Shown here: piece after piece, positions 1 through 64,000 of the stretch
Layout of the letters: every line of letters begins with the position of its first letter
How positions within the stretch are numbered: position 1 is the stretch's first letter
Origin: a bacterium
GTDB taxonomy: Bacteria; Cyanobacteriota; Vampirovibrionia; Gastranaerophilales; Gastranaerophilaceae
Reading direction: 5' to 3'
DNA: 64,000 nucleotides
Assembly (NCBI GenBank): GCA_017559905.1
Contig: JAFYQF010000023.1
Span: forward strand, 1-64,000
Notes under the pieces: model-generated
What the model was told of the DNA's origin: nothing
The model's database searches: none
The model's input: only the letters and a program-made list of their open reading frames with translations
Made by a program: the position numbers and the translations under genes

Positions 1-411
1 CGTTTAATCACTACTAAACTCAACCCAAGCGAATTAACTCACTTCGTTCAAACAAAATTCGCTTTGCTGTTGTTTCGTTAAGTAGTGATTAAAATAATAA
101 AATATATAAAAAGTGGCGATAGTGAAGTGAGCAATAATTGTAGGCGAAACAAATAACAAAGGCTGATTTTGTTTGAGCGTTCTTTTTTTTTGCGATTCTT
201 CACATCGTTCAGAATGACACACCAGCGAGTTAATCAGCCTTAAGTTGAGCCGTACAAATTATTAGCGAACGAAACGTGCCACTGGTTTTGGATACTTTTG
301 CCACCAAAAGTATCCCCGTCTGGAAGACCCGCCGGAGGCTTTAATTTAAAAATGATTTTTAGTTAAATAACATATCTTATGTAAAATTATAGAAATAAAA
401 TTTACAAAAGG

Positions 412-419
412 TGTATAAT
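412..419 (+). promoter_or_regulatory. Extended -10 promoter element (TGTATAAT) upstream of the 459 membrane-protein gene
   Basis: TGnTATAAT motif sits ~40 nt upstream of the ATG at 459. No well-spaced -35 was found. Confidence 0.3.
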
Positions 420-458
420 ATCATATACTAACAAATGTAATTTAGAGGGGAATGAACT

Positions 459-1505
459 ATGAATTTCAGTGAAAAAGACCTTTTATTAGCTCAACAAAAA
501 GGTATCATTAACGCAGAAACATTTGAAGAATTAATTAAACTTTTTAACGAAAATAAAAACCAAGAAAATTTTCCTGAAACTACAAAATTAAAAAAGAAAT
601 TTACGCTAGAAAATTTCTTATATTATTTCGGCGCAATGTTAATTATATGCACAATGGGTTGGTACTTGGGAAACATTTGGGACTCATTTGGACACGGCGG
701 TCTACTGGTAATATGTATTTTATATTTCTTACTATTTACAGTAATCGGAAACTTTTTATGGCGCAAAAACAAAACAACACCTGGCGGACTTCTGTATACT
801 TGTGCAGTAAGCGTAGTTCCTTTAGCTGTTTGGGCTTTTCAATCACTCGTAGGTATTATGCCTAAAAGCATGGACGATTACAAAGATTTTCACACCTTTA
901 TAAGAGCCGGTTGGATATTTATGGAACTTGCAACAATTGCGGTTGGCATTTTGTTCTTAAAGTATAGAAAATTCCCATTCCTAACTCTTCCAATATGCTA
1001 TGCAACTTGGTATTTAGCAATGGATATCGTACCAATTTGTTTAGGACAACTACATAACGCACCAACTTGGGGAATGAGGAATTTTGCGACTTTTGTCTTT
1101 GCACTTATTCTACTAGGAACAGCAATCAAATTTGACAAAAATTTCAAAGAGGATTTTTCTGGTTGGTTATATATATTCGGCTCTACCATGTTATGGGGCG
1201 TAATACTTTCAATAATGGGACAATTCCGTTGGGATAATGAACCTGTTTACTTTTTATTCGCATTATTTTGTATAGCATATATGGTAACAAGTATACTTGT
1301 TCAACGAAAAGTATTTATGGTATGGGGTGCTATTGGAGTTATTGGTTATTTGGGACACCTTGCCTACGACATTTTTGAAGATTCACCAATATTTCCACTA
1401 GTCATTGTTGCAATTGGATTGGCAATAATTTTTTCAGGAATATACTATACTAAAAATTGTGACAAAATAGAAAAAACTTTAAGAAAAATTATTTTTGGTA
1501 AATAA
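459..1505 (+). CDS. Multi-pass integral membrane protein, function unknown
   Basis: 348-aa ORF with a GGGGAA RBS before the ATG. It has a soluble N-terminal ~60 aa followed by many hydrophobic helices. Confidence 0.6.
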   Translation: MNFSEKDLLLAQQKGIINAETFEELIKLFNENKNQENFPETTKLKKKFTLENFLYYFGAMLIICTMGWYLGNIWDSFGHGGLLVICILYFLLFTVIGNFLWRKNKTTPGGLLYTCAVSVVPLAVWAFQSLVGIMPKSMDDYKDFHTFIRAGWIFMELATIAVGILFLKYRKFPFLTLPICYATWYLAMDIVPICLGQLHNAPTWGMRNFATFVFALILLGTAIKFDKNFKEDFSGWLYIFGSTMLWGVILSIMGQFRWDNEPVYFLFALFCIAYMVTSILVQRKVFMVWGAIGVIGYLGHLAYDIFEDSPIFPLVIVAIGLAIIFSGIYYTKNCDKIEKTLRKIIFGK

Positions 1506-1531
1506 TAACAGACCTATAACAAGGAGAAAAA

Positions 1532-2047
1532 ATGGCAGATAAAATTATAATTTTTTCAGGCAAACAATTTTCAGGAAAAGACACTGCAGCAAAAATTTTA
1601 CTAGAAGCGATGCCTGAATATAGACGATGTGCAATGGGTGACATCATAAAATTAACCTACGGGAAAGAAAAAGGATTAACTTATGACGAAATAGAAAAAA
1701 ACAAACCTATTTATAGACAAGATTTAATCAATCTTGGAAACTGGGGCAGAGCACAAGACCCTGATTATTGGTTAAACAAAATCGTAGAACAAGATGGGAA
1801 TATTGTAGTAACAGACGTTAGAGTTGAACACGAATACGAAGTTTTCAAATCAGCAGGCGCTATCACAATTAGGGTAGAAGCATCAAGAGAAACCCGCTCT
1901 AAAAGAGGTGAGCTTGTAGGAGAAACTGATATCACAGAAGTTGGACTTGACCATATAAAAGATTGGGATTTCGTTATTGATAACAATTCTGATTACGAAA
2001 ATTTAACAGCACAAGTTAATAAAATAATAGAAAAAATCTCCCAGTAA
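1532..2047 (+). CDS. P-loop nucleotide kinase, T4 dNMP-kinase-like
   Basis: N-terminal 'IIFSGKQFSGKDT' matches the T4 gp1 dNMP kinase Walker-A signature (LSGVKRSGKDT). A GGAGAA RBS precedes the ATG. Confidence 0.5.
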   Translation: MADKIIIFSGKQFSGKDTAAKILLEAMPEYRRCAMGDIIKLTYGKEKGLTYDEIEKNKPIYRQDLINLGNWGRAQDPDYWLNKIVEQDGNIVVTDVRVEHEYEVFKSAGAITIRVEASRETRSKRGELVGETDITEVGLDHIKDWDFVIDNNSDYENLTAQVNKIIEKISQ

Positions 2048-2063
2048 TTTGGGAGATTTTTTA
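2036..2063. terminator. Bidirectional intrinsic terminator between convergent genes
   Basis: Hairpin atctccca/tgggagat followed by a TTTTTT run. Confidence 0.6.
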
Positions 2064-2088
2064 TAAGTAGATTAGAATATATTTAAAC

Positions 2089-2790
2089 TTATACCATACC
2101 TTCTTTAACTGCTTTTACTGCAGCCTGAACACGGTCATTAACGCACATTTTTTGTAGAATCGAACAAACGTGAGCTTTTGCAGTATGAACACTTACAATC
2201 AATTCTTTTGCAATTTCCGTATTACTTTTACCGGTAACAAGATGTTTTAGAACTTCAAATTCTCTTTCCGTTAGAGGAACTCGACCCTCAGCTTGAGTTT
2301 TACTTGGTAAAAAGCCAATATTTTCAACTTTAGGGAACGCATTAAGAGCCAATCGAGCAACCATTGGGTCAATCCAACAAACACCAGTTGAAACATCTCT
2401 GACAACATCAGCTAATTTTGTTGGATCAATATCTTTTAAGCAATATGCGCTGGCACCTGAACTTAATGCTGCAATAACTTCTTCTTCTCTATCGTGTGAT
2501 GTTAAAGCAATTGTTTTAATTTCAGGAGCAAATTCTCTAATTTTTAACATTGCTTCGATACCATTCATTCCTGGCAAACCCAAATCCATCAACACAACGT
2601 CAGGTATTAAGCTTTCAATCATTTTTAAACCATCAATCGCATTTTCAGATTCAGCAACAACTTCAATATCACTATTTTCATTTAACGCACAACGTAATCC
2701 TACTCTTGTTAATTTAAAATCTTCGACAATAATAACTTTAATCACTTTAGATGCACTTGTGGATTGTGTTTTAGAAATACTTTCTACCAT
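2089..2790 (-). CDS. Two-component response regulator, NarL/LuxR family (REC + HTH_LuxR)
   Basis: The receiver domain shows 'VIIVEDFKLTRVGL...DVVLMDLGLPGMNG'. The C-terminus carries the LuxR helix-turn-helix 'LTEREFEVLKHLVTGKSNTEIAKEL'. Confidence 0.8.
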   Translation of the reverse strand: MVESISKTQSTSASKVIKVIIVEDFKLTRVGLRCALNENSDIEVVAESENAIDGLKMIESLIPDVVLMDLGLPGMNGIEAMLKIREFAPEIKTIALTSHDREEEVIAALSSGASAYCLKDIDPTKLADVVRDVSTGVCWIDPMVARLALNAFPKVENIGFLPSKTQAEGRVPLTEREFEVLKHLVTGKSNTEIAKELIVSVHTAKAHVCSILQKMCVNDRVQAAVKAVKEGMV

Positions 2791-2985
2791 TTTTACCTCA
2801 ATCGATTCACGATTCTCACTTTTGATATTATCCTACCTTCATTTAACAATCTAGATTAAATAATAGTTAAGTTTATTAATCTATTAGCCACTAGAGTGAT
2901 ATAGTAAAAATAAACAAATATTTTTTTGCGCATTTTTTTGCTTGTGATATAATCCTGTGGTAAACAGATTTGAGGGAGTGTATTA

Positions 2986-5310
2986 ATGCTAGAATTTTTA
3001 TTCGGGAAAAAGAAGAAAAATCCTCCGAAAGTAATAAGAATAAACGACATTTACCATAAACTATCAGAGCATTTTAAAGTAGAAGAAATTTCTGAAGAAA
3101 GAAAAAAAGAATTAAGAACAATCATGTTAACACATGGTTATTTAAACTACCCATACGCAAAGGCATTAAACGAAATCACTGACGCTGAAGTCCTTTACTC
3201 TCTTCAATTTAAGTGGTTAGACAACCATATTTTCAACGAAGACAAATTCAGATTTGAAAACGATAAAATCAGCGCTCTTGCAAGAAACAAAATAAAAAAC
3301 TCTGACTGGATTAAAAAAGAGGGCCATGACATTAAACTTATCAACCTTGCAGGACTGAAAGACGGAAACAAGACAAAAGAAACTGGCAAGTTTATGGATT
3401 GGTTACGCCAATTACTTATATTGCCAACTGGAAACTTGGCAAATGATATATTTAACACAACAATATACTTAATTCCGTTCCACCCAAGAGAATTTGGTTG
3501 CGCTTATCTTCCAAAAAGTAGCGAAGTAAGTGAAAAACTTTTTGATAAAAATATTTTTGAAATAACAGGAATGGACGCAAAAGAACAAGTCCAAACATTT
3601 ATAACACTTGCACAACTTGCAGGTCACCCTGTAATTTATGACATACTGCCACAAACAGGAAGATTTTCTAAAGCGGTTTTGGCTACTCCAGAAATTGCTC
3701 GCTGGTATGATATAGAGGAATTAATAAAATTATTAAAATCACACACTGACAAAATCGCAAACAACCCAGAACAATTACTAGACAAACTAAAAGAAATGGG
3801 TATTGAAAACTGCGACAGCGATGATATCGAAGTTGTAAAAAACTTATATATCCAAACCTTAAACGGAAGTGCAGGAGAAATAACAGCACACTATCAAAAA
3901 ATTTACAACGCATTTGAAAAATTTCTTGCTGATTATAAAAAAGAAATTTCAGATAATATGCTAATGAAAGACAATCAAAAGAAATTACACAAAAGAGTGC
4001 GAGAAATTGTTGCCAAAATTCTTGAAGTTAAAAACGGCAAAAAGCTTAATGAAAACGATATTACAAAACAAATTGATATCATCAAAAAACTAATTGAAGA
4101 AGGGCTATGGCCTGCTCCCGGTGGAGCTTGGTGTTCTGCAGGAGTTCCTGTTTTTGACAAAATGAGTGATGGCAGAGATTATCCAATTTTCAAACACTTT
4201 AACTACAAGGGCGAAGACGTATCTTGCTTTGCAAACTTGGATTGTCAAACTCCATATTACTTCGCATATTTAGAAAATGGCACATATAATGAAGAAGTAA
4301 TTAAATACTTTGTAGATTATATGCAAACACTTCAGGAAGATTACAACTTTGACGGCTTTAGGGTAGACCACATTGACCACATTGTGGACACTGTTTCTGA
4401 AAAAGATGGAAAGCCAATCAGTTATAGAGCTCCTAGAGTAGTTTTGAACAGACTAAATACTGCAATGAAAAAGAAAATTCCATATTTTGGAACACTTGCA
4501 GAATACATGCTATGGGACGGATTTTTGAAAGAATACCATCAAGATATGAACTTTGACTTATTATGGGGTAATGACATTATCTCTCAAGCTTCAAAAACTC
4601 CTGAATGTATCGCAGATGATAATACAAACCTTTCAAACTACAACATCAACTACAAAAAAGGACAAAAACTTGCTATCCTAAAAACTTACAACAACCAAGA
4701 TGGTGAGTTCCGTGCTATTGACCAATACCCAGGACAATTAGGAGAACAGGGCGCTTTGTTCAAATGGTTCAAGTATAAGTTCCTACCTGGTGGCAAATTT
4801 GCACAACGCCCAATGCTATATGTTGATGGCGATGAAAGCTTTACAAAACACGGAATCGAAAGTGTTATTGGTGAAGAAGTTGCAATGGCTAGAGAAAACA
4901 ATTACGCTTTCTTCAAAAAATTTGATGCGATTGACAGATTTGTAAAATCTCATAACGTAATCACTGACGGAGAAGCTCAAGTTATATTGCAAGAAGATGA
5001 CGGATTTGCAGCATGGCTAATATCAAAAGAGCCTGTTAAATCTGCATTTTTAGTAATCGCAAACTTCAAATATCCAACAGAAAAAGTTACGAAAACAGAC
5101 GAAGACGGCAAATCATATTCTGAAGTAGAAGAAGGTGAACCTATTGAAAACAAAAAGCTTCAACTACCTGGAGAATTCAAAATCACGGCAGAATACGTTC
5201 TTGAAGAAAATGATTTTGTTAGAAAAAAAATAAAACGCAACGATAGCGAATTAACTATCCAAAAACTTGAACCGGGAGAATTTAAAGTGTTTGGTATAAG
5301 AAAAGGTTAA
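2986..5310 (+). CDS. Alpha-amylase-superfamily (GH13-like) glucan-active enzyme, tentative
   Basis: 774-aa ORF. 'FDGFRVDHIDHIVD' resembles GH13 conserved region II (GFRxDxxxH; compare GlgE 'DGFRVDNPH'). The rest of the protein is unassigned. Confidence 0.45.
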   Translation: MLEFLFGKKKKNPPKVIRINDIYHKLSEHFKVEEISEERKKELRTIMLTHGYLNYPYAKALNEITDAEVLYSLQFKWLDNHIFNEDKFRFENDKISALARNKIKNSDWIKKEGHDIKLINLAGLKDGNKTKETGKFMDWLRQLLILPTGNLANDIFNTTIYLIPFHPREFGCAYLPKSSEVSEKLFDKNIFEITGMDAKEQVQTFITLAQLAGHPVIYDILPQTGRFSKAVLATPEIARWYDIEELIKLLKSHTDKIANNPEQLLDKLKEMGIENCDSDDIEVVKNLYIQTLNGSAGEITAHYQKIYNAFEKFLADYKKEISDNMLMKDNQKKLHKRVREIVAKILEVKNGKKLNENDITKQIDIIKKLIEEGLWPAPGGAWCSAGVPVFDKMSDGRDYPIFKHFNYKGEDVSCFANLDCQTPYYFAYLENGTYNEEVIKYFVDYMQTLQEDYNFDGFRVDHIDHIVDTVSEKDGKPISYRAPRVVLNRLNTAMKKKIPYFGTLAEYMLWDGFLKEYHQDMNFDLLWGNDIISQASKTPECIADDNTNLSNYNINYKKGQKLAILKTYNNQDGEFRAIDQYPGQLGEQGALFKWFKYKFLPGGKFAQRPMLYVDGDESFTKHGIESVIGEEVAMARENNYAFFKKFDAIDRFVKSHNVITDGEAQVILQEDDGFAAWLISKEPVKSAFLVIANFKYPTEKVTKTDEDGKSYSEVEEGEPIENKKLQLPGEFKITAEYVLEENDFVRKKIKRNDSELTIQKLEPGEFKVFGIRKG

Positions 5311-5329
5311 TATTAAAATATTTTTTTAA

Positions 5330-5354
5330 GCGGAGATATCAATCTCCGTTTTTT
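5330..5354 (+). terminator. Intrinsic terminator
   Basis: Hairpin gcggagat-atca-atctccg followed by a T-run. Confidence 0.6.
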
Positions 5355-5408
5355 GTAAAAAATAGTTAAAAAATTGCGCTATCACAAGTCATGAGATAGA
5401 TTATTAGT

Positions 5409-7061
5409 ATGATAAAACAATTACGAATAAAAGATTATATTTTAATAGATGAATTAACCGCAAATTTTCACGAGGGCTTAAACGTAATAACTGGTGAGAC
5501 AGGTGCGGGCAAAAGTATAATGATTAGCGCAATAGACCTAGCATTTGCACAAAGAGTTTCAAAAGAAGTTATTAAAAACGGATGCGAAAAAGCAACTATT
5601 GAATTATCAATAGAAAACACAAAACACAATCTAAAACCATTATTTGAAGAAAATGGAATAGATGACTTTGGTACAGAAATTGTTTTATCAAAAGAAATCA
5701 CCCCTAATGCAGTCAGAACAAGAGTAAACGGCACTCTAGTTAATCAAGATTTCGTAAGAAATTTACGTTCATTATTTTTGGACATTCATTCGCAACATCA
5801 AACATACTCATTTCTTCAACCTAAATACCATATTACGCTTTTAGACACTTACGCCAAAGATGTTTATGGTACAAAGTTGGAAGATTACAAGAACTTGTTT
5901 AGCGAATACACAGCTCTAAAAACCAAACTTGAAAAAGCTAAAAATTCTGCAGACGCAACAGAATCTCAAATTGAATTTTTAAAATTTCAAGTAAACGAAA
6001 TTGAAACAGCAGAAATCAAATCAGAAACAGAAGATGAAGAACTAGAACAAGAATTGGAAGTTTTAGAAAACGCAGAAAAGCTTAAAGAGCTCACGGGTTC
6101 ATCATATTGGGCTATCAATGGTGATGACGGGTCAATATTAGAAGCTTTAGGCAAAATAAAACAAAACGTGTCAAAAGCAGCATCGTTTGATAACAAACTA
6201 GAAGATTTGGAACAAAGCTTAATCGAAAGTATTGAAAATTTAAGAGAATTATCAAGTGATTTAAGAAATTACAGCCAGAATTTAGACAATGATACAGAGC
6301 GCCTTAACGAGATTCAAGAAAGATTATTTTTATTAGACAAACTAAAAAGAAAATATGGTGGAACTCTAGCTTCTGTTCTTGAAACGTTTGAAAAACTTTC
6401 AAACGAACTTTCTAATATAGAATTTTCAACCAAAAACATTGAAGAACTAGAAGCCCAAATTCTAAATACTGAAAAAACATTAATCCAAAAGGCTTCAGAA
6501 ATAAGCGAACACAGAAAAAATTATGCAAATGTATTATCCGTATACATTGCTGAACGCCTAACTAAATTAGAATTACCAAAAGCAAGATTTGAAATATCGA
6601 TAAAAGAAAAAGATTTGTCAGCAGATGGGGCTGATGATGTTGAATTTTTGATATCAACAAACGTTTCGGAAGATTTGAAACCATTAGCAAAAGTAGCATC
6701 AGGCGGAGAAATTTCTAGAGTTATGCTGGCAATAAAATCAATTTTTGCTCAAACAGATGATATTGATACTGTCATATTTGACGAAATCGACACTGGTATT
6801 TCAGGGAAAGCATCCCAAAGCGTTGCAGAAGAAATACTTGAGCTTTCAAAATACCATCAAATTATTTTGATTACTCACCAAGCAATTATAGCCTCAAAAT
6901 CAAATAAACATTTTTATGTTAGAAAATCTCAAGCTGACGAAACAAAAGTTGATGTTTATGTATTAACTGGAGACAACAAAATTAAAGCTCTAGCTGAACT
7001 TGCTGGTGGAGAAATTAATGAACAATCAATAGAATTCGCAAAATCATTAATAGAAACTTAA
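5409..7061 (+). CDS. recN: DNA repair protein RecN (SMC-like ATPase)
   Basis: 550 aa. The N-terminus 'LRIKDYILIDELTANFHEGLNVITGETGAGKSIMISAIDLAF' is canonical for RecN, followed by a long coiled-coil and a C-terminal ABC signature. Confidence 0.85.
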   Translation: MIKQLRIKDYILIDELTANFHEGLNVITGETGAGKSIMISAIDLAFAQRVSKEVIKNGCEKATIELSIENTKHNLKPLFEENGIDDFGTEIVLSKEITPNAVRTRVNGTLVNQDFVRNLRSLFLDIHSQHQTYSFLQPKYHITLLDTYAKDVYGTKLEDYKNLFSEYTALKTKLEKAKNSADATESQIEFLKFQVNEIETAEIKSETEDEELEQELEVLENAEKLKELTGSSYWAINGDDGSILEALGKIKQNVSKAASFDNKLEDLEQSLIESIENLRELSSDLRNYSQNLDNDTERLNEIQERLFLLDKLKRKYGGTLASVLETFEKLSNELSNIEFSTKNIEELEAQILNTEKTLIQKASEISEHRKNYANVLSVYIAERLTKLELPKARFEISIKEKDLSADGADDVEFLISTNVSEDLKPLAKVASGGEISRVMLAIKSIFAQTDDIDTVIFDEIDTGISGKASQSVAEEILELSKYHQIILITHQAIIASKSNKHFYVRKSQADETKVDVYVLTGDNKIKALAELAGGEINEQSIEFAKSLIET

Positions 7062-7074
7062 ATAAGGAGGTTAT

Positions 7075-8361
7075 ATGAATTGTGTAAAATGTAATACAGA
7101 ATTAGAGATCTTAAAAATCAAGAGTGCAAATATTCCATATTGCAAATCTTGTAAAGGTATGTGGATTAAATTTCCATACCTACAAAAAATTGCAGAGCAA
7201 ATTGAATTAAAAACAGATATCGTAAACCCTGTTGATATGGAACCAATTAAACATAAAGAACCACCAAAAACTTGCCCTCAATGTGGACAAGCAATGGACA
7301 AAATTTACTTCAATGGTACCGTTGTCGATGTTTGTAAAACTTGTAATGGAATATGGTTTGATAATGGCGAACTTTCAAAATATTTCAGCCTATTTATGAA
7401 ACAATATCCACAAATAACAGATAATATAACTTTTTTGGACAAATATTGCGACCCTGACCTAAAAGAGAAACAAGCTATTATTAATCAAGAAATAGAAATC
7501 CAAAGCAAAGAAAGAGAAAGACGCGTAATTTCTTTTAACGGTTTTGTAGTTTTATTTTTGTTATTATTTTTTGGCTTAATAGGATTTGTTGCATCAGTAG
7601 CATTTTCACCAATACTAGTTATTTTAATACCAATATTTATATTATCACTTATGGGCTTTAAAGTAATAAAACCTCAAGAAGCAATGGTATTAACAGTTTT
7701 TGGCAAATACATCGGTACATTAAGAGGTGCTGGTTTTCATTGGGTTAACCCATTTGCGCAGAGTGTAACACCATTTATTCCCATATCATTGAAAGCAATG
7801 ACTCTAGACACAGGCAAACAAAAAATCAACGACGAACTAGGAAATCCTATAGAAGTAGGCATCATCGTAATTTGGGAAGTTCAAGATACTGCAAAAGCGA
7901 TATTTAATGTTGAAAATTACAAAACATTTATCGCAGCACAAAGTGATTCTGCCTTGAGAAACATCGTTAGAATGTACCCTTACGATGCGCCAGAAGACTC
8001 TGGAGTACAATCATTAAGAGGCGATAGCGCTGAAATTTCGCACAAACTTAAAACTGAAATTCAACGAAACGTAAGAGTTGCTGGTATTAACGTAGTTGAT
8101 GCAAAAATCACTCACCTTGCATACGCTCCAGAAATCGCAGTAGCAATGCTTCAAAGACAACAAGCCGCTGCGGTAATTGATGCTAAAAAAGCAATTGTTG
8201 ACGGTGCTGTTGGAATGGTTGAAATGGCGCTTAATCGTTTGAACGAAAACAATGTCGTTAAACTCGATGAAGTTGAAAAAGCTAAAATGGTGAACAACTT
8301 ACTCGTAACGCTTTGTAGCAACAAGGAAGCTCAACCAGTATTAAAAAACAATCTTAATTAA
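7075..8361 (+). CDS. SPFH/band-7 (stomatin/prohibitin-like) membrane protein with two N-terminal zinc-ribbon modules
   Basis: Two CxxC...CxxC pairs lie in the first 100 aa, followed by a TM segment and an SPFH-like region ('MVLTVFGKYIGTLRGAGFHWVNPF...'). An AGGAGG RBS precedes the ATG. Confidence 0.65.
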   Translation: MNCVKCNTELEILKIKSANIPYCKSCKGMWIKFPYLQKIAEQIELKTDIVNPVDMEPIKHKEPPKTCPQCGQAMDKIYFNGTVVDVCKTCNGIWFDNGELSKYFSLFMKQYPQITDNITFLDKYCDPDLKEKQAIINQEIEIQSKERERRVISFNGFVVLFLLLFFGLIGFVASVAFSPILVILIPIFILSLMGFKVIKPQEAMVLTVFGKYIGTLRGAGFHWVNPFAQSVTPFIPISLKAMTLDTGKQKINDELGNPIEVGIIVIWEVQDTAKAIFNVENYKTFIAAQSDSALRNIVRMYPYDAPEDSGVQSLRGDSAEISHKLKTEIQRNVRVAGINVVDAKITHLAYAPEIAVAMLQRQQAAAVIDAKKAIVDGAVGMVEMALNRLNENNVVKLDEVEKAKMVNNLLVTLCSNKEAQPVLKNNLN

Positions 8362-8373
8362 TACAACACACAA

Positions 8374-8402
8374 GAGCGGACAAAATGTCCGCTCTTTTTT
8401 AT
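8374..8402. terminator. Bidirectional intrinsic terminator
   Basis: Hairpin agagcggac-aaaat-gtccgctct followed by TTTTTT, between convergent genes. Confidence 0.7.
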
Positions 8403-8417
8403 CACCTCCCTGACCAA

Positions 8418-9425
8418 CTAATCCTCAATAAAATCTTTAAAATGCCTCAACTCCTCTTTTGCTCTAATTTTTGCTAATGCAATGTCCTCTAATTGCCTAA
8501 TTCTCTCTTTTGAATAGCCCAGTTCTTGCCCCAGTTTTTCTAACGTCATAGGAGTATAACCATTTATACCAAATCGACAATTTATAATCTTTTTCTCCCT
8601 TTCTGTCAATGTCGATAACAAATGATTAATAGAACCTCTCAAAGTTGAAGTTTTTATTTGTTCTTCTGGCAATTTGTACAACTTATCCTGCACATAATCG
8701 CCAACACTCAAATCATCCGTAACTGGAGTTTCCAAACTAATTGGTTCTTTTATAATTGATTTTTTAATAGCAACCAACTTTTTCAAAGGTATACCCATTT
8801 TCAAAGCTACTTCACTATCTGTAGGCTCTCTCCCCAGTTCAAAAGACAAAATCGTAAATATTTTTTTGTATTTGCGAATTTTATCAGCCATATGGACTGG
8901 TATCCGAATAGTCCTTGAATTATTAGAAATAGCTCGCATAATAGTCTGTTTTATCCACCAAGTTGCATAAGTTGAAAACTTAAAATTTTTAGAATAATCA
9001 AATTTTTCAGCAGCTTTAATTAATCCCAAAGAGCCTTCCTGCACCAAATCCATAAACAAAACACCTTGCCCAATATACTTTTTAGCAATACTTACAACAA
9101 GACGTAAATTTGCCTGCACAAGTTTTCGCTTTGCAATTTGAGCTTGCGTTGCTTTTCCTTCCTTAATTTGCTTGCCTAAAGATTTTTCTTCCTTTGAAGA
9201 TAACAAACTAATTTTCCCAATATCTTTTAAATACATTTGCAACAAATCATCTTCATTAGCAATCGCATTAAAAGTTTTAGGTTCTAACTCAATATTTTCA
9301 TCGTCACAATATACAATGTCTGATTGCAAATAATTAGTTTGCAAATCCTTGAACAAATCAACACTACTATTATTTAATTTCATACTTAAACCCATTAATA
9401 GCCCTCTCCTCAATAAACTATCCAA
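8418..9425 (-). CDS. RNA polymerase sigma factor, sigma-70 (RpoD/SigA-like) family
   Basis: The protein contains region 2 ('[54 protein letters not shown]'). Regions 3 and 4.2 HTH are also present. Confidence 0.85.
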
Positions 9426-9555
9426 TTTTAAAGACGCTAATACCTAAAAAAAGTTTCAAACTCTGAATATTATTAAGTTTTATTAAGCCAAATTAAAGAT
9501 TTAATCACAAAATACCGTAAAGGAAAAGTGAGGGAAACAACGAAAGGAATTTGTC

Positions 9556-11343
9556 ATGGGAATGGCAGCATCTCAAGCTAGATTTTTAGGTCTAACTGCG
9601 AGAAAAAATAACGTTGAATACGAGGGACAACAGATAAATCAGCAAAGAACTGCTTTATCAAACCAGTCTGCAAATTATTACAACGATATGCTAGGTATGA
9701 CAGTTCCAGTACCTCCATCTATCCAAGATTTTACAAAAATTGTTTATACATTTGAAGACGGAGCATTAACAAATACAATTACATCATTAATAGCACAAGC
9801 TGACGGTAGCTATATTGCTAGTTATTTAAGCAATTTTCAACAAGATTTTTCTATCGTATCAGCAGGCGAAGACCTTATAGTTAACTCTCAAAACAATGTT
9901 GGTGTAGGCGCAAACGGCAACATTTACAGAATTGGCGCAAACGAAATCAAAGCTATTGGCGAATTTGCACGTGATAACGTTGCAACAAACATTCAAGGAC
10001 AAAATTTTAGACTAGACAACGAAAACTCTTACATTAATGCTAATGGCGAAAAAATCACACTTATCCAACCTACCTATGATATTATTACATCAATCATAGG
10101 CAAAGAACCACAACGTGCAGATTACGACTTACAAGGAATGGCACTTAACTATGCCTCAACACAATGCTACGCAGGCGTTGATATAAATAACGCATACGGT
10201 ATGGGGCATATGGAACATAACTTGTGCCATTTAGTTTGGGGTAATAGCGAAAGAAGCATCACTTCATCTTCTGGTGTAACAATAACTAAAACTAGCCCTA
10301 CTACAGAAGCATCATTAACTGAGCCTGGTTGGGGTTCTGCCGCTAACGGAAGTGAAATATTATTATTCAAAGAAAAATTACAAGAAGTTTATCCAGACGT
10401 TTATCAAAAGATTGTAGACCTTTATGTTGATACAATCCTATATTTAAGCGATCACCAATACAACAACACTTCTTACGACCCACAAACAGAAAACTACACA
10501 ATTTCAACTACAAACTACGACCACAACCAAATTACTGAAGAAAATATGTTTCCACGTTGGGAAGCATTATGGGAAGAACTTAAATCATTAAGTCCAGACA
10601 GTCTATACAAAAGAGATCACGAAATTTGGCAAACACAATACGACGAATATAGAGACATTTGGCTTAATAGCAACGATTATAACGACATCTACACAGTAGA
10701 AGAAGCTCTATTCTATGACGGAAACGACCCATACCTAAAAAGCTTAAGTTCAGAAGAACTTGAAAAACAAAAAACAAGCGAAATCGAATGGGCAACTATG
10801 TTAGAAAACGAATACGGCATTCCAGAAAACGGTGGCTGGTATATTCGCTACATCCCAAACGCAACAGGCAACGGTTTTGACCCTGTATTTTATAACGGAA
10901 ATCATTTAGCAACAGGTGAAAAAACTGAAAACGGCAATATCTACACTTCAATCAAACGTTTCACTATTGGCAAAAAAGAAGTTAACCGTGAAGTTAAAAA
11001 CGTAAAATCAGTAATGGAAAGAGATACATCTGGACGTTATATAAGCATTACAACATTTGATATTTATGGAAATAGTACAACTTATGCACTAACAACAAAT
11101 ACCCTTACCGACAACGATGCATATAACGATGCAATGAACAAATACGAACACGAAAAATATTTGTACGAACAAGCTGTTCAAGAAATCAATTCAAAAATTG
11201 AAATTACACAAGTTCAAGACAAAAACTTGGAATTACGTTTGAAACAACTAGACACAGAACACAACGCTATTCAAACAGAAATAGATGCAGTTAAAAAAGT
11301 TATTGAAAAGAATACCGAATCTTCTTTTAAAACTTTCGGTTAA
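9556..11343 (+). CDS. Hypothetical protein with C-terminal coiled-coil
   Basis: 595-aa ORF whose N-terminus reads 'MGMAASQARFLGLTARKNN' and whose C-terminus is a heptad-rich coiled-coil. An 11-bp gap to the next gene suggests an operon. Confidence 0.55.
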   Translation: MGMAASQARFLGLTARKNNVEYEGQQINQQRTALSNQSANYYNDMLGMTVPVPPSIQDFTKIVYTFEDGALTNTITSLIAQADGSYIASYLSNFQQDFSIVSAGEDLIVNSQNNVGVGANGNIYRIGANEIKAIGEFARDNVATNIQGQNFRLDNENSYINANGEKITLIQPTYDIITSIIGKEPQRADYDLQGMALNYASTQCYAGVDINNAYGMGHMEHNLCHLVWGNSERSITSSSGVTITKTSPTTEASLTEPGWGSAANGSEILLFKEKLQEVYPDVYQKIVDLYVDTILYLSDHQYNNTSYDPQTENYTISTTNYDHNQITEENMFPRWEALWEELKSLSPDSLYKRDHEIWQTQYDEYRDIWLNSNDYNDIYTVEEALFYDGNDPYLKSLSSEELEKQKTSEIEWATMLENEYGIPENGGWYIRYIPNATGNGFDPVFYNGNHLATGEKTENGNIYTSIKRFTIGKKEVNREVKNVKSVMERDTSGRYISITTFDIYGNSTTYALTTNTLTDNDAYNDAMNKYEHEKYLYEQAVQEINSKIEITQVQDKNLELRLKQLDTEHNAIQTEIDAVKKVIEKNTESSFKTFG

Positions 11344-11354
11344 TGGAGTAGGAA

Positions 11355-12419
11355 ATGGGTATAAACAGACCAAATCAACCAAACAAAGCAGAAATAATCA
11401 ATAATATGCAAGCTCATTACCAAAATTTGCTAACAGAAAACTGTAGAGATTTCGGTAATGACGACATTTCCGCTAGCATTTTCAAAAAACTGGACAAAAA
11501 CGGTAATTTCAAACTAGATAGTTCTGAAATCCTTGATGCTAATAACACTCTTAAAGATGTCATTACATCAGTAGCCAAAAAGTTCTACAAAAGCGCATCA
11601 AAACTTTTTGGGGAAAATTATACTGAACAACTCAAAGATGCCGAAAAGAACAAAAACATTCAAAACAAACAATCAGAAACAAAATCTGACAATAAGCTAA
11701 ACAACAGCGAAAAAGTAATTTTGCAAAACGTAGAAGAAGCAAAAACTAAAATAATTGAATATGCAAAAAAACATCCTGAAGATAATAGAATTCAACAAAT
11801 AGCGCAGGAGATAGACAAACTTGTAAACAACACAACAACATCAAAAGATGGTGATTATGTTGCAGTAACATATCCAGACGAAAACAGAATAGTATTTAAT
11901 GCAAAAGAAACCGAAAACCTAGACCCAGATATTGCATTAAAAAATTTAATACACGAAGCTGCTCATTACATAAACGGAGATAATTTAAGTTCTCAAAGAG
12001 AAGAAGTTGATGTAGAAAGCTATGCAATTGAGGTTACCGAATCAATAACAGAGAAAACACTTTTTGAGGATAAAGAAGCTCATTTAGATGAATTTGGCAA
12101 ACGTTATGAAATAAACTCAAATACAGGAAAATCTTCACCAGGATATGACGGAATCCCGCTAAACGCAGGTTTTGTAATAAACGAAGACATAACAGGAACG
12201 ACACAAGACGGCAATAAAACAACAATTAGTTCAAACTTTATAGATTGGAAGCAAGAGCATCAAGTTGTAATGGGTACAGAAAAAGACCCGAACGGCAACC
12301 CATACCCAATAGAAGCAAGTCGAACAATAGAAACAGATGACGGCAGAATTTTAAAATGGGAATATAGCAACTATGACAAGGCCCGAAAAGTTTGGCAAGA
12401 AGAAAAATTCATAGAGTAA
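11355..12419 (+). CDS. Putative zinc metallopeptidase (HExxH) with EF-hand-like Ca-binding loop
   Basis: 'DKNGNFKLDSSE' fits the 12-residue EF-hand loop. 'HEAAHYINGD' contains an HExxH motif. Confidence 0.45.
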   Translation: MGINRPNQPNKAEIINNMQAHYQNLLTENCRDFGNDDISASIFKKLDKNGNFKLDSSEILDANNTLKDVITSVAKKFYKSASKLFGENYTEQLKDAEKNKNIQNKQSETKSDNKLNNSEKVILQNVEEAKTKIIEYAKKHPEDNRIQQIAQEIDKLVNNTTTSKDGDYVAVTYPDENRIVFNAKETENLDPDIALKNLIHEAAHYINGDNLSSQREEVDVESYAIEVTESITEKTLFEDKEAHLDEFGKRYEINSNTGKSSPGYDGIPLNAGFVINEDITGTTQDGNKTTISSNFIDWKQEHQVVMGTEKDPNGNPYPIEASRTIETDDGRILKWEYSNYDKARKVWQEEKFIE

Positions 12420-12866
12420 AATAATTTTGTAATAACTATGCTTTATCAATTTGTTTAATTGGGTTGCACCCAACCTACAAAACTAGCAACATACAAGCAG
12501 TATGACAGGTTGCAAAACGGGCAATTACGGCAACATTAATAAATTAATAAAAGGGTTTAAATATTTTTAAAATAGGGTATAATGTGTGTATGGCAATTAA
12601 TTATGAAACTATGAAATGGCTTTTTGATAGTCCATATTTTATAAATGAACCTTTTAATTGGCATTTATCTGATGATGCTCCCGAAGAATTAAAAAAACGC
12701 TTTGAAGAATACAAAAAATCTAAATCAAATGGTAGAGAGTAAGTAGGTTGAGTGAAACCCAACAACAATAAGTTATTCATAATTTAATGCATTTATATAG
12801 TATTTATATTTTTAATATAAATATAACACAACAAAAAAAGGAACGACTTTCGTCATTCCTTTTATT

Positions 12867-12939
12867 TGGGCGTTAGAAGACTCGAACTTCTGACCCTCTC
12901 CTTGTAAGGGAGACGCTCTACCAACTGAGCTAAACGCCC
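12867..12939 (-). tRNA. tRNA-Val (anticodon TAC)
   Basis: 73-nt cloverleaf with a 7-bp acceptor stem (GGGCGTT/AACGCCC), D-arm, anticodon loop CTTACAA and T-loop TTCGAGT. A called ORF (12812..13036) reads through it. Confidence 0.9.
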
Positions 12940-13050
12940 ACCTCTTCGGGGTTTGTTTCAAGGGGCTAACCCTTTCGACATTTATTATCGTATCAAAAAA
13001 ATTTTTTATGTCAACAACTTTTTTAAATTTATTCATGATAATATAAAATT

Positions 13051-14400
13051 ATGCACGAAAACGACATTATAACAGTAAATATAGAGAAATTTTCAAACCT
13101 CGGATATGGGATTGCAAAAGTTGACGGATATGTAATTTTTGTAGAAGGAGCATGTCCAGGGGATACGGTTAATGCCAAGATAACAAAGGCAAACAAAAAC
13201 TTTGCCAATGCAAAGACTATAGAAGTTATAACACCATCTACACATAGGGTTGAGCCATTTTGTGCAATGCAAAAAGTATGTGGAGCATGCCAGTTACAAT
13301 TCATAGATTACGAGTATCAATTAGAGCTTAAGCGTCAGATTGTAGAGGATGCTATCCGCACAATTGCTGGATTAGAAATTGAAATACCGAAACCAATATC
13401 AAGCCCAGACACAAAGAATTACAGACACAAAATTCAATATCCAATATCAGAAACAAAAGTTTCAAAACGAATTTTGGCAGGATATTACAAGCCTCAAACC
13501 CACGAGATAGTAAACATAAAGCACTGTCCAATCCAACCTGAAATCTGCGACAGAATCATTGATTTTATAAGAGAACATGCTAGCGACTACGGAATTTCTG
13601 GTTTTAATGAGAAGAAGCATTCAGGAGATTTAAGGCACGTCGTAATTCGTTCATCTGTAAAAAACGGCAAACAATTAGTCACGTTAGTTGTTAACGCAAC
13701 CAAAACGTTTGACAGATTAGACAAATTTGCAAAAGCTATACACGATGAATTCAAGGAAGTTGCGGGGGTTTGTGTAAACTTCAACTCTAAAAAAACAAAT
13801 GTCATTTTAGGCAAAAAAACAGAATGTATTATTGGACAAGAATATATTGAAGAAGATTTATTAAACAAAACTTTTAAGATTAGCGCTAACACATTTTTCC
13901 AAGTAAACCCCAAAAGTGCAGAAAATATTTTTAGATATGTAAAAGATTACATCAAAGCAAATTACGAAAAGCCTATTGTTTTAGACGCATACGCAGGTAT
14001 ATCTACCTTTGGAATCTGTGTCGCTGAAGTTTCTGAAAAAGTAGTTTCTGTAGAAGAAAATTACGATTCAACACAACGAGCAATTGAAACCGCAAAAATT
14101 AATAAAATTAAAAATCTAGAAATCCACAACCAAGACGCTGGAGAATTTTTCAAAAAAGAAAAGCGATTCTTTGATGTTTCTATAATTGACCCACCAAGAA
14201 AAGGTTGTACTAAAGAATCTATTGACGAAGTCTTTAGGCTAACAAAAGGCCATATTATTTACGTAAGCTGCAACCCTGCAACATTGGCAAGAGATTTAAA
14301 ACTCCTTACAGAAAAAGGAGCTAAAGTTGAATCAATACAACCTTTTGACATGTTTTGCCACACCTACCACATAGAAAACGTTGCAATAATCAAAGTTTAA
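13051..14400 (+). CDS. rlmD: 23S rRNA (uracil-C5)-methyltransferase RlmD/RumA family (TRAM + Fe-S + SAM MTase)
   Basis: An N-terminal TRAM domain is followed by a Cys cluster ('CAMQKVCGACQLQ'). The C-terminus is a class-I methyltransferase fold. Confidence 0.8.
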   Translation: MHENDIITVNIEKFSNLGYGIAKVDGYVIFVEGACPGDTVNAKITKANKNFANAKTIEVITPSTHRVEPFCAMQKVCGACQLQFIDYEYQLELKRQIVEDAIRTIAGLEIEIPKPISSPDTKNYRHKIQYPISETKVSKRILAGYYKPQTHEIVNIKHCPIQPEICDRIIDFIREHASDYGISGFNEKKHSGDLRHVVIRSSVKNGKQLVTLVVNATKTFDRLDKFAKAIHDEFKEVAGVCVNFNSKKTNVILGKKTECIIGQEYIEEDLLNKTFKISANTFFQVNPKSAENIFRYVKDYIKANYEKPIVLDAYAGISTFGICVAEVSEKVVSVEENYDSTQRAIETAKINKIKNLEIHNQDAGEFFKKEKRFFDVSIIDPPRKGCTKESIDEVFRLTKGHIIYVSCNPATLARDLKLLTEKGAKVESIQPFDMFCHTYHIENVAIIKV

Positions 14401-15641
14401 TCTTTTTCACCAAACTTTTCGATTGTTTCCATCAAACGTTTTTGAGCGTCTTTAACGATTTTCAAATCTTCATTGCGTTGTTTTTTCAAATTCTCGATTA
14501 GCTGTTCATTTGATTCTAAAACTTCAGATATGGACACTGTTTTATCAGTTTTTTCTGAAGATTTTTGCGCTGTAGAGAGAAGTTTTTCAACTTCTTCAAC
14601 AAGACTAGCATTCTTAAGCTTATCTAATTCAGCCTTATAATACAAAACAATTCGGCTTCTAATACCTTCCATCAACCCAGTTAAAGCTGATACTTGCGCT
14701 TTACTTAATCCGACAGGAAGAGTTGGTTCTTCCCCATAAAAATCTTGAGCTTTAGCATTGATATACAAGGGTTTTGAAATTGTATTATTTAACAAATCTC
14801 TTAAGATTTTGATATTATCTTGAATCCTTTTTTCATGAGAATGCATTTGTGGACTCTCTATTTGAGAAACACTCAATTTATCTTTCAAGTCCCTTGTGAT
14901 TTCATAAACATAATAATGCTCATCATTTTTTGCTTTTGAATAATTTTCACCAAAAAGAATAATCAATTCTTGAGGAATTCTATCTTTTGGCTTAAGAGTT
15001 GTATCAACAAATCGCATCTGAATATCTTCATATCCTGATTTTTGAGGTTTACTAATACATTTTTGGATTTCAGGAGGCAATTTAGCTATCATTTCAGGGG
15101 CAATATCTTTTAGTCTAAAATCTAAATCCAACATCCAATTTTTAACTCTTCTACCTGTACGTTCTTCTGGTACTAGCAACAACTTATATCCATTATCTTC
15201 CATTGCTGGCAAAAGTTTTGTTAATATCAAATTCAAATCATACAAATTTTTATTATACAAAGTCGAGCGTACAGAATCCATAGGCCTAGAACCACTACGA
15301 CGCCACTTATCAATGTAAGCTTCTTGACCTTTTACAGCCTTATCTTCGATTGCTTTAGGGAATTCAAACCCAAATTCTTTTAACTCTTCTGCCACTGATT
15401 TTAGAGCATTAACAAATCTACGCCCCATAATCTCTCTTTGCGGAAGAACTTCCTCATAATAATCTTTGAACAAATCTTCAAAAGTATTAGTTGCCTTACC
15501 AACGAGCTTGCCTTTATTTCCTGTAAAACTCACCGTATCAGCAGTCAAACATCTTTTATTCAAAGGAGAAGCCACGTTATTACTACATTTAGGCATACTA
15601 GTTTTATGAGTTTTAATATTTGGGGTAATTCCTAAAATCAT
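14397..15641 (-). CDS. Hypothetical protein
   Basis: 414-aa ORF with good coding periodicity and no motif that could be assigned. Confidence 0.55.
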   Translation of the reverse strand: MILGITPNIKTHKTSMPKCSNNVASPLNKRCLTADTVSFTGNKGKLVGKATNTFEDLFKDYYEEVLPQREIMGRRFVNALKSVAEELKEFGFEFPKAIEDKAVKGQEAYIDKWRRSGSRPMDSVRSTLYNKNLYDLNLILTKLLPAMEDNGYKLLLVPEERTGRRVKNWMLDLDFRLKDIAPEMIAKLPPEIQKCISKPQKSGYEDIQMRFVDTTLKPKDRIPQELIILFGENYSKAKNDEHYYVYEITRDLKDKLSVSQIESPQMHSHEKRIQDNIKILRDLLNNTISKPLYINAKAQDFYGEEPTLPVGLSKAQVSALTGLMEGIRSRIVLYYKAELDKLKNASLVEEVEKLLSTAQKSSEKTDKTVSISEVLESNEQLIENLKKQRNEDLKIVKDAQKRLMETIEKFGEKD

Positions 15642-15843
15642 GATTTAACAACCTATTTTTACTATCTAAACACTTAACTTTCGTGAATAAAAAAATTTTA
15701 CTCAAATTCGACAAAAGTAGCAGTAAACTTAACAATAATTTACATAGTAAACACCATAAAAAATGGGCTAAATATTATGTTTGTATTATCATGTAGGGGT
15801 AAATTACATTAAGTAATAGCATAAATAAGGAGGTTAGTTAATT

Positions 15844-18800
15844 ATGCCAGGAAAAACTATTACAGTTGATGGTAACTACGCTGCAGCTCACGTTGCTTAT
15901 GCATTAAGTGAAGTTTCAGCGATTTATCCTATCACTCCTTCATCAACAATGGGTGAATGGATTGATGAGTGGGCTTCTCAAGGTAAGAAAAATATCTGGG
16001 GAAAAGAAGTTAGAGTAGCAGAAATGCAATCAGAAGCAGGTGCAGCAGGTGCTGTACACGGTTCATTAGCAGCAGGTTCTTTAACTTCAACATATACAGC
16101 TTCACAAGGTTTATTACTAATGATTCCTGTAATGCACAAAGCAGCAGGGGAAATGCTCCCTCACGTAATTCACGTATCAGCTCGTGCATTGGCAGCTCAA
16201 TCATTGGCAATCTTCGGTGACCACACAGACGTTATGGGTTGCCGTAACACAGGTTACGCTATGTTAGCAGCTAACTCTGTTCAAGAAGAAATGGATATGG
16301 CTTTAGTTGCACACTTGGCAACATACAAAGCAAAAGTTCCATTCTTGCAATTCTTTGATGGTTTCAGAACTTCTCACGAAATTCACAAAATCGAAGAAAT
16401 TTCTTACGAAGATATTGCAAAATTAGTTGAACCAAAATACATCGAAGAATTCAGAGCAAGAGCATTACGTCCAGAAGCTCCTATTTGTAAAGTTGGTGCA
16501 CAAAACACTGACGTATACTTCCAAGGACGTGAAACAGTTAACAAATACTACGATGCAGTTCCAGATATCGTTCAAGAATACATGGACAAAGTTGCTAAAG
16601 TTACAGGCAGACAATATCATCCATTCGATTATGTTGGTGCTCCAGACGCAACTGACATAATAGTAGCTATCGGTTCAGGTTGTGAAACTATCGAAGAAAC
16701 AATCGAATACTTGAACGCTAAAAAAGGTACTAAATACGGTTTGGTTAAAGTTAGACTTTACAGACCATTCGACGTTAAGAGATTCAACGAAGCTCTTCCA
16801 AAATCAGTTAAGAGAATTGCAGTTCTTGATAGAACTAAAGAACCAGGTGCTATCGGCGATCCTCTATACTTGGATGTTGTTGCAGCTCTTGATAATAAAG
16901 AAATCAGAGTTATTGGCGGACGTTATGGTTTGTCTTCAAAAGAATTCACTCCATCAATGGTTTACGCAGTTTACAAACACTCTGAAAACAATGGTTTCCA
17001 CGACTTCACAGTTGGTATTGAAGATGACGTAACAAATCGTTCTCTAAAAGTTACAGAACACATCGTTACTGAACCAGAAGGTACTACAAACTGTATGTTC
17101 TGGGGCTTGGGTTCAGACGGTACTGTTGGTGCTAACAAAAACTCAATCAAAATCATTGGTCAATACACAAACAAAGATGCTCAAGCATACTTTGCTTATG
17201 ACTCTAAAAAATCATTTGGTGTTACAGTTTCTCACTTGAGATTCGGTGACAAGCAAATCAAATCTACATACCTAATCACAGCTCCTGACTTCGTATCTTG
17301 TTCAACACACGCATACGTAGGCAGATACGACTTGTTAAAAGGTATTAAAGAAGGCGGTACTTTCTTATTGAACTCTCCATACTCTAGAGAAGAAGCTTTT
17401 GCACACCTTACAAGAGATATGCAAAAAACTATTATCGATAAGAAAATCAAATTCTATAACATTGACGCTGAAAAACTTGTTAAAGAACAACCTGGCTTAA
17501 GAGGCAAAGGTGCAAACACAGTTATGATGGTTGCATACTTCAAAGTTTCAGGAATCATTCCATTCGAACAAGCTTACGAAGGAATGAAAGAAATGACAAT
17601 CAAAACATTCAAGAAAAAGGGCGACGATGTTGTTAACATGAACCTTGCCTTAATTGATGCAGCAGTTGACGCTTGTAAAGAAGTTACAGTTCCTGCAACA
17701 TTAGATGGCGTAGGATGTGTTGAAGAAGTAAAATTAATTGCTGATGATGCTTCAGATTTCGCTAAAAAAATCATTGAACCATCAATGAGACAAAAAGGTG
17801 ACGATATCCCTGTTTCAGCTATGTCTAACGACGGTGTAATTCCTACAGGCACAGCTTGTTTAGAAAAACGTGGTATCGCTCCAAGAGTTCCTCACTGGAA
17901 TTCAGAATACTGCTTACAATGTGGTATTTGTGCATCTGCTTGTCCTCATGCTGCAATCAGAACAAAACTTGCAACTCCTGATAGCTTGAAAGATGCTCCA
18001 GCATCATTCAACACAATCGATGCAAGACCTGGCGACGGCGAAAAATTCAAAGTTCAAGTTTACTGCAAAGATTGTACAGGTTGTGGCGTATGTTTAGACC
18101 AATGTCCTGCTAACAAAAACCCAGAAAAACAAGCTTTAACTTGGTCAACAATTGAAAAAGAAGAAGCTGCTGGTGAAGTTGTTAACGAAAAATTCTTCAA
18201 TGAATTACCAGACAACGTAATGGGCAAAAACACAACTAAAACAATTAAAGGTGCAATGTTGAGAACTCCATTATTCGAATTCTCTGGCGCTTGCGCAGGT
18301 TGTGGAGAAACTCCATACGTTAAATTAGTTTCTCAATTGTTCGGTGAAAATGCTATCGTTGCTAACGCAACAGGTTGTTCTTCAATCTACTCTGGTACAT
18401 TCCCAACAATTCCTTACACAACTAATAAAGACGGTAGAGGTCCAGCTTGGGCTAACTCTCTATTCGAAGACAACGCAGAATTTGGTTTCGGTATGAGATT
18501 AGCTGTAGATAACAACAGAAGCATCTTGAAATCTTATGTTGAAAAAGTTCTTGAATGCGAAAAAACACCTGCAGACTTGAAAGCAGCTTTAGAAGCAGCA
18601 ATGGCACACTTCGATAATTCTAAAACAGAAGAAGCAGTTGCAGCTCAAGAAGCAGCTAAAAAAGTTCTTGCTAAATACGCAGATGTTGATTGCGCAGACC
18701 TTGCAAAAGTTAGAGAACTTCAAGACTACTTCACAGATAAATCAATCTGGATTATCGGTGGTGACGGTTGGGCTAACGATATCGGTTACGGCGGTATTGA

Positions 18801-19374
18801 CCACGTTCTTGCTCAAAACAAAAACGTAAATATCCTTGTACTTGATACCGAAGTTTACTCTAACACAGGTGGTCAAGCTTCTAAATCAACACCTACTGGT
18901 GCAGTTGCTAAATTCGCTACTGGTGGTAAGAAAACTTACAAGAAAAACATGGGCTTGATGAGTATGTCTTATGGTTACGTATATGTAGCATCAGTTGCTT
19001 TAGGTGCAGACAGAGTTCAAACTCTTAAAGCATTCCAAGAAGCTGAAGCTTACGATGGACCATCAATCATCTTCGCTTATGCACCTTGTATCGCTCACGG
19101 TATCGACATGAGCAAAACTCAAACAGAACAAAAACGTGCTGTAGAAGCTGGTTACTTCCCACTTTACAGATACAACCCTGCTAACGAACAACCATTCACT
19201 TGGGATGCTAAAGATCCAAAAGGAAGCTTCCAAGAGTTCATTAAATCTGAAGGCAGATACAAATCATTGGCTAAAACTAACCCAGAAGCAGCTGAGGAAC
19301 TATACGCTCAAGCTGAAGAAGATGCAGCTAAACGTATGGCAGTATTCAAAGCAGTTGGCGAATTAATTAAATAA
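15844..19374 (+). CDS. nifJ: Pyruvate:ferredoxin (flavodoxin) oxidoreductase, single-chain PFOR/NifJ
   Basis: 1176 aa with an AAGGAGG RBS. Two 4Fe-4S ferredoxin motifs (CxxCxxCxxxCP, twice) and a C-terminal TPP-binding 'GGDGW' are present. Order and length are typical for PFOR. Confidence 0.95.
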   Translation: MPGKTITVDGNYAAAHVAYALSEVSAIYPITPSSTMGEWIDEWASQGKKNIWGKEVRVAEMQSEAGAAGAVHGSLAAGSLTSTYTASQGLLLMIPVMHKAAGEMLPHVIHVSARALAAQSLAIFGDHTDVMGCRNTGYAMLAANSVQEEMDMALVAHLATYKAKVPFLQFFDGFRTSHEIHKIEEISYEDIAKLVEPKYIEEFRARALRPEAPICKVGAQNTDVYFQGRETVNKYYDAVPDIVQEYMDKVAKVTGRQYHPFDYVGAPDATDIIVAIGSGCETIEETIEYLNAKKGTKYGLVKVRLYRPFDVKRFNEALPKSVKRIAVLDRTKEPGAIGDPLYLDVVAALDNKEIRVIGGRYGLSSKEFTPSMVYAVYKHSENNGFHDFTVGIEDDVTNRSLKVTEHIVTEPEGTTNCMFWGLGSDGTVGANKNSIKIIGQYTNKDAQAYFAYDSKKSFGVTVSHLRFGDKQIKSTYLITAPDFVSCSTHAYVGRYDLLKGIKEGGTFLLNSPYSREEAFAHLTRDMQKTIIDKKIKFYNIDAEKLVKEQPGLRGKGANTVMMVAYFKVSGIIPFEQAYEGMKEMTIKTFKKKGDDVVNMNLALIDAAVDACKEVTVPATLDGVGCVEEVKLIADDASDFAKKIIEPSMRQKGDDIPVSAMSNDGVIPTGTACLEKRGIAPRVPHWNSEYCLQCGICASACPHAAIRTKLATPDSLKDAPASFNTIDARPGDGEKFKVQVYCKDCTGCGVCLDQCPANKNPEKQALTWSTIEKEEAAGEVVNEKFFNELPDNVMGKNTTKTIKGAMLRTPLFEFSGACAGCGETPYVKLVSQLFGENAIVANATGCSSIYSGTFPTIPYTTNKDGRGPAWANSLFEDNAEFGFGMRLAVDNNRSILKSYVEKVLECEKTPADLKAALEAAMAHFDNSKTEEAVAAQEAAKKVLAKYADVDCADLAKVRELQDYFTDKSIWIIGGDGWANDIGYGGIDHVLAQNKNVNILVLDTEVYSNTGGQASKSTPTGAVAKFATGGKKTYKKNMGLMSMSYGYVYVASVALGADRVQTLKAFQEAEAYDGPSIIFAYAPCIAHGIDMSKTQTEQKRAVEAGYFPLYRYNPANEQPFTWDAKDPKGSFQEFIKSEGRYKSLAKTNPEAAEELYAQAEEDAAKRMAVFKAVGELIK

Positions 19375-19395
19375 GCCAGCCTTCTGAAAAAATAA

Positions 19396-19425
19396 AAACC
19401 CTCTGTTAATTCAGAGGGTTTTTTA
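19396..19425 (+). terminator. Intrinsic terminator after nifJ
   Basis: Hairpin ccctctg-ttaatt-cagaggg followed by TTTTTT. Confidence 0.75.
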
Positions 19426-19543
19426 TTTTTAAAATTTCAAAATACAAATATTAAACTTTTGTAAAACTTTCGTGAAAACTACGCACATATAGGGCATAAA
19501 AAAACTTGATATAAATATATATTATTACGAGGACAGTATTGCT

Positions 19544-20101
19544 ATGGGTAATGAAACATTAAAAATAGGAACAACAACATTTTATGCTAGTGATGTAAAA
19601 CATTATCAACCTTTAAGTGATGGTTATAAAACAAAATTTCATGTGACACTAAAAGATGGTACATCATTATTTTTAGATGAAAATGCCGGTGGTCAGATTA
19701 TGTTTGGTAGGAACACTGAAAACGGACACGGCGCAGTCCGAATGGAAGGCGTAAACGGTATGCACATCTTCCAACAAGGTGCAAACTTTGATTTAAGCGC
19801 CTGCAATAATTATACCTTGGAATTAGAAGATGGAAAAGCCGCAAATGTAAATATTCATAATCAAATTGGTTCACAAAAAACTGGAAAAATTCTATCAAAA
19901 GATTCAAATGATACAATTAAACGAGACAATGACGTATATACTATTTGGGAACATAATCCTAAAATAGGTAAAGTACAAAGTTTTGATAACAACAATAACT
20001 CTAATGATATAGGACTTGAGAGTCTATATATTTCTGAAGATAAATTTGAAAAAATGCTTAAAGAAGGGAAAATTGACCCTAATAATTTTGTAACAAACTA
20101 A
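19544..20101 (+). CDS. Hypothetical protein
   Basis: 185-aa ORF. It contains the heptapeptide KVQSFDN, which is also found in the next gene. Confidence 0.5.
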   Translation: MGNETLKIGTTTFYASDVKHYQPLSDGYKTKFHVTLKDGTSLFLDENAGGQIMFGRNTENGHGAVRMEGVNGMHIFQQGANFDLSACNNYTLELEDGKAANVNIHNQIGSQKTGKILSKDSNDTIKRDNDVYTIWEHNPKIGKVQSFDNNNNSNDIGLESLYISEDKFEKMLKEGKIDPNNFVTN

Positions 20102-20146
20102 AATGAACATTTTTTATATCGGATAAATCATATTAACCTTTAACTA

Positions 20147-20177
20147 AAAAAGCAGACCAGTAAAGATCTGCTTTTTT
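20147..20177. terminator. Bidirectional intrinsic terminator
   Basis: Hairpin agcaga...tctgct flanked by A-run and T-run. Confidence 0.55.
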
Positions 20178-20192
20178 ATATTTTAACACTTA

Positions 20193-21077
20193 CTACGCTT
20201 GATGAGCCTGAACTTTTGTATTCAATAAACCTTCACGCACAGTTAACTCTCTTATTCTAGCTTGAGCTAATTGAGATTGGAAATCCTTGATTTCAGAGTA
20301 ATTTTTAACAAATTCTCGTTCTTTAACATTGTTATGGTTGATAGAATGAAGAACTCCGCCCCATAACAATACTGATGGTGCCCAACTTAAAGCGGTCTTA
20401 GAGAAACCCTTAAGCGGATCAAACCATTTGCTATCAGCTATTTTGTTAGCATATTTAACTACCTTTTTAGTGAATTTAGCATTATTTAATTTATCTGCAC
20501 CTTTTGCAATTTTGTCAGCAGCTTTATTAATTGTTGATGGCTTAATATGTTTAGCTAAAGCTTCTGCAGCTTTTGGCAAATATTTACCACCTAAAGCAAC
20601 TGTTCCAATAAACGCTGCCATCTGACCTATAAATGTTGTAATTGGATTTTCTCTAGTGAATTTTCTTACTGAAGGAGATTTCTTTTCAGCATATTCTAAA
20701 GAGCCATTAACGGCACTAGCCAAGCCTAACAATACGCCCCAAGCAGCACCTGATTTTGCGCCATTAGTAAGTCTTGCAGCAACACCAGTAAGCTCTTTAC
20801 CTAACAAAGACGCTTTTGCAGGATTCAAAATAGCTGTAGCTAATCCAGCCACTGCCGGAATTGACCAAAACATTGCTTTTGTAATTTTGCGATGTTTATC
20901 ATCTTCTACTGTAGCCAATGTCTTTGCATAAGCAATTTGTTTTACTGCATTATCATCTAAAGAAATAATTGCATCAACATTCGCTCTGGGGTTTTTACGG
21001 GGATTATAAGCTCCGTAGTTTCTATCTTTACGGGCTTGAAAGCTTTGATTGTCAAATGACTGAACTTTCATATACAC
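20193..21077 (-). CDS. Hypothetical protein (Ala/Lys-rich, probable membrane-associated)
   Basis: 294-aa ORF beginning 'MYMKVQSFDN'. Confidence 0.5.
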   Translation of the reverse strand: MYMKVQSFDNQSFQARKDRNYGAYNPRKNPRANVDAIISLDDNAVKQIAYAKTLATVEDDKHRKITKAMFWSIPAVAGLATAILNPAKASLLGKELTGVAARLTNGAKSGAAWGVLLGLASAVNGSLEYAEKKSPSVRKFTRENPITTFIGQMAAFIGTVALGGKYLPKAAEALAKHIKPSTINKAADKIAKGADKLNNAKFTKKVVKYANKIADSKWFDPLKGFSKTALSWAPSVLLWGGVLHSINHNNVKEREFVKNYSEIKDFQSQLAQARIRELTVREGLLNTKVQAHQA

Positions 21078-21203
21078 ACACCTTTCACTTATTTTACAAT
21101 TTTATTATACAATTTTAAAACCCAAAAGTAAATTTTTTTGCTATAAAAGTAACATTTATTAAATTTTATTTACATTACATTTATTTTTTCATACTATAAA
21201 GAA

Positions 21204-22499
21204 ATGAAGAAATTTTACATTCACACAATGGGCTGTAAATCAAACCAATTTGAAAGCTCTATCATAAAAGAAAATCTTATAAAAAACGGACTTGAAGAAG
21301 TTAAAACACTTGATGACGCTGATATTTTTATACTTAACTCTTGCACAGTAACTCACAAAAGCGACAACGAAGCTTTTTATTTATTGAGAAATGCAAAACA
21401 CAAAAATAAAAATATCAAAACAATTTTAACAGGATGTATTGCGCAAGTTGAGAAAGAAAACTTGCTACAAAAAGATTTTATAGATATTGTAATCGGCAAC
21501 GATGAAAAGCTAAAGATGTTTGAGATATTAAACACACTTCAATCAGACAATCAACCTTGTATAGTTGCAGATATTATGACATTATCTCAATTCAACAAGC
21601 AAACCCTTGAAGACACAACCAAAACTAGAGCTAGCTTAAAAATCCAAGACGGATGCGATAATCGCTGTGCATACTGTATTATACCTTTCGCAAGAGGAAA
21701 AAGCAGAAGCGCAGATATCGATTTCATAATCGAACAAATAAACAATTTTTCAAAACACGGTTTCAAAGAGGTAGTCTTCACAGGAATCCACATCGGTCAA
21801 TGGGGCAAAGATTTAGGACTAGAACTTTTAGACTTATTAAAAGAAGTAGAATCAAAAACTACTATCGAACGATACAGATTAGGCTCACTGAATCCGCTAG
21901 AGATTTCAAAGGAAATGCTTGAATTTTTAAAACATTCAAAAAAATTCTGCCCGCATTTTCACTTGTCACTGCAATCAGCATGCAATAAAACACTACGTTC
22001 AATGAACAGATTTTACACTGTAGAATATTATCTTGAACAAATAAATGAAATAAATAAAACTTTCGACATGCCATTTTTAGGAAGCGATATAATTGTGGGT
22101 TTTGCAGGAGAATCAGAAAATGATTTTCAAATAACAAAAGAAAACCTTGAAAAATCAGGTTTAACCCAAATTCACACGTTCCCTTATTCAATCAGAGAAG
22201 GTACAGTTGGCGCAAATTCTACAGAACAAGTTGACGAAAAAACAAAAGAACAACGAGCTAACATAATAAAAGCGATTTCTCACAGGAAACACGAAGAATT
22301 CATTAGCAACAATATCGGACAAATTCGAGAAGTCCTAATTGAAAAACGCCTAGATAAAAAAACAGGTTTTCTAAAAGGTGTAACACGGAATTACTTAACT
22401 GTCATAATCAATTCAAAAGATGAAAAGCTTTTCAACACTTTGGCTAACGTTAAAATCACAAAATACGAACAAGGCAAAATCTACGGAGAATTGGTTTAA
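21204..22499 (+). CDS. mtaB: Radical-SAM methylthiotransferase, MiaB/RimO/MtaB family (MtaB-like by size)
   Basis: An N-terminal MTTase domain is followed by the radical-SAM 'CDNRCAYC' motif. The C-terminus is TRAM-like. Length is 431 aa. Confidence 0.7.
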   Translation: MKKFYIHTMGCKSNQFESSIIKENLIKNGLEEVKTLDDADIFILNSCTVTHKSDNEAFYLLRNAKHKNKNIKTILTGCIAQVEKENLLQKDFIDIVIGNDEKLKMFEILNTLQSDNQPCIVADIMTLSQFNKQTLEDTTKTRASLKIQDGCDNRCAYCIIPFARGKSRSADIDFIIEQINNFSKHGFKEVVFTGIHIGQWGKDLGLELLDLLKEVESKTTIERYRLGSLNPLEISKEMLEFLKHSKKFCPHFHLSLQSACNKTLRSMNRFYTVEYYLEQINEINKTFDMPFLGSDIIVGFAGESENDFQITKENLEKSGLTQIHTFPYSIREGTVGANSTEQVDEKTKEQRANIIKAISHRKHEEFISNNIGQIREVLIEKRLDKKTGFLKGVTRNYLTVIINSKDEKLFNTLANVKITKYEQGKIYGELV

Positions 22500-22523
22500 A
22501 TATTATAAGCAATAAAATAAAAA

Positions 22524-22560
22524 ATAACCCTTTGATAATTAGTTTCAAAGGGTTATTTTC
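22524..22560. terminator. Intrinsic terminator
   Basis: Hairpin aaccctttg...caaagggtt followed by a T-run. Confidence 0.65.
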
Positions 22561-22581
22561 AGTAATCACAAAAGCTTTTGA

Positions 22582-23406
22582 TTAATCTCTACTTGCAGCA
22601 ATTTTTGCTAACAGGTGAAGAATTTCTATATATAACCAAACAATAGTTACCATTAAGCCAAAAGCCCCGTACCACTCATATTCTTTTTCAAGCATGTATT
22701 CTTCGCCTTTTTGAATAAAATCAAAATCATTAATCAAATTCAACGATGCAATACCAACAACCAACAAGCTAAACCCGATACCGATAGGGCTAGCAGTAAA
22801 TATTTGCGGTATTGAACGCCCGAAGAAAACAGATGCAATAAATTGAATTAAGTAAATTGCACCAATAGAAAGTGTTGCAGTGAACAAAGTTGAGCGAAAT
22901 TTTTCCGTAGCACGAATTACGCCAGTACGGAAAAGGGCAAGCATGGTTAATATAGTAACAAAAGTAGCAATAACAGCTTGAGCGACAAGCCCAGCAATAG
23001 CAGATTCAAAGAATGCTGATATCCCGCCAATAAAACAACCTTCTGCGATGGCATATACAGGAGTTAAAAATTTATAGAAAGTTTTATTTTTAATAAAAAT
23101 AATAATCATGGCTAGCACAAAACCAACAATAGCACCACCAACGGTAAGCATTTGAGCTCGATCAACGAATCCAGCCATCAAATTACCCCAAGTAAAAGCG
23201 GCAGCCAAAAACAAACAAGAAAATAGGATTAAAGTTTTGTTAATAGCACCAACAACAGTCATCTGCCCAGAAGCAACAGTAACATCTTCATCGGAATATC
23301 TACTATTAAGTAGGGCTTCTTTATTAGCCTGCTCCTCTACTTTGACAGGAACAGGAGCAAGGACTTTATCTTTAGATAAAAATTTATTAAAAATAGGATT
23401 TGACAT
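22582..23406 (-). CDS. Integral membrane protein, function unknown
   Basis: 274 aa. A soluble N-terminal ~50 aa is followed by ~6-7 hydrophobic helices. Confidence 0.5.
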   Translation of the reverse strand: MSNPIFNKFLSKDKVLAPVPVKVEEQANKEALLNSRYSDEDVTVASGQMTVVGAINKTLILFSCLFLAAAFTWGNLMAGFVDRAQMLTVGGAIVGFVLAMIIIFIKNKTFYKFLTPVYAIAEGCFIGGISAFFESAIAGLVAQAVIATFVTILTMLALFRTGVIRATEKFRSTLFTATLSIGAIYLIQFIASVFFGRSIPQIFTASPIGIGFSLLVVGIASLNLINDFDFIQKGEEYMLEKEYEWYGAFGLMVTIVWLYIEILHLLAKIAASRD

Positions 23407-23667
23407 GATACACCCTCCTTCTACGTATATATAACGATAATATTATAGCATGTGTTCAAAAAATTATCTATATCTTTAAGGACAGCATGGATATATCATG
23501 CCAATATTTAGGATAACCAGTAAAGATTAAGCATCAATAGCAACGTGGAAATCAGCATTATAGTTGAATTTCAGAAAAAATACAAAAAAAGAAGAAAAAA
23601 GACTTTACAATATATTTTTTTTAGTATATACTCAAAGAGTGGTCAGCGAAAGTTGGTCAGGAGATAA

Positions 23668-23739
23668 TCCTCAGTAGCTCAATGGCGGAGCAACCGGCTG
23701 TTAACCGGTAGGTTGTTGGTTCGAGTCCAACCTGGGGAG
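23668..23739 (+). tRNA. tRNA-Asn (anticodon GTT)
   Basis: Cloverleaf with acceptor TCCTCAG/CTGGGGA, anticodon stem ACCGG/CCGGT, loop CTGTTAA and T-loop TTCGAGT. CCA is not encoded. Confidence 0.85.
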
Positions 23740-25295
23740 TTTTTTAATGCAAAGTTTGCATAAGTGGTTTCAACCCCAGGTAGGACAGTCGTTTTCACGT
23801 TTCGATATTTAGAGTTTTTTTTTACTAATTCGAGTTGATTTTTTACTAAATCTTGGAAAAACGGTCGTAATTTTATGTCAAAATGCTTGTCTTTGTAAAG
23901 AATTGCTTCGGCAATTATATTAATTATTTTCTTACGCTGATGCATTGTCCCACGGATAAATAAATCATGTATGTTATCCAAGAAACCAAGCATAATCCCT
24001 GTATCATCATAAAACTGTTTTTCCAAGTCGTTAATTGTCTGAAGCTGTATCAAAAATCTTTCTTTTTCATCTTGCCATTTTTTATTAAACCTTACCCAAT
24101 CCTCATGGCTTATATTCCCATCAAGTTTTAATTCAATCGAGTTCTCAATACGATTTTCTAACTGCTCGATCTGTCTTTTAAGCGTTGCTTTCACCTCTTT
24201 TGTGTAGCCAAGTTTCTTTAGATGTTCTTCCCTTAAATCATCTGCGATAGTATCTCGCATCTCTTTAGGGATTACAATCAATTTAAGCACCTCTGCAAAG
24301 GCTCTATCAACCTTTTCTTCATTAATATAGTCTTGCTTACAAGTACCACCTTTATAGCCCGTACAATGGTAATAAACGTACCTGTAATTACCTTGTCTGT
24401 CTCTTTTGTTTTCTGCTGTAATTTGACAACCGCAATGCCCACAGTGCATTAAACCTGTATAAGCAAATTCCAAGTTATGTTTCTTTGATTTATTAGGGTC
24501 TCGTAACCTATCCTGAACCCTGTAAAATAAAGCTTTACTAATGATGGCTTTATGCTTACCATTATCATAGATCTTATTCATATACTTATAAGATCCAGTG
24601 TAGAATATGTTTTTGAGCATATACTCCACAGTACTACAAGGTATTGCTTTGCCATTTTGGTTTTTAAACCCATCTTCTTGCAATTTTTTAGTTAAAGTGT
24701 TTAGCGAATAAAGCCCACTGTCGTACAATTCAAATGCGCGCCTTACATATATGGCTCTATTTTCATCAATAACAATCGCTTTTGAACCATTAGGGTTTGT
24801 AACGTTAAGGTAACCTATTGGAGCAAGACTTGGATAATCACCTTGCTCTGCTTTTTGTTTTAGTGCAGCAACTGTTCTTGCAGCAATTACTTTTCTCTCG
24901 TACTCTGCAAAATTTATCCCAATGTTTCGCATCAAATCACCCTCTAAGGTATCTACATTGGCCTCTGTTGCAATAAGAAGTTGAATATCATTTTTGACAA
25001 ACAACGGCTTTAATATCCCGTGATAATCTGTATTACTTCTTGAAATTCTATCTAAACGCCAAACAACTACGGCTTTAACGTTGTTTTGTTTTTTCTTGCA
25101 ATAAGCGATTAAATCTTGAATATCCGGTCTTTCAAGATTCTTACCGGATTTACCATCATCTACAAAAATCTTGCTAACGTGATAACCATTCTTGCTCGCA
25201 AATTCAATGCAATCTTTCTTTTGCTTGTCAATACTCACACCAAGTTTGTTTCTGTCCTCGGCAGAAACACGTGCGTACACAACGGCTTTGTTCAT
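23679..25295 (-). CDS. Large serine recombinase (resolvase-N + recombinase + zinc-ribbon domains)
   Basis: The N-terminus 'VVYARVSAEDR...' has the serine-recombinase catalytic domain. A Cys cluster 'CGHCGC...YYHCTGYKGGTC' follows. The 3' ~20 codons overlap tRNA-Asn. Confidence 0.85.
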   Translation of the reverse strand: MNKAVVYARVSAEDRNKLGVSIDKQKKDCIEFASKNGYHVSKIFVDDGKSGKNLERPDIQDLIAYCKKKQNNVKAVVVWRLDRISRSNTDYHGILKPLFVKNDIQLLIATEANVDTLEGDLMRNIGINFAEYERKVIAARTVAALKQKAEQGDYPSLAPIGYLNVTNPNGSKAIVIDENRAIYVRRAFELYDSGLYSLNTLTKKLQEDGFKNQNGKAIPCSTVEYMLKNIFYTGSYKYMNKIYDNGKHKAIISKALFYRVQDRLRDPNKSKKHNLEFAYTGLMHCGHCGCQITAENKRDRQGNYRYVYYHCTGYKGGTCKQDYINEEKVDRAFAEVLKLIVIPKEMRDTIADDLREEHLKKLGYTKEVKATLKRQIEQLENRIENSIELKLDGNISHEDWVRFNKKWQDEKERFLIQLQTINDLEKQFYDDTGIMLGFLDNIHDLFIRGTMHQRKKIINIIAEAILYKDKHFDIKLRPFFQDLVKNQLELVKKNSKYRNVKTTVLPGVETTYANFALKNSPGWTRTNNLPVNSRLLRH

Positions 25296-25318
25296 TTGTT
25301 GTCCCTTTCTCTTTCGAT

Positions 25319-25498
25319 TTATATACTGTCCTTACCATTAAAAATATCTTGAAATACGCTAACAAAATTAACCAACAATTCTGCATTATCGATATCAGTT
25401 GTTTCTGTATCGCTTTCATATATTTGAATTGTCATTCCATCTCTTGTGTGCAATTTGTCTCCAATTAAAATAAAGTTTTCAAAATTTTCTACTCCCAT
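25319..25498 (-). CDS. Small acidic hypothetical protein (59 aa) immediately upstream of the recombinase
   Basis: Strong RBS (AAAGGAGAAA plus 5 nt, then ATG). It is co-oriented with and 23 bp upstream of the recombinase. Below the ORF-track size cut-off. Confidence 0.35.
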   Translation of the reverse strand: MGVENFENFILIGDKLHTRDGMTIQIYESDTETTDIDNAELLVNFVSVFQDIFNGKDSI

Positions 25499-26051
25499 AA
25501 TTTCTCCTTTATTTTAATAAGAAAATTTAGGAGTACTTAAAAAAGTGACGTATTCTTTAAGAAATCGGCACTTTTGAAAAATTTTTACAAATATTCTGGC
25601 GTAATTAAAAGCATGCTACAAGCCTCAGACATAGATTTTTTACAGAACTTCATGGAAAACATTACGCCCTTATAATAGAAGTCGGGAAATACCATTACGA
25701 ATTGCTGCAAGATTTCTAAAACAAAATTTGACAACAACTTGCCTCTACGCCAGACTTTCGATACCGAACTAGTATTATCAAGCGAGGTATCACTTGAAAG
25801 GGAAACAAATGCAGTGTCAATTACGTGATGGGAAAGTCGAATGCAACGATAGTAAAAAACAAATAAGTAATGGCGAATACTCCAAAGCCCATAAACACTT
25901 GTACCGAAGAATTAATGCACAAATGCGTTTACTAGACTACCAAGCAAGAATGAAGTATAGTAAACGTGAATTACAATAATTAAAATCAATATGTCCAAAA
26001 ATGACGCAACTTATTATTATACTATTAGATATAGAATAATTATGAGGACAT

Positions 26052-26906
26052 ATGATTTATTTAAACACTTTTTCTTTCCCAACGCTTGAAGATGAAAACG
26101 ACTTCAGATTTTCACAGAATAGAACTTGTTATACAAGCATTTATCCATATGGGATTTTGTCAAAAAATACAATTGAAAAACTAGTTTTTGAACCAATTAC
26201 TATTTTATACGGTGGAAATGGTTGCGGCAAAAGCACGGCTTTAAATGTTATTGCTGAAAAATTAAAACTTGAAAGAGATAACCTATACAACAAAAGTAAT
26301 TTTTTTAATGATTACAAAAAACGTTGTAGATATGAAACAAATGGCATTCCCACTCATAGCAGAATAATAACTAGCGATGATGTTTTTGATTTTACGATGA
26401 ATTTGAGATATTTAAATGAAGGACTAGATAGACAAAGAGAAAATCTTTTAGACGAAGCTTACCGAAGAAAAACTTATCAATTCAAGATGAAAAGCTTAGA
26501 TGATTATGATGAATTTAAAAGAAACATGATTGCACAACAAAAATCTCAATCTGAATTTGTAAGACAATATATGCTACCAAATGTTAAAGAACAATCAAAT
26601 GGGGAAAGTGGATTCATGTATTTTACGAGTAAAATTCAAAATGATGCGCTCTACTTACTTGATGAACCTGAAAACAGTCTTTCTCCAGAAAAGCAAAAAG
26701 AATTGCTACAATTTATTTATGATAGTGCTAGATTTTACAATTGCCAATTTATTATAGCTACGCATTCTCCATTTTTGTTGTCGATAAAAGATGCAAAAAT
26801 TTACGACTTCGATGAAACACCCGTTAAAGTAAAGCCTTGGACAGAATTAAAAAATGTTAGAGAATATTATAACTTTTTCAAACTGCACGAAAAAGATTTT
26901 ATTTAA
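26052..26906 (+). CDS. Soluble ABC/AAA_21-like ATPase
   Basis: Walker A 'GGNGCGKST', signature-like 'SNGESG', Walker B 'LYLLDEPENSL' and H-loop 'IATHSP' are all present. No TM segments. Confidence 0.75.
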   Translation: MIYLNTFSFPTLEDENDFRFSQNRTCYTSIYPYGILSKNTIEKLVFEPITILYGGNGCGKSTALNVIAEKLKLERDNLYNKSNFFNDYKKRCRYETNGIPTHSRIITSDDVFDFTMNLRYLNEGLDRQRENLLDEAYRRKTYQFKMKSLDDYDEFKRNMIAQQKSQSEFVRQYMLPNVKEQSNGESGFMYFTSKIQNDALYLLDEPENSLSPEKQKELLQFIYDSARFYNCQFIIATHSPFLLSIKDAKIYDFDETPVKVKPWTELKNVREYYNFFKLHEKDFI

Positions 26907-26994
26907 TAATTAAGTAGAATAGTTGCAATTAACAACCTAAATAAAATTTCAATTTATACTATTATATATTTATTAGCAATAAGGAGTTATCGTT

Positions 26995-27861
26995 ATGACA
27001 AAAATAGAAATTCTAAATGGTGATATAACAAAGTTAAAAGTCGATGCGATAGTTAATGCTGCCAATAAAAGTTTATTAGGTGGCGGTGGTGTTGATGGAG
27101 CAATTCATCGTGCTGCTGGACATAAACTTTTAGAAGAGTGCCAAACTCTGAATGGATGTGAAACAGGACAATCTAAAATAACCAAAGGTTACAACTTACC
27201 TGCAAAATTCGTTATACACACAGTAGGACCTGTTTGGTACGGAGGGAATAAAAATGAACGAGAAATGCTTAAATCTTGTTATCATACAGCATTAACTCTT
27301 GCCAAAGAAAATGGAGTTAAAACAATTGCATTCCCTGCAATTTCTTGTGGCGTTTACCGTTTTCCATTAGAAGAAGCTTGTGCCATTGCAACTGAAACTG
27401 TAAAAGACTTCATTTCAAACGACGACAGCTTTGAGAAAATAATTTTTATAGATATTAACGAAGAAATTATTAATCTATATTTAGATTTAAGTGATATAAA
27501 TTCCAGATGTCAAAAATTACCAAAAATTAAACCACAAGATTTTAAATGGGGTGGAGGATTTAAAAACTCTAAAGAAGGTGAAACACCACAATTTCCTTAC
27601 GTAATTTATACTGAAAATGTTCTCGAATGGGTTCGATGTTATTATAAATTAGAGTTAATAATGCCAAATTACGTTGAATACGTAAACAATGCAGATTTTC
27701 GAAATAAAAAATTCAAAAATTATTCAAGAAATGATATTCTAAATTTGCTAACATACTATATTCGCCAAGATAGATTTTGCGAAGGTCTGTTGGCTGGCAA
27801 AATCAAATCCGGTGAAGTAACTGAACTCGTTGACAGATTGCACGAAATAACAAAGGGATAG
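26995..27861 (+). CDS. Macro-domain (ADP-ribose-binding/processing) protein with ~115-aa C-terminal extension of unknown function
   Basis: '[27 protein letters not shown]' is the canonical macro signature, preceded by an AAGGAG RBS. The C-terminal region is unassigned. Confidence 0.8.
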
Positions 27862-27874
27862 GTGAACTTATGTA

Positions 27875-28240
27875 GAGAATATTTCTTTTCGGAAGTATTT
27901 ATTGTATAATTGTTTATGGCAGAATCGATAAGAACGATGAGCTATAGTTTCTTTTCGGAAGTATTTATTGTATAATCTAAAATGGTGTAGTATTCCATAG
28001 AACCGTGCTATAGTTTCTTTTCGGAAGTATTTATTGTATAATTAAGGCTGAATAGTGCTGAAGTCCATTACAGCTATAGTTTCTTTTCGGAAGTATTTAT
28101 TGTATAATCGCAAGTGAATTCACCGGTGACGCAAAACGGCTATAGTTTCTTTTCGAAAGTATTTATTGTATAATTAGAATTACATTACTGTTAAGAAAGG
28201 AGGCGCTATAGTTTCTTTTCGAAAGTATTTATTGTATAAT
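27875..28240 (+). CRISPR. CRISPR array: 6 x 36-bp repeats (GCTATAGTTTCTTTTCGGAAGTATTTATTGTATAAT), 5 x 30-bp spacers
   Basis: Repeats lie at 27875 (5'-degenerate), 27941, 28007, 28073, 28139 and 28205. Spacers are exactly 30 bp. Repeats 5-6 carry a G18A variant, and each repeat ends in TGTATAAT. Confidence 0.95.
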
Positions 28241-28286
28241 ACCAATCTTCCAAACCCAAAAGGCACAAGGGGATTGGTATTTTTTA
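28241..28286 (+). terminator. Hairpin plus T-run after last repeat (possible pre-crRNA terminator)
   Basis: accaatc...gattggt stem followed by ATTTTTTATT. Confidence 0.35.
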
Positions 28287-28325
28287 TTCAAAAAAATTAA
28301 AACAAAAGAAGTTGTTCTGCTCCTA

Positions 28326-28490
28326 TTAATAATTAGAAATATGAATTTGTGGATTTTCTAAAATGATTGTTCCAATATCTTCCATTGGAATTGTAACTTC
28401 GTCATCAGAATCGAGAGCTTGGTGTACAAGCTGTCGATTCTTGATATGAAGTTTGCAAGGATTTGAAAATAGTAAAGTTTTATAACTCAT
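28326..28490 (-). pseudogene. cas1: cas1 remnant (N-terminal 54 codons only)
   Basis: The translation 'MSYKTLLFSNPCKLHIKNRQLVHQALDSDDEVTIPMEDIGTIILENPQIHISNY*' resembles type II Cas1 N-termini (SpCas1 '...SKLSYKNNHLIF...EIDILLLETTDIVLTT'). Its ATG overlaps the cas9 stop in ATGA. The remaining ~250 codons and cas2 are absent. Confidence 0.6.
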
Positions 28491-31400
28491 TTATTTTTAA
28501 CCTTTTTTGTGTTCTTAAATTTTATATCTTGTCGTTTTTCTTTTTTTACTTCATGATAATTTCCTAATACATCAATTTGGTATTTTTTGAATGAATAAAC
28601 ACTTTTTACTGCAATTCTAATTATTTCCTTTTTCTTTGCTCCATCTTGTTCTATTACTGTAATACGAGCAGAATCAATATCAGTACTTTTGTAGTAATAA
28701 TATTTTATACTTTCTTCTTTTTCATCCTTATTTATTGAAATTAAGGTGTCTTTAAACAATGAAAATTTAAATTTATAGCTTTCATCCATTTCTAACCAAC
28801 CATCTTTACCATTAGATATAGCTTTATTCGGCAAAATTCCTTTTGCAAAGTCTGAAACATAGATTGGCACAAGATAAAATTCTTCTTTACCTTTTTTATT
28901 CTTTTTAGAAAACACGTCTACCCTTGGCATTGAATCATTATTGGCAAATCCATTATGAACTAATATGCCTGAAGTACCTTTTGATTTTATTTTTATTGTT
29001 TTAATTTCGTGAGGTTTTATTCCCGCTTGTTTTTTTACTTCTGACAATGGCATATAAACAGGCTCAGCAAAAGCTTTTTCTGGTTTATTATCAAACTGCT
29101 CTAGCCTTTCTTTTAAGAGGTTGTATACTACAATGTTTCTTTCTTTTTCGTGCATATCTTCCAATTTTTTTAAATCAATTTTTTGTATTGGTGTCTTTAA
29201 TGTTGTAAATCCTTCATCAAGATGTTTAGGACTACGAATGGTAGCTTCGTGTATACCGCCTGGAATTTTGTTCCTTGGAGCTCTTGATACGAAGATTTCA
29301 CCAATAGAATTTTCTAAATCTTCACTAAATGTTCCCCAAGGTTTTTTAAAACGAGGTTTCATATGGTTTATAAAATCATAGTTTTCACGTTGAGCAGATA
29401 TTGTCGATAAGAATTTAACCATACCTTTTGTCGAACAAGCTACAATTGTCGCATCAACTGCGTGATGCCTGTCATTTTCTTCTCTATCTTTATTTATACC
29501 CCATTGGTTTCTTAAAAACGCGGTAAGTGAGCCGTTTCTTGTCTCTACTTTTATATCAAGATTCGCTTGGATATAGTCTTTAATAAACACCGTTATGTAC
29601 CTTGTATCATTCAGATTTCTTGAAGAAAAGCCGTCGCTATCATCTTTAGAATAAGATTTTCTAATCAAACGATTTATTTTTGGCGATTTCAGGTTTAATG
29701 TTTTTATCCAAGCACAGTATTCTGTCCAATCAACTTTTGAGCCAAAATATTCGTAAGGGATTTTATTACCTTTCATTCTATTTTGGTCAGCTAAGCATAA
29801 TACTTTGTTGTTTAAACTATCATCGTAACATCTTGAGTAAGGAATTATGTGGTCTATATCGGTATAATTCTCATCACTTAATCGTCTTATATCAATAGCT
29901 TTTCTTGAATATGGACAAAAGCCTCCCTGTTCTTCCCAAAGTCTAAATCGTAATAAGTTATTTTTCGAATCTGGATTTACACCATGTTTAAAGCATCTTT
30001 GGCGGGCAAACTCTTTTTCTTTTCTAAAGTCTTCTTGACCGGATTTTATCTTATTACGTTCTTCAGCTGATTTACCTAAATCTCTTGCTGTCTCTATAAT
30101 AATCTTGTCAAATTTACCATATTCTCTTATAAGTGCATTTACTACTTTTCTAGTTTGAGAAATTGCTCGGTTAACAACAGGGTTTGTTGTTAGTTCACTT
30201 TGATCCAAAACTGGTAAATATTCTTTATTTTTTGAAACAATTGCATTTTTAAAATCATACCCAGCTTCAGCACAAGCTTCGTTATATTTTAAACCTTGTA
30301 ACATATAAGGTGTAATTTTTTGCATAGCTTTAATTGATAAATGCATAACTTTGCTAGCAGATAAATCTTTTATGCAATCTATAATTTCTTGTGCAATATC
30401 TTTATCTAATAATCGCTTTGTAATTGCTTCATCAGATTTTTCATAGGTTAGTGCAGTTGCAATTTCATTAAATAAAAGTTCTTTATTATTAAGATTGTCA
30501 AAATACTCATTACCGAATACTTTTATAATAGCTTTTTTAATCTCGTGGTATTTTTTTAATTCAATTAATGTTGCATCTTCTGGATTAATTTCCACCAATT
30601 CTCCCGTTTTTTTATCTTTAGTTTTTTTACCATACTGTAGCGTCTTATAACATATACTCTCTACAAGTCCTAATTCTTTACGAGCTTGTTTATAAGTAAG
30701 TTTTGCTTTTTGATGTGCAATATTAATTAAATCTTGAATTTGCTTTGGTGCCAAATCGACGGAAGTCCCGTCTTCTAAAATCAATTTAGTATTAACAAGT
30801 TTTTGTGTCGCAACAAAAATTTCTGCAGTATATGATGCTTTTGGAGCTCTTTTTTCGTCTTTTTCAAATTGGCAATTCCCAACCATGTTTTCCATTGACT
30901 GCAAAGGTCTTTGATAAAATGAGATTTTCATATATTCTTCTTCAAAATCTTTATTCGCAAATTCAGAGCCGAAACTTCTTTGTTTTTCAAATATGGTTTT
31001 TATTTCTTGTTCTAATAAATCTCTTGGTATTGAATTTTTATAATCGTCTCTTTTGTTTCTTTTGGCACTATGTTCATATATAGTTGCAAACATTTCACCA
31101 ACAGTTTGAAAATTGCCACCTTCAAACTGTTGCTTATTTTCACTTATACATTTTAATAAATTACCCTCAGTCTTTGCTTCTTCACTCTTTCTAATTGATT
31201 TAAACCCTCTGCGTTTTGCAATTTGATGAAGTACTCTATAAAATTCTTCTATTGTTAATTCCCTTGATAAAGCCTCTTTTCTTAAAATCCAAGTATCAAT
31301 TCTTTTTGTATTGTTATGAAAAAGATTTGAAATATCATTCTCTGATAAATATTTATTAGCAATAAATAACTGTTTTATTGCTCTTAACCTATAAGCTCGT

Positions 31401-31594
31401 CTTGATAAACGGCGTCTAGCACCCCGAAAAATCCTACGTTCAGCATTTAAAGGAGCTTTAGTTTTAGCTACTTCGCAAGCTTCAAAAGTTCTAACACCAG
31501 TTTTTAAAATTTCACCATTAAAATTTTCGTCATCATAATTTATTACAGAAAAACCTATTGATGCAATACCAATATCAAGACCTAAAATTTTCAT
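28487..31594 (-). CDS. cas9: Cas9 (type II-C-sized, 1035 aa), nuclease-competent
   Basis: Present are RuvC-I 'ILGLDIGIASIGFSV', an Arg-rich bridge helix, RuvC-II 'IIIETARD', HNH 'DIDHIIPYS...NNKVLC...NRMKGNK' and RuvC-III 'HHAVDATIV'. Confidence 0.95.
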   Translation of the reverse strand: MKILGLDIGIASIGFSVINYDDENFNGEILKTGVRTFEACEVAKTKAPLNAERRIFRGARRRLSRRAYRLRAIKQLFIANKYLSENDISNLFHNNTKRIDTWILRKEALSRELTIEEFYRVLHQIAKRRGFKSIRKSEEAKTEGNLLKCISENKQQFEGGNFQTVGEMFATIYEHSAKRNKRDDYKNSIPRDLLEQEIKTIFEKQRSFGSEFANKDFEEEYMKISFYQRPLQSMENMVGNCQFEKDEKRAPKASYTAEIFVATQKLVNTKLILEDGTSVDLAPKQIQDLINIAHQKAKLTYKQARKELGLVESICYKTLQYGKKTKDKKTGELVEINPEDATLIELKKYHEIKKAIIKVFGNEYFDNLNNKELLFNEIATALTYEKSDEAITKRLLDKDIAQEIIDCIKDLSASKVMHLSIKAMQKITPYMLQGLKYNEACAEAGYDFKNAIVSKNKEYLPVLDQSELTTNPVVNRAISQTRKVVNALIREYGKFDKIIIETARDLGKSAEERNKIKSGQEDFRKEKEFARQRCFKHGVNPDSKNNLLRFRLWEEQGGFCPYSRKAIDIRRLSDENYTDIDHIIPYSRCYDDSLNNKVLCLADQNRMKGNKIPYEYFGSKVDWTEYCAWIKTLNLKSPKINRLIRKSYSKDDSDGFSSRNLNDTRYITVFIKDYIQANLDIKVETRNGSLTAFLRNQWGINKDREENDRHHAVDATIVACSTKGMVKFLSTISAQRENYDFINHMKPRFKKPWGTFSEDLENSIGEIFVSRAPRNKIPGGIHEATIRSPKHLDEGFTTLKTPIQKIDLKKLEDMHEKERNIVVYNLLKERLEQFDNKPEKAFAEPVYMPLSEVKKQAGIKPHEIKTIKIKSKGTSGILVHNGFANNDSMPRVDVFSKKNKKGKEEFYLVPIYVSDFAKGILPNKAISNGKDGWLEMDESYKFKFSLFKDTLISINKDEKEESIKYYYYKSTDIDSARITVIEQDGAKKKEIIRIAVKSVYSFKKYQIDVLGNYHEVKKEKRQDIKFKNTKKVKNK

Positions 31595-31619
31595 ATATCA
31601 CTCCTTAAATATTTTATTA

Positions 31620-31648
31620 TTGACAGTCTAAACTTTGTTTGTTATCAT
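31620..31648 (+). promoter_or_regulatory. Sigma-70 promoter of tracrRNA (TTGACA-17bp-TATCAT)
   Basis: The -35 is at 31620-31625 and the -10 at 31643-31648. The anti-repeat begins ~4-8 nt downstream. Confidence 0.55.
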
Positions 31649-31651
31649 ACG

Positions 31652-31745
31652 ATTGTACAATAAATACTTTCGAAACGTTACTATAGTAAGAAGTTTTCGA
31701 AAAGTTTCTAGCAGATACATTTTAATATGTATCTGCTATCTTTTA
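31652..31745 (+). ncRNA. tracrRNA
   Basis: The anti-repeat at 31652-31690 can pair with 33 of 36 repeat positions (including G-U pairs) with a 3-nt internal mismatch. A palindromic TTTTCGAAAA hairpin follows. The terminator is agcagataca-ttttaata-tgtatctgct followed by ATCTTTT. Confidence 0.75.
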
Positions 31746-31747
31746 GT

Positions 31748-32143
31748 TTATTTTTCATTATTTTCTTTTGCAAAATTTGCAGTATCTTGAATTAATTTTA
31801 TAGCCTTATTACTATCGTGCATTTCTTGCCCATACAAAACAATGTTATCTTCAAAATAATTCCCGTGCAGTTCAATTACATTTTTTGAACCTGCTTTTGT
31901 ATGTAAATTATCGACATTCATTGTAATAATTGGAATATCTAATTCTGCAAGGATTTTGTGTGCCTTTGTTGGTTCTCGGTCTTTAACGTTATTTATAAGC
32001 AAATCAATTGCGTCTTTAAACTCTTTTGGATATTGTTCTTTAAATTCAACGGACAATTTTTCTTTAATTCCAGGTATTTCCTCAAATGTTGGAATACCAG
32101 CTGATTTTGAAATTCCTGCACCTGTAAAAGCTATTATTTTCAT
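31748..32143 (-). CDS. Mini Sir2-like protein (131 aa)
   Basis: 'GAGISKSAGIPTF', 'ITMNVDNLHTKAG' and 'IELHGN' match the sirtuin NAD-binding and catalytic-His core. The Zn-ribbon module and C-terminal half are missing. An AGGAGG RBS is present. Confidence 0.65.
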   Translation of the reverse strand: MKIIAFTGAGISKSAGIPTFEEIPGIKEKLSVEFKEQYPKEFKDAIDLLINNVKDREPTKAHKILAELDIPIITMNVDNLHTKAGSKNVIELHGNYFEDNIVLYGQEMHDSNKAIKLIQDTANFAKENNEK

Positions 32144-32237
32144 AAACTACCTCCTAGATAAGTTAACTATAAACCACTTTTCGTAAGTTGGCATCCATGA
32201 AATTGTCTAGATAAAATTATGTATTTTTTTGAATTTG

Positions 32238-32400
32238 TGATATTATAGGTTCGTAAATAACCTATAAAGAGTGTACGAGGGACAAGCCCGTTGACTACAC
32301 AGCAACCCTTTAAGTTGGGTGCTAATGCTTGAATGATAGGTCAAAACTTTAAGTCGGAAACCTATCACTATGGGTTTCTTTTTTGTTGCTCTTATAGGTT
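32238..32400 (+). ncRNA. Candidate structured RNA / 5' leader with intrinsic terminator
   Basis: Hairpin ataggtt-cgtaaat-aacctat is present. Long-range complement aacctataaagag/ctcttataggtt and an internal gataggt/acctatc pair also occur. A terminator-like gaaacc-N10-ggtttc followed by TTTTTT sits 50 nt before the ATG at 32433. Confidence 0.25.
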
Positions 32401-32432
32401 GGTAGTACTTAATTAAAAAAGGAGAAAAACTT

Positions 32433-32750
32433 ATGGAACAACAAAAGAAGTATCAAGTTGATTTGTACATTGGATTATTAGCCCCCGATGATTTTATGCA
32501 ACATTTTACCGTTAAAAAAGCAGTTGACACAATAACAGAAGTCATTGGAGATTGCACAATTATACCTTGTATTGGTTCTTGTTCACATACGACAGGTATA
32601 AGAATAAATTTAAACACTTTAAAAATAACAAAATTTATTGATTATGCACCAGAACAATTGATAAACAAAGTCGAAAAACTAAAGAAAATCTTTAATCAAT
32701 ATGAAATTCTTATGAATACCATAAAATGTGATAATTTTAGAATTATTTAA
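32433..32750 (+). CDS. Hypothetical protein (105 aa)
   Basis: ORF with an AAAGGAG RBS and no recognisable motif. Confidence 0.45.
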   Translation: MEQQKKYQVDLYIGLLAPDDFMQHFTVKKAVDTITEVIGDCTIIPCIGSCSHTTGIRINLNTLKITKFIDYAPEQLINKVEKLKKIFNQYEILMNTIKCDNFRII

Positions 32751-32805
32751 TTTTCAGTTGATAAATAAAAGCCTAGACAATAAATCTAGGCTTTTATTAT
32801 CGTTT

Positions 32806-32952
32806 AAACAAATCCCAAAAACTTTTTATCTCGCGTTTCTGTTTTTTAGGTTGCTTTTTGCGTTGATGCTGAACATGTTTGTCGTCATCTTCAAACAAAC
32901 CAAACTGAATATCTGCTTCAATTAAATCTTCCAAGTCATCAAAATCAAACAT
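32806..32952 (-). CDS. Small acidic hypothetical protein (~49 aa)
   Basis: 'MFDFDDLEDLIEADIQFGLFEDDD...'. Its start overlaps the stop of the upstream small ORF (TAATG). Confidence 0.3.
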
Positions 32953-33167
32953 TATTCTTCCTCATCAGAGTATTCGTAGTTTGCCCATTTTTCACGTTGT
33001 AAGGCTTTCTTGTCATATTTAGTTTCTTCGGGTTCATCCCAAACTAACTCGTACATATTAGCCATTTCTTGCTCTTTGGCTTTACGATTTCTATCGTCAT
33101 CACTTCCAAACAATAAATCAAATAATCCCATTAGAGGTCCTTTCGTTATACTTAGATTATAAACCAA
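32952..33167 (-). CDS. Small acidic hypothetical protein (71 aa, or ~59 aa from the internal Met)
   Basis: '...MGLFDLLFGSDDDRNRKAKEQEMANMYELVWDEPEE...SDEEE'. Very D/E-rich. Confidence 0.4.
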   Translation of the reverse strand: MVYNLSITKGPLMGLFDLLFGSDDDRNRKAKEQEMANMYELVWDEPEETKYDKKALQREKWANYEYSDEEE

Positions 33168-33217
33168 ATATATGTCAAAAATGGACGCAGAGTTTTCTAA
33201 ATTAAAAATAACACCAA

Positions 33218-33832
33218 TTAGAATTTACTTGCTTTCGCACGTGCTTGCAATTCTGCTATTAATTCTTCGGTTGAAAATTCACTTAAACCAGGACTTGTAT
33301 TTTCAAACATATTGCATATAACTTCCGAATACACATCCGGACGCATATTGGCATACTGTTCTAAGATAGTTTCAACTTCCCAATGCCCAATATTTTGGCT
33401 TAGTGCTTTCAATTCTTTACCTGTATGAGCTTTTTCTAAGCCTTTACTTACCATGTAATGTCTAAACGAATGAGGATTATAATCCTTTATGCCAGCTTGC
33501 CTACACATCTTTTTGATGATCTCATTATATTTCGTATTGCTATAATTTTTGTTAACCAATTGAACACCAGATGCATAATTCTTTATCTGTGGGAATAAAA
33601 GGATTTTATTTCCCGAAATATTAGATTTAACATATTCGACCCATTCTTTCAGATACTGCAAATACATTTTATCCAAAACCATAAATCTTGTATAAATTAG
33701 TTTGTCTAATTTTGTGTGAGTATCTTCTAAAGGATCCTGTTTTACCATCAACTTTTGAAAGTCAATCAAATTTATTGTAATAGTCGCAACAGCATCAATT
33801 CTTGCAGCTGTTAACAACATATACGAAATCAA
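33218..33832 (-). pseudogene. Tyrosine recombinase/integrase, N-terminally truncated (catalytic domain only)
   Basis: Box I 'LLTAARIDAV', 'HSFRHYMVS' and 'GHWEVETILEQYANM' cover the R..HxxR..Y catalytic residues. The N-terminal core-binding domain is absent and the fragment abuts a Fic fragment on the opposite strand. Confidence 0.7.
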
Positions 33833-33839
33833 AGCACGA

Positions 33840-34454
33840 TTGCGTGAATCCTCAACTGTATTTGATGGTGAAAAAGTTGAGCATCTTGCACCACCTGCAA
33901 AAAGAGTTCCAGAACTTATGTTTGATTTGTTTGAATGGCTTAAAACAAGTGATGTACATCCATTAATAAAAAGTTGTGTTTTTCATTATGAATTTGAATT
34001 TATTCATCCTTTTCAAGATGGAAATGGCAGAATGGGACGTTTATGGCAAACAGCTATTTAAAAAGAGTGGAAAGAAGTTTTTGCCTGGCTTCCGGTCGAA
34101 ACATTAATCAAAGAAAATCAAAAAGAATATTACAAAGTTCTTGCAGTGAGTGATAGTGTTGCAAATAGTACAAAATTCATTGAATTTATGTTGTCTATCA
34201 TCCTAAACACAATCAATGAAATTATTGAAACTGAGAAAAAGGTTACTGCAAAGGTTACTCTAAAGGTTAGTGTAAATCAACAAAAAATTATCGACGCAAT
34301 CAAGAGTAACCCTAAAGTTACTCAAGAAGGACTTGCTGAAATTGTTGGAATCACAAGAAAAAGCGTCATCTCTAACATGAAAAAACTTCAAGAAAACGGA
34401 TTGATAAATCGTATCGGCGCAGATAAAAATGGGTATTGGAAAGTTGTAGAATAA
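33840..34454 (+). pseudogene. Fic/DOC family protein, 5'-truncated with single in-frame TAA (34059-34061)
   Basis: The Fic motif 'HPFQDGNGRMGR' is present. The same frame continues after the TAA ('KEWKEVFAWLPVETLIKENQKEYY...') into a C-terminal winged-HTH ('ITRKSVISNMKKLQENGLINR'). Confidence 0.7.
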
Positions 34455-34685
34455 CGTTGTAATGACGTAAATTCCTCAACCTATAGAGTATATTTTTTGT
34501 TTTGTATACTTTATATAATTCCTTATGCAAAATTATTCCTTCTTTACAGTATCCATCATTCATACATTCATCTATGTCCATATAACGTTCAAAATTTTTA
34601 CAAAATTCGAACAAAAATATATTGAACAAATTATGTCCGTATTTGACAGATATATAGGTTATTATTTTTCTAAAAGGAGAAATTT

Positions 34686-34940
34686 ATGTGTATGCGAGCA
34701 CCTCAATCTTATATTGAAGATTTACAAGATAAAACATTCAAAGATCTTTTAGAAATTCGTGATAAATTGTTAAATGAAATCATAGATTTTGAAAAAAATA
34801 TTGAAGAAATAATGTCCCCAAAAGTTTCTTTTGATCCTGCACCTGAAGTAGTTTATCAATGGAAATTATGGGTACTTAGCTTGCTTTTTGACTTATTACA
34901 AAATAAATTCAACGAAGAATACATCAATTTTGATAATTAA
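34686..34940 (+). CDS. Hypothetical protein (84 aa)
   Basis: ORF with an AAAGGAGAAA RBS. Confidence 0.4.
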   Translation: MCMRAPQSYIEDLQDKTFKDLLEIRDKLLNEIIDFEKNIEEIMSPKVSFDPAPEVVYQWKLWVLSLLFDLLQNKFNEEYINFDN

Positions 34941-35103
34941 CTTATTAAAGGCCAAATTTTGGCTGACTCAAGGTGCTTTTTATTATTAAAACAAAAGAAA
35001 TGCTTGTCAATAATTTTTCTTTGATTTAAATACCTTGTGATTTAATACAACGAGGTAAAACTATAAATAGGCAATTCAAATTGTGCAGACGGGTTATCCA
35101 AAC

Positions 35104-35781
35104 CTATCTCATAGTAAAAATATGGTCAAGATAAGCAATAAATTTTATATAAGTGGCAGGAAACCAATTGTATCCTCGAGATTTTATTTTTTGACCATTA
35201 GATAAAGTTGCTTTAAATTCATACCACTCACCATCACGAACATTGGGATTTACCCCAAAATCTTCATGGAAATACTTTATCATCCCCAAAGCATATTCAT
35301 CAAAATTTTCGTCTGTTATACTAATCTTTAATGGGGGTTTTAAACTAATAACCTCATCTTCTATTGAAATAGCTATTGACTCCATTCTTTCAAACTCTCT
35401 ATTATTATATTCTAATATTTTGCCGTGTTTTTTTGTAGATTTGTATTTATAGACATAAGGAACATACGGATATCCGCCACGAATAAACTCAAAAGATTTA
35501 ATTGTCAAATTTGGTTCAAGTTCAATCGGTTCATTTTCTAAAATACGTTCGTCTTCTCCTAATTCGCGCAATACCTCAAAACATTCATCATCATTAGTTA
35601 AACGAATTTCTCCAGTACTATCATTATACAAAATACTATGAGGCTTACCAATATAACGAGGTTCGCTATCCCAAAATATCGGATCATAGACTATATAATT
35701 ATTCCAACCCCCGGCGTAAAGAGCATAATCATAGCCACATAAATTTGCATATTTTATAATTTTTTCATCTGATTCATTCAT
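35104..35781 (-). CDS. Hypothetical protein (225 aa)
   Basis: ORF with good periodicity and no assignable motif. Confidence 0.5.
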   Translation of the reverse strand: MNESDEKIIKYANLCGYDYALYAGGWNNYIVYDPIFWDSEPRYIGKPHSILYNDSTGEIRLTNDDECFEVLRELGEDERILENEPIELEPNLTIKSFEFIRGGYPYVPYVYKYKSTKKHGKILEYNNREFERMESIAISIEDEVISLKPPLKISITDENFDEYALGMIKYFHEDFGVNPNVRDGEWYEFKATLSNGQKIKSRGYNWFPATYIKFIAYLDHIFTMR

Positions 35782-35874
35782 ATTAAAACCTCATTGTACA
35801 TTTTACATTATTAATATAAGCCACCCCTATGACAAATACGGACGCAACAAACAATACCTCAACCTATAAACATA

Positions 35875-36032
35875 AAAAATCATCTACTCGCTTAATCATC
35901 CATAGTATTTCTTGCATACTTGGTTCAAAAAATCTTTTGTATAAAGTTTCAATGAATGCTTCCCAACTCTCGCAGGATGGGGAGTTTTTTAATGTCAAAT
36001 TTAAAGCGAGGTTTGTCCTCGCTTTTTGTTAC
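35875..36032 (+). repeat. Direct repeat copy A (~160 bp, ~92% identical to copy B); contains att-like core and a terminator hairpin
   Basis: Aligns base-for-base with 38044-38200. It includes gcgagg...cctcgc followed by TTTTT. Confidence 0.8.
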
Positions 36033-36042
36033 TTATCAGTGA

Positions 36043-36837
36043 TTAAATTTTAGGTTTACTTCTGTAATATCCTTTGACTTCGGTTCCATCTGTACGTGTA
36101 TATGAATTTACATATACAACTCCACCACCTGTTTTCGCTTCGAGCTCTAAATCTTTGTTTGTTGGCATTGTTCCCTTAAAAACTCGAATTTGAGCATCTA
36201 TTTCTTTTTCATGTTTTGCAAATTCTTCTTTGCTCATAGAACCAACTTCCTCACGTGTATATATATGATTGCTCCCTGTTAATGGGTTCGCGTAACCATA
36301 TAAACTAGTTTGATCTTCTTGGCAATCATTTTTTATACCTGTAACGTTTGAAACATCATAACCCTCAAATTTTTTCATGTAATTTTCAACACTTGTACCA
36401 AAGGCATCTCTAGGAATATTTTTCCCATCACTTTGCAGATATTCTTTGACTGCTCCAGGTCCTTTGAGATGTGCAGCCGCAAGTAAACCTGATTGAGTTA
36501 CCTTTACCCCATTAATTTCTTTACCAATGTACTTATCGGCTCCAATGGCTTTTAGTTGTTCCCATTGAACCTGCTTGAATGCTTTTTGCGCATTTTCTTG
36601 TGCCTGTTTGTTTTTTAAAAAATCTTCAATGCTATATACACCATCTTTGCCTGTAAATTGACCTGTCCAATCATTATTATATCTGCCTGATGCCTTTTTA
36701 TAGTAGCCTGCATCTATCATTGCGGCTTCACCCATTTGATATTTACCGATGTAGCCGTATTTATTTATAGAGGAATAATTACCTCCAGATTCTCTTGCTC
36801 CTAAATCATTATAAAATTCATCTAAGGTTTTTGTCAT
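36043..36837 (-). CDS. Lytic transglycosylase (SLT)-like domain protein
   Basis: 'ARESGGNYSSINKYGYIGKYQMG' resembles the SLT catalytic-Glu motif (E-S...GLMQ). Confidence 0.5.
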   Translation of the reverse strand: MTKTLDEFYNDLGARESGGNYSSINKYGYIGKYQMGEAAMIDAGYYKKASGRYNNDWTGQFTGKDGVYSIEDFLKNKQAQENAQKAFKQVQWEQLKAIGADKYIGKEINGVKVTQSGLLAAAHLKGPGAVKEYLQSDGKNIPRDAFGTSVENYMKKFEGYDVSNVTGIKNDCQEDQTSLYGYANPLTGSNHIYTREEVGSMSKEEFAKHEKEIDAQIRVFKGTMPTNKDLELEAKTGGGVVYVNSYTRTDGTEVKGYYRSKPKI

Positions 36838-36912
36838 AAAATTGTCCTTTCATACTAAATCTAAAGTGTTATATGAATAACACTTTTCTGTTTTAACTTA
36901 TTACGAAAAATA

Positions 36913-37485
36913 TTATATATTTACTTTCATTTTTAAATAATTATATTTATAACTATTATTTTGAAAAAGCAAATATATGGTGCTTTCAACAAATTCACCT
37001 TTTAAACGATTATGGTTATTATAACATTTTGCTTTGATTTCTTTATAATTATTTATAATAATATTATTTATATATATTTTTTCATTTGGTAGAAAATGTA
37101 TGTCTGACAAATCTATATATTCAATATTATTTTGTTGTTCTAATATAAATAATTTAAAACCTTCTGTGCAAGAATAGTATGTTGAAAAAACAACACCTAT
37201 AACTTCTTTTTTACCATCTCCGTTTAAATCAGTTTCAAAAGCACTTATTGTTCTTGGGGTGATGTTTGCAAAATTTTGTGCTTCTTTTGGAGTTTTACCT
37301 AATTCTTTTAATACGAATTTATATAATATTCTACTTGCCTTTGCTTGTGACTGTTTGGAGAGATTATATTCGATAGTTCCGTCAGAATGAGAAATTGGCT
37401 TGTTATTTATTTTTGAGCAACTAAAGACAGGACAAGTAATAAACAAAAAAATTATAAATAAAATCCATATTTTTTTCATACACAT
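36913..37485 (-). CDS. Putative lipoprotein/secreted protein
   Basis: Signal peptide followed by a Cys ('LFITCPVFSCS'). Confidence 0.5.
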   Translation of the reverse strand: MCMKKIWILFIIFLFITCPVFSCSKINNKPISHSDGTIEYNLSKQSQAKASRILYKFVLKELGKTPKEAQNFANITPRTISAFETDLNGDGKKEVIGVVFSTYYSCTEGFKLFILEQQNNIEYIDLSDIHFLPNEKIYINNIIINNYKEIKAKCYNNHNRLKGEFVESTIYLLFQNNSYKYNYLKMKVNI

Positions 37486-37659
37486 ATTTTACTAAAAAAA
37501 CTCAACTTTTCAAATTATTAACATAATTTTTAACTCCTTTCTTTATGCTTATTGCCTATTGTCTATTATCAACAACTGTTGATAAATATCATATATCATT
37601 ATTTTGTGTATTTGTCAACAATAGTTGATTTTTTATTTTGTTTTGATTAGCATAAGAGT

Positions 37660-38046
37660 ATGAACAAGCAAGAACAACTTATAAAATTTGGAATAGCGTT
37701 AAAAAATAGACGTCAAGCGCTTAACTTGAGTCTTAGAGATGTTGAGAAAATATCTAATATTAGTGCTGCATTAATCACCAAACTTGAAAACGGTAAGATG
37801 GCAAATTTTCCTAAAGCATTAACTATTAAACAACTTAGCGATGCTTTAAAATTTGATAACGAATTATTTCTTCTTGCAGATATTTTAAATGAATCCCCAC
37901 AAGTTGCAAAATCCGAAAAAACTTTTGAAGAAGAATTTAGAGAATTTTTAGCAACAAAAACCACCCTAAATGCTGAAAATATTGAACAAACCTTATATTT
38001 TGTATCAGGATTAGAAAAATTACAACAAATAAAGAATATTAATTAA
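37660..38046 (+). CDS. XRE-family helix-turn-helix transcriptional regulator
   Basis: 'LKNRRQALNLSLRDVEKISNISAALITKLENGK' is a classic HTH_XRE. Confidence 0.7.
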   Translation: MNKQEQLIKFGIALKNRRQALNLSLRDVEKISNISAALITKLENGKMANFPKALTIKQLSDALKFDNELFLLADILNESPQVAKSEKTFEEEFREFLATKTTLNAENIEQTLYFVSGLEKLQQIKNIN

Positions 38047-38200
38047 AAATCATCTATACGCTTAATCATCCAAAGTATGTCTTGCATACTTGGTTCAAAA
38101 AATCTTTTGTACAAGGTTTCAATGAATGCTTCCCAACTCTCGCAGGAGATGGAGTTTTTTATTGTCAAAATTAAAGCGAGGTTTGTCCTCGCTTTTGTTT
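38044..38200 (+). repeat. Direct repeat copy B
   Basis: See copy A. The core here reads GATGGAGTTTTTTATTG (degenerate). Confidence 0.8.
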
Positions 38201-38257
38201 TGACTAAAAATTGCAAAAAGGATTTGAAGTTGTTTCAAATCCTTTTTTATATATTTA

Positions 38258-38740
38258 TTAATACATCAAAAATGCATCCATATTAACATCAACCCATGTC
38301 CCATTTTCGTATTTGTAATTTTTAACAGCTTTTATTCTTCGTTGATTAGTAGATACAGTTATGGAAGTAGATGCATCATTTTGAGCCTTTTCCATTTCAG
38401 AAACAAGAGATTGCCTATAATCATCTAACTGATTTCTTGTTAAATTATAAAGTGATGCAGTATCAGGAACCATATAACTTTTTAATTGTTGATCAGACAG
38501 AGAAGAAAAATCTACCCCTTTAGGTAGATTATAAGTATAGGACACCTCCTTTAACTGGCAGTAGCCGTTTTTCAATCCCAAAATCTCTGAATCCGTTCTA
38601 AGTCCAAACATAACATAAGTAGTCAATTTATATGGAGAACACGTTGCCAAGTTCTTTACATATGCATTATAGTTATCACTAGCTTTTACACTTGCATTAG
38701 CAAGCAATAACATAAGTAACAATAATAGATATTTTTTCAT
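38258..38740 (-). CDS. Secreted hypothetical protein (signal peptide)
   Basis: N-terminus 'MKKYLLLLLMLLLANASVKA'. Confidence 0.5.
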   Translation of the reverse strand: MKKYLLLLLMLLLANASVKASDNYNAYVKNLATCSPYKLTTYVMFGLRTDSEILGLKNGYCQLKEVSYTYNLPKGVDFSSLSDQQLKSYMVPDTASLYNLTRNQLDDYRQSLVSEMEKAQNDASTSITVSTNQRRIKAVKNYKYENGTWVDVNMDAFLMY

Positions 38741-39020
38741 AATTTCCTCCTATATTAAATCTTGCGATTTTTGCATTAAACCTCTTTTGTTTTGTATATA
38801 CGGCTTAATTTGGCAAAACTTCTATGAAATTATTATTCGTATAAAATCCTTTCATAAAGATACTTCCTTCTTATTTTTAACACGCTATATTAGCCTAGAA
38901 ATCATTTAAAAAGGTGAAAACAAGAAATAAATATAAATTCGTTATATTAAATCAATAATCCCAAAATCATTTATACCCTTAACACTTCGCTCAATATTGG
39001 TTTTGTTGTATAATTAACAC

Positions 39021-40298
39021 ATGCTAAATTTATTCAAACAGGGACATCCAAAAGGATTATTTTTATTATTCTGCGTAGAAATGTGGGAAAGATTCTCTTA
39101 TTACGGTATGAGAGCCCTTATTGTGCTTTACATGGTACAAGAACTTTTATATTCAGCTCAAAAAGCTGGCAATATTTATGGGCTTTATACAGGGTTAGTT
39201 TATCTTACACCACTTATTGGTGGCTATCTTGCGGACAGATATTTCGGGCAAAGAAAATGCATCTCAGTTGGCGCATTATTCATGATAATAGGTTTATTTC
39301 TTTTAGCATTTGGACCTAAAACATTATTTTTATTAGCGTTATTTTTCATGATTGTTGCTAACGGGTTTTTCAAATCTAACATCAGCTCTGTACTTGGACT
39401 TTTGTACGAAAATGATACTGACAAAAAAGATTCTGGATACACTATTTTTTATATGGGTATAAATTTAGGGGCATTTTTTTCCCCTCTAATTTGTGGAACA
39501 CTTGCTGTCAAATACGGCTATGAATACGGTTTTGCTGCGGCTGGTATAGGAATGCTTGTAGGATTTATTTTATATAAATGTTTAGAAAACAAATTGCTTG
39601 GCGATTATGGAACGTTTCCTGCAATCAATAAAACTTCTGACTCCAGTCAAACAGTAGATGAATCAAATAATAATCAACAATTATTTGCCCTTGTTGTTTT
39701 AATGCTATTTACAATTCCATTTTGGGTATGTTTTGAACAGGCAGGTTCATCGTTAACATTTTTTGCAGAATACCAAACAAATAGAAATTTCTTCGGATTA
39801 GAAATTCCAACAGGATATTTTCAATCACTGAACCCATTATTTATAATCACGCTTGCACCTTTAGTGTCAGCATTTTGGGGCATTTTAAGAAGCAAACAGA
39901 AAGAGCCAACTTCAGTTGAAAAATTCACAATTTCATTATTTTTAATCTCAATATCTTTTGTTATTTTAGCATTTGCAGGATTTTTAGCAGGTACAGGTAA
40001 AGTTTCACCGCTTTGGCTTGTTGCCGGATACTTCATTATGACAATAGCTGAACTTTGTCTTTCTCCAATAGGACTGTCGCTTGTTTCAAAACTTGCACCT
40101 AGGAAATTTTTATCACTTTTGATGGGATGTTGGTTTTTAACCAATTTTGCTGGCAACCTAATTGCTGGGATATGGGGCGGTAGTTACGAAACAATATCGA
40201 CAACAAAACTATTCGGCGGACTTGCTGTTTTATCATTTTCGGCGTGTTTATTGTTACTTTGTTTTATATCAAAGCTTAACAACGCCCTAAAAAGATAA
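39021..40298 (+). CDS. Proton-dependent oligopeptide transporter (POT/PTR2, DtpT-like)
   Basis: 'GLFLLFCVEMWERFSYYGMRALIVLYM' is the POT family signature. ~12 TM segments. Confidence 0.85.
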   Translation: MLNLFKQGHPKGLFLLFCVEMWERFSYYGMRALIVLYMVQELLYSAQKAGNIYGLYTGLVYLTPLIGGYLADRYFGQRKCISVGALFMIIGLFLLAFGPKTLFLLALFFMIVANGFFKSNISSVLGLLYENDTDKKDSGYTIFYMGINLGAFFSPLICGTLAVKYGYEYGFAAAGIGMLVGFILYKCLENKLLGDYGTFPAINKTSDSSQTVDESNNNQQLFALVVLMLFTIPFWVCFEQAGSSLTFFAEYQTNRNFFGLEIPTGYFQSLNPLFIITLAPLVSAFWGILRSKQKEPTSVEKFTISLFLISISFVILAFAGFLAGTGKVSPLWLVAGYFIMTIAELCLSPIGLSLVSKLAPRKFLSLLMGCWFLTNFAGNLIAGIWGGSYETISTTKLFGGLAVLSFSACLLLLCFISKLNNALKR

Positions 40299-40352
40299 TC
40301 TGTAGTAGCAAAAAATTTTAATCACAAGCCTTATAAATTTAGGATTAAAAAT

Positions 40353-41483
40353 ATGCGCACAACAAACACAACTTCAGCATCTCATAATACACCAAACTTT
40401 ACCGCAAAGATTAGACTTTGTGACAAAGGTCTGCTTGATTTGAACCACAACCAAAAATTGTTAACTCAACAATCTCCAATGGACTTTTTCTATGATGTGT
40501 CTAGCACAAAGACAAATCTTGACCTATTTATCAGAAAGCTTAAAAGCACAATTAGAAAATATCAAAACAACGAAAACAATTCAGAATTCAAAAAAAAGCT
40601 CCTAAAAAAAAGTTTCATTGTAGTTAACGATTTGAGCACCTTAATAAACAAATGCGCAATACTAAAAAACATTCCTGAAGTATACAAATCAAACAAATTG
40701 TTAAAGAAAACTTCACCAGAAAAAGCAAACTACATTGATACTTGGGCGATTTTTGGGAATTCCACCCCAAACAAAACTATAAACATAAACATTGAAGACA
40801 AAAGAATTGAAGATATAGCAAACTTAAAAGACTCTACAATCTTCATAATGAACCACGACAATGTTGTTCGAGACAGATTCATTTATCCTATACTTAATTC
40901 TTTTTTGAATTATGCATACGCAACTTTAAACAGACAAGCGGACTGTCCAAGACCTTACATTGTAGTCAGCAAGAACGTAGTTAAGAATGCTGGCAACAAA
41001 ACTATGCAAAATATCTTCAGAAAAGTAGGGTTGGTATCGGTCGACGCTCATTTAACCGAAAGAAAGCACTCCGAAAACATAAAACCTGTAAAAGCAATGA
41101 TTGAAAATTTCATTGATGATAAAGCGAATATTTTTATTTTCCCAGAAGGCAATAATTCAATATTCAAAGACAAAAGTTTAAAAGAAAAATTCCAGCTCGG
41201 TTTTATTAAAATCCTTAAAATGATCTCAGAGAAAAAAGAATCCATCAACATAATTCCAATTGGAATTACATACCCTGCAGATAAAAAAAGTATGGGAAAT
41301 ATATTCATAGGTGAAGTTTTGAAATTGAATAGAGAAGAAAAGATTTGGAGCTTAACCACACCTTCAGGAACTGAACCAATCGGCAAAGTTACCGACAAAG
41401 ACACCTTAAAGCATTTGTCAGACACTTTAGCAAACCAGCTTGAAAAATGCGTAACTGCTAGCAAAGCGCTTGAAATTGATTAA
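40353..41483 (+). CDS. Putative lysophospholipid acyltransferase-like protein
   Basis: 'IMNHDNVVRD' is H(X)nD-like and 'IFPEGNNS' resembles the FPEGTR motif. Support is weak. Confidence 0.35.
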   Translation: MRTTNTTSASHNTPNFTAKIRLCDKGLLDLNHNQKLLTQQSPMDFFYDVSSTKTNLDLFIRKLKSTIRKYQNNENNSEFKKKLLKKSFIVVNDLSTLINKCAILKNIPEVYKSNKLLKKTSPEKANYIDTWAIFGNSTPNKTININIEDKRIEDIANLKDSTIFIMNHDNVVRDRFIYPILNSFLNYAYATLNRQADCPRPYIVVSKNVVKNAGNKTMQNIFRKVGLVSVDAHLTERKHSENIKPVKAMIENFIDDKANIFIFPEGNNSIFKDKSLKEKFQLGFIKILKMISEKKESINIIPIGITYPADKKSMGNIFIGEVLKLNREEKIWSLTTPSGTEPIGKVTDKDTLKHLSDTLANQLEKCVTASKALEID

Positions 41484-41489
41484 CATTAA

Positions 41490-42986
41490 CTATTCTTCAA
41501 TAGTTAAACAATCAATACCACCACCATCACTTAACTTGTCAGTTGATGATACAAAATAAACTTTATCAACCCCCGCAGCAGCAAAGTATTTTTCAACGTA
41601 TTCATCAAGTTCTGGGTATTCAGATTTGTTTGTTATGAAAAATGTTTGCCCAGTTTTTTCAGACGTACCACCAACGCCATTTATATAATTTGTTTTTTCA
41701 TAGGGACCTGTAGAGAAATAAGGAATTCTGACTAATTTATATCCTGCACGAGCTAAATAATCATTAGCTTCAGCACGAATTCCCATAGTAGCTTTCATGT
41801 ATCCTCTCAACTCATTGATTTTCTGTCTAAGTGCCATTGCTTTTATTTCTAGGTACTGTAAATCTATTTCTTTTTTACGTCTACTATCTTGTCGGTTTTT
41901 AATTTTGTTTAATTTTTCAACTTCAGATTTTGGGAGAGCCTCACCACTAGGCTCAAATAATTCTAATTTTTTAGCATTAATTTCTTCACCTAGTTTATTC
42001 AGCATTTCAGTCAAGATTTTTGCACCTTCCTTATAATCCGGAATGGCTATTTCACCATTTTTCATAGGATGATAAGTTACGTCAACATGAAATTCATGTT
42101 GCGGAATAAAAGTAACTTTATTAAGCTCTAGCCCTAAATCTTCTGCAATGATAGCTTTTACCTTTTTAATATTTTCAGGAGTATGTTCTAACTTCATCAA
42201 ATCCAAAGTTAATCCAACTGAAGCATCACCCACGATTGCACCAGCAGAACCATCAGATAGGTTTGTATTCAAAACATTACCACCCTCGAGATAGCTTGTA
42301 CCATAATATTTCCGCTCATTATCTATATTTATATTAAAAGCATTACCTTCAAATATAACTCTACCATGCAAATTATTACTTACATTTCCTCTCGAACTCA
42401 CATAATCGTGTTTTATCAATTTTTCTTGCAATTGATGGTAAGAAAGATAAGTTTTACCGTCTTGACGTTTTATTTGTGAATCTTCAATCCAAGGATCTCC
42501 ACCACTTTCTATCTCTTGGATTTCAAAACCTTGTTCATCAGCAATAGCCTTTAATTCTTCTAGAACTTTTGGCTCATACATACTTTTAGATACATTTATC
42601 TTCGTAATCTTTCTATCTAAACCTTCAGATATAGACTGTTTTTGCTCTGTAAATTCCATCTTAAATATATCTTTCAAATCTATAGAACCATCTTTTAACT
42701 TTTTAGAAAACTCTTCCAACTCTACAACGTCAACTACTCCGTCATTATTGGCAGAGTCAAGCTTTTTGTCGACATACATAGTGATTTTATTCAACATGTT
42801 CATTTCATTAGCTTGGATTTGATTATCGGGACTACCATTTTCATCAACAGCCTTAAACACAGAATTTAAAGCAGAATGATTAGCACCCAAAACACTGTAC
42901 AATTGTCCTAAAAACCCTTTTACATCTGTGACTTTTCCAGTTTGGTCTCTAAATTTAAAAAGATTAAATTGACGAATTTCAGACAT
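41490..42986 (-). CDS. Guanidino-group-modifying enzyme superfamily (arginine/agmatine deiminase/amidinotransferase-like) protein with N-terminal EF-hand-like loop
   Basis: The C-terminus '...DGGGIDCLTIEE' matches the family's catalytic-Cys motif GGGxxC[LM]T. An 'FHVD' His motif is present. The N-terminal 'DSANNDGVVDVVELEEF' is an EF-hand loop. Confidence 0.45.
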   Translation of the reverse strand: MSEIRQFNLFKFRDQTGKVTDVKGFLGQLYSVLGANHSALNSVFKAVDENGSPDNQIQANEMNMLNKITMYVDKKLDSANNDGVVDVVELEEFSKKLKDGSIDLKDIFKMEFTEQKQSISEGLDRKITKINVSKSMYEPKVLEELKAIADEQGFEIQEIESGGDPWIEDSQIKRQDGKTYLSYHQLQEKLIKHDYVSSRGNVSNNLHGRVIFEGNAFNINIDNERKYYGTSYLEGGNVLNTNLSDGSAGAIVGDASVGLTLDLMKLEHTPENIKKVKAIIAEDLGLELNKVTFIPQHEFHVDVTYHPMKNGEIAIPDYKEGAKILTEMLNKLGEEINAKKLELFEPSGEALPKSEVEKLNKIKNRQDSRRKKEIDLQYLEIKAMALRQKINELRGYMKATMGIRAEANDYLARAGYKLVRIPYFSTGPYEKTNYINGVGGTSEKTGQTFFITNKSEYPELDEYVEKYFAAAGVDKVYFVSSTDKLSDGGGIDCLTIEE

Positions 42987-43098
42987 TCAGCAGCCTCCAT
43001 TACACTTTTATTCACATATTTACGAAGAATTTAACATAAAACTTTAAACATTTTAAAGTTTTATTAAGTATAAAATTTCATGTGCTAAAATATAAGTT

Positions 43099-43452
43099 AT
43101 GATTAAACTGATTAAAAAAATTTTTCAACATGAAAAACATATAGAGGGAATCTGCAATTCAAAGAAGTGCAAAGCTTGTTGTTGCTATACTGTTCCTCTT
43201 CCTCAAAAAACTATTGATGAAAACAAAGACAAAATAATTAATCCTATTATCTCAATTGAACCAATAGGAGAATCTGACGAATATAACGGCTACAATGTCC
43301 TAGCAATGACAGACAAAAGCCCTGCAAAAAGCAAATGTCCATTTTTGAGAGCTGATTATTTATGCAATATCTATGATGTTCGCCCAAACCTTTGCCGACT
43401 ATTCGGCACAATTCAAGAAGAAGGCGACCAGTACTGCAGGTTTATGAAATAG
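43099..43452 (+). CDS. YkgJ-family Cys-cluster (CxxCxxCC) protein
   Basis: 'CNSKKCKACCCY' is present, followed by 'CPFL...CNIYDVRPNLCRLFG'. Confidence 0.6.
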   Translation: MIKLIKKIFQHEKHIEGICNSKKCKACCCYTVPLPQKTIDENKDKIINPIISIEPIGESDEYNGYNVLAMTDKSPAKSKCPFLRADYLCNIYDVRPNLCRLFGTIQEEGDQYCRFMK

Positions 43453-43453
43453 C

Positions 43454-44155
43454 TTATTTCGCAAGTTTTTCAAGTAAAATTTTTGCATTTTCATAAACTG
43501 GACCAACACCATATTTTTCGTATATAGCCATTGATTCAGTCAATTCTTGTCTTGCCAAACTTGGATCTTTTTCAGCTAAAAACTTACCAATATCATATTT
43601 TACAGAAGCTAATTTAACCTCATAAACACCAACCGGTTTCATTTTTCTGGCAACTGTATTGTGACGTTTCTGAACATTATTATAATTTTTCACAATATCA
43701 TTTAATGCTCGTTTTTCAGTGTACAAAACATTCAAATACTTATCGCTTGCTGGTGCTGTTACTTTATAAATTTCTTTTAAATCATTTGCTCTAGCCATAA
43801 TATGCACAGGGTCGTGCTGACGTTTTGCAATAGCAAGAGCACTTGTTGCGAAATCTTCTACTAGCTTCGCATTACCTTCGTTAAATTTGATAAGAAAACT
43901 GTAAATAATTCCCGCTAAATTATTATCACCTAGCGACACAACTTTTTCAGCTAGCATTTTGCAAGCATTGTTTAATACGCCTTTTTTATCTTTCTTTTCA
44001 AAGTTAATCCCCAACACAGTTAATTCTTCTGAAAACTCTGCAGGTTTGATTTCGGCTTTTTTAGATACAGCTTTAATGGTTTTTTCAGAAAATATATTCA
44101 ATGACTTATTCAAATCTTTATTATTAATATTAGCTTTAGAGAAAGAAACTTTCAT
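43454..44155 (-). CDS. Hypothetical protein
   Basis: 233-aa ORF. Confidence 0.45.
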   Translation of the reverse strand: MKVSFSKANINNKDLNKSLNIFSEKTIKAVSKKAEIKPAEFSEELTVLGINFEKKDKKGVLNNACKMLAEKVVSLGDNNLAGIIYSFLIKFNEGNAKLVEDFATSALAIAKRQHDPVHIMARANDLKEIYKVTAPASDKYLNVLYTEKRALNDIVKNYNNVQKRHNTVARKMKPVGVYEVKLASVKYDIGKFLAEKDPSLARQELTESMAIYEKYGVGPVYENAKILLEKLAK

Positions 44156-44156
44156 A

Positions 44157-44462
44157 TTATACTCCTTTGTTATTAATTTTATTAATCTTATAATGTCTTA
44201 AACGCAACACTCTTTTGAGTATTTCAATCATTTCAGGACGATATTGTTCTGCAAGATAAGAAAATTGTTTTCTTCGCTTTAAGAAAAAACAAGTTCCAAT
44301 ACCGAAGAATACAGAAGGCACAGCTTCATGAGAAACAGCCGCATTTGCAGCTATACCAAAATTAAGAGCCGCCATACCTGTAACTATTGATTTTGATTTT
44401 ACTATATTTTTAAATTGTCTATTTATTGCATTTCCTTTTTGGAAAGCGGGTATCCGTAACAT
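44157..44462 (-). CDS. Small membrane protein, hypothetical
   Basis: 101-aa ORF abutting the upstream gene; hydrophobic. Confidence 0.4.
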   Translation of the reverse strand: MLRIPAFQKGNAINRQFKNIVKSKSIVTGMAALNFGIAANAAVSHEAVPSVFFGIGTCFFLKRRKQFSYLAEQYRPEMIEILKRVLRLRHYKINKINNKGV

Positions 44463-44489
44463 GTGTAAATCCTTTTTGTTATTTGTTTA

Positions 44490-45140
44490 TTAAAAGAAAT
44501 CTGGTAAATATTTTTCTAAAATTTCATTTATTTTTGCGGTTTCTTCTTTTGAAAGCTGTTCATCTTCAATAGTTGAGCCATCCTTATTTTTTATTAATTT
44601 AGTAATTTTACCTTCCTGATAATTAAAGCCCCAATGGTTCGCATTTTTTGTATTAACTCTAAATGACATAAGCCCATTAGTTTTATTTTTTTGAATTCGT
44701 TTAAACTCAAGATGTTCATCCTTTTCTAACAATTTAATCTTTGAAGGAACTTTTTCATCAACAATATATTCTTTCAATCTAAAAAGAACACAATCACCCC
44801 AATCATTTTTGTGATAAGTGAGTTGAGTTCCATCAGGCAAATAAAGGTTATAACGACGGCCAACTGTTTTGAGCAGATTAGGTAAAAGCCACTTACCATC
44901 ACCTTTAAATCCAATTACAGGAGATTCTTCATTTAGTTTTTGCAGCATTTTCAATACTTTTTCAGAAACAAAGCCATCTTTAGAGGTGAAACTTACCAAA
45001 TCTGATACACTCGGTTTTAGTTTAACATTTTCTCTATTATTAATATGCGAAAAATCATTCACATAACTCGTTTTTATATTGTTGACTGGTAATAACATTT
45101 CAAAAGTTTCTCCATTAATACTAATAGTTAAACATAACAT
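44490..45140 (-). CDS. Hypothetical protein
   Basis: 216-aa ORF. Confidence 0.45.
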   Translation of the reverse strand: MLCLTISINGETFEMLLPVNNIKTSYVNDFSHINNRENVKLKPSVSDLVSFTSKDGFVSEKVLKMLQKLNEESPVIGFKGDGKWLLPNLLKTVGRRYNLYLPDGTQLTYHKNDWGDCVLFRLKEYIVDEKVPSKIKLLEKDEHLEFKRIQKNKTNGLMSFRVNTKNANHWGFNYQEGKITKLIKNKDGSTIEDEQLSKEETAKINEILEKYLPDFF

Positions 45141-45251
45141 TTTTTGCTAGTAAATATTAAAAAATTTGTAAACATTTATAACAAATATAAATTTTTAAGT
45201 AAATTATTAAAATGTTTCTACTTAAAATACCTATAAGAAAAAAGGATTACT

Positions 45252-45584
45252 ATGAAAATAAACTCAATTAACACTTTCAACACGCAACCAAAAACAAACA
45301 AAATCAAGCAACAACCGCCCCAAAAAGCTCCATCATTTGGTAGCACGTATGAAATCAACGGCGATACAATATTAACAAGACAACAAGTTTTCACTATGGG
45401 AATGTTGATGAACAATTTTTGGATGCACAATGCCCGTAATACATTTATGGACATCAAATACAAACACGTATATGGCAGATTTACAATCCAAGTTAACGAT
45501 GCAAGAGATCATATTGTTGAAAAAATTTTAGAAAACAACAGGATTGAGTTTAAAAAACTTGATAACATAGAAGGAAATACTTGA
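45252..45584 (+). CDS. Hypothetical protein
   Basis: 110-aa ORF with an AAAAGGA RBS. Confidence 0.4.
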   Translation: MKINSINTFNTQPKTNKIKQQPPQKAPSFGSTYEINGDTILTRQQVFTMGMLMNNFWMHNARNTFMDIKYKHVYGRFTIQVNDARDHIVEKILENNRIEFKKLDNIEGNT

Positions 45585-45732
45585 TAAAAAACTTGTAATA
45601 AGCAAATCAAAAAAGAGGAAGAAAAATAGAAAATATAACACAGTAATACAATTAACTATTCAGACACAATTCCATTACCAAAATTTTCTAACCCCGAATT
45701 AGTCTAAAGTACCAAACTGGTTTTTATTACAA

Positions 45733-46086
45733 TTGATATTATCACTTACATTTTTTATTATCTCATATTCTATATTAAAGAGAATCTACAATAACAAAAT
45801 ATTTTTAACCTATAAAATTGGCAAGAACACTCTAAACATTATGGAGAATCACGTATTTATAATATTCTTAATATCAACACTTTTCAGCACAGTAGATGGA
45901 AAGCCAATAATTGAAACATCCCATATAACTAGCAGTTATTACAAAATGAACATATTCAAGTTCTTTTACACATTTAGCTCTATAGCTATATGTGTATATT
46001 TAGGTGATTTATACAAAACTTTAAAATCTAAATTAAAACCAAAGCTTAATACATACTTTGTAAAAAAATGTAATATTCAAATATAA
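45733..46086 (+). CDS. Hypothetical membrane protein
   Basis: 117 aa with two hydrophobic helices. Confidence 0.35.
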   Translation: MILSLTFFIISYSILKRIYNNKIFLTYKIGKNTLNIMENHVFIIFLISTLFSTVDGKPIIETSHITSSYYKMNIFKFFYTFSSIAICVYLGDLYKTLKSKLKPKLNTYFVKKCNIQI

Positions 46087-46155
46087 AATTAGGCAATAAT
46101 ATTAATATAAAACACTTTACTTAATTATGTAGAAAAAGTATGTAAAGGTGGTTTT

Positions 46156-47232
46156 ATGGTTGATTATTTTGAAATTGGTAAGTGTTTAATGAAAAATATA
46201 CCTTTAGCGGAAGGTTGTTCTGCGTCATTTCGTGTAAATCAAAAAGGTATTCAAAATATTACAGAAAAAAATCCTGAATTAGGTAAAGCTCTCTCCGAAT
46301 TAACAGAAGGTTTCGAAAACCCAACAGTTGAAATTGCACAAAAAGCTCAAGGTAACTATGGGGTAGCTAGTTTCAAAATAAAAAGCGAAAACAATATAGT
46401 AACAAAAGGAGCTTATTCCTCCTCTGAAGGCACTCTTGGAAGCTGTGAAAAAGTACATATTGAAGAAAATGGAGTCATTACAAACTTAACAAAAGAAAAT
46501 GGTACGACTACAAAAACAGTTCGAGACATTAGCTCAATAAAAGGACTTGAAAAAGCTAATGACTACACAACTAAAACTAAAATCGTAAAACCGCATACAG
46601 AAATTGTCGAAGATTTCATAACAGAATATGCAAATACAATAAAAGGAATGGATACAAGAAATTTCTGGGTACGTGAAGATTTGCTAAAGTTGACAAAAGA
46701 AGAAATGGCTGAACTAAAAAAACTAGCTGATATTGCTCGCCAAAAAGGTATCAAAATACCATACGACAAAGATAAAGAGTTTATTGAAATACCACTTGCA
46801 ATGCCAGATGGAAAACTTCACAAATGTAAAATTTTTGCAAGATATTATGACCATAAAATTGGAATGAGAATGTTTTTAGATAACGACATCCCTAGCGACA
46901 AATTTAATACAACCCAAGATATCGCTGTAACAGGTAATGGTAAAATTTTCGGAGGTACAAGCTTTCAAATAGAACGTCCAACTTTCGATGCAAAGACTCT
47001 CGCATTTGATTACAACAAGCAACGAGAATCAAAAAATATTATAGAACGATTAAAAGCAGAACTAAATATGGCTGAAGCAATTCAAAAGTGTTGGACAAAA
47101 GAAACAGCGGAAAGGTTTACTTACGAATACAGCCTAGATTGCGAACATTTTCTACGCAGACACGGAAAAGTCCATTCTGTTCTTGAACCAAACTTTACCG
47201 AAGAAACTTGGCATAAATACCGTAGATTTTAA
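46156..47232 (+). CDS. Hypothetical protein
   Basis: 358-aa ORF with an AAAGGTGG RBS. Confidence 0.5.
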   Translation: MVDYFEIGKCLMKNIPLAEGCSASFRVNQKGIQNITEKNPELGKALSELTEGFENPTVEIAQKAQGNYGVASFKIKSENNIVTKGAYSSSEGTLGSCEKVHIEENGVITNLTKENGTTTKTVRDISSIKGLEKANDYTTKTKIVKPHTEIVEDFITEYANTIKGMDTRNFWVREDLLKLTKEEMAELKKLADIARQKGIKIPYDKDKEFIEIPLAMPDGKLHKCKIFARYYDHKIGMRMFLDNDIPSDKFNTTQDIAVTGNGKIFGGTSFQIERPTFDAKTLAFDYNKQRESKNIIERLKAELNMAEAIQKCWTKETAERFTYEYSLDCEHFLRRHGKVHSVLEPNFTEETWHKYRRF

Positions 47233-47239
47233 AAAGGAA

Positions 47240-49138
47240 TTAACCCAACGTCTTTTTAGCTATTTCGTGGCGCTCAAGAAGAACCATCAAAATTGAAATA
47301 TCAGCAGGCTTAACCCCTCCAATCCTAGAAGCCTGTGCCAAATCTTTCGGTCTAATTTTCTTTAATTTATCTTTTGTTTCTGATGAGATTTGCTCAATTT
47401 TATCGTAATCAATATCTTCAGGGATTTTAAACTTATCTAATTTTGAAGCTTGTTCGATTTGAATTTCTTGACGTTTCAAATAGCCTTCATACTTAATCAA
47501 GATTTCAACTTGTTCATAAACATCTCTTGGAACGTTTAACTCCGCAGTTTCAGCATCTAATTCTTTTATAATTGAGTAATTTAGATTTGGACGTTTAATT
47601 AGCTCTGCAGCTTTCATACCTCGTTCAATATTTTCACCATATTTAGCCAAAATAGAGTTAACTTCTTCTGTTGGCGAAATTTTATGTTCAAGTAATCTTG
47701 CATATTCTTTTTCGATATTCTGTTGTTTTTCTTCAAAAACTTTGAACTGAACATCATCAACAAGCCCAATTTTATGTCCAATAGGAGTTAACCTTACATC
47801 AGCATTATCTTGTCTTAACAACAAACGATACTCTGAACGAGATGTAAGCATCCTATAAGGGTCTTGAATATCTTTCGTAACCAAATCATCAATCAAAGTT
47901 CCTATATAAGAAGAACTTCTTGACAACTCAAGCATTTCAGAATTTTTCATATAATTTACAGCATTAATACCAGCAATCAAACCTTGTGCTGCGGCTTCTT
48001 CGTACCCACTTGTTCCATTAATTTGTCCAGCAAAGAACAAACCTTTAACATCCTTTGACATTAACGAATGCAATGTCTGAACAGCAGGTACATAATCATA
48101 TTCAACAGCGTACGCAGGTTTTATAACATGAGCATTCTCTAACCCAGGCAAGGTATGCAACATTTTAACCTGAACATCCGCAGGCAAGCTACTAGAGAAC
48201 CCCTGAATATACATTTCATAAGTTCCCAACCCCTCTGGCTCAATAAAAATATGATGCGAAGGATTTTGACTAAACCTAACGATTTTATCCTCAATTGAAG
48301 GGCAATATCTTGGACCTACACCCTCAATCAGCCCTTGATACATAGGTGACTTATCAAGATTTTCACGAATTATTCTATGAGTTTCTTCATTTGTTCGTGT
48401 TAAATAGCAAGGATATTGAGGTCTTACAGGACGATTAGGTTTGAATGAATAAAAATTCAACTCATCATCACCTGGTTGAAGTTGCATTTTTGAATAATCA
48501 ATCGTACGCTTGTCAACTCTTGGCGGAGTGCCGGTTTTTAACTTTTTGATATTTATACCAAGTTTTTTAAGAGAATCTGACAAGCCAATAGCTGCCATTT
48601 CTCCTAATCTACCAGCACTATAAGATTTTAAACCTACAAAAATTCTTCCTGATAAAGATGTTCCTGTTGTTAAAATAACAGTACGAGCTTTATATTCAAT
48701 ACCAAACTCATCAATAGCACCAACAATAGTACCATTTTCGGCAATTAAATCTGTAATACAAGCTTGGCGAAGATAAATATTATCATTATTTTCGATAATA
48801 TTACGCATATAATCCATATACTGTCTTTTATCTGATTGTGCTCTTAATGCACGAACAGCAGGACCTTTTGAAGAATTAAGCATTTTCATTTGAAGATACG
48901 TCGCATCGGCAACTTCACCCATCACACCACCTAGCGCATCAATTTCTCGCACAAGAGTAGATTTTGCAGGTCCGCCTATTGCTGGATTACAAGGCATTAA
49001 CGCAATATTATCAACATTTAAGGTACATAACAAGACTTTTGCACCTAATCTTGCAACAGAAATTGCCGCCTCACAACCTGCGTGACCAGCACCTACCACT
49101 ATACAATCGTATTCATTCTTCAAATAATTCATATCCAT
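47240..49138 (-). CDS. mnmG: tRNA uridine-5-carboxymethylaminomethyl modification enzyme MnmG (GidA)
   Basis: 'YDCIVVGAGHAGCEAA' is the FAD-binding motif. Length (632 aa) and overall conservation are typical. Confidence 0.95.
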   Translation of the reverse strand: MDMNYLKNEYDCIVVGAGHAGCEAAISVARLGAKVLLCTLNVDNIALMPCNPAIGGPAKSTLVREIDALGGVMGEVADATYLQMKMLNSSKGPAVRALRAQSDKRQYMDYMRNIIENNDNIYLRQACITDLIAENGTIVGAIDEFGIEYKARTVILTTGTSLSGRIFVGLKSYSAGRLGEMAAIGLSDSLKKLGINIKKLKTGTPPRVDKRTIDYSKMQLQPGDDELNFYSFKPNRPVRPQYPCYLTRTNEETHRIIRENLDKSPMYQGLIEGVGPRYCPSIEDKIVRFSQNPSHHIFIEPEGLGTYEMYIQGFSSSLPADVQVKMLHTLPGLENAHVIKPAYAVEYDYVPAVQTLHSLMSKDVKGLFFAGQINGTSGYEEAAAQGLIAGINAVNYMKNSEMLELSRSSSYIGTLIDDLVTKDIQDPYRMLTSRSEYRLLLRQDNADVRLTPIGHKIGLVDDVQFKVFEEKQQNIEKEYARLLEHKISPTEEVNSILAKYGENIERGMKAAELIKRPNLNYSIIKELDAETAELNVPRDVYEQVEILIKYEGYLKRQEIQIEQASKLDKFKIPEDIDYDKIEQISSETKDKLKKIRPKDLAQASRIGGVKPADISILMVLLERHEIAKKTLG

Positions 49139-49295
49139 ATTATATTACAAAGGTTTTTGAGCACAAGTTAAGTTTTAATTAAAAAAATATCCAACTTTAG
49201 TATAACTTATCCATTCATCTAGTATATTTATACGATTTTTAAATCTATTGATAAAGTTTAATATAATAAAGACGATATAGTTTTTATACATCTTA

Positions 49296-50975
49296 TTGGA
49301 GCTCAAAATGTCAGAACAGATCTTAACACAGCCTGTATTTACAACAAATTCAGAAAACACAACAAAAGCGAGAACATCTCTTGAAAAAGCGAGAATTGCT
49401 CACGAAAGATATTTGATTCGTCAAAACAATCACGACCTAAACGAAGCAATTGAGCATTATATAGATGCGGTTAAATTAGACCCCTCTATTCCTGAATCTT
49501 ATTATAGACTAGCAAGTTTGATGTTTGAACAAGGTCAAATTAGTGTTGACACTGCAATTGAACAGTGCAAAACCGCATGTTCATTAGCTCCAAAAAACAT
49601 GAATGCCCACATGTACACTGGATTTTTTATGAAAATGGCTGAAGATTTTAAAGCTGCAGAAGAAGAATTCAAGTCGGCAATTAAAATGGGTAAATTAAAG
49701 TCTGCAAGACCAAGACTAATTCTTTCACAAGCCATATTGCAAAGAATCAATTCACAAAACGGCAACGCTAGTGATTACATGAGCTTTTTATATTACTTCT
49801 TGTCAGGTAGCTTGATGCTAGCTTGGGATAGACCAACTATGAAAATGCTCTATAAAAATATGTCTGACGATTTTTCAGTATTCACATATAATACAGTTGG
49901 GAAATTTTTAGAAAAATTCAAAATGTACCCTGCTGCAGAAAATGTTTACAAACAAGCAGTTACTAACACTAGCCACAGTGACATTTTCTACGACAAAATG
50001 GGTGATTTAGCTCTTAAAAACAAGGAACTTGATATGACAGTTGATTGTTATAGAAAAGTCCTTGAATCAAACCCGTTAAACCAAGAAGTTTTAGTAAAAT
50101 TGGCAACAGTTTTACAAACTTATTTCCCAGAAAACACAGACGAAACAATTGATTGCTACGAAAGATTGCTATCATTTGATAATGATAAAGCTCAAATTTA
50201 TTATGAACTTGGGCACTTATATTTAAGAAAGGAAGACAAAATTAACTCAATTAGTGCATTCAAACTTGCACTAAATGAAACGCCTGATAACCCATTTTAT
50301 AACAATTCGCTAGCTTACGCATATTCAAAAGCTGAATTGTACGAAGATGCAATCGAACATTATCAAAAAGCAATCGAATTAAACCCCGACAACGAATGGA
50401 CATCTATCGTTTGCCACGCTCTAGGTTCAATTTATGCTGAAAATCTTGATAATATGGAAGCTGCAGTAGCGACTTTCCACGCTGGCATAATACTAGACCC
50501 TAAAAATTATGACTTATACATTGCATTAGGTGATTTACATATGGCTGAATATGATTTAGACAAAGCCATCAAAGCTTACTGCGATGCTATAACAATCAAT
50601 CCTGACGACTACAGAGGATATTCAAAATGCGGTATTGCTCTTTGGGAAAAAGATTTCTTGGAAGAAGCTTTAGTGTCTTATCACAAAGCAATTGAATTGA
50701 ATCCTGAAAACGAATTTGCTCACAACAATTTAGGCATACTATATCTTGATGGGTTAATGGACGCTGAAGAAGCTTTGGAATACTTTGAAACAGCTATTGA
50801 ATTAAATCCAAATTACACACTTGCATACTTCAACGCTGGACGTGCAAGCCAAGCTATGGATTTCACAAATGATGCTGCAAATTATTATCAAATGGCAATT
50901 GATTTGAATAAAATTACTCATGAACTAGATGAGTATGATATCCAAACTCGTTTGCGCAGTTTATTTGAGGTTTAA
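49296..50975 (+). CDS. TPR-repeat protein
   Basis: Multiple 34-aa TPR units ('AIEHYQKAIELNPDNE...', 'YHKAIELNPENEFAHNNLG...'). Confidence 0.8.
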   Translation: MELKMSEQILTQPVFTTNSENTTKARTSLEKARIAHERYLIRQNNHDLNEAIEHYIDAVKLDPSIPESYYRLASLMFEQGQISVDTAIEQCKTACSLAPKNMNAHMYTGFFMKMAEDFKAAEEEFKSAIKMGKLKSARPRLILSQAILQRINSQNGNASDYMSFLYYFLSGSLMLAWDRPTMKMLYKNMSDDFSVFTYNTVGKFLEKFKMYPAAENVYKQAVTNTSHSDIFYDKMGDLALKNKELDMTVDCYRKVLESNPLNQEVLVKLATVLQTYFPENTDETIDCYERLLSFDNDKAQIYYELGHLYLRKEDKINSISAFKLALNETPDNPFYNNSLAYAYSKAELYEDAIEHYQKAIELNPDNEWTSIVCHALGSIYAENLDNMEAAVATFHAGIILDPKNYDLYIALGDLHMAEYDLDKAIKAYCDAITINPDDYRGYSKCGIALWEKDFLEEALVSYHKAIELNPENEFAHNNLGILYLDGLMDAEEALEYFETAIELNPNYTLAYFNAGRASQAMDFTNDAANYYQMAIDLNKITHELDEYDIQTRLRSLFEV

Positions 50976-50976
50976 A

Positions 50977-51739
50977 ATGGCAAAGGCCAAAGCTTTTACG
51001 TTAGCAGAAACTCTTATTACAATTGGATTAATTGGAGTTGTTGCAGCAATGACATTACCAACTGTAATTAGTACATTCCAAGATAAAATTGCGGTTGCAA
51101 GACTAAAGAAAGCTTACTCGGTACTTGAAAATAATTACCAAAATTATATAACGCTAGAAAGGAGATCCTACATCATGGTATTTGGGAGATGTTTCGAACT
51201 ATGGGACATCCGAAGATTATGAAAATTCCAAAGGTTTAGCGGAAGTATTAACGAAAAGACTGCAAACTGTGAGAGTTTGTGGAGATAAAAAAGGTTGTTT
51301 CACAAAAGGTTATTACAAATTTACCAACGGAAGTCAATGGAATGATAGTCTTGATAATGGGAAACATCGTTACAAATTAATAACCATAGACGGTATGTCC
51401 ATGGCTTTTCACTGGTATTCGAGAGATTGCAACAGATTAGACAAAAACCTAGAAATTTGTGGAATTGTTTTTGTAGATATAGATGGTCCACGTGGGGGAA
51501 CTGCAACTTGGGGTAAAGATCTCTACAGATTTATGCTAACTAAAGATAGAATTATTCCTGATGGTGACCCTAGACACGCTGGAGATTCTTTCAATAAGAG
51601 CGAATGTCCTAAACAAGGAACTCAATGCGCCGCTTGGGTTATATACAATGAAAATCGGGATTACCTAAAATGTAAAGATTTAGAGTGGGATAAAAAAAGT
51701 AGATGTAAAGAAGAAAAATTTAACAATTTGCCTAAATAA
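50977..51739 (+). pseudogene. Type IV pilin-like (prepilin N-terminal methylation domain) gene with apparent frameshift near 51155-51165
   Basis: 'MAKAKAFTLAETLITIGLIGVVAAMTLP' is the prepilin leader plus hydrophobic helix with E5. The reading frame shifts at 'ctagaaagga' and the downstream frame, a TTG-start ORF (51182..51739), continues sensibly. Confidence 0.45.
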
Positions 51740-51762
51740 AAAAATAATGCTAAAACTATCTT

Positions 51763-53730
51763 ATGAAAAAGACAGTTATTGCTTACGTCCATACTCATTG
51801 GGACAGAGAATGGTATAGAGAATTCGAAGTATTCAGACTTCGATTATTGAAAGTATTTGACAATGTTCTAGATATGCTTTCAGAAAATAAAATTCCATCA
51901 TTTTATTTTGATGGACAAGTTTCTGCACTACTTGATTATTTAGAGATTCGTCCAGAAAAAGAATCTTTAATCAGACAACTTATAAAAGAAAAAAAGTTAT
52001 ACATTGGACCTTTTTACTGCCTAATTGATGAATTCTTAACAGACAAAATTTGTTTTGAGAAAAATTTAGAAATAGGGCTTAAAATAGCAAAAGATTTTGG
52101 GTGTGAAGATTTTATCGGATATTTTGCAGATACCTTCGGACATAGCAAGAACATCCCACCAATACTTAAAAATTATGGAATTGATAAAATAATGGTATGG
52201 CGAGGAGTTCCAGACTTACCATCAGAATTCATATTTAATGGAGTAAACACTGTAAATATGATTCGTGGCTATTTTATGGACATATTTTCTGCGTCAATGA
52301 CTATTGAAGAAAAAGCAAATTGGCTAAAAGGAAATTTAGACAAAATTGCAGAAAAATCAGGCAACACTTTACTTCTTCCAATTGGTGCAGACCACTTGGG
52401 AGTTGAAACAGACATTCAAGAACAAATAAACAAAGTTAATCAAATATTTGAATCAAACGATATTGAATATGAAATAAAACTATCAAATCCATTTGAATAT
52501 TTTGAAAAAGTTAAGGACAACTTCACAACAGAATGGTCTGAAGAACTCCGAGACAACTCAAAAACTTTTATCCTAACAGGTTGCTATTCTGCAAGAATGC
52601 GCTTAAAACAATACCGAACAGAAGCTTCCTACAGACTAGAGCAAGCGGATAAATTACAAAAATATTTTGGAAATAATTACGCTAATATTGTTGAACATGC
52701 GTATAAGTTATTACTGCAAAACCAAGCACACGACAGCATTTGCGGATGTTCAACAGATGCAGTACATCTTGAGTGCTATACAAGATACGAAAAAATTCTT
52801 CAAATTGCTGACACTATAATTGAAGAAATAAAAATTAGCAACCCAAAAGCCCTTGAACTAATCAAAAACAGTGGGTATGAGTTTAAGTCTTTACAACCAG
52901 AAGAAGGGTTTAATATCATTGCAAAAAATAACGGATTCAGCAACGACATTCTATATAACACCCAACGGATACCTATTACTGAAGATTACACATCTATTTA
53001 TACATTAAAGAAATATACTCCGTCAGATAACACAATTGAGCTTGAAATTGGCGAAAATGAATTTAAAATCAACAACATTGGCGTTCAATTCACAAGATTC
53101 AAGGACGAAGGTGACACCTATAACTTTGGTGCTGTTGAAAATGACAACGGAGAAACCGCAAAAATTTTAGACGTACTACACAACAAAGCCATTGATAGTT
53201 TTTGCGTAAGAACAAGCTTTTTTGACGTTTTTCTATTTAAACAATGTAATCTTATCAATTTTAAAATAGAATGGAACAACGAGCTTCCTAACCACCTCTG
53301 GCAGGTTAAATTCAATCTCCCAAACAAAATCCTAAAAACTTATTCTGAAGACTTGAATACAATTATTGAACGTGAATTTGATGCGGATTACGAAATGCGT
53401 AATCACCTACCAAAAGAACGTGGTATTGAAGCAAAAACAAACTTCGCCCCCCTCCAAAGATACGTCGGAGTTGATGACTTTGGAATTATAACAAAAGGCT
53501 TAACTGAATACGAAGTAAAAGGAAATTCTCTACTCATAACCCTACTCCGTAGTACAGGCGTTATTTCTAACCCTAAAAACCCTGCCCGCACAACACCTGC
53601 AGGTCCACCTATAGAAGTTCCTGGCGCTCAACAACTAGGATATAATAACGCAGAGTTCTCTGCGGGGTTCTTTACACCTCAAGATTATTTAAAACACATC
53701 GAAACCATCTACCCACAAATAGTTAAATAA
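51763..53730 (+). CDS. Glycoside hydrolase family 38 (alpha-mannosidase / mannosylglycerate-hydrolase MngB-like)
   Basis: 'AYVHTHWDREWYREFE' matches MngB 'HITPHMHWDREWYF'. 'LYIGPFYCLIDEF' resembles 'LIIGPWYTQTD'. Confidence 0.7.
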   Translation: MKKTVIAYVHTHWDREWYREFEVFRLRLLKVFDNVLDMLSENKIPSFYFDGQVSALLDYLEIRPEKESLIRQLIKEKKLYIGPFYCLIDEFLTDKICFEKNLEIGLKIAKDFGCEDFIGYFADTFGHSKNIPPILKNYGIDKIMVWRGVPDLPSEFIFNGVNTVNMIRGYFMDIFSASMTIEEKANWLKGNLDKIAEKSGNTLLLPIGADHLGVETDIQEQINKVNQIFESNDIEYEIKLSNPFEYFEKVKDNFTTEWSEELRDNSKTFILTGCYSARMRLKQYRTEASYRLEQADKLQKYFGNNYANIVEHAYKLLLQNQAHDSICGCSTDAVHLECYTRYEKILQIADTIIEEIKISNPKALELIKNSGYEFKSLQPEEGFNIIAKNNGFSNDILYNTQRIPITEDYTSIYTLKKYTPSDNTIELEIGENEFKINNIGVQFTRFKDEGDTYNFGAVENDNGETAKILDVLHNKAIDSFCVRTSFFDVFLFKQCNLINFKIEWNNELPNHLWQVKFNLPNKILKTYSEDLNTIIEREFDADYEMRNHLPKERGIEAKTNFAPLQRYVGVDDFGIITKGLTEYEVKGNSLLITLLRSTGVISNPKNPARTTPAGPPIEVPGAQQLGYNNAEFSAGFFTPQDYLKHIETIYPQIVK

Positions 53731-54170
53731 TTTTGCATAAAAAAAAACCCTATCTTGTGGATAGAGTTTGGAATTCTTTTTAGTAATTCCTCGTGTGTAG
53801 AAGGTTAGTGTGTAGTAGGTAGTGTAAATAGTAAGTGTGTGTTTTTATATATCTCGTGTTTATTTAATTCGTTATTGCTTACATATTAATAAAGTATTTT
53901 TAAAGTATATAATTGCTATATCCTTTCCATTTTGTTACATATCTTTACAATAACTCACAAGATACGTGAAACACGTTAACCCCGTTTTATATATTCGTCA
54001 AATTCCTCCGCATTTTATATCCTATAGATATATAATACCCATTTCTTAAGAAACAATCACGTTTTTGCACAAATAAATAACAGCAATTTAAGATAATCTT
54101 TATATTAAGAGTATTGACCTTTTTGAAAAAAAGTATTCTAATAGAAGAATAATTATAAAGCGGAGGGAAT

Positions 54171-55535
54171 ATGAAAGAATTCAAATACACACGTTTAGAT
54201 AACAGACAATTTACGCCTGAAGACATAAAGGGATACATTGCTGAATACAACATCAAATTTATTAAATTACAATTTGTTGACATTAACGGACAAGTAAAAA
54301 ATCTTTCAATTCCGTCAGACCACATTGATAAAATCCTAGCAAACGAAATTATGCTAGACGGTTCATCAATAAAAGGATTTAGAAGCATTGAAACATCTGA
54401 TATGTTCTTCTTCCCAGACATTAACTCTTTCCAAATATTGCCTTGGAGAGGAAAAGATGGAATTAATTCTGCGAGATTGATTTGTGATATATACAACGCA
54501 GATGGGACACCATTTGAGGGTTGTCCAAGATGCAACCTAAAGCGTCTTATGAAAGAAGCTGAAAAGCTTGGATTTTCAATGAATATAGGACCTGAAGCTG
54601 AATTCTTCTTATTTGCAAAAGACAAAGACGGCAAAGTGACAACTACAACACAAGACACTGCGGGATATTACGATGTAGGGCCAGAAGATTTAGGCGAAGA
54701 TGTTCGCTCTGATATCGTGTTAACACTTCAAGAAATGGGATTTGATATTGAAGCAAGCCACCACGAAGGCGCTGACGGTCAACACGAAGTTGATTTTAGA
54801 TATGCAGATATCCTTACTGCTGCCGACAATGTTGCGACTTTTAAAATTGCAGTAAAAGCAATTGCAGCAAGACATAATCTTCACGCAACATTTATGCCAA
54901 AACCAATCTATGGAATTAACGGTTCTGGTATGCACTGTAATATTTCATTATTCAAAGATGGCAAAAATGCGTTCTATGACGAAAGCGCAGAATACCAACT
55001 TTCAGACGTGGCAAAATACTCTATCGGCGGGCTTTTAAAACACGTAAAAGGTATCACTGCAACACTTAACCCTACAGTGAACAGCTTCAAAAGACTTGTT
55101 CCTGGATATGAAGCTCCTGTTTATTTGGCGTGGTCTTTAGCTAATAGAAGTGCTCTTTTAAGAGTTCCTGCAAAACGTGGCAATGCAACAAGAGTAGAAC
55201 TTCGTTCTCCAGACCCTGCTTGCAACCCATATTTAGCGTTTGCAGCAATTCTCCAAGCTTGTATTGATGGTATTAAAAATAAAATAGACCCACCAGCACC
55301 TGTTGAAAGCAATATTTACAAACTAACAACTAGAGAACGTAAAAAACAAAGAATTGATGCTCTTCCTGGAAGTTTAGCTGAAGCTCTTGAACATATGGAC
55401 AAATCTCTTGTAGCTAAAGCAGCTTTAGGAGAGCATATCTTCAACGAATTTTTAAATTCAAAACAAAAAGAGTGGGAAGACTTCAGAACATACGTTTCTC
55501 AATGGGAAATTGAAAAATATTTAGAAAGATACTAA
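54171..55535 (+). CDS. glnA: Glutamine synthetase type I
   Basis: 454 aa with an AGCGGAGGGAA RBS. N-terminal beta-grasp and C-terminal catalytic domains show the usual GS-I conservation. Confidence 0.9.
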   Translation: MKEFKYTRLDNRQFTPEDIKGYIAEYNIKFIKLQFVDINGQVKNLSIPSDHIDKILANEIMLDGSSIKGFRSIETSDMFFFPDINSFQILPWRGKDGINSARLICDIYNADGTPFEGCPRCNLKRLMKEAEKLGFSMNIGPEAEFFLFAKDKDGKVTTTTQDTAGYYDVGPEDLGEDVRSDIVLTLQEMGFDIEASHHEGADGQHEVDFRYADILTAADNVATFKIAVKAIAARHNLHATFMPKPIYGINGSGMHCNISLFKDGKNAFYDESAEYQLSDVAKYSIGGLLKHVKGITATLNPTVNSFKRLVPGYEAPVYLAWSLANRSALLRVPAKRGNATRVELRSPDPACNPYLAFAAILQACIDGIKNKIDPPAPVESNIYKLTTRERKKQRIDALPGSLAEALEHMDKSLVAKAALGEHIFNEFLNSKQKEWEDFRTYVSQWEIEKYLERY

Positions 55536-55540
55536 ACAAA

Positions 55541-55575
55541 AAATCCCTGATTTTAAAAATCAGGGATTTTTATTA
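55541..55575. terminator. Bidirectional intrinsic terminator
   Basis: Hairpin aaatccctgattt-taaaa-aatcagggattt with flanking A and T runs. Confidence 0.75.
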
Positions 55576-55587
55576 TTAATTAAGTAA

Positions 55588-56214
55588 TTACCAATTGTCA
55601 CCACTTAAGTTTTGAGCTTGTTTTAACGCAGCAGTTGCTGAAGGTTGAACTGTTATGTATTCTTTCTTTTTAGGATTAATTATACAAATTTTCTTATCAC
55701 AAACATCACACAAGAAAGCTTGAGCTTCTGAGGCTCCACAGCGTTGTTTTTTATCTGCTTGTGTGTATAATAGAGATTCAACAATATACTCGTTATTCAA
55801 GCCATACTCTTTACGACCTTTAGTTAAATCATCGAGCATTTGTTTTGATCTATCAGAATCAGGTTGCACAAGATAAATTACACGGAATCTTGTACGCATA
55901 AATCCAAAAACAGGATCCGTATTATCAATAGACTTATTAATATTTACAGGTATAGTTTTTGAGCCTTTTATAGAGCCATCATAACTAACATCTGGATCGA
56001 TATCAGGATCTTCTTCAACTTCTTCTTCTGGGATGTTCGCAATTTCAGTTTCTTCAACTTTTTGAACACCACCTTTTTTCCAATCCTCAATTAATTTGCC
56101 TTGTTGCCAATATTCAGGATTAGCTTTGTAAGCAAGGAACCCTATTATCAAAAGAACCAACATTGGCAAAATATTAGGTCCGCTTTTTCTTGCCTTTTTA
56201 GCTTTTTTAGCCAT
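55588..56214 (-). CDS. Membrane-anchored hypothetical protein with 4-Cys cluster
   Basis: N-terminal TM helix, an acidic linker and 'CGASEAQAFLCDVCDKKIC'. Confidence 0.5.
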   Translation of the reverse strand: MAKKAKKARKSGPNILPMLVLLIIGFLAYKANPEYWQQGKLIEDWKKGGVQKVEETEIANIPEEEVEEDPDIDPDVSYDGSIKGSKTIPVNINKSIDNTDPVFGFMRTRFRVIYLVQPDSDRSKQMLDDLTKGRKEYGLNNEYIVESLLYTQADKKQRCGASEAQAFLCDVCDKKICIINPKKKEYITVQPSATAALKQAQNLSGDNW

Positions 56215-56271
56215 AAAACCTCCATAATTCTATGCTTTCAAACAAGCATCAACCTTATTATTACAATATAA

Positions 56272-57552
56272 CTAAATTTTCGCTATTTTGTCAATAAACT
56301 CTTTAATTGAATAGTTATTGCTCAAAATAATAAACTTTTTCTTTGTTTCAGACTTCACATAATCTAAATTTTTTCCATCCAAAAAATCTTCACTGTAAGG
56401 TCTTAACATTACTGACGGAATAACAACCGTATCCGCATCAATATTTTTTACCGCAGAAATCAAATCATCTGAAGTTATCAAACCTGCAACTGTTATATTT
56501 TTTCCCCAGTAGTTAGATTTTACGGGCGCTAATATAACTTCTAAATTTTCAACTTTTGCATTCAAGTCATTCACAATCTCCTCAATTGCAGACTTTGCAG
56601 CATAAGATGTTGCAAAAATAAATTTTGAAGGTTTAGAAATAGATTTTGGCAAACTAATACTTTTATAATTATCTAATAACAATCTTAAAGCTCCAACACC
56701 ATCTTCTAGTTGAGAGAAATTACCATAATATGAAGTTTGCGGAATTGGTTCACCTGCGAGCAAAAAGAACTCATCTGACAAACAAACTTTTTTATACTTT
56801 GAAGCTATTTCTATTGTCTTTTTAGCAACGACTTCGTCAACTTGTCTTAATTCTTCAGCTCTAAATTGCGTAACTCCAACAGGAACTACAGCTACTGATA
56901 AAACAGTATTTTTCAACGATGCTAAATCAGCTAACGTTCTTTCTAATTCATCACCATCATTAAATCCTGGACACAATACTATTTGAGCGTGGAAAGGAAT
57001 TTTGTTTTTTCTAAACCACTGTAAATTATCCATTATTTTACCAGCATTAGGGTTTCGAAGCATCTTAACCCTTAATTCAGGATTTGTTGTGTGAACAGAA
57101 ACATAAAAAGGACCTAACTGCATTCTCTTAATACGTTCTTTATCTTTTTCTGTTAGATTAGTTAAAGTAATATAAGTACCCTGCAAAAAAGATAATCTAT
57201 AATCATCGTCTTTTATGTAAAGTGTATTTCTCAAACCTTTTGGCTGTTGGTCTACAAAACAAAAAATACATTTATTCAAACACGGTTTAACTTTGTCAAA
57301 AACAGCACTTTCAAATACAATACCCAAATCTTCATCAAAGTCTTTTTCGATTTCAATAACTTCAATTTCCCCATTTAATTTTTTAACTTCCAAAGTCAAA
57401 ATTTCAGATTTTGTCATAAAGTTATAATCAATCATATCCTGCATTGTAGCATCATCAATTGAAACAATCTCATCACCTGTTTCAATCTCCAATTCTTCAG
57501 CTATTGAACCACTTAAAACTTTATTTACGATTGCCGGCATTGTCTTTTTCAA
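56272..57552 (-). CDS. PDZ-domain-containing radical SAM protein (DUF512-like)
   Basis: An N-terminal PDZ-like domain is followed by the radical-SAM Cys motif 'CLNKCIFCF'. Confidence 0.6.
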   Translation of the reverse strand: MKKTMPAIVNKVLSGSIAEELEIETGDEIVSIDDATMQDMIDYNFMTKSEILTLEVKKLNGEIEVIEIEKDFDEDLGIVFESAVFDKVKPCLNKCIFCFVDQQPKGLRNTLYIKDDDYRLSFLQGTYITLTNLTEKDKERIKRMQLGPFYVSVHTTNPELRVKMLRNPNAGKIMDNLQWFRKNKIPFHAQIVLCPGFNDGDELERTLADLASLKNTVLSVAVVPVGVTQFRAEELRQVDEVVAKKTIEIASKYKKVCLSDEFFLLAGEPIPQTSYYGNFSQLEDGVGALRLLLDNYKSISLPKSISKPSKFIFATSYAAKSAIEEIVNDLNAKVENLEVILAPVKSNYWGKNITVAGLITSDDLISAVKNIDADTVVIPSVMLRPYSEDFLDGKNLDYVKSETKKKFIILSNNYSIKEFIDKIAKI

Positions 57553-58054
57553 ACCCTTCTATTACTGTAATTAAGTTAGCATACTCGCAAACGGTATTAT
57601 CTAACACTATTTTTTGATAGAAAGAAAGCTTTGTATATTCATCATTCAAAATAGCTTCTGCGCCAGACTTAAACTTTAGCGCTAGCATTTTTAATCCAAA
57701 GAACAATTCTTCTTTTTCTCCCGAATCAAGAATATCAGCACAAGATAATTTCACTCTTGCATTAGATAAAAATTGTAATGGATTAGAACTTAATTCTTCG
57801 AGCATCAACCTTTTTAGAGCTAACAAGCCATCTTTAGTAATCGAATAAAAAACAGAGAGTTTTCCACCATCTGACATTAATTTCCTAGTCGTTAAACACC
57901 CTTGAGCCTCTAATCGACGTAAGGCAGGCTTTAATGCGCCAAAACTTGGAGAAGTATACGGTGCAAATTCAGCTTCTATGCCCTTATTGATGGCATACAT
58001 AGTGAACTCTCGTTTTGACAAAATATATAAAACTAATAATTCTATCATAGCCAA
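57521..58054 (-). CDS. PadR-like winged-helix transcriptional regulator (putative)
   Basis: 'IELLVLYILSKREFTMYAI...LKPALRRLEAQGCL' fits the PadR-type wHTH pattern. Confidence 0.45.
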   Translation of the reverse strand: MAMIELLVLYILSKREFTMYAINKGIEAEFAPYTSPSFGALKPALRRLEAQGCLTTRKLMSDGGKLSVFYSITKDGLLALKRLMLEELSSNPLQFLSNARVKLSCADILDSGEKEELFFGLKMLALKFKSGAEAILNDEYTKLSFYQKIVLDNTVCEYANLITVIEGFEKDNAGNRK

Positions 58055-58130
58055 ATTTTAGCACAGAATGCAATAAAATAAAAGTTTTTAATAAATTGCA
58101 CCAAATTTTTATTTTAGCTATAATAAACGT

Positions 58131-58940
58131 ATGGGAGCTTTACAGAAATATTACAAACAGTCGGCGACTTATAAAATATTTGTTGGGATTTTAAGTGAAC
58201 TCACGGAGTTTCTTGACACTGTAGGCAAAATAACTATCAAATGCTTTCAACTATTCAAAGCCTTTTTTACATCAAAAATTGATAAAAAAGAACTGATGGA
58301 ACAATGCCACAGATTTGGAGTAACATCACTTCCAATCACGTTATCAATTGTTGGAATGACCTCTATTATTGTTTCTTCTCAAGTTGCAGAGGAAATGGTT
58401 AAACAAGGTGGTGGACATTTAGTCGGATTGCTAATAACTATGCTTATTATCAGAGAAGTTGGGGCAATTATGTCAGGATTTGCGATTACCTCAATGATAG
58501 GATCATCAATGGCATCTGAACTAGCCACAATGAGAGTAACAGAACAAATTGATGCAATGGAAGTATTAAAAGTTAACCCTGTTGAATATCTATTTGTACC
58601 TAGAGTTCTTGCAGGAATTCTTATGATGCCTGTTATAGTAATTTTAGTATCAGTTGTCGGGGTTCTTGCGGGCGCTATCACATCAGCATTGACAACCGAC
58701 TTAACTTTCATAGCCTACTTCGATTCTGCTTGGTTGGGTGTTTATATGAAAGATTTAAGTGTGTGCTTGCTAAAAGCTGTAGCTTTCGGCGGAACAATTG
58801 CTTTAATCAGTTGCACTTGTGGATTTCACGCATCAGGAGGCGCAAAAGGCGTTGGTTTAGCTACAACTAAAGCCGTTGTTTGGTCTTTCGTATCAATAGT
58901 TATATGGGACATGCTATTTGCCATAGCATTTTTCTTCTAA
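58131..58940 (+). CDS. mlaE: MlaE/YrbE-family ABC permease
   Basis: 269-aa polytopic permease immediately followed by an ABC ATPase. Confidence 0.75.
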   Translation: MGALQKYYKQSATYKIFVGILSELTEFLDTVGKITIKCFQLFKAFFTSKIDKKELMEQCHRFGVTSLPITLSIVGMTSIIVSSQVAEEMVKQGGGHLVGLLITMLIIREVGAIMSGFAITSMIGSSMASELATMRVTEQIDAMEVLKVNPVEYLFVPRVLAGILMMPVIVILVSVVGVLAGAITSALTTDLTFIAYFDSAWLGVYMKDLSVCLLKAVAFGGTIALISCTCGFHASGGAKGVGLATTKAVVWSFVSIVIWDMLFAIAFFF

Positions 58941-58960
58941 ACATTATAAGGACAAAATTT

Positions 58961-59680
58961 ATGAGTATTGAAGTTAAAAATTTAATAAAAACATTTGATG
59001 ACAAAAGAGTAATTGACGAAGTTTCCTTCAAAGTAAACGATAGTGAAACCTTGGCAGTGGTTGGCTTCAGTGGTTCTGGGAAAAGTACCATTTTAAAACT
59101 TATTTGTGGACTTCTTAAGCCTGATAGCGGAGAAATTATGACAACAGAAGGCGATATTGCTATGGTTTTTCAATACTCTGCACTTTTTGACTCCTTGAAT
59201 GTTGCTGACAATATTTCTTTTGCTCTGCGAGAAAGAAAAGATTTAAGGAAAAAATATAACGAAGACGAATTAAAAGAAATTGTCCGCCAAAAACTTGAAC
59301 TAGTTGGCTTAAAGGGAATAGAAAACAAATTTCCATCAGAACTTTCAGGTGGTATGCAAAAACGTGTAAGCTTTGCTCGTGCAATCGTAACAGAGCCAAA
59401 TACCATTCTCTATGACGAGCCGACAGCTGGATTAGACCCAATATCTTCAACGCTAATAGAAGATTACATTGTAAGACTGAAAGAAGAAACAAAAGCCGCA
59501 TCTATAGTAGTAACACACCAAATGTCAACAATAACAAGAACTGCAGATAGAGTAATAATGTTATACGATGGCAAAATAGTATTTGAAGGAACTCCAGAAG
59601 AAATGTTACGCCAAGAAAATGAATACACAAAACAATTTGTAACAGCTTCTTTAGAAGGTCCTATGAAAATGATTGCTTGA
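58961..59680 (+). CDS. mlaF: MlaF-like ABC transporter ATP-binding protein
   Basis: Walker A 'GFSGSGKST', signature 'LSGGMQKRV' and Walker B 'ILYDEPTAGLD' are present. The start was moved to the ATG at 58961 (AAGGAC RBS); the ORF track's 58880 start overlaps mlaE. Confidence 0.8.
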   Translation: MSIEVKNLIKTFDDKRVIDEVSFKVNDSETLAVVGFSGSGKSTILKLICGLLKPDSGEIMTTEGDIAMVFQYSALFDSLNVADNISFALRERKDLRKKYNEDELKEIVRQKLELVGLKGIENKFPSELSGGMQKRVSFARAIVTEPNTILYDEPTAGLDPISSTLIEDYIVRLKEETKAASIVVTHQMSTITRTADRVIMLYDGKIVFEGTPEEMLRQENEYTKQFVTASLEGPMKMIA

Positions 59681-59756
59681 TAAAATAATTTGTGATATAT
59701 TGAATTGGCGGTAAAAATACCGCACCCCATACGTAACTAAATTAAGAGGATATGTA

Positions 59757-61013
59757 ATGAGTACACTGGAAGAAAAACTGTTTAATGAACACGTAATGAC
59801 ATTAGACACTTACATTATGTTCAAAATTAAAGAAAAACAAACAAAACTTACACCGGAATTAACTGCTAAAAACAGAGCTCCAATATCACTATCAATGGGT
59901 GCTCCTACAGCAGCTCCACCAAAATTTGTAACTGATAAATTAAGAGAAGTTTTATCAGAAGACGGTATTCACACGTACTCAATCCCAAAAGGAGAACAAT
60001 ACTTTAGAGATGCAATTGCACAAAGAATGAAAACAAGATTTGGTGTGACACTCGATGCTAGCACTGAAATTTGCACTCTTATAGGTTCTAAAGAAGGGCT
60101 AGCAAATACAATGAGAGCTCTTATCAACCCTAAACACGACAAAAAAGATCAAGATATAATTATGGTACCAGACCCTGGATACGCTTCTTATTCTCAATTT
60201 ATACAAGCATCTGGCGGTCACGCATACCCAATTCCACTTTTAAAAGAAAATAACTATATGCCTGATATGGATAAAGTTATGAATCAACTAAAGGCAGAAG
60301 GGTTTGATGCAAACAAAGTTAAAGCCCTAGTTGTAAACTATCCAAACAACCCACTAGGCATTTCTGCAACAAGAGAATACTTACAATCAGTAGTTGATTT
60401 CTGTAAAAAACACGAAATTTTATTGATGTCAGATGCTGCTTATTGTGATTTATATTTTTCTGAAGATGAAAAGCCTTTCAGTATTCTTGAACTTGACGGC
60501 GCTAAAGATATTGCAATAGAATTCTTTAGCCTTTCAAAACCTTATGCACTAACTGGCTGGAGATTAGGCTGGGTTTGCGGGAATGCATCAATCGTTCAAC
60601 GCATAGCAAAAGTTAAATCAACAATAGACAACGGCCCATTTAAAGCTATGCAAAAAGCTTGCGCAGCCGTTATGAATTCAAATGAAGGCGATGAATATAT
60701 TGAAAGAATGAATTTAGGTTTCCAAAAGAAACAAGAAATTATGCTTAAAGGTTTAAAAGAACTAGGATGGGACATTGATGAAGATAAAGTTCCGCATACA
60801 ACATTCTATCTTTGGTTGCCAATCCCTGCAAGATTTTCTAACGCATTTGAATTTTGTGAAGCTTTATTAGAAAAATCTGGTATCGTAGTCGTTCCTGGCA
60901 ACGCTTTTGGAAAATACGGAGAAGGTTATTTCAGAATATCTTACGTATGCAGTGATGATAAACTTCAAGAAGTTATAGACCGTATGAAAGCTGACGGATT
61001 TAGATTCAACTAA
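59757..61013 (+). CDS. PLP-dependent class-I aminotransferase (LL-diaminopimelate aminotransferase-like)
   Basis: PLP-Lys region 'FFSLSKPYALTGWRLGW'. 418 aa. Confidence 0.6.
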   Translation: MSTLEEKLFNEHVMTLDTYIMFKIKEKQTKLTPELTAKNRAPISLSMGAPTAAPPKFVTDKLREVLSEDGIHTYSIPKGEQYFRDAIAQRMKTRFGVTLDASTEICTLIGSKEGLANTMRALINPKHDKKDQDIIMVPDPGYASYSQFIQASGGHAYPIPLLKENNYMPDMDKVMNQLKAEGFDANKVKALVVNYPNNPLGISATREYLQSVVDFCKKHEILLMSDAAYCDLYFSEDEKPFSILELDGAKDIAIEFFSLSKPYALTGWRLGWVCGNASIVQRIAKVKSTIDNGPFKAMQKACAAVMNSNEGDEYIERMNLGFQKKQEIMLKGLKELGWDIDEDKVPHTTFYLWLPIPARFSNAFEFCEALLEKSGIVVVPGNAFGKYGEGYFRISYVCSDDKLQEVIDRMKADGFRFN

Positions 61014-61030
61014 AAAACATTTTTAAACTA

Positions 61031-61062
61031 AAAAAGAGCCTTTTAATAAGGCTCTTTTAAAT
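61031..61062. terminator. Bidirectional intrinsic terminator
   Basis: Hairpin aaagagcctt-ttaata-aggctcttt. Confidence 0.7.
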
Positions 61063-61103
61063 TATATATAAAATCGGCAAATTTATTTTATTACTCTGTT
61101 GTC

Positions 61104-61475
61104 CTATGAAAGTGCCATTAATGCTTTAATAGAACGAGCGTTATCTCTCACTTCTTCATCAGAATGATTTTCTACTGTATCTTCAAGAATTCTGATTGCT
61201 TCAGCTTTGTCTTCAAGTGATAACAACTCATTGATTGTACACATTGCAACACCTGTAGACATATCGTTAATACCTTTACCTTTGTTTGTAATAACTACTC
61301 TCAAAGATTCTGGCATATTTTTTTGAACAAGCGCTTTAGCTGTCATTTCACGAATTTCATCAACTTTAGAGTTTGTTCCGATATCTTCTAACACACTAAC
61401 AGATTCCGGGTTTTGATGCATAGCCAACCCATCAATAATATTTTTTACGTTTTTTACAATTTTTTTATCTACCAT
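61104..61475 (-). CDS. HEAT-like repeat protein (PBS-lyase HEAT-like)
   Basis: Repeated 'E.VR..A..AL' helical units. Confidence 0.4.
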   Translation of the reverse strand: MVDKKIVKNVKNIIDGLAMHQNPESVSVLEDIGTNSKVDEIREMTAKALVQKNMPESLRVVITNKGKGINDMSTGVAMCTINELLSLEDKAEAIRILEDTVENHSDEEVRDNARSIKALMALS

Positions 61476-61487
61476 TAGTCAACCCTC

Positions 61488-62081
61488 CTATGATGCCAAA
61501 CTTGCTTCCCAAGCTTGTACATTATCCATCAACAATTGTCTAGGAATAGAAATATCTTCCATTTTAGAAATTTGTTTTGCTGAAATACCATTATCAAAGA
61601 TAGTGTGTAAAGCTTCGCCAACTTTAGCGCCTACATCCATTTTAAGAACTTCGCCAGCTTTAGCACCTACAACACTTGCGTCCATCTTGAGGGCTTCACC
61701 AAATTTTTCACCAGCTTTTGACATAGCTTTAATAGCAGGTTCAAAAGTTACTTCTGTTTCAGACAATTTGTTCCAGAAATTAATTGGGTATTCTGCAATT
61801 CTTTTTGCAAAATTAACTGCTGATTCGATACCAGCTTTAATTTTGTTACCAAAATCAGAGATTGAACCAACCAAAGCACTTGCTTTTAATTTACCGGTAA
61901 AATTAATTGCATTAGCTTGTTTTTCTTTTGCGTTTTCGCTAACAAATACGTCTGCTGTCAAAACATTGCCCTTGAATGATGTTTGAGCAAATGGATTTGA
62001 TGTTCTGGCAACAGTTTTTTCGTGTTTCGTAGGATTAAAAATACGTTCACGAATGCTTGAGATAGATAATAAATCTGCCAT
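61488..62081 (-). CDS. Hypothetical protein with short internal repeats
   Basis: 'GEALKMDASVVGAKAGEVLKMDVGAKVGEAL'. Confidence 0.45.
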   Translation of the reverse strand: MADLLSISSIRERIFNPTKHEKTVARTSNPFAQTSFKGNVLTADVFVSENAKEKQANAINFTGKLKASALVGSISDFGNKIKAGIESAVNFAKRIAEYPINFWNKLSETEVTFEPAIKAMSKAGEKFGEALKMDASVVGAKAGEVLKMDVGAKVGEALHTIFDNGISAKQISKMEDISIPRQLLMDNVQAWEASLAS

Positions 62082-62241
62082 GTGTGTAATCCTTTCTTTT
62101 GTAAACTTCTCTACTCTATTAGAATACCATACGATTTTATATTTTTATCAACCTTTTGGTGTATTCTTGAGGCAAAAAACCTATACAAAAGTTGGAGATT
62201 TTTTTTACACTTTAAGCAAATATTTGTGATACGATTATAAT

Positions 62242-63021
62242 ATGGGATATTTAAACAAACTTGTAGATTTAATAGCAGTCTTACGATCAGAAAACGGATG
62301 CCCTTGGGATAGGGAGCAAACACACATGACACTTCGACCTAACATGGTTGAAGAAGCTTACGAAGCAATTGATGCGATTAATGCAAACGACATGGAACAT
62401 TTAAAAGAAGAATTGGGTGATGTTTTATTACAAGTAATACTACACTCGCAAATTGCCTCTGAAGAAAAGGTTTTTGACATAGAAGACGTTGCAAAAGGAT
62501 TACATGACAAGATTATCCACAGACACCCGCACGTATTTGGAAATCAAAAAGTAAATACACCTGAAGAAGCGCTAAAAAGCTGGGATGCAATAAAAAAAGA
62601 AGAGAAAAAGCACAGAAAATCAGCTATGGATGGTGTTTCTAAAGCTCAATCTGCACTAATGAGCGCGCAAAAGATTAGCAAAAAAGCCGTTAAATGCGGG
62701 TTTGAATGGCCCAACAAGCAATCTCTTATTGATTGTATTCAATCTGAATTTAAAGAGTTTGAAGAAGCTGTAATAGAAAACGACAAAACCCACATGGAAG
62801 ATGAAATGGGTGACATTCTTTTTGCAGTAGTAAATCTAGCTCGTTGGCACAAAATCGACGCAGAACAGGCGCTAATCAACGCTAATAACAAATTTATGCA
62901 ACGTTTTAGAAAAATGGAAGAACTTGCAACAAAACCCCTTGAAGAATATACATTTGAAGAATACGACAGACTTTGGAAGTCCGCAAAGAAAGAAATATCG
63001 AACCTTTCCGACAAATATTAA
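62242..63021 (+). CDS. mazG: Nucleoside triphosphate pyrophosphohydrolase MazG
   Basis: Tandem MazG domains ('EEAYEAIDAI...ELGDVLLQV', 'EFEEAVIENDKTHMEDEMGDILFAVVNLAR'). Confidence 0.85.
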   Translation: MGYLNKLVDLIAVLRSENGCPWDREQTHMTLRPNMVEEAYEAIDAINANDMEHLKEELGDVLLQVILHSQIASEEKVFDIEDVAKGLHDKIIHRHPHVFGNQKVNTPEEALKSWDAIKKEEKKHRKSAMDGVSKAQSALMSAQKISKKAVKCGFEWPNKQSLIDCIQSEFKEFEEAVIENDKTHMEDEMGDILFAVVNLARWHKIDAEQALINANNKFMQRFRKMEELATKPLEEYTFEEYDRLWKSAKKEISNLSDKY

Positions 63022-63100
63022 CAATTGTAAACTAGCCACACTCCAAAAAGGCAATTATGAGAGCTAGAAATTGTTTATATAAATATACAGGAAAGAGGTT

Positions 63101-63310
63101 TTGATTATGAACGAAAAAGAACTAAACACAATGATGTCAGTTGTTTCTGACCCAATCAAAAACGTATATAAAATTGAATCTAGAAAAGATTTAGAAGAAA
63201 TCCAAAGAATTATTAGAATCTTCAATATTGCAGAAGAACAACATAACAAACACACAATGTTGTCTATCAAGAATTTAGCAACATTCAGACTTGTTTTAAG
63301 CAATAACTAA
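63101..63310 (+). CDS. Small hypothetical protein (69 aa)
   Basis: ORF with a GGAAAGAGG RBS. Confidence 0.3.
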   Translation: MIMNEKELNTMMSVVSDPIKNVYKIESRKDLEEIQRIIRIFNIAEEQHNKHTMLSIKNLATFRLVLSNN

Positions 63311-63372
63311 AATTTTGACAAAATCTCTTTTCGTTTCAAGCGGGCACCCAACAAGGTGTCCGTTATTTGTTG

Positions 63373-63747
63373 TTATATCATTGCGTATATGACAGAACCA
63401 AACATTATCAACCCAATTGAAATCGCAATAAACGTTGCAAACATTACAGCCCCAGCAGAGATATCCTTTGCCATACCAACAAGTTTAGAATACTTGTTGT
63501 GAAACATAGCATCAAGCGTGAACTCAATTGCAGAATTAAGCATTTCCGCAACTACAACCAAACCAATCGCCAACAAGAGGATACAAAGCTTAGCCACACT
63601 CAAATCAAGCACTAATCCCAAAACAATAACAAACAATGCAATAAAAAAATGCACACGCATATTGTTTTCAGTTTTCAAACAAATACGAATCCCCTTACCT
63701 GCATTTTTGAAAGTGTTATTGATACCTTGAGATTTAAATCTAGTCAT
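63373..63747 (-). CDS. dgkA: Diacylglycerol kinase / undecaprenol kinase DgkA family
   Basis: 124-aa, 3-TM protein with 'VAEMLNSAIEFTLD'. Confidence 0.8.
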   Translation of the reverse strand: MTRFKSQGINNTFKNAGKGIRICLKTENNMRVHFFIALFVIVLGLVLDLSVAKLCILLLAIGLVVVAEMLNSAIEFTLDAMFHNKYSKLVGMAKDISAGAVMFATFIAISIGLIMFGSVIYAMI

Positions 63748-64000
63748 ATTTTATCCCTATAGCTTCTAACGCTTCGTTTTGAAGATTAACAACAAAATTA
63801 TACTCATCTTCAGTCTGATGGTCAAACCCTAACAAATGCAAAATACCATGACTTATTAAAAAAGACAATTCCTGTTCATCTGTTTTTCCTTTTTTTAAAG
63901 CTTCCTCTTTAACCTTATCTAGAGCAATAATAACCTCTCCCAGATTAATTTCACCATCAAAAATAAACTTTTCTTCACTGTCGGCAAATATAGCAAACGT
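63740..64000 (-). CDS. ybeY: rRNA maturation endoribonuclease YbeY (3' part; 5' end beyond window)
   Basis: 'HGILHLLGFDHQTEDE' is the YbeY H3xH5xH metal motif. Its stop overlaps the dgkA start by 8 nt. Confidence 0.8.
   Translation of the reverse strand, partial: TFAIFADSEEKFIFDGEINLGEVIIALDKVKEEALKKGKTDEQELSFLISHGILHLLGFDHQTEDEYNFVVNLQNEALEAIGIKYD

What the first reader, a model, noticed from the sequence alone, without database searches (positions are those of the whole stretch)
23668..38200. tRNA-Asn-anchored composite island: 17-nt tRNA-3' core repeated 12.2 kb away, plus a second ~160-bp repeat copy 2.2 kb further on
TGGGGAGTTTTTTAATG occurs at 23733-23749 (the tRNA-Asn 3' end plus 10 downstream nt) and identically at 35978-35994. 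The second site lies inside a ~160-bp segment (35875-36032). That segment recurs at ~92% identity at 38044-38200, with a degenerate core.

Everything between carries mobile-element hallmarks. These are a large serine recombinase, an integrase fragment, a Fic pseudogene, an XRE regulator and an SLT lysozyme. The defence-type cargo is CRISPR-Cas9, Sir2, Macro and an ATPase.

The pattern fits two successive integrations at the same tRNA, followed by decay.
Basis: seen in the sequence. Interest (0 to 1): 0.6.

Follow-up and report, generated by a model that had tools for sequence, protein, structure and literature searches.

The report
Serine-integrase island at tRNA-Asn
A real 14.4-kb mobile island sits next to a tRNA-Asn gene in a gut Melainabacteria genome; it was inserted by a large serine integrase, an enzyme type that rarely targets tRNA genes, and the integrase gene itself spans the attachment site, so insertion changes the enzyme's own tail.

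Summary
The 17-mer occurs exactly twice (23733-49 and 35978-94). The 155-nt block 35872-36026 recurs at 92% at 38042-38196.

The island reading is supported. A related genome (L019) keeps BaxI, tRNA-Asn, core and hairpin as an empty site, followed soon by the POT and acyltransferase genes. The window carries 14.4 kb between those points.

The integrase is the intact large serine recombinase (LSR, 23679-25295), not the tyrosine-integrase fragment. Its reading frame crosses attL and ends antisense inside the tRNA, as in 38 of its 120 best homologs.

The 155-nt repeat is an attR. It holds the displaced 3' end of the LSR gene, then the core, then the native tRNA terminator.

Nearly identical LSRs elsewhere occur in both states. 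One sits on a 38-kb free phage contig with a ~37-aa tail. The other ends inside tRNA-His.

The attL-LSR module (23661-26025) is 97.8% identical in a second species, where the cargo differs. That shows recent transfer.

E1 (23750-35994) carries an ATPase, a Macro protein and a Cas9 array without cas1/cas2. E2 (36027-38164) is an older remnant.

How an attB was restored between the two events is unresolved.

The parts
23668..23739 (+). tRNA-Asn(GTT), the chromosomal target. Its last 7 nt belong to the core.
   Evidence: ARAGORN and Rfam. An identical tRNA sits next to BaxI in the LSR-free relatives L001, L002 and L019.
23733..23749 (+). attL core O, TGGGGAGTTTTTTAATG. The B arm (tRNA) lies to the left and the P' arm (LSR coding end) to the right.
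   Evidence: Exact repeat. The same 17-mer lies at attL of the 97.8%-identical element in a second species, L027. Homology to L003/L004 ends at 23751.
23679..25295 (-). Large serine recombinase, 538 aa. Its last ~20 codons are antisense tRNA-Asn (tail ..KNSPGWTRTNNLPVNSRLLRH).
   Evidence: Pfam Resolvase, Recombinase and Zn_ribbon_recom. Translation. The catalytic-region invariant residues are kept. The same tail occurs in 38 of 120 homologs.
25319..25498 (-). 59-aa ORF just upstream of the LSR. It is a candidate accessory or directionality factor (inferred).
   Evidence: A gene is called here in L005, L007 and L027. The motif ELLV.(F/Y)V(S/D)..(D/E)I is shared with the small ORFs upstream of the LSR in L008 and L022.
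26052..26906 (+). AAA_21/ABC-type ATPase cargo gene. It is an indel relative to the sister element.
   Evidence: Pfam AAA_21 and AAA_15. Partial matches to PADLOC PtuA and AriA. Window 26026-26959 is absent from L027.
26995..27861 (+). Macro-DUF6508 protein. Its Macro part is shared with the sister element.
   Evidence: Pfam Macro at 1.5e-47 and DUF6508. Window 26960-27480 is 95.4% identical to L027.
27875..28240 (+). CRISPR array: 6 repeats of 36 nt and 5 spacers of 30 nt. Each repeat ends in TTGTATAAT.
   Evidence: Three spacers have no exact match in IMG/VR.
28487..31594 (-). Cas9, 1035 aa. No cas1 or cas2 lies in the island.
   Evidence: Pfam HNH_4, RuvC_III and Cas9_RuvC. PADLOC Cas9 at 9e-198. 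No gene called in L005 carries a Cas1 or Cas2 domain.
31650..31686 (+). Anti-repeat of a putative tracrRNA.
   Evidence: 86-89% complementary to the CRISPR repeats (pairs I1-I5).
31748..32143 (-). Sir2 N-terminal fragment, 131 aa.
   Evidence: Pfam SIR2, profile positions 1-115 of 180.
33218..33832 (-). Tyrosine-recombinase catalytic domain only, 204 aa. It is internal and lies at neither island end.
   Evidence: Pfam Phage_integrase positions 27-168 of 172. PHROG integrase positions 83-236 of 301.
33840..34454 (+). Fic pseudogene in two pieces, 33840-34061 and 34146-34454.
   Evidence: PADLOC SoFic at 5e-23 (profile 144-207) and 1e-07 (profile 250-345). The HPFxxGNGR motif is visible in the translation.
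35864..35977 (-). P arm of attR-A. It is the displaced 3' end of the LSR gene and encodes ..SCESWEAFIETLYKRFFEPSMQEILWMIKRVDDFLCL* in frame with the core.
   Evidence: Frame and translation. Collinear with the tail of the free-form homolog P0050. Differences between copies A and B are 4 synonymous and 2 conservative.
35978..35994 (+). attR-A core, identical to the attL core. It is the right end of element E1.
35995..36026 (+). B' arm of attR-A. It is a copy of the native tRNA-Asn downstream terminator hairpin.
   Evidence: Window 35978-36026 is 91.8% identical to the sequence directly after tRNA-Asn in L019. Terminator-like hairpin.
36043..38046 (.). E2 remnant: lysozyme-like gene 36043-36837 (-), putative lipoprotein 36913-37485 (-) and XRE regulator 37660-38046 (+).
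   Evidence: PHROG 27932 at 5e-22. Pfam HTH families. No homologs in L019.
38043..38164 (.). attR-B: P arm on the minus strand (same peptide with E>D and V>I) plus an altered core, GATGGAGTTTTTTATTG.
38165..38209 (+). B' arm of attR-B, where host sequence resumes. It is the tRNA terminator hairpin plus 13 nt.
   Evidence: Window 38151-38209 is 94.9% identical to L019 immediately after its tRNA-Asn. Terminator-like.
39021..41483 (+). Host right flank: POT transporter and acyltransferase-like gene.
   Evidence: 82% and 67% aa identity to L019, in the same order, about 2.4 kb from its tRNA-Asn.

Best explanation
The region 23750-38164 is a composite genomic island in a Gastranaerophilales (Melainabacteria) chromosome. 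It was inserted at the 3' end of tRNA-Asn by large serine recombinases (LSRs).

E1 (23750-35994, 12.2 kb) is an integrative element. Its LSR gene sits at the very left edge and is read towards the tRNA. The attachment site of this LSR family lies inside the 3' end of the LSR gene itself.

In the free form the reading frame runs through the core into a ~37-residue tail. Recombination within or at the edge of the 17-bp core shared with the tRNA end splits the gene. The body of the gene then reads on into antisense tRNA (attL). The displaced tail-coding piece ends up 12.2 kb away, joined to the tRNA's own terminator (attR-A, the '160-bp repeat').

E2 (36027-38164) is the decayed remnant of an earlier, related element. 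Only three genes and its attR (copy B) survive. Host sequence resumes at the core of copy B.

E1 now carries defence-type cargo: an ATPase, a Macro protein and a Cas9 array with tracrRNA but no cas1/cas2. It also carries several pseudogenes.

Shown: the junction anatomy, the empty site in a relative, the free and integrated gene forms in the family, and recent transfer of the attL-LSR module between species.

Inferred: that E1 can still excise, that the small upstream ORF helps with this, and that the tail swap has a regulatory role.
For: 1. Empty site. L019 has BaxI, tRNA-Asn, ACCTGGGGAG TTTTTTATTG and the hairpin. This is 94.9% identical to window 38151-38209 and 91.8% identical to 35978-36026. 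POT and acyltransferase then follow in the window's order.

2. Position of the LSR. The frame of a complete LSR with all three domains crosses attL and stops inside the tRNA. The same tail, KNSPGWTRTNNLPVNSRLLRH, ends 38 of the 120 best homologs. In L008-L012 the tRNA-Asn is confirmed at the DNA level next to such an LSR.

3. Free versus integrated forms. P0074 ends ..NGA|RNGLLLEP...LVA and lies on a 37.9-kb phage contig with terminase and lysozyme genes. P0075 is 97.2% identical and ends ..NGA|PDGIRTHAYRNHNPRS inside tRNA-His, next to rpsO. Their DNA is near-identical up to ..GAAAATGGGGC and then diverges. P0094 is a second free form, on 40-kb phage contigs.

4. The window's own tail. The minus strand of repeat A continues the LSR frame through the core (LKNSP|SCESWEAF...). 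It aligns without gaps to the tail of P0050, the closest free-form relative, whose gene contains TGGGGAGTTTTTAAT. Between copies A and B there are 6 differences in 34 codons, 4 synonymous and 2 conservative.

5. Mobility. Window 23661-26025 is 97.8% identical to L027. That species has a BaxI only ~35% identical, a different tRNA-Asn sequence and different cargo.

6. Composition. The island is 30.7% GC against 33-34% in the flanks, and its tetranucleotide deviation is raised over 26-40 kb.
Against: - No excised circle and no empty site was found for this species itself. All same-species contigs show the occupied arrangement, and the predicted attP junction is absent from IMG/VR.
- E1 has no replication, transfer or virion genes, and it contains pseudogenes. 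It may be immobile or dependent on a helper.
- The window's LSR has Q15R and A16N next to the catalytic serine, at positions where the 14 other aligned sequences agree.
- A 17-bp shared core is long for serine integrases, which are quoted at 5-8 bp (PMC8092301).
- Both attR copies carry the native hairpin. A simple tandem serine-integrase model does not predict this.
- The right end of the related elements in L008 and L027 was not reached, so the attR anatomy is seen only in this window.
Confidence: 0.78

Rival explanations
1. One 14.4-kb serine-integrase element runs from the tRNA to copy B. Copy A would be an internal duplicate: an old attR with a piece of host terminator, captured by imprecise excision or ectopic recombination. 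It would not be the end of a separate element.
For: In the sister family member L008, an XRE gene lies distal to the LSR and in the opposite orientation, as it does at copy B here. Copy B, not copy A, is contiguous with host sequence beyond the hairpin. This reading also removes the need for a restored attB.
Against: Copy A carries the perfect 17-mer, whereas copy B's core is altered. The two P arms differ by 8%, mostly at synonymous sites, as expected of two diverged elements rather than a recent internal copy. No mechanism places an attR copy inside an element.
Confidence: 0.12
2. This is a classical tyrosine-integrase tRNA island. The 17-bp direct repeats were made by the tyrosine recombinase whose fragment survives at 33218-33832, and the serine recombinase is only cargo.
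For: Direct repeats of a tRNA 3' end are the signature of tyrosine-integrase islands (PMC4383910). A Phage_integrase domain is present.
Against: The fragment lies 9.5 kb from attL and 2.1 kb from attR-A, and it lacks its N-terminal part. It has no homolog in the related loci fetched up to that point, L001-L012. The LSR family is found abutting tRNA genes, with its frame crossing the junction, in dozens of genomes. Matched free and integrated gene forms diverge exactly at the tRNA end.
Confidence: 0.05
3. There is no mobile element. The region is a variable chromosomal stretch, the 155-nt repeat is a duplicated terminator or small RNA, and the 17-mer match is a chance result of 'GGGGAG plus a run of T' at two terminator-like sites.
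For: Both sites look terminator-like. With 3 mismatches allowed, chance expectation for the 17-mer is not negligible (0.58).
Against: An exact second copy is expected about 8e-6 times. The sequence after both repeat cores is homologous to the sequence after tRNA-Asn in L019. The attL-LSR module is 97.8% identical in a distantly related host. Rfam finds no family in the repeat.
Confidence: 0.03

Closest known systems
Dehalococcoides ssrA genomic islands with the DsiB serine recombinase (McMurdie et al. 2011, PMC3146451)
   Same: A ~540-residue serine recombinase gene lies on the reverse strand directly next to attL at a tRNA-like gene. There is a ~20-bp direct repeat of that gene's 3' end at the far boundary. 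Islands occur in tandem, some lack an integration module, and cargo varies.
   Different: The target there is the tmRNA gene, with insertion in the T-loop. Here it is the extreme 3' end of tRNA-Asn. Those islands also carry a second small serine recombinase (DsiA) and a six-gene integration module, neither of which is seen here. No reading frame crossing the junction is described there. Homology to DsiB was not tested.
Phage serine integrases such as Bxb1, phiC31, A118 and SPbeta SprA
   Same: The Resolvase, Recombinase and zinc-ribbon architecture is shared. The gene sits at the prophage edge. Sites are simple, and a separate directionality factor is expected.
   Different: Those enzymes typically integrate into protein-coding genes with short common cores (5-8 bp; PMC8092301). 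Serine integrases were stated not to be known to target tRNA genes (PMC4383910). A later survey found them at tRNA or tmRNA genes in only 14 of 297 elements, with experimental proof still called for (PMC7192596). Here the target is a tRNA end, the core is 17 bp and attP lies inside the integrase reading frame.
Integration-dependent immunity of mycobacteriophages such as BPs and Brujita (PMC3694055)
   Same: attP lies inside a reading frame, so free and integrated genomes make proteins with different C-termini. In that system the lost tail is a degradation tag. In this LSR family, 20 of 21 free-form tails end in Ala, mostly L/F-A/V-A.
   Different: There the split gene is the repressor and the enzyme is a tyrosine integrase. 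Here the split gene is the serine integrase itself. No degradation has been shown. The window's own tail ends in FLCL, not Ala.
Classical tRNA-gene islands (Islander type) and SSV-type integrases
   Same: An intact tRNA sits at one end, a displaced copy of its 3' end at the other, and the integrase gene next to the tRNA. SSV-type tyrosine integrase genes are also split by integration (my own knowledge; not checked here).
   Different: Only 7 nt of the tRNA are repeated, the enzyme is a serine recombinase, and the split removes only the last ~37 codons.
Type II-C CRISPR-Cas
   Same: A small Cas9 (1035 aa), 36-nt repeats with 30-nt spacers, an anti-repeat upstream of cas9, and repeats ending in an extended -10-like TGTATAAT. 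The last feature resembles Neisseria (my own knowledge).
   Different: No cas1 or cas2 lies in the island. The subtype was not tested phylogenetically.

Membership tests
tRNA-gene genomic island | An intact tRNA at one boundary and a direct repeat of its 3' end at the other | tested here: met
   An exact 17-mer lies at 23733-49 and 35978-94, and an altered copy at 38148-64. Only 7 nt of the repeat lie inside the tRNA.
tRNA-gene genomic island | Synteny break at the tRNA, with an empty site in a related genome | tested here: met
   L019 has tRNA, core and hairpin, then POT and acyltransferase. L001 and L002 keep the left flank only.
tRNA-gene genomic island | A tyrosine integrase next to the tRNA (Islander definition) | tested here: not met
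   The gene next to the tRNA is a serine recombinase. The only Phage_integrase hit is an internal 204-aa fragment.
Large serine recombinase (serine integrase) | N-terminal Resolvase catalytic domain with the conserved R-V-S serine, plus Recombinase and zinc-ribbon domains | tested here: met
   Pfam hits at 4.6e-32, 2.9e-14 and 2.7e-11. Y7, R9, V10 and S11 are invariant in the alignment. Q15R and A16N are unusual.
Large serine recombinase (serine integrase) | Catalyses attP x attB recombination at a 2-bp crossover | not testable with these tools
   Only junction sequences are available. The crossover can be placed no more precisely than within or at the edge of the 17-bp core.
Large serine recombinase (serine integrase) | Element found in both free (attP) and integrated (attL/attR) states | tested here: met
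   Met at family level: P0074 (L025) versus P0075 (L026), P0094 phage contigs, and P0050. Not met for this exact element.
Dehalococcoides ssrA-GI type | A second small serine recombinase (DsiA) and a conserved six-gene integration module | tested here: not met
   Only a 59-aa ORF is conserved beside the LSR.
Type II CRISPR-Cas | Cas9 with HNH and RuvC domains, a repeat array and a tracrRNA anti-repeat | tested here: met
Type II CRISPR-Cas | Adaptation genes cas1 and cas2 | tested here: not met
   Neither was found between 23.7 and 38.2 kb by Pfam on the ORFs or by the precomputed domains of the called genes. The rest of the genome was not examined.
Integration-dependent switch (attP inside a reading frame) | Integration changes the C-terminus of the encoded protein | tested here: met
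   The tRNA-antisense tail replaces the ~37-aa tail.
Integration-dependent switch (attP inside a reading frame) | The lost tail is a proteolysis tag | tested here: inconclusive
   20 of 21 free-form tails end in Ala. The window's tail ends in FLCL or DDF. No stability data exist.

The most novel reading that the evidence does not exclude
There may be a broad clade of serine integrases that target the 3' ends of tRNA genes. Asn and His were confirmed here. Ala, Pro and Asp are suggested by antisense tRNAs just past the LSR match in more distant IMG/VR proviruses. These integrases keep attP inside their own coding sequence.

Integration then acts as a built-in state switch. It replaces a selected, degron-like C-terminal tail with a tRNA-antisense-encoded tail, which would change integrase stability or directionality between the free and integrated states.

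In Gastranaerophilales this module serves as a shuttle that exchanges defence cargo between species, including a Cas9 array that lacks adaptation genes.
Probability: 0.35. Interest if true: 0.75.

Novelty: new variant of a known kind. Interest (0 to 1): 0.6.

Why it matters
tRNA-anchored islands are commonplace, but they are almost always the work of tyrosine integrases.

This case gives sequence-level evidence for a coherent serine-integrase family that targets tRNA 3' ends. The evidence covers an empty site, both junctions, matched free and integrated gene forms, and near-identical modules in two hosts. One survey called for experimental proof of such cases (PMC7192596).

The attachment site inside the integrase gene means the enzyme differs before and after integration. 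That is a simple, testable way for an element to sense its own state. It also matters for anyone mining serine integrases as genome-engineering tools, because genes annotated from prophages would carry the wrong C-terminus.

The case also documents mobile defence cargo, including a Cas9 array, in the poorly studied gut Melainabacteria.

Tried and rejected
- Same-species empty site: not found. Exact look-ups of the LSR, PFOR, the 160-aa flank protein and a 99% BaxI variant returned only the occupied arrangement, or contigs that stop short of the tRNA. The first BaxI look-up found nothing on record.
- Metagenome scan for the tRNA end plus 10 nt: it found only another species, which shares the tRNA and 12 nt downstream.
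- Genome-collection scan: it gave two relatives. One contig ends at the tRNA. The other carries Mu/Tn7-like transposase genes there.
- Right end of the related element in L008: no second core copy within 10 kb, and no homolog of the tail peptide.
- IMG/VR searches: the repeat, the LSR as a single query, the predicted attP junction and three spacers all gave no hits.
- Rfam: no family in the repeat or in the GC-rich units of L019.
- Repeat as a plus-strand small gene: the ORFs at 35829-36053 and 38077-38286 were rejected. The substitution pattern fits the minus-strand frame that continues the LSR.
- Relaxed constraint on the window's LSR: 4 unique deviations, within the range of its relatives.
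- Literature: no description of a serine-integrase gene that spans its own attP was found in five searches. These searches were not exhaustive.

Full report
**1. The observation**

tRNA-Asn(GTT) lies at 23668-23739 on the + strand. The 17-mer TGGGGAGTTTTTTAATG occurs exactly at 23733-23749 and 35978-35994, and nowhere else even with three mismatches allowed. It covers the last 7 nt of the tRNA plus 10 nt downstream. From base composition, a second exact copy is expected about 8e-6 times.

The second site lies in a 155-nt block, 35872-36026. That block recurs at 92% identity, without gaps, at 38042-38196. There is no third copy in the window. Copy B's core is altered to GATGGAGTTTTTTATTG.

The one exception is the lysozyme-like protein. 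It matches a phage tail-lysozyme PHROG rather than any Pfam SLT family.

**2. Organism and flanks**

The BaxI gene next to the tRNA finds relatives only in Gastranaerophilales/Melainabacteria assemblies. The left flank runs PFOR, a radical-SAM gene, BaxI and tRNA-Asn. It is syntenic in L001 and L002, and the synteny stops at the tRNA.

In L002 the tRNA is followed by Mu/Tn7-like transposase genes. In another species (L003/L004) it is followed by a toxin-antitoxin pair and an HNH gene. The downstream side of this tRNA is therefore a general hot spot for insertions.

**3. The empty site**

A closer relative was reached through a BaxI homolog of 80% identity (L019-L021). Read in the window's orientation, it runs BaxI, tRNA-Asn, then ACCTGGGGAG TTTTTTATTG tcaaaattaaagcgaggcttgccctcgcttttgttttgaccaaaa.

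- This stretch is 94.9% identical to window 38151-38209, which is copy B's core, hairpin and 13 nt beyond.
- It is 91.8% identical to window 35978-36026, which is copy A's core and hairpin.

About 2.4 kb further on, L019 has the POT transporter (82% aa identity) and the acyltransferase-like gene (67%) of window 39.0-41.5 kb. So the hairpin that follows both repeat cores is the native terminator of tRNA-Asn. Host sequence resumes at copy B, and the window carries about 14.4 kb that L019 lacks.

Island GC is 30.7% against 33-34% in the flanks. Tetranucleotide deviation is moderately raised over 26-40 kb.

**4. Which enzyme**

The gene abutting the tRNA is a complete large serine recombinase (LSR) with Resolvase, Recombinase and zinc-ribbon domains. 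Its reading frame (23679-25295, minus strand) crosses the core. It ends 60 nt inside the tRNA, reading it antisense..ALKNSPGWTRTNNLPVNSRLLRH*.

A database search returned 721 homologs. Of the best 120, 38 end in the same tRNA-Asn-antisense tail. Many others end in tails that look like other tRNAs read antisense. In L008-L012, a species related to 'Clostridium sp. CAG:967', the tRNA-Asn is indeed found directly after such an LSR, next to BaxI.

The only tyrosine-recombinase signal in the island is an internal 204-aa catalytic-domain fragment, far from both ends.

**5. What the 155-nt repeat is**

On the minus strand, repeat A continues the LSR reading frame through the core: TTA AAA AAC TCC CCA encodes L K N S P. 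It then encodes SCESWEAFIETLYKRFFEPSMQEILWMIKRVDDFLCL*.

Repeat B encodes the same peptide. Across the 34 shared codons there are six nucleotide differences. Four are synonymous third-position changes and two are conservative (E>D, V>I). If one change in four were synonymous by chance, four or more of six has a probability of about 0.04 (my calculation).

Among the homologs there is a second class of C-termini. These are tails of ~35-40 residues that diverge from the tRNA-type tails at exactly the same point. Twenty of 21 end in Ala, mostly L/F-A/V-A.

The member closest to the window's LSR is P0050. Its tail, IKNSP|HRTTLESFTQELYHKIIDFNSSKIVAMIENLKMLA, aligns without gaps to the window's peptide. 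Its gene contains TGGGGAGTTTTTAAT and is followed by another gene, not by a tRNA.

**6. Free and integrated forms**

- P0094 has a tail ending ..LLDFAA. It lies in the middle of ~40-kb contigs with terminase, tail and endolysin genes, which indicates a free phage genome.
- P0074 has a tail ending ..LLQLVA. It lies on a 37.9-kb contig with terminase, lysozyme and reverse-transcriptase genes.
- P0075 is 97.2% identical to P0074. It ends ..NGAPDGIRTHAYRNHNPRS inside tRNA-His, next to rpsO and other host genes.
- The two DNAs are near-identical up to ..GAAAATGGGGC and diverge there.

In this family, therefore, attP lies inside the 3' end of the integrase gene, and integration swaps the protein's tail.

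Each repeat in the window is an attR. It consists of the displaced tail-coding arm (P), then the core, then the native tRNA terminator (B'). The tRNA-proximal copy is attL, made of the tRNA (B), the core and the LSR body (P').

**7. Mobility and cargo**

A variant of the LSR from its 90%-identity cluster (P0241) lies in a different species (L027-L030). There BaxI is only ~35% identical, the tRNA-Asn sequence differs, and the neighbouring genes differ.

- Window 23661-26025 (attL, the LSR and the 59-aa ORF) is 97.8% identical at the DNA level to L027.
- Window 26960-27480 (the Macro domain) is 95.4% identical.
- The ATPase gene (26026-26959) is absent from L027.
- Beyond 27480 the cargo is unrelated. 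L027 carries an HTH-M78 peptidase, a sigma-like protein, an MmeI/Eco57I-type methyltransferase and a PLD-SNF2 helicase.

This shows recent horizontal movement of the integration module together with cargo exchange. In L008 the same kind of module carries a Prim-Pol and a large unknown protein. In L022 it carries a Toprim protein.

The small ORF upstream of the LSR shares a motif across these elements. It is a candidate directionality factor, but this is an inference.

In the window, E1 carries the following:

- an ATPase with partial PtuA/AriA similarity;
- a Macro-DUF6508 protein;
- a Cas9 array with an anti-repeat but no cas1 or cas2;
- a Sir2 fragment;
- a SAM riboswitch with a 105-aa ORF;
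- a tyrosine-recombinase fragment;
- a split Fic gene;
- unknown ORFs.

Whether the Cas9 locus travels with the LSR is not shown.

**8. What remains unresolved**

Both attR copies carry the native hairpin. After a first serine-integrase event the attB is destroyed, so a second event next to the tRNA needs a restored tRNA-core-hairpin site.

Copy B has the L019-type alleles (ATTG, TCAAAATT) and continues into host sequence. attL and copy A share AATG.

Two histories fit, and both are inferred.

- (a) E2 integrated first. Its LSR-proximal part was then replaced by incoming DNA carrying an empty site. The exchange was anchored by homology in the left flank and ended illegitimately at 36026/36027. 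E1 then integrated.
- (b) E1, with its attR and a short piece of donor flank, was imported in one such replacement event.

A third possibility is a single 14.4-kb element with a captured internal attR. It is kept as a rival at 0.12.

L019 itself has two further core copies separated by GC-rich spacers. One is followed by a 62-nt remnant that is 90% identical to the LSR 3' end. This points to earlier events there too.

No excised circle or empty site was found for this species. E1 lacks replication and transfer genes. The LSR has Q15R and A16N beside the catalytic serine. Present-day mobility is therefore uncertain.

**9. Comparison with what is known**

- Tyrosine integrases dominate at tRNA genes. 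Serine integrases were said not to be known to target them (PMC4383910).
- A later survey found 14 of 297 serine-integrase elements at tRNA or tmRNA genes and called for experimental proof (PMC7192596).
- Serine-integrase common cores are quoted at 5-8 bp and lie in protein-coding genes (PMC8092301).
- The closest described system is the Dehalococcoides ssrA island family. It has a 540-aa serine recombinase beside attL, a 20-bp repeat and tandem islands (PMC3146451). It targets the tmRNA gene, has a second recombinase, and is not described as splitting its own gene.
- The closest conceptual parallel for a split reading frame is integration-dependent immunity in mycobacteriophages. There attP lies in the repressor gene and integration removes a degradation tag (PMC3694055).
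- I found no description of a serine-integrase gene spanning its own attP. The search was limited.
- Distant LSR relatives at the ends of IMG/VR proviruses are followed by antisense tRNA-His, -Ala, -Pro or -Asp. tRNA targeting may therefore be wider in this branch.

**10. Verdict**

This is a new variant of a known kind: a tRNA-anchored island built by a tRNA-targeting serine-integrase family whose attachment site lies inside the integrase gene. The regulatory meaning of the tail swap is the most interesting open point, and it is unproven.

Noticed in passing
window 32259-32750: A SAM riboswitch (Rfam RF00162, 54.6 bits against a gathering score of 44.4) lies inside the island. It is followed by a 105-aa ORF with no significant family hit. 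This is an odd place for a metabolite-sensing leader.
   Followed up: no
window 27875-31686: The Cas9 locus has 6 repeats, 5 spacers and an anti-repeat but no cas1 or cas2. Every repeat ends in TTGTATAAT, an extended -10-like box, so crRNAs may start inside the repeats. Three spacers have no exact match in IMG/VR, and no spacer matches elsewhere in the window.
   Followed up: partly
window 23747-23761: A perfect palindrome, ATGCAAA-G-TTTGCAT, straddles the right edge of the attL core. L019 has ATTGCAATAAATTGCAAT after its second core copy, and L022 has AATTAATT at the same place. This may mark the centre of the LSR site.
   Followed up: no
L019 8600-9090: The 'empty-site' relative has two further core copies beyond the hairpin, separated by GC-rich stretches of 150-190 nt with no Rfam match. 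The first follows what looks like a degenerate tRNA-Asn 3' half. The second is followed by a 62-nt remnant of the LSR 3' end.
   Followed up: partly
L002 7000-9700: In another Melainabacteria genome the same tRNA-Asn is followed by Mu/Tn7-like transposase pieces (HTH_Tnp_Mu_2, Mu-transpos_C) and an AAA_22 ATPase fragment. A different kind of element uses the same hot spot.
   Followed up: no
L027 1-9300: The 97.8%-identical LSR module in a second species carries a PLD-SNF2 helicase, an MmeI/Eco57I-type methyltransferase, a 738-aa sigma-like protein, DUF5986 and an HTH-M78 peptidase. This looks like a different defence cargo.
   Followed up: no
window 26026-26959: The AAA_21 ATPase gene is a clean indel between the otherwise near-identical modules of the window and L027.
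   Followed up: partly
L031, L034, L038, L042, L047, L049 (IMG/VR): Distant LSR relatives (25-31% identity) at provirus ends are followed within ~10-270 nt of the end of the LSR match (10-20 nt in four of the six loci) by antisense tRNA-His, -Ala, -Pro or -Asp. Whether their reading frames cross into the tRNA was not checked.
   Followed up: partly
L008 3212-3775 and window 33218-33832: Short (187-204 aa) Phage_integrase-domain genes occur distal to the LSR in two unrelated islands. In L008 the gene sits beside type I restriction genes. They may be small stand-alone recombinases rather than fragments.
   Followed up: no
window 1, 23664, ~37074, ~38152: Public assemblies of the same strain break at these points. 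One ENA contig spans exactly window 1-37074. Logan contigs end 4 nt before the tRNA and inside repeat B. This is consistent with repeat-induced assembly breaks.
   Followed up: no

Follow-up and report, generated by a model that had tools for sequence, protein, structure and literature searches.

The two genes considered here occupy positions 26052 to 27861 of the window, by which we mean the whole stretch of 64,000 nucleotides that was analyzed. Both open reading frames (ORFs) and the 88-bp gap between them were confirmed at the positions given by the initial annotation, which had proposed that an ATPase and a macro-domain protein form a two-gene defense or ADP-ribosylation-related cassette. 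The features of the locus are as follows.

23668-23739, plus strand: tRNA-Asn(GTT) (ARAGORN; Rfam tRNA, 66.6 bits), left edge of the variable island
23679-25295, minus strand: large serine recombinase (Pfam Resolvase, Recombinase and Zn_ribbon_recom; PHROG integrase, E of 1e-90)
26052-26906, plus strand: ORF1, stand-alone ABC-superfamily ATPase (AAA_21/AAA_15), 284 aa
26211-26234, plus strand: Walker A motif of the ATPase
26595-26609, plus strand: signature SNGES of the ATPase
26649-26672, plus strand: Walker B motif of the ATPase
26760-26768, plus strand: H-loop of the ATPase
26907-26994, plus strand: 88-bp spacer between the ATPase and macro genes, with the left breakpoint (about 26960) of a recently exchanged macro module
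26995-27861, plus strand: ORF2, Macro-DUF6508 protein, 288 aa
26995-27483, plus strand: macro domain, MacroD/YmdB-type (Pfam Macro), residues 1-163 of the 288-aa protein
27511-27852, plus strand: DUF6508 (Pfam PF20118), residues 173-286 of the macro protein
27876-28243, no strand: CRISPR array of six 36-bp repeats with 66-bp periodicity (Tandem Repeats Finder and repeat-family search)
28487-31594, minus strand: Cas9, 1035 aa (Pfam HNH_4, RuvC_III and Cas9_RuvC)
31650-31686: tracrRNA-like anti-repeat, an inverted repeat 86-89% complementary to the CRISPR repeat

In NCBI, the two products are MBR5555688.1, named "AAA family ATPase," and MBR5555689.1, named "O-acetyl-ADP-ribose deacetylase." Their genes are co-directional, and a terminator scan of the 88-bp spacer returned no sites; given this layout, the two may be co-transcribed.

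The pair lies between the recombinase and the CRISPR array at a tRNA gene, as first described: the 3' end of the recombinase gene overlaps tRNA-Asn, and the array starts 15 bp past the macro stop codon. A 54-aa ORF separates the array from Cas9, and neither cas1 nor cas2 was found at the CRISPR-Cas9 locus. Cas9 and Sir2 had been named together as defense-type neighbors. The former stands, while the latter is only a 131-aa N-terminal fragment (positions 1-115 of 180 in the Pfam SIR2 profile), located 3.9 kb from the macro gene on the opposite strand, with Cas9 and the array between them. The right edge of the island is estimated at approximately 38-39 kb from 74%-identical core synteny with a related organism (L162, described below). 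The 3' end of the tRNA has no direct repeat that would mark the right boundary, and a search for an empty insertion site through the flanking BaxI-family protein gave no exact record.

The description of ORF1 as a soluble ABC/AAA_21-type ATPase with all four motifs was borne out. The protein exceeds the Pfam cut-offs for AAA_21 (59.7 bits) and AAA_15 (55.2 bits), and the Walker A (G54-G55-N56-G57-x-G59-K60), ABC signature (S182-N183-G184-E185-S186), Walker B (L202-L203-D204-E205) and H-loop (T237-H238-S239) residues are invariant in a 30-sequence family alignment, which together with the ABC fold places it among the ABC-superfamily ATPases. Thousands of database homologues share 60-70% identity with it, and at least 589 species-representative genomes, chiefly of Lachnospiraceae and other Bacillota, have a member of the family. 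The ATPase is thus a member of a very large, uncharacterized family of stand-alone ABC ATPases of about 285 aa from Bacillota, a family nearly missing from viral contigs (five distant loci). Assignment to a housekeeping family had been named as grounds for abandoning the defense reading, and no such family exceeded its cut-off in the NCBIfam search. PADLOC returned only generic ABC-ATPase matches, PtuA and AriA, mostly over the C-terminal ~50 residues; weaker full-length matches (E of about 1e-12 to 1e-13) likewise reflect generic ABC similarity only. PHROGs gave a named function for neither the ATPase nor the macro protein. Variants of the ATPase of 377 aa carry a C-terminal extension of ~90 aa that offers no functional clue.

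The first domain of ORF2 is indeed a canonical macro domain (Pfam Macro, 160.9 bits against a cut-off of 22), and the protein scores 220.5 bits against the NCBIfam O-acetyl-ADP-ribose deacetylase equivalog NF001664 (cut-off 200). Its best PDB sequence matches are MACROD2, MACROD1 and Escherichia coli YmdB (E of 1e-46 to 1e-52, residues 2-164), and these three lines of evidence support the earlier view of an ADP-ribosylation-related enzyme. The MacroD family is defined by the motifs N-x(6)-GG-[VLI]-D and G-[VIA]-[YF]. Residues N21, N24, G29-G32, D34, H38, G119 and Y121 are invariant in 14 aligned homologues, as is the motif that opens with NAAN, and the C-G-V-Y loop is conserved. Both the HMM cut-off and the catalytic and ADP-ribose-binding motifs therefore place the protein among the MacroD/YmdB-type O-acetyl-ADP-ribose deacetylases, and it is a predicted ADP-ribose-removing enzyme with intact catalytic motifs. 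Among the ester-linked forms of ADP-ribose that MacroD-family enzymes hydrolyze are O-acetyl-ADP-ribose, Asp/Glu side chains bearing mono-ADP-ribose, and ADP-ribose joined to nucleic acids through a phosphate. The macro domain, its motifs and the NF001664 equivalog are shared with YmdB and MACROD1/2. In contrast to those proteins, the one described here carries a C-terminal DUF6508, and its gene sits in a mobile defense island, not at a housekeeping locus, with a macro module that was recently exchanged horizontally.

The C-terminal ~115 aa of the macro protein had been considered unassigned. This was incorrect, as the region corresponds to DUF6508 (Pfam PF20118), matching profile positions 11-127 of 129 with 65.8 bits against a cut-off of 23.6. 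Near-invariant residues of the family are Y226, T253, R257, R260, F261, G264 and G273, and the conserved arginine pair suggests phosphate binding. Since a homologue search with DUF6508 alone gave a single fragment, a profile search of a representative library was used instead. Among 1.84 billion representative proteins it yielded 764 matches, mostly stand-alone proteins of 115-135 aa, and 22 multidomain representatives were scanned for fused Pfam domains. Macro-DUF6508 accounted for 5 of the 22 clusters, and fusions with the ADP-ribosylhydrolase domain ARH (ADP_ribosyl_GH), in both domain orders, for another 4; NADAR was found in one, and GIY-YIG, a BFD-like [2Fe-2S] domain and DUF6794 in one each, with no other Pfam domain in the remaining nine. 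The ARH-DUF6508 fusion was also present in at least 23 of 60 metagenome loci. DUF6508 is a small helical module, and these results show that it joined hydrolases of the Macro, ARH and NADAR types in independent fusions. Genes of the WYL/WCX, GmrSD, HsdM and Abi families are over-represented next to DUF6508 genes, and the ARH-fused relatives often have WYL/WCX regulators upstream and defense genes nearby.

Conservation of the gene pair was evaluated from both sides. From the ATPase side, 80 loci (of the at least 589 genomes) were fetched with 6-kb flanks and searched for macro and DUF6508 sequences by tblastn; the sampled loci are mostly from Lachnospiraceae and 56-64% identical, closer relatives lying on short contigs. 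A macro gene adjoined the ATPase at a single locus (L041), and DUF6508 was near the ATPase at none of the 80. At L041, only the first 100 bp of the macro gene are on the contig and an AbiEi/AbiEii pair lies alongside; this represents a second, independent ATPase-then-Macro adjacency, against a chance expectation of ~0.05 in 80 loci by our own rough estimate, which assumes one macro gene per ~3000 genes. When the flanking ORFs were clustered, even the commonest neighbor family reached at most 9 of the 80 loci. The 143 ORFs directly adjoining the ATPases were a miscellany (GNAT, 6; HTH_3, 6; DUF1508, 4; MatE, 3; and others), only about four of which matched PADLOC models. Two unknown ORFs come after the closest homologue on an informative contig (L011, 83% identity), and a further homologue (L010, 69%) lies between EF-Ts and RibD; neither has a macro neighbor, nor do the homologues from Blautia schinkii (63%) and a Paraclostridium plasmid (57%). 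From the other side, the full Macro-DUF6508 architecture is limited to about a dozen clusters, and the six other lineages examined (P0124, P0132, P0127, the P0126-like L097/L098, P0125 and P0133) all lacked the ATPase. In four of these six, a DUF4186 gene follows Macro-DUF6508 by 3-9 bp; DUF4186 was not found in the window.

Comparison with two close loci unveiled the mosaic structure of the island. In L162, a PTR2 transporter and downstream core genes align with window positions 39007-41311 and 43068-44880 at ~74% nucleotide identity, whereas the first 518 bp of its macro gene region correspond to window positions 26960-27477 at 96.5%. This difference indicates recent horizontal exchange of the macro module. 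The match begins 54 bp past the ATPase stop codon and 35 bp before the macro ATG, and it ends at the macro/DUF6508 junction, limits that place a recombination breakpoint inside the 88-bp spacer. The macro module is, judging from these identities, one that recently moved or recombined on its own. The L162 protein (P0131, 241 aa) has a macro domain 98% identical to that of the window, with an unrelated Cys-rich C-terminal tail in place of DUF6508; the module adjoins the core PTR2-transporter and acyl-ACP thioesterase genes, and no ATPase is present in the ~850 bp of contig upstream.

The second locus, L164, is a 97.5%-identical variant of the island that keeps the ATPase and Macro-DUF6508 genes. 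It lacks window positions 23967-25857, including most of the serine recombinase gene, and a type I restriction R subunit (HsdR) directly follows the macro stop codon in place of CRISPR-Cas9. This variant confirms that the defense island suspected by the initial annotation is real and variable at tRNA-Asn. Retention of the pair in L164 says little about functional linkage, since the two loci have diverged by only ~2.5%. The region illustrates defense-island shuffling at two scales, that of whole genes (CRISPR-Cas9 swapped for type I restriction-modification) and that of single domains (a Cys-rich tail taking the place of DUF6508 while the macro domain stays 98% identical).

Several described systems were compared with the locus and rejected. 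Septu requires a PtuA-family ATPase with an adjacent HNH protein, PtuB, and the neighbor of the ATPase here is Macro-DUF6508 instead; the ATPase scores 33 bits against the NCBIfam PtuA model (cut-off 500), and its top PtuA and PDB matches are confined to the last ~50-65 residues. PtuA, AriA and GajA are proteins of 450-550 aa or more, in contrast to the 284 aa of this ATPase. PARIS joins AriA to an adjacent Toprim or DUF4435 protein, AriB; here the AriA matches are partial only and no Toprim protein occurs in the neighborhood. In Gabija, GajA fuses an ATPase to a Toprim nuclease and GajB is a UvrD-like helicase, whereas the ATPase of this locus has no Toprim domain and no adjacent helicase gene. 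DarTG shares with our locus a macro domain in a defense context, but the domain here is MacroD-type, unlike that of DarG; no DarT or ART-like ORF lies within 23.7-32.2 kb, and PADLOC, which includes a DarG model, gave no match to the macro protein at an E of 0.01 or better. Thoeris pairs ThsA, a SIR2 or Macro protein that also carries a SLOG domain, with the TIR protein ThsB; the SIR2 fragment matches ThsA only at an E of 0.002 (14.8 bits), and no TIR protein was found. Sirtuin-macro operons of the SirTM type require an intact, co-oriented and adjacent sirtuin, where only the opposite-strand fragment of 131 aa is present. A literature search found no paper joining AAA_21 with a macro domain.

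Taken together, we consider it probable that these are two functionally independent genes lying side by side in a mosaic defense island at tRNA-Asn, and that the macro protein is an ADP-ribose eraser. The proposal of a two-gene module did not hold: the pair is not syntenic in other genomes, the very outcome that had been named as its refutation, and no ATPase-Macro cassette is conserved across divergent genomes (1 of 80 ATPase loci, none of six Macro-DUF6508 lineages). The suggested PADLOC check yielded the generic PtuA/AriA matches for the ATPase and nothing for the macro protein. We consider it very unlikely that the pair is a rare yet genuine defense or counter-defense system, with the ABC ATPase sensing infection or a modified target and Macro-DUF6508 acting as effector or regulator. 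Such a system would agree with the shared strand and short terminator-free spacer, the persistence of the pair in L164 while the downstream cargo changes, the second adjacency beside AbiEi/AbiEii, and the sensing or motor role that AAA_21/AAA_15 ATPases have in Septu, PARIS and Gabija, to whose PtuA and AriA the weak PADLOC matches point. Besides the synteny counts, however, it has to contend with the breakpoint within the spacer, the 83%-identical ATPase homologue followed by two unrelated ORFs, ATPase neighborhoods that are mostly not defense-related and a macro protein outside the PADLOC models. The adjacency would instead be explained by module shuffling in the island.

Two other readings concern the macro gene itself. 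The less probable of them, to which we give very little credence, makes the protein the O-acetyl-ADP-ribose deacetylase or reversal partner of the neighboring Sir2, as in sirtuin-macro operons. MacroD-type enzymes deacetylate O-acetyl-ADP-ribose, the sirtuin product, the NCBIfam name of the protein agrees, and a SIR2-family ORF does occur in the same island. This ORF is nevertheless truncated and inverted, and Cas9 and the array lie between it and the macro gene; moreover, no SIR2 was present among the called genes near Macro-DUF6508 in L003-L007 and L158-L161, and L162 has the same macro module without Sir2. The other reading, that of a YmdB-like housekeeping enzyme whose gene happens to lie in a variable region and in which DUF6508 is a neutral add-on free of any conflict role, appears improbable, albeit less so. 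In its favor, hundreds of YmdB-like proteins of ~167 aa that stand alone share 80-86% identity with the macro domain, and in L162 the module lies beside core genes. Against this, three unrelated folds of ADP-ribosyl hydrolase carry DUF6508, WYL, GmrSD, HsdM and Abi genes accompany DUF6508 genes, and the macro module was exchanged recently. We favor two independent genes, of which Macro-DUF6508 would be a self-contained eraser. The ADP-ribose marks that it takes off would be set by an enzyme whose gene lies elsewhere, plausibly an ADP-ribosyltransferase from a phage or one acting as a toxin. The mark-making enzyme is placed elsewhere because neither a transferase nor an intact sirtuin is coupled to the macro gene. 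The ATPase, for its part, may work as an ATP-driven dimerizing switch or clamp on some ligand, a role for which the macro protein would not be needed.

The locus is therefore a new member of known families and not a new system, and discarding an ATPase-Macro defense system avoids a false lead. The part worth following up is the DUF6508 link alone: a previously uncharacterized domain becomes tied to ADP-ribose removal through its fusions to three folds and its defense-type neighborhoods. A full-text search found no paper on DUF6508, and its link to ADP-ribosyl hydrolases appears to be unreported in the searchable literature. From the domain fusions and gene neighborhoods, we infer that DUF6508 is an accessory module of ADP-ribose erasers, where it could serve as a substrate-targeting or ligand-sensing domain. 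A broader proposal, which we offer tentatively and regard as possible rather than likely, is that DUF6508 would be an undescribed targeting or sensor module common to all three superfamilies of ADP-ribosyl hydrolase (Macro, ARH and NADAR) and would mark host erasers directed against phage ADP-ribosylation in defense islands. Under this proposal, a Macro-DUF6508 gene beside CRISPR-Cas9 or type I restriction-modification would be a counter-counter-defense gene, and the ATPase would be unrelated to it. The attack to be reversed might, for example, come from an AcrIF11-like ADP-ribosyltransferase that modifies Cas or restriction proteins. Macro-DUF6508 is in this sense a testable candidate for a little-explored idea, that of dedicated bacterial erasers against phage ADP-ribosylation.

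Iyer et al. (2022, PMC9503650, section 3.8) proposed ARG-centric systems by which hosts counteract ADP-ribosylation imposed by viruses, and Macro-DUF6508 fits this proposal by analogy with the systems set out in that section. As at our locus, these comprise an eraser without a coupled transferase or intact sirtuin, and the template of WYL/WCX and defense genes given there is matched by the ARH-fused DUF6508 relatives. The systems of that section use ARG/ARH, whereas the hydrolase here is a Macro domain, and our locus differs from them in having no WYL or Nudix regulator, phosphatase or chaperone gene. DUF6508 is not described in the parts of that paper dealing with these systems. In a scan of viral contigs with a narrow DUF6508 alignment, the domain was detected at three loci.

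Comparison of the window with L164 and L162 shows exchanges of whole genes and of single domains. L164, an island variant 97.5% identical to that of the window and retaining the ATPase and Macro-DUF6508 genes, encodes the R subunit of a type I restriction system, at least 615 aa long (L164 2332-4176), in the same place as the CRISPR-Cas9 of the window (27862 onward). This difference is an exchange of defence cargo at a fixed breakpoint behind the macro stop codon. L164 also lacks the segment corresponding to window positions 23967-25857, which comprises most of the serine recombinase gene. Furthermore, in L162, a contig from a genome related to that of the window, the macro domain encoded at 850-1575 (P0131; also P0197) is ~98% identical in amino acids to the window's over the first ~155 residues, its nucleotide counterpart being window 26960-27477. 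The C-terminal domain of the L162 protein differs, being ~75 aa long and Cys-rich (…CARCDNEYSCMGCC…). Compared with the window protein, this is a swap at the domain level on a horizontally exchanged macro module.

The neighbours of the ATPase homologues were surveyed in 80 fetched loci. Besides the window, an ATPase gene followed by a macro gene was seen only in L041, a contig from a Lachnospiraceae MAG, where 4489-7009 encodes, all co-directionally, DUF6088 (taken to be AbiEi-like), AbiEii, the ATPase homologue, which overlaps the AbiEii stop, and, 58 bp further downstream, the macro gene, incomplete at the contig end. The most frequent tight neighbour was a 105-aa protein, yet it is lineage-restricted, lying upstream of the ATPase at a median distance of 13 bp in seven of the 80 loci:

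L033 1759-2076 and six similar loci: 105-aa protein upstream of the ATPase

Among the scanned ORFs adjoining the ATPase, two matched DNA_binding_1, the Pfam family for the DNA-binding domain of 6-O-methylguanine DNA methyltransferase.

On the macro side, Macro-DUF6508 and DUF4186, the family to which E. coli YneG belongs, form a conserved pair. In four of the six other lineages compared, a gap of 3-9 bp separates Macro-DUF6508 from the DUF4186 gene downstream of it, and no DUF4186 was found in the window. Among the metagenome loci scanned, the commonest DUF6508 architecture was a fusion protein with ARH, ~445-459 aa in total, several of these genes having a WYL/WCX regulator directly upstream. 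Stand-alone DUF6508 genes are adjoined by HsdM, GmrSD and Abi genes.

L003 6873-7211; L005 6915-7256; L160 4870-5226; L097 1204-1557; L098 5366-5719: DUF4186 gene downstream of Macro-DUF6508
L104, L113, L117, L121, L122 and others among L099-L156: ARH-DUF6508 fusions

The cargo that follows the macro gene in the window includes these features:

27876-31686: minimal type II CRISPR-Cas locus (Cas9, 54-aa ORF, array, tracrRNA-like anti-repeat)
31748-32143 (-): SIR2-family ORF, 131 aa, profile positions 1-115 of 180
32259-32342 (+): SAM riboswitch, Rfam RF00162 (54.6 bits; gathering score 44.4)
33218-33832 (-): tyrosine-integrase fragment, 204 aa
35945-36030 and 38110-38215 (also L162 696-765): intergenic repeat, ~70-90 bp
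36043-36837 (-): 264-aa protein, PHROG match to phage baseplate-hub/tail-lysozyme

The CRISPR-Cas locus, carried on the integrated element, encodes a Cas9 of 1035 aa and an array of six repeats, to which the anti-repeat (31650-31686) is 86-89% complementary. Since neither cas1 nor cas2 was found there, the locus lacks an adaptation module. The SIR2-family ORF, whose end is 62 bp from the anti-repeat, apparently misses the zinc module and is probably a truncated remnant.

Within the island, the riboswitch precedes an ORF at 32433-32750 (+), whose 105-aa product had no family match and is unusual cargo behind an S-box leader. Additionally, the integrase fragment and the baseplate-hub/tail-lysozyme match suggest leftovers of further mobile elements in the 24-39 kb variable region. 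The intergenic repeat, with two copies in the island and another just upstream of the L162 macro gene, has a terminator-like hairpin at its end (AAAGCGAGG-TTTGT-CCTCGCTTTT).

What the first reader, a model, noticed from the sequence alone, without database searches (positions are those of the whole stretch)
27875..31745. Interference-only type II-C-like CRISPR-Cas9 locus: intact cas9, tracrRNA and array, but cas1 reduced to a 54-codon stub and no cas2
Every Cas9 catalytic motif is intact: RuvC-I/II/III and HNH. The array and a well-formed tracrRNA are present. Immediately after the cas9 stop, a 54-codon ORF still begins in the classic ATGA stop/start overlap. It translates to a Cas1-like N-terminus and then terminates.

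The remaining ~250 codons of cas1 and all of cas2 are absent. Only ~85 bp and a hairpin separate the stub from the last repeat. This looks like a clean deletion of the adaptation module that spared the effector side.

Such a locus would be fixed in spacer content (5 spacers) but potentially still active for interference or regulation. The preserved ATGA junction suggests a recent event, or selection on cas9 expression.
Basis: partly seen in the sequence, partly recalled or inferred. Interest (0 to 1): 0.8.

Follow-up and report, generated by a model that had tools for sequence, protein, structure and literature searches.

The report
Cas9 locus that lost spacer-acquisition genes
This is a real but fairly ordinary case: a small Neisseria-type CRISPR-Cas9 system in an uncultured gut bacterium has lost its spacer-acquisition genes (cas1, cas2) to a clean 1-kb deletion, while the cutting enzyme, its guide RNAs and a five-spacer memory stayed intact.

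Summary

- **What is there.** The locus at 27875-31746 is a type II-C (NmeCas9-like) CRISPR-Cas9 system. It has an intact 1035-aa cas9, a divergent tracrRNA, and six 36-nt repeats with five 30-nt spacers.
- **The cas1 stub.** The 54-codon ORF after cas9 is the true N-terminus of type II Cas1. It is 74-85% identical to residues 1-54 of intact Cas1 in relatives.
- **The deletion.** All seven distinct relatives with 70-81% identical Cas9 carry cas9-cas1(294-295 aa)-cas2(110 aa)-array. Against the nearest of them, the window lacks exactly 1,022 bp, from cas1 codon 55 to about cas2 codon 100. The last 10 cas2 codons survive out of frame.
- **No other cas genes.** No other cas1 or cas2 lies in the 64 kb.
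- **A second allele.** A 98% identical locus (L004) carries a different, overlapping ~1.0-kb deletion, from cas1 codon 9 to about cas2 codon 49. The module was therefore lost at least twice.
- **Selection on cas9.** cas9 shows dN/dS of 0.11 between the two alleles.
- **Precedent.** Cas9-only type II-C loci are already described (Campylobacter coli clade 3). Two more turned up among about 70 metagenomic relatives.

This is a new member of a known kind. Activity of the locus, and its spacer targets, remain untested.

The parts
27875..27910 (+). First ('extra', oldest) repeat of the array. It is mutated in its first 7 nt (GAGAATA instead of GCTATAG) and keeps the 3' TATAAT.
   Evidence: It pairs with the anti-repeat at only 25 Watson-Crick positions with 8 mismatches (dG -27.7), against 30-31 with 3 mismatches (dG -38) for the other repeats. 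This fits the mutated extra repeat described for type II-C arrays (PMC12080349).
27875..28240 (+). CRISPR array of six 36-nt repeats (GCTATAGTTTCTTTTCGRAAGTATTTATTGTATAAT) and five 30-nt spacers (27911-27940, 27977-28006, 28043-28072, 28109-28138, 28175-28204). crRNAs are read on the + strand.
   Evidence: The strand follows from the tracrRNA being on the + strand and complementary to the + strand repeat. Each repeat ends in TATAAT. A promoter within each repeat is inferred by analogy with type II-C (PMC12080349) and was not tested.
28238..28290 (+). Hairpin with a 13-bp stem followed by a U-run, directly after the last repeat. It is terminator-like for + strand array transcripts. It lies in the conserved 56-nt stretch between the cas2 stop and the array (the acquisition-side 'leader').
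   Evidence: The fold has dG -16.1 and z = -3.65 on the + strand. The stretch is 81-82% identical in L001 and L008 and 98% identical in L004.
28297..28329 (-). cas2 remnant: the last 10 codons plus stop (LIGAEQLLLF*). It is out of frame with the stub.
   Evidence: tblastn against L001 Cas2 residues 101-110. blastn block 2 aligns to L008 from position 4498. The L004 remnant ends in the same sequence, IIGAEQLLLF*.
28328..28328 (-). Deletion junction. The single T is shared by the cas1-side and cas2-side alignment blocks. Relative to L008, 1,022 bp are missing (L008 3476-4497).
   Evidence: the two blocks overlap by 1 nt. One search shows the same two-block picture against L001.
28326..28490 (-). 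cas1 stub of 54 codons. It is the N-terminal part only and lacks the catalytic C-terminal domain. Its ATG overlaps the cas9 TGA (ATGA).
   Evidence: (TIGR03639 positions 1-49 of 278, 33.9 bits against a cut-off of 120).
28487..31594 (-). cas9, 1035 aa, intact, NmeCas9-like (type II-C).
   Evidence: The best solved relative is NmeCas9 6jdq, E = 1.8e-186. Catalytic residues are invariant in 31 homologues. dN/dS is 0.11 against L004. The sequence is identical to NCBI MBR5555691.1.
31620..31648 (+). Promoter-like site for the tracrRNA: TTGACA, 17 nt, TG, TATCAT.
   Evidence: It matches 11 of 12 positions and is the best match in 27700-32300. It is a consensus match only.
31655..31746 (+). tracrRNA, divergent from cas9. 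The anti-repeat is at about 31652-31687, followed by an internal hairpin and a terminator stem at 31709-31738 with a U-run.
   Evidence: (dG -24.2, z = -4.9). It is conserved in 8 loci, with 8 base pairs showing compensatory changes. The 5' end is inferred from the promoter.

Best explanation
This is a canonical Neisseria-type (II-C) CRISPR-Cas9 locus whose adaptation module was removed by one illegitimate-recombination deletion. About 1.02 kb is gone, from cas1 codon 55 to about cas2 codon 100.

**What remains is the full interference side:**
- cas9;
- a divergently transcribed tracrRNA;
- a five-spacer array read on the + strand towards cas9, probably from a -10 box at the end of each repeat;
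- the terminator-like hairpin after the last repeat.

**How it most likely works.** Cas9, tracrRNA and the five crRNAs can still cleave DNA that matches the five spacers next to the right PAM. No new spacers can be added, because the Cas1 stub lacks the catalytic domain and Cas2 is gone. The memory is therefore frozen.

**Context.** The locus sits among recombinase genes, gene fragments and defence-type genes next to a tRNA-Asn gene, so it probably lies in a mobile or defence island of an uncultured gut bacterium. The nearest Cas9 relative is from a Gastranaerophilales MAG.

**Shown:** the deletion, its breakpoints, the intactness of the effector parts, and a second independent deletion in a sister locus.

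**Inferred:** expression, cleavage activity, and promoters within the repeats.
For: **Deletion.** Two colinear alignment blocks flank a 1,022-bp gap relative to L008, and the same pattern appears against L001. The stub equals Cas1 residues 1-54, and a cas2 tail is retained.

**Ancestral state.** All seven distinct relatives at 70-81% Cas9 identity have cas9-cas1-cas2-array. So do about 67 of about 70 evaluable metagenomic relatives.

**Not an artefact.** The same junction and the same five spacers occur in contigs that are 99.99-100% identical, from ENA ERZ28653921, ENA ERZ27256904, Logan SRR12529255 and an NCBI MAG.

**Effector intact.**
- cas9 matches the Cas9 model over its full length and keeps its catalytic residues.
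- The tracrRNA has a promoter, an anti-repeat and a terminator, with covariation across relatives.
- Repeat-to-anti-repeat duplexes have dG of -38 kcal/mol.

**Selection.** cas9 dN/dS is 0.11 between the window and L004 (35 synonymous and 16 non-synonymous changes). L004 has a different deletion (cas1 codon 9 to about cas2 codon 49) that again spares the cas9 stop, the leader hairpin and the repeat.

**No cas1 or cas2 elsewhere in the window**.

**Established knowledge (own knowledge, not tested here).** Cas9, tracrRNA and crRNA suffice for interference. Cas1's active site lies in its C-terminal domain.
Against: - No protospacer was found for any of the five spacers. This holds for GenBank phages, PLSDB plasmids, IMG/VR (20-nt seeds) and the window itself. 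There is therefore no evidence of current targets and no PAM.
- No expression data exist. The promoters within the repeats have weak -35 elements and were not picked up by the consensus scan.
- The dN/dS covers the whole divergence of the two alleles. Part of that time may predate the deletions, so purifying selection after the loss is not strictly shown.
- Only 64 kb of the genome was seen. A second cas1-cas2 could exist elsewhere.
Confidence: 0.72

Rival explanations
1. The locus is simply decaying. Loss of cas1-cas2 is the first step of losing the whole system, and cas9, tracrRNA and the array are no longer used and merely not yet mutated.
For: The neighbourhood is full of gene debris: a SIR2 fragment of 131 aa, a tyrosine-integrase fragment of 204 aa against 365 aa in L004, and a Fic fragment. 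The array is short, with 5 spacers against about 22 repeats in L001. No spacer target was found.
Against: cas9 is full length with all catalytic residues, and its dN/dS is 0.11 between the two deletion alleles. Two independent deletions both stop short of the cas9 stop codon and of the leader and array. The tracrRNA is unchanged relative to intact relatives.
Confidence: 0.15
2. Adaptation is not lost. It is supplied in trans by another type II cas1-cas2 elsewhere in the genome, so the array can still grow.
For: Sharing of the adaptation machinery in trans between co-resident systems is documented for other CRISPR types (abstracts of PMC8092290 and bioRxiv 10.1101/2024.10.25.620265, seen). Only 64 kb of the genome was examined.
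Against: There is no cas1 or cas2 in the window. The array is identical in all assemblies recovered. However, those contigs are almost clonal, so this is weak evidence.
Confidence: 0.06
3. Cas9 is kept for a non-defence role, such as regulating host genes or limiting DNA uptake, and the frozen array serves that role.
For: Non-canonical Cas9 roles are reported for Francisella, Campylobacter and Neisseria (own knowledge). Selection on cas9 without adaptation would fit.
Against: No spacer matches anything else in the 64-kb window. No scaRNA-like element was seen. Nothing specific points to this reading.
Confidence: 0.06
4. The deletion is an assembly or binning artefact.
For: The sequences are metagenome-derived.
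Against: The same junction appears in contigs from at least three different assemblies and assemblers (for 99.99-100% identity). The junction has only 1 nt of overlap, so a repeat-induced misjoin is implausible.
Confidence: 0.01

Closest known systems
Neisseria meningitidis type II-C CRISPR-Cas9 (Nme1Cas9; PDB 6jdq)
   Same: It is the best solved-structure match (E = 1.8e-186). The two share a Cas9 of about 1,035-1,080 aa, the same catalytic motifs and 36-nt repeats ending in a -10-like box. In both, the array is read towards the cas genes, the tracrRNA lies upstream of cas9, and the ancestral operon (as in relatives) is cas9-cas1-cas2 with no fourth gene.
   Different: Here cas1 is cut to 54 codons and cas2 to 10 codons. 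The host is an uncultured gut bacterium. The PAM and activity are unknown.
[quoted passage not shown] 2015, PMC4607530)
   Same: It is a type II-C locus with a cas9 that keeps its RuvC and HNH motifs but has no cas1 or cas2. Sister strains (clade 2) have the full cas9-cas1-cas2 operon. The authors likewise inferred loss of spacer acquisition with retained Cas9 function.
   Different: It is a different Cas9 lineage and host. Here the deletion scars (cas1 stub and cas2 tail) are still visible, the breakpoints can be mapped, and two independent deletion alleles are seen.
Intact sister loci in gut metagenomes and MAGs (L008 Logan SRR27608069; L005; L006 GCA_964570895.1; L009; L011 GCA_045616505.1; L001 Gastranaerophilales MAG JAZLLQ010000042)
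   Same: Their Cas9 is 70-81% identical. They share the same repeat, tracrRNA and leader hairpin.
   Different: They keep cas1 (294-295 aa) and cas2 (110 aa), and where visible they have longer arrays (about 22 repeats in L001).
Adaptation-less CRISPR-Cas on mobile elements (Tn7-associated I-F and I-B, plasmid type IV, huge-phage systems)
   Same: These also combine an interference module and a short array without cas1-cas2, in a mobile-element context (papers listed). The window locus lies among recombinase genes next to a tRNA gene.
   Different: Those are distinct, long-established lineages with dedicated biology. This case is a recent deletion in an otherwise standard II-C locus. The Cas9 clade is essentially absent from viral contigs.

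Membership tests
Type II CRISPR-Cas (signature gene cas9) | A Cas9 with a split RuvC-like domain and an inserted HNH domain, with catalytic residues present | tested here: met
   TIGR01865 at 798 bits over positions 2-1070 of 1070. HNH_4, RuvC_III and Cas9_RuvC are found. D7, E501, H582, N605 and H710/H711/D714 align to NmeCas9 and are invariant.
Type II CRISPR-Cas | A tracrRNA with an anti-repeat complementary to the CRISPR repeat | tested here: met
   The anti-repeat at 31652-31687 forms 30-31 Watson-Crick pairs, 2-3 G-U pairs and 3 mismatches, with dG of -38. Promoter and terminator are present. Covariation is seen across 8 loci.
Type II-C subtype | An operon of cas9-cas1-cas2 only, with no csn2 or cas4 | tested here: not met
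   Relatives have exactly cas9-cas1-cas2 followed by the array. In the window only cas9 is intact, and cas1 and cas2 are remnants. By descent the locus is II-C. By gene content it is a degenerate II-C.
Type II-C subtype | Array layout: a promoter in each repeat, transcription towards the cas genes, acquisition at the last repeat, and an often mutated first ('extra') repeat | tested here: inconclusive
   The strand of the crRNAs follows from the tracrRNA strand. Each repeat ends in TATAAT. R1 is mutated in its first 7 nt. A terminator-like hairpin follows the last repeat. Promoter activity was not tested, and the consensus scan did not call these sites. The layout is as described in PMC12080349.
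Cas1 (TIGR03639, type II Cas1) | A full-length protein of about 280-295 aa that includes the C-terminal catalytic domain | tested here: not met
   Only profile positions 1-49 of 278 are matched, at 33.9 bits against a cut-off of 120. The ORF stops after codon 54.
Cas2 (PF09827) | An intact ORF of about 110 aa | tested here: not met
   Only the last 10 codons remain, out of frame. No Cas2 family hit occurs anywhere in the window.
Cas9-only type II-C loci (as in C. coli clade 3) | An intact cas9 with an array, and no cas1 or cas2 in the locus | tested here: met
   The published description was read.
Cas9-only type II-C loci (as in C. coli clade 3) | No cas1 or cas2 anywhere else in the genome | not testable with these tools
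   Only the 64-kb window and its overlapping contigs could be read. None was found there.

The most novel reading that the evidence does not exclude
The adaptation module was excised at least twice, independently, from near-identical island-borne Cas9 loci. The deletions are offset by about 140-150 bp, and each spares the cas9 stop, the leader hairpin and the array. This parallelism could reflect positive selection against Cas1-Cas2 while Cas9 interference is kept, for example because of the cost of self-spacer acquisition. If so, the lineage is a natural replicate experiment on the cost of CRISPR adaptation.
Probability: 0.25. Interest if true: 0.5.

Novelty: new member of a known kind. Interest (0 to 1): 0.3.

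Why it matters
The locus is a cleanly documented example of how a class 2 CRISPR system becomes 'memory-frozen'. The scars are still readable, the breakpoints can be mapped to the nucleotide, and a sister allele shows that the same outcome arose again.

This gives a small, concrete handle on whether adaptation genes are costly while the effector is worth keeping. It also supplies one more compact Cas9 of about 1,035 aa with a defined tracrRNA and repeat for anyone mining orthologues.

It does not change what is known about CRISPR biology. Cas9-only II-C loci are already described.

Tried and rejected
**Searches that led nowhere**
- Spacer targets. The five spacers, concatenated, were run by blastn (word 11) against GenBank phages and PLSDB plasmids, and gave only chance-level hits at E = 7. 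The 20-nt PAM-proximal seed of each spacer had no exact match in IMG/VR. There was no self-match in the window or in the loci held at that point, L001-L011.
- More alleles of the locus. The 28-nt 3' end of cas9 found nothing in the metagenome contigs. A protein search with the 54-aa stub returned only the stub itself, because the word index is insensitive for so short a query.
- Host taxonomy. A MnmG homologue search and a cluster look-up returned no organism names. NCBI labels the source only as 'bacterium'. The Gastranaerophilales affinity rests on one Cas9 relative.
- Island test. An exact look-up of the neighbouring BaxI protein was not on record.
- Pfam on the stub gave no hit. NCBIfam did.
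- Rfam at gathering thresholds has no family for this tracrRNA or repeat.

**Explanations considered and rejected**
- Phage-borne Cas9. The window is chromosomal, carrying RecN, PFOR, MnmG, sigma-70 and GlnA. The Cas9 clade has only one 26%-identical hit in viral contigs.
- Assembly artefact. The same junction appears in several assemblies.
- One deletion allele derived from the other. This is impossible. The window keeps cas1 codons 9-54, which L004 lacks. L004 keeps cas2 codons of about 50-99, which the window lacks.
- ATGA overlap as evidence of selection. Relatives instead have an adjacent stop and start or a 1-nt overlap, so the overlap is not conserved.

Full report
**1. The observation**

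- A 1035-codon ORF lies at 28487-31594 on the minus strand. It translates to a protein beginning MKILGLDIGIASIG.
- It matches the Cas9 equivalog model TIGR01865 end to end at 798 bits, and the Pfam HNH_4, RuvC_III and Cas9_RuvC domains.
- Its best solved relative is Neisseria meningitidis Cas9 (6jdq, E = 1.8e-186).
- The catalytic residues D7, E501, D581-H582, N605 and H710-H711/D714 align with those of NmeCas9. They are invariant in an alignment of 31 homologues.

Directly after cas9 comes a 54-codon ORF at 28326-28490, in an ATGA stop/start overlap.
- Pfam finds nothing in it.
- NCBIfam TIGR03639, the type II Cas1 model, matches profile positions 1-49 of 278 with E = 2e-8.

The array follows after an 85-nt gap. 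It has six 36-nt repeats at a 66-nt period and five 30-nt spacers, at 27875-28240.

**2. What happened to cas1 and cas2**

The closest genome-collection relative is L001, a Candidatus Gastranaerophilales MAG with Cas9 71% identical. It has this layout:
- cas9 at 3940-7032;
- cas1 at 7032-7919, 295 aa;
- cas2 at 7916-8248, 110 aa;
- an array of about 22 repeats.

Six further distinct relatives with Cas9 at 70-81% identity (L005, L006/L007, L008, L009, L011) all have a Cas1 of 294-295 aa and a Cas2 of 110 aa between cas9 and the array.

tblastn with L001 Cas1 and Cas2 against the whole window gives two relevant results:
- one significant hit, in which the stub is 74% identical to Cas1 residues 1-54 (E = 4e-21);
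- immediately adjacent, a short match of Cas2 residues 101-110.

DNA alignment to the nearest intact locus (L008, 87% nucleotide identity) shows two colinear blocks.
- Window 28560-28328 aligns to L008 3242-3475.
- Window 28328-28205 aligns to L008 4498-4622.
- The blocks share a single T.
- The window therefore lacks L008 3476-4497. This is 1,022 bp, running from cas1 codon 55 to about cas2 codon 100.

The deletion length is not a multiple of three, so the stub runs straight into a TAA. The last 10 cas2 codons (LIGAEQLLLF*) survive in another frame at 28329-28297. The 56-nt stretch between the cas2 stop and the first repeat is retained.

No other cas1 or cas2 is present in the window. This holds for tblastn and for Pfam or NCBIfam scans of all other substantial reading frames.

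**3. Not an artefact**

The exact Cas9 and the exact stub occur on several contigs:
- the NCBI MAG proteins MBR5555691.1 and MBR5555690.1;
- ENA ERZ28653921;
- ENA ERZ27256904;
- Logan SRR12529255.

Those retrieved are 99.99-100% identical to the window over 4-17 kb, including the junction and all five spacers.

**4. A second, independent deletion**

Locus L004 (Logan SRR27608095) has a Cas9 that is 99% identical in protein and 98% identical in DNA. It carries a different scar.
- cas1 codons 1-8 (MSYKSLLF) are joined to cas2 from about codon 49-50 onward (...VCRGQDIVEREIRR...IIGAEQLLLF*).
- The same leader and repeat follow.
- Relative to L008 this removes about 3337 to about 4345, with a TATT microhomology. 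The right-hand breakpoint is read by eye from the alignment and is approximate.

The window keeps cas1 codons 9-54, which L004 lacks. L004 keeps about 50 cas2 codons that the window lacks. Neither allele can derive from the other. At least two deletion events therefore removed the adaptation module in this lineage, and both spared the cas9 stop codon, the leader hairpin and the array.

Between the two alleles cas9 has 35 synonymous and 16 non-synonymous differences (dS = 0.059, dN/dS = 0.11). This is similar to the 0.07-0.08 seen against intact relatives.

**5. Anatomy of the RNA side**

*The tracrRNA*
- The strongest promoter-like site in the region is on the + strand at 31620-31648: TTGACA, 17 nt, TG, TATCAT, matching 11 of 12 positions.
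- A 36-nt anti-repeat follows at 31652-31687.
- A 12-bp terminator hairpin with a U-run lies at 31709-31738.
- The roughly 92-nt RNA folds at -24.2 kcal/mol with z = -4.9.
- It is conserved in eight loci, with eight base pairs showing compensatory changes.

*The crRNAs*
- The tracrRNA is on the + strand and is complementary to the + strand repeat. Pairing is 30-31 Watson-Crick, 2-3 G-U and a 3-nt internal loop, with dG of -38 kcal/mol. The crRNAs must therefore also be read from the + strand, towards cas9.
- Each repeat ends in TATAAT.
- The cas-distal repeat R1 is mutated in its first 7 nt and pairs poorly with the tracrRNA (dG -27.7).
- A 13-bp hairpin with a U-run follows the last repeat on the + strand.

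This is the type II-C layout described by Feussner et al. 2025 (PMC12080349). In that layout each repeat carries a promoter, spacers are acquired at the last repeat, and the first 'extra' repeat is mutated. Promoter activity within the repeats was not tested here.

**6. Context**

The window is chromosomal. It carries RecN, pyruvate:ferredoxin oxidoreductase, MnmG, sigma-70, glutamine synthetase and two tRNA genes.

The Cas9 locus lies in a stretch with these features:
- a large serine recombinase abutting tRNA-Asn;
- a PtuA/AriA-like ATPase;
- a macro-DUF6508 protein;
- a truncated SIR2 gene;
- a truncated tyrosine integrase;
- a Fic fragment.

A 17-nt direct repeat (TGGGGAGTTTTTTAATG) occurs at the 3' end of tRNA-Asn (23733-23749) and again at 35978-35994. 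This suggests an island of about 12 kb. However, the right-hand copy lies inside an element of about 150 nt that is itself present twice. The boundary is therefore tentative.

L004 shares the flanks but has a resolvase and a ParB-like gene where the window has the SIR2 fragment. It also has a full-length integrase.

**7. Function**

Cas9, tracrRNA and crRNA are sufficient for interference, and the Cas1 active site lies in the missing C-terminal domain (established knowledge, not tested here). The most likely state is therefore an interference-competent system with a frozen memory.

The weaknesses of this reading:
- No target was found for any spacer.
- There are no expression data.
- The rest of the genome could not be searched for another cas1-cas2.

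**8. Comparison with what is known**

Pearson et al. 2015 (PMC4607530) described a type II-C 'CRISPR-Cas9-only' system in Campylobacter coli clade 3. Its RuvC and HNH motifs are conserved and it has no cas1 or cas2, whereas clade 2 strains have the full operon. The authors drew the same inference.

In a survey of 80 metagenomic relatives, about 70 could be evaluated.
- About 67 had cas1-cas2.
- Two (L030, L055) had cas9 followed directly by an array.
- One (L062) had neither cas1-cas2 nor an array.

Cas9-only II-C loci are therefore a recurrent minority, at a few per cent.

**9. Verdict**

The locus is a new member of a known kind.

The only feature beyond the ordinary is the parallel, independent excision of cas1-cas2 in two near-identical loci. 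This hints at selection for loss of the module but does not prove it.

Interest is 0.3.

Noticed in passing
L004:8100-8401 (Logan SRR27608095 contig): A locus 98% identical to the window carries a different cas1-cas2 deletion. cas1 codons 1-8 are fused to cas2 from about codon 49-50 to codon 110. Neither allele can be derived from the other, so the loss is independent.
   Followed up: yes
window 23733-23749 and 35978-35994: An exact 17-nt direct repeat (TGGGGAGTTTTTTAATG) lies at the 3' end of tRNA-Asn and again 12.2 kb away. It brackets the serine recombinase, the defence-type genes and the Cas9 locus, so it may mark the att sites of an integrated island.
   Followed up: partly
window 35880-36035 and 38045-38200: An element of about 150 nt is present twice at about 92% identity. 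It ends in a GC-rich hairpin with a T-run on the + strand, and copy A contains the right-hand 17-mer above. It matches no Rfam family (best E = 0.08). It could be a small RNA gene, a repeated island end or a MITE-like element.
   Followed up: partly
window 32259-32342 (+): A SAM (S-box) riboswitch, RF00162 at 54.6 bits and above the gathering score, lies inside the putative island. It sits upstream of a 105-aa ORF (32433-32750) that has no significant family match. This is an unusual cargo for a riboswitch.
   Followed up: no
window 31748-32143 (-): A truncated SIR2-family gene of 131 aa matches only about the first half of the CobB/Sir2 models. It lies directly upstream of the tracrRNA. In L004 this 0.5-kb segment is replaced by 1.8 kb that encodes a resolvase and a ParB_N protein.
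   Followed up: partly
window 33218-33832 (-) and 33759-34058 (+): There is a tyrosine-integrase fragment of 204 aa, against a 365-aa gene at the same place in L004. An overlapping Fic/DOC-domain fragment is also present. Both are gene debris in the island.
   Followed up: partly
window 26052-27861 (+): A PtuA/AriA-like ABC-type ATPase (284 aa) is followed by a macro-domain-DUF6508 protein (288 aa), next to the array. This may be a two-gene defence pair. PADLOC matches only the ATPase.
   Followed up: partly
window 23679-25295 (-) and tRNA-Asn 23668-23739 (+): The reading frame of the 538-aa large serine recombinase runs about 60 nt into the tRNA-Asn gene on the opposite strand. Its C-terminus is therefore encoded across the putative attachment site.
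   Followed up: no
window 28156 and 28222 (repeats R5, R6): The two cas-proximal repeats carry A at repeat position 18, where R1-R4 carry G. The A variant pairs perfectly with the tracrRNA and matches the relatives' repeats. This fits acquisition at the cas-proximal end.
   Followed up: partly
L030:7084-7400 and L055:3852-4564: In two distant metagenomic relatives (Cas9 38-39% identical), cas9 is followed directly by a CRISPR array with no cas1 or cas2 within 4 kb. These are further natural Cas9-only type II-C loci.
   Followed up: partly

Follow-up and report, generated by a model that had tools for sequence, protein, structure and literature searches.

The window, by which we mean the whole 64,000-nucleotide stretch that was analysed, contains a type II-C CRISPR–Cas locus in which a short array and cas9 converge, with a predicted tracrRNA gene on the other side of cas9. 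The features on which the argument depends are as follows.

27875-28240, + strand: CRISPR array of six 36-bp repeats and five 30-bp spacers, with a period of 66 nt
27875-27910, + strand: repeat 1, the terminal, cas-distal and oldest copy; degenerate, with its 3′ 29 nt, including TTGTATAAT, intact
27911-27940, + strand: spacer 1 (spacers 2-5 separate repeats 2-6)
27941-27976, 28007-28042, 28073-28108, 28139-28174 and 28205-28240, + strand: repeats 2-6
27905-27910, 27971-27976, 28037-28042, 28103-28108, 28169-28174 and 28235-28240, + strand: six TATAAT hexamers
28241-28286, + strand: predicted intrinsic terminator directly 3′ of the last repeat, a hairpin ACCAATCTTC...GGGGATTGGT (28241-28278) and then a T run
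28241-28326, + strand: leader and the last few cas2 codons, aligning with the cas2-array interval of relatives
28326-28490, - strand: cas1 remnant of 54 codons (residues 1-54), its ATG overlapping the cas9 stop (ATGA)
28487-31594, - strand: cas9, type II-C, 1035 aa, convergent with the array
31620-31648, + strand: predicted tracrRNA promoter, TTGACA, 17 nt, TG-T-TATCAT
31652-31686, + strand: anti-repeat, 86-89% complementary to the repeats
31655-31744, + strand: predicted tracrRNA of about 90 nt, comprising anti-repeat, nexus-like hairpin and terminator
31709-31738, + strand: tracrRNA terminator hairpin, followed by TCTTTT

The consensus repeat on the + strand is GCTATAGTTTCTTTTCGGAAGTATTTATTGTATAAT. 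All six copies have TTATTGTATAAT as their 3′ end, with TTGTATAAT at 27902-27910, 27968-27976 and 28034-28042 in repeats 1-3 and at 28100-28108, 28166-28174 and 28232-28240 in repeats 4-6. Repeats 5 and 6 carry the substitution G18A. Repeat 1 has five mismatches, every one of them within its first 7 nt. It is the copy distal to cas9 and lies near a gene for a protein with Macro and DUF6508 domains (26995-27861, + strand), which is immediately upstream of the array; the initial annotation had put the degenerate repeat at this end, far from cas9, and this was confirmed.

The Cas9 protein is compact (within the range of about 1000-1100 aa) and has both RuvC and HNH domains (Pfam HNH_4, RuvC_III and Cas9_RuvC); it scores 798 bits against TIGR01865. 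Its best PDB matches are 6jdq/6jdv-type chains (E about 1e-186), which we take to be NmeCas9, and on this comparison the window Cas9 appears nearest to the NmeCas9 group among solved structures. A Cas9 search recovered a tight clade of 49-99% identity, whose host genomes in a genome scan are Gastranaerophilales / Vampirovibrio-type MAGs from guts. About 20 loci share the gene order tracrRNA, cas9, cas1, cas2, a leader of about 57 nt and the array, and the array is antisense to cas9 in every locus of the clade. The Cas1 of the relatives is of the cas1_NMENI type and Cas2 is present; in L012 and L082 there is cas9-cas1-cas2 and nothing else before the array. We note that one member of the clade, L001 (CAZMZD010000004.1, Cas9 78% identical), is labelled 'uncultured Gammaproteobacteria'. 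By its Cas9, repeat, leader and tracrRNA it belongs with the Gastranaerophilales clade, thus the bin label is probably wrong.

The window itself lacks a complete cas9-cas1-cas2 operon. The cas1 stub matches the N-terminal part of Cas1 from the relatives at 67-70% identity; the remainder of cas1 and nearly all of cas2 have been deleted, with a few last cas2 codons persisting. With cas1 reduced to a 54-codon stub and cas2 missing, while the relatives carry both, the window holds a type II-C locus that has lost its adaptation genes. In L081, a locus from another sample with a Cas9 99% identical to that of the window, cas1-cas2 has also gone but through a different deletion (L081 11105-11340), which retains about 8 cas1 codons and Cas2 residues 48-106, where the window retains Cas1 residues 1-54. 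Neither deletion can be derived from the other; the adaptation module has therefore been lost twice, independently. Kept despite both deletions are cas9, the tracrRNA, the leader and the array. Two deletions that hit only the adaptation genes look like a selective loss of adaptation with retention of interference.

Alignment of the relatives locates a conserved leader beside cas2, and the hairpin that follows the last repeat lies inside this cas-proximal acquisition leader. Seven of its ten base pairs covary and the T run is invariant (16 loci), and the hairpin occupies the same position in L001-L021. It can act as a terminator in the + direction only, and there it probably prevents transcripts of the array from continuing, antisense, into cas2-cas1-cas9. 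A terminator hairpin in the leader is thus documented for the window's clade; we know of no description of such an element in type II-C systems, including that of Nme.

The strand on which the array is read can be judged from the tracrRNA. A tracrRNA promoter and an intrinsic terminator are found only on the + strand and are conserved in about 20 relatives, in which the promoter is TTGACA-17-TATAAT. The anti-repeat is complementary to the repeat, and the two covary between loci. When the repeat was fused to the tracrRNA through GAAA, the predicted fold (-53 kcal/mol, z = -10) had the expected shape of duplex, nexus and terminator. Of the non-Watson-Crick positions in the paired region, 26 could form G-U solely if both RNAs are + sense, against 3 that could do so solely in the - sense; 17 of the 26 are the same position 1. 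The repeat also resembles those of Neisseria and Campylobacter in the + sense. Because the tracrRNA signals, the G-U asymmetry, the covarying leader terminator and the Nme/Cje-like sense of the repeat agree, reading of the array on the + strand, antisense to cas9, is well supported; the + orientation given in the initial annotation, which had been matched to the + strand anti-repeat, is borne out. An Rfam gathering search of the window yielded two tRNAs and a SAM riboswitch and nothing else, hence neither a tracrRNA nor a CRISPR family; a consensus fold of three tracrRNA sequences involved too few to be useful. On the opposite strand (31644-31686, -) the complement of the anti-repeat is repeat-like and has TTGTACAAT as its end, some 58 nt 5′ of the cas9 ATG. 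A promoter scan of the cas9 strand near the anti-repeat gave TCGAAA-18-TATGAT, and the tracrRNA gene and the promoter of cas9 may overlap in a back-to-back arrangement.

In the initial annotation every repeat was described as ending in an extended -10 element, a perfect TGnTATAAT. This does not hold. A search for TGNTATAAT found six sites in the window, all of them outside the array; the bases ahead of the hexamer are T(-15) T(-14) G(-13), which places the TG one base too near TATAAT, and TG at -15/-14 is absent from the window array. Each of the six repeats does have the TATAAT hexamer at its 3′ extremity in the crRNA sense. No -35 element accompanies this box, the sequence at 17-nt spacing being TTTCTT (2/6 match), and the repeats are missing from the list given by the promoter scan. 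TATAAT occurs 110 times in the whole window against 96 +/- 10 in shuffles, and in DNA this AT-rich the hexamer alone has no evidential weight. The six copies belong to one repeated unit and do not amount to six independent events. Every repeat also has TACAAT on the - strand (ATTATACAAT) and a second + strand box, TATAGT, at repeat positions 4-9. It is the comparative pattern that goes beyond chance, and not the box within the window.

We also considered the five TTGTATAAT sites elsewhere in the window as markers of real promoters. They are uninformative, as three of the five are within ORFs. The two others are upstream of genes: one (39006-39014, + strand) ends 6 nt 5′ of the ATG of an ORF at 39021-40298, whose mRNA may be leaderless, and one (21104-21112, - strand) is 27 nt upstream of the start of an ORF at 20193-21077.

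Across the clade the repeat reads GTTATAGTTTCCTTTCGAAAGTATTTATTGTATAAT, or a near variant of this, in the crRNA sense. The 10 nt at its 3′ end, ATTGTATAAT, show no variation in 20 loci with Cas9 identities of 56-81%. When 11 different consensus repeats are compared, changes are seen at positions 2, 4, 12-13, 17-18 and 21-25 and never at positions 26-36, which include ATTGTATAAT. TG in the extended -10 register is absent from all loci of the close clade. Of 33 loci from more distant II-C relatives (Cas9 35-43% identical), 30 carry TAnnnT in exactly this register and 24 have TG at -15/-14, for example TGCTATAAT and TGTTACAAT. The initial annotation had suggested a comparison with the repeats of Cas9 orthologues as a check on its -10 box, and on this point the box is indeed conserved, as TATAAT in 20/20 close loci and as TAnnnT in the distant ones. 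These comparisons agree with a function for the 3′ end of the repeat, and the invariance cannot be put down to pairing with the tracrRNA. At the places corresponding to repeat positions 34-35, the sequence complementary to the anti-repeat is variable (AA is kept in only 5/17). If the tracrRNA starts as predicted, 7 nt downstream of its -10, it leaves 3-4 nt at the 3′ end of the repeat unpaired; positions 34-35 are thus fixed in the repeat even though their counterpart is variable and upstream of the predicted tracrRNA start. In the terminal, cas-distal repeats of the clade, 38 mismatches fall within the 5′ half against 6 within the 3′ half, and some terminal remnants retain little beyond TTGTATAAT. 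This polar decay fits a promoter that is still required for the first spacer; it may also stem from recombination between repeats.

We consider it reasonably probable that the repeats carry embedded crRNA promoters, in the form of plain -10 boxes with neither a TG nor a -35 element. The Nme-like, repeat-internal crRNA transcription proposed in the initial annotation is in this form upheld as to the II-C architecture and the register of the hexamer; its extended -10 has to be given up, and the RNase III independence that it named is at most a possible trait of the window locus. Array anatomy, strand, tracrRNA, terminator, homology and conservation are shown by the sequences, whereas we infer promoter use of the hexamer, the start positions and the part played by RNase III. 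Since the hexamer ends on the last base of the repeat, in the same register as in Nme and Cje, RNA polymerase would start from each -10 box at 5-8 nt into the next spacer, and the primary transcript would consist of a guide of about 22-25 nt and the downstream repeat. Transcripts would pass through the later units and end at the leader hairpin after the last repeat, which would prevent antisense transcription of the cas genes. The crRNA's repeat portion would pair with the tracrRNA anti-repeat, the duplex would be bound by Cas9 and the 3′ side would then be trimmed, probably by RNase III. With a plain TTG-TATAAT in place of TGnTAnnnT each promoter is probably weak; starts would sum along the array, such that the newest, cas-proximal spacers should be covered best. 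A long pre-crRNA may arise in addition in the window, by read-through out of the Macro/DUF6508 gene.

Several observations count against promoters in the repeats. The box has no TG or -35, whereas the tracrRNA promoters of the same clade use TTGACA-17-TATAAT, and a bare -10 may be weak. The 3′ end of the repeat adjoins the leader, that is, the integration site, and the symmetry of the repeat ends could serve the integrase and not transcription. There is no purine preference at spacer positions 6-8 among 310 unique spacers of the clade. An apparent start-site signature at positions 7-8 of the window spacers (T in 5/5 and G in 4/5, e.g. 27917-27918) was rejected as chance, there being no bias in the 310 spacers.

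For the Neisseria/Campylobacter II-C architecture, to which the window locus belongs, promoters embedded in the repeats have been demonstrated by experiment (PMC3656092, PMC5965381, PMC12477760). In N. meningitidis (Zhang et al. 2013, as summarised in the review PMC5965381 and in PMC12477760) transcription from these promoters starts at the sixth nucleotide of the spacer. The Nme II-C system and the window locus are alike in having 36-bp repeats, 30-bp spacers, an array antisense to cas9-cas1-cas2, an acquisition leader at the transcriptional 3′ (cas-proximal) end, a separately transcribed tracrRNA and a -10 hexamer ending on the last base of the repeat. The repeats themselves are similar, GTTGTAGC...GCTACAAT in Nme and GTTATAGT...TTGTATAAT in the window. 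Nme has TG at -15/-14 (TGCTACAAT), whereas the TTG-TATAAT of the window is a perfect hexamer with no extended element; the window also differs in its Gastranaerophilales-like host of about 31% G+C and in its deleted cas1-cas2. The Cje system likewise has an AT-rich genome and a -10 box at the end of each repeat (in full, TGGTAAAAT), but its box has TG in register, which that of the window does not, and its Cas9 is more distant from the window Cas9 (5x2g, E 2.5e-95). In the minimal type II-C system of C. jejuni NCTC11168 the repeat ends GGTAAAAT and primary crRNAs begin at spacer position 5, while RNase III, acting with tracrRNA, generates only the 3′ end of the crRNA (Dugar et al. 2013, PMC3656092). 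The II-A systems (Streptococcus pyogenes) resemble the window in their tracrRNA-dependent crRNAs and mirror-image repeat ends, but in the window the leader is at the 3′ end of the transcript and contains a terminator. II-A repeats typically end in C, not T. According to the legend of Extended Data Fig. 4 of PMC12477760, II-A arrays have a single promoter in the leader, at the acquisition end. The window appears to be a further example of the known Nme/Cje II-C design, involving no new mechanism.

It is possible, though we think it rather unlikely, that the array is transcribed on the + strand from an external promoter, giving a long pre-crRNA for II-A-like processing, in which RNase III and tracrRNA make the cut and the 5′ side is trimmed. 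The upstream source would be read-through from the ATPase-Macro/DUF6508 genes here and whatever adjoins the array elsewhere, and TATAAT would have been kept for terminal symmetry, for recognition of the leader-repeat junction by Cas1-Cas2 or through AT-richness. In the window the Macro/DUF6508 gene has the orientation of the array and stops at 27861, leaving 13 nt ahead of repeat 1 in which no terminator is predicted, and in L008, L009, L012, L018 and L021 co-directional ORFs end 37-101 nt before the array. In L001, L013 and L019, however, the nearest upstream ORF is directed away from the array, and the upstream flanks are unrelated between loci; there is thus no conserved external promoter, and the arrays are read antisense to the cas operon, their acquisition end being the 3′ end of the transcript. 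The repeat ends point both ways. TATAA mirrors the TTATA at the 5′ end of the repeat, and this symmetry covaries across the II-C repeats of distant relatives (positions 3/34 are T:A in 15 loci and C:G in 8), so conservation is no proof of promoter function; the lack of TG and -35 and the chance-level frequency of TATAAT also suit an external promoter. Against it, position 2 switches between T and C with no mirrored change at position 35, which remains A, and position 36 is T in 26/27 repeats, not the symmetric C. The T at position 36 supplies the essential -7 T on the + strand, and the - strand lacks one. Finally, the homologous arrays of Nme and Cje use internal promoters (PMC3656092, PMC12477760).

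A more far-reaching version of the favoured reading seems doubtful to us: that in this Melainabacteria clade a bare, perfect -10 has replaced the extended -10 of other II-C systems, and that with adaptation repeatedly and independently deleted, a frozen Cas9 performs a fixed task and not adaptive immunity. If true, the fixed task might be the restraining of particular mobile elements or gene regulation, and cas9, the tracrRNA, the leader terminator and the five-spacer array would be what is retained for it. That the locus is instead a decaying remnant, no longer usefully expressed, with its boxes as inherited relics, is improbable. Reduction of cas1 to 54 codons, loss of cas2, an array of only five spacers with a degenerate first repeat and the lack of a protospacer in viral contigs for the 3/5 spacers searched would all suit such decay; set against these are an intact 1035-codon cas9 ORF that is 99% identical to a copy from another sample, an intact tracrRNA promoter, anti-repeat and terminator, five of six repeats intact, and two different deletions that remove adaptation genes only. 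A classical leader-driven transcript on the - strand, entering from the cas9 side and making the + strand box irrelevant, would suit the cas operon being directed towards the array, the TACAAT in every repeat and the TTAACA -35 provided by one spacer, but it would need a - strand tracrRNA in the space of only about 55 nt from anti-repeat to cas9 start, where there is no terminator, and it runs counter to the + strand tracrRNA promoter and terminator of all relatives, the G-U pattern and the direction in which the post-array hairpin and T run act, such that on these sequence features it is effectively excluded.

Repeat-embedded promoters let compact II-C Cas9 systems make guides with no leader promoter and minimal processing, and the same layout in gut Melainabacteria would extend it to another phylum. 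The TG-less version bears on the minimal repeat promoter and on predictions, for new Cas9 orthologues, of array orientation and guide length. In practice the yield is modest, namely a predicted guide, tracrRNA and orientation for a clade of 1035-aa Cas9. A more interesting lead may be the two different cas1-cas2 deletions in near-identical loci.

For three of the five spacers the mature part was compared with IMG/VR viral contigs and had no match, so no PAM or target was derived from them. Related arrays have no spacers in common (at up to 2 mismatches), and the sole sequence shared by L006 and L012 is a cas-distal spacer with a remnant repeat. Spacer 22 of L012 matches L012's own cas9 (9581-9610) at 30/30 positions and is thus self-targeting; the target site is also present at 30/30 in L006 and L021 and at 25/27 in L019 and L011.

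Upstream of the Macro/DUF6508 gene lies a gene for an ABC-type ATPase (26052-26906, + strand) with a PADLOC match to PtuA/AriA-like defence ATPases. The Macro protein had no match in PADLOC; the pair may be a two-gene defence cassette. Further out, a large serine recombinase gene (23679-25295, - strand) overlaps the 3′ part of a tRNA gene (23668-23739, + strand), seemingly the boundary of an integrated element that adjoins the defence region. On the other side, beside the tracrRNA, is a Sir2-family fragment of 131 aa (31748-32143, - strand). Its position is taken in L081 by a resolvase and a ParB_N gene (6055-7844), and L082 has a WYL-domain gene between the SAM-riboswitch region and cas9; this is a variable spot beside a conserved SAM-riboswitch flank (32259-32342). 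Placement of the whole locus on a mobile element was considered and rejected. L082 shares the SAM-riboswitch flank and has an intact cas operon, thus the CRISPR locus occupies a conserved chromosomal site at which the neighbours vary.
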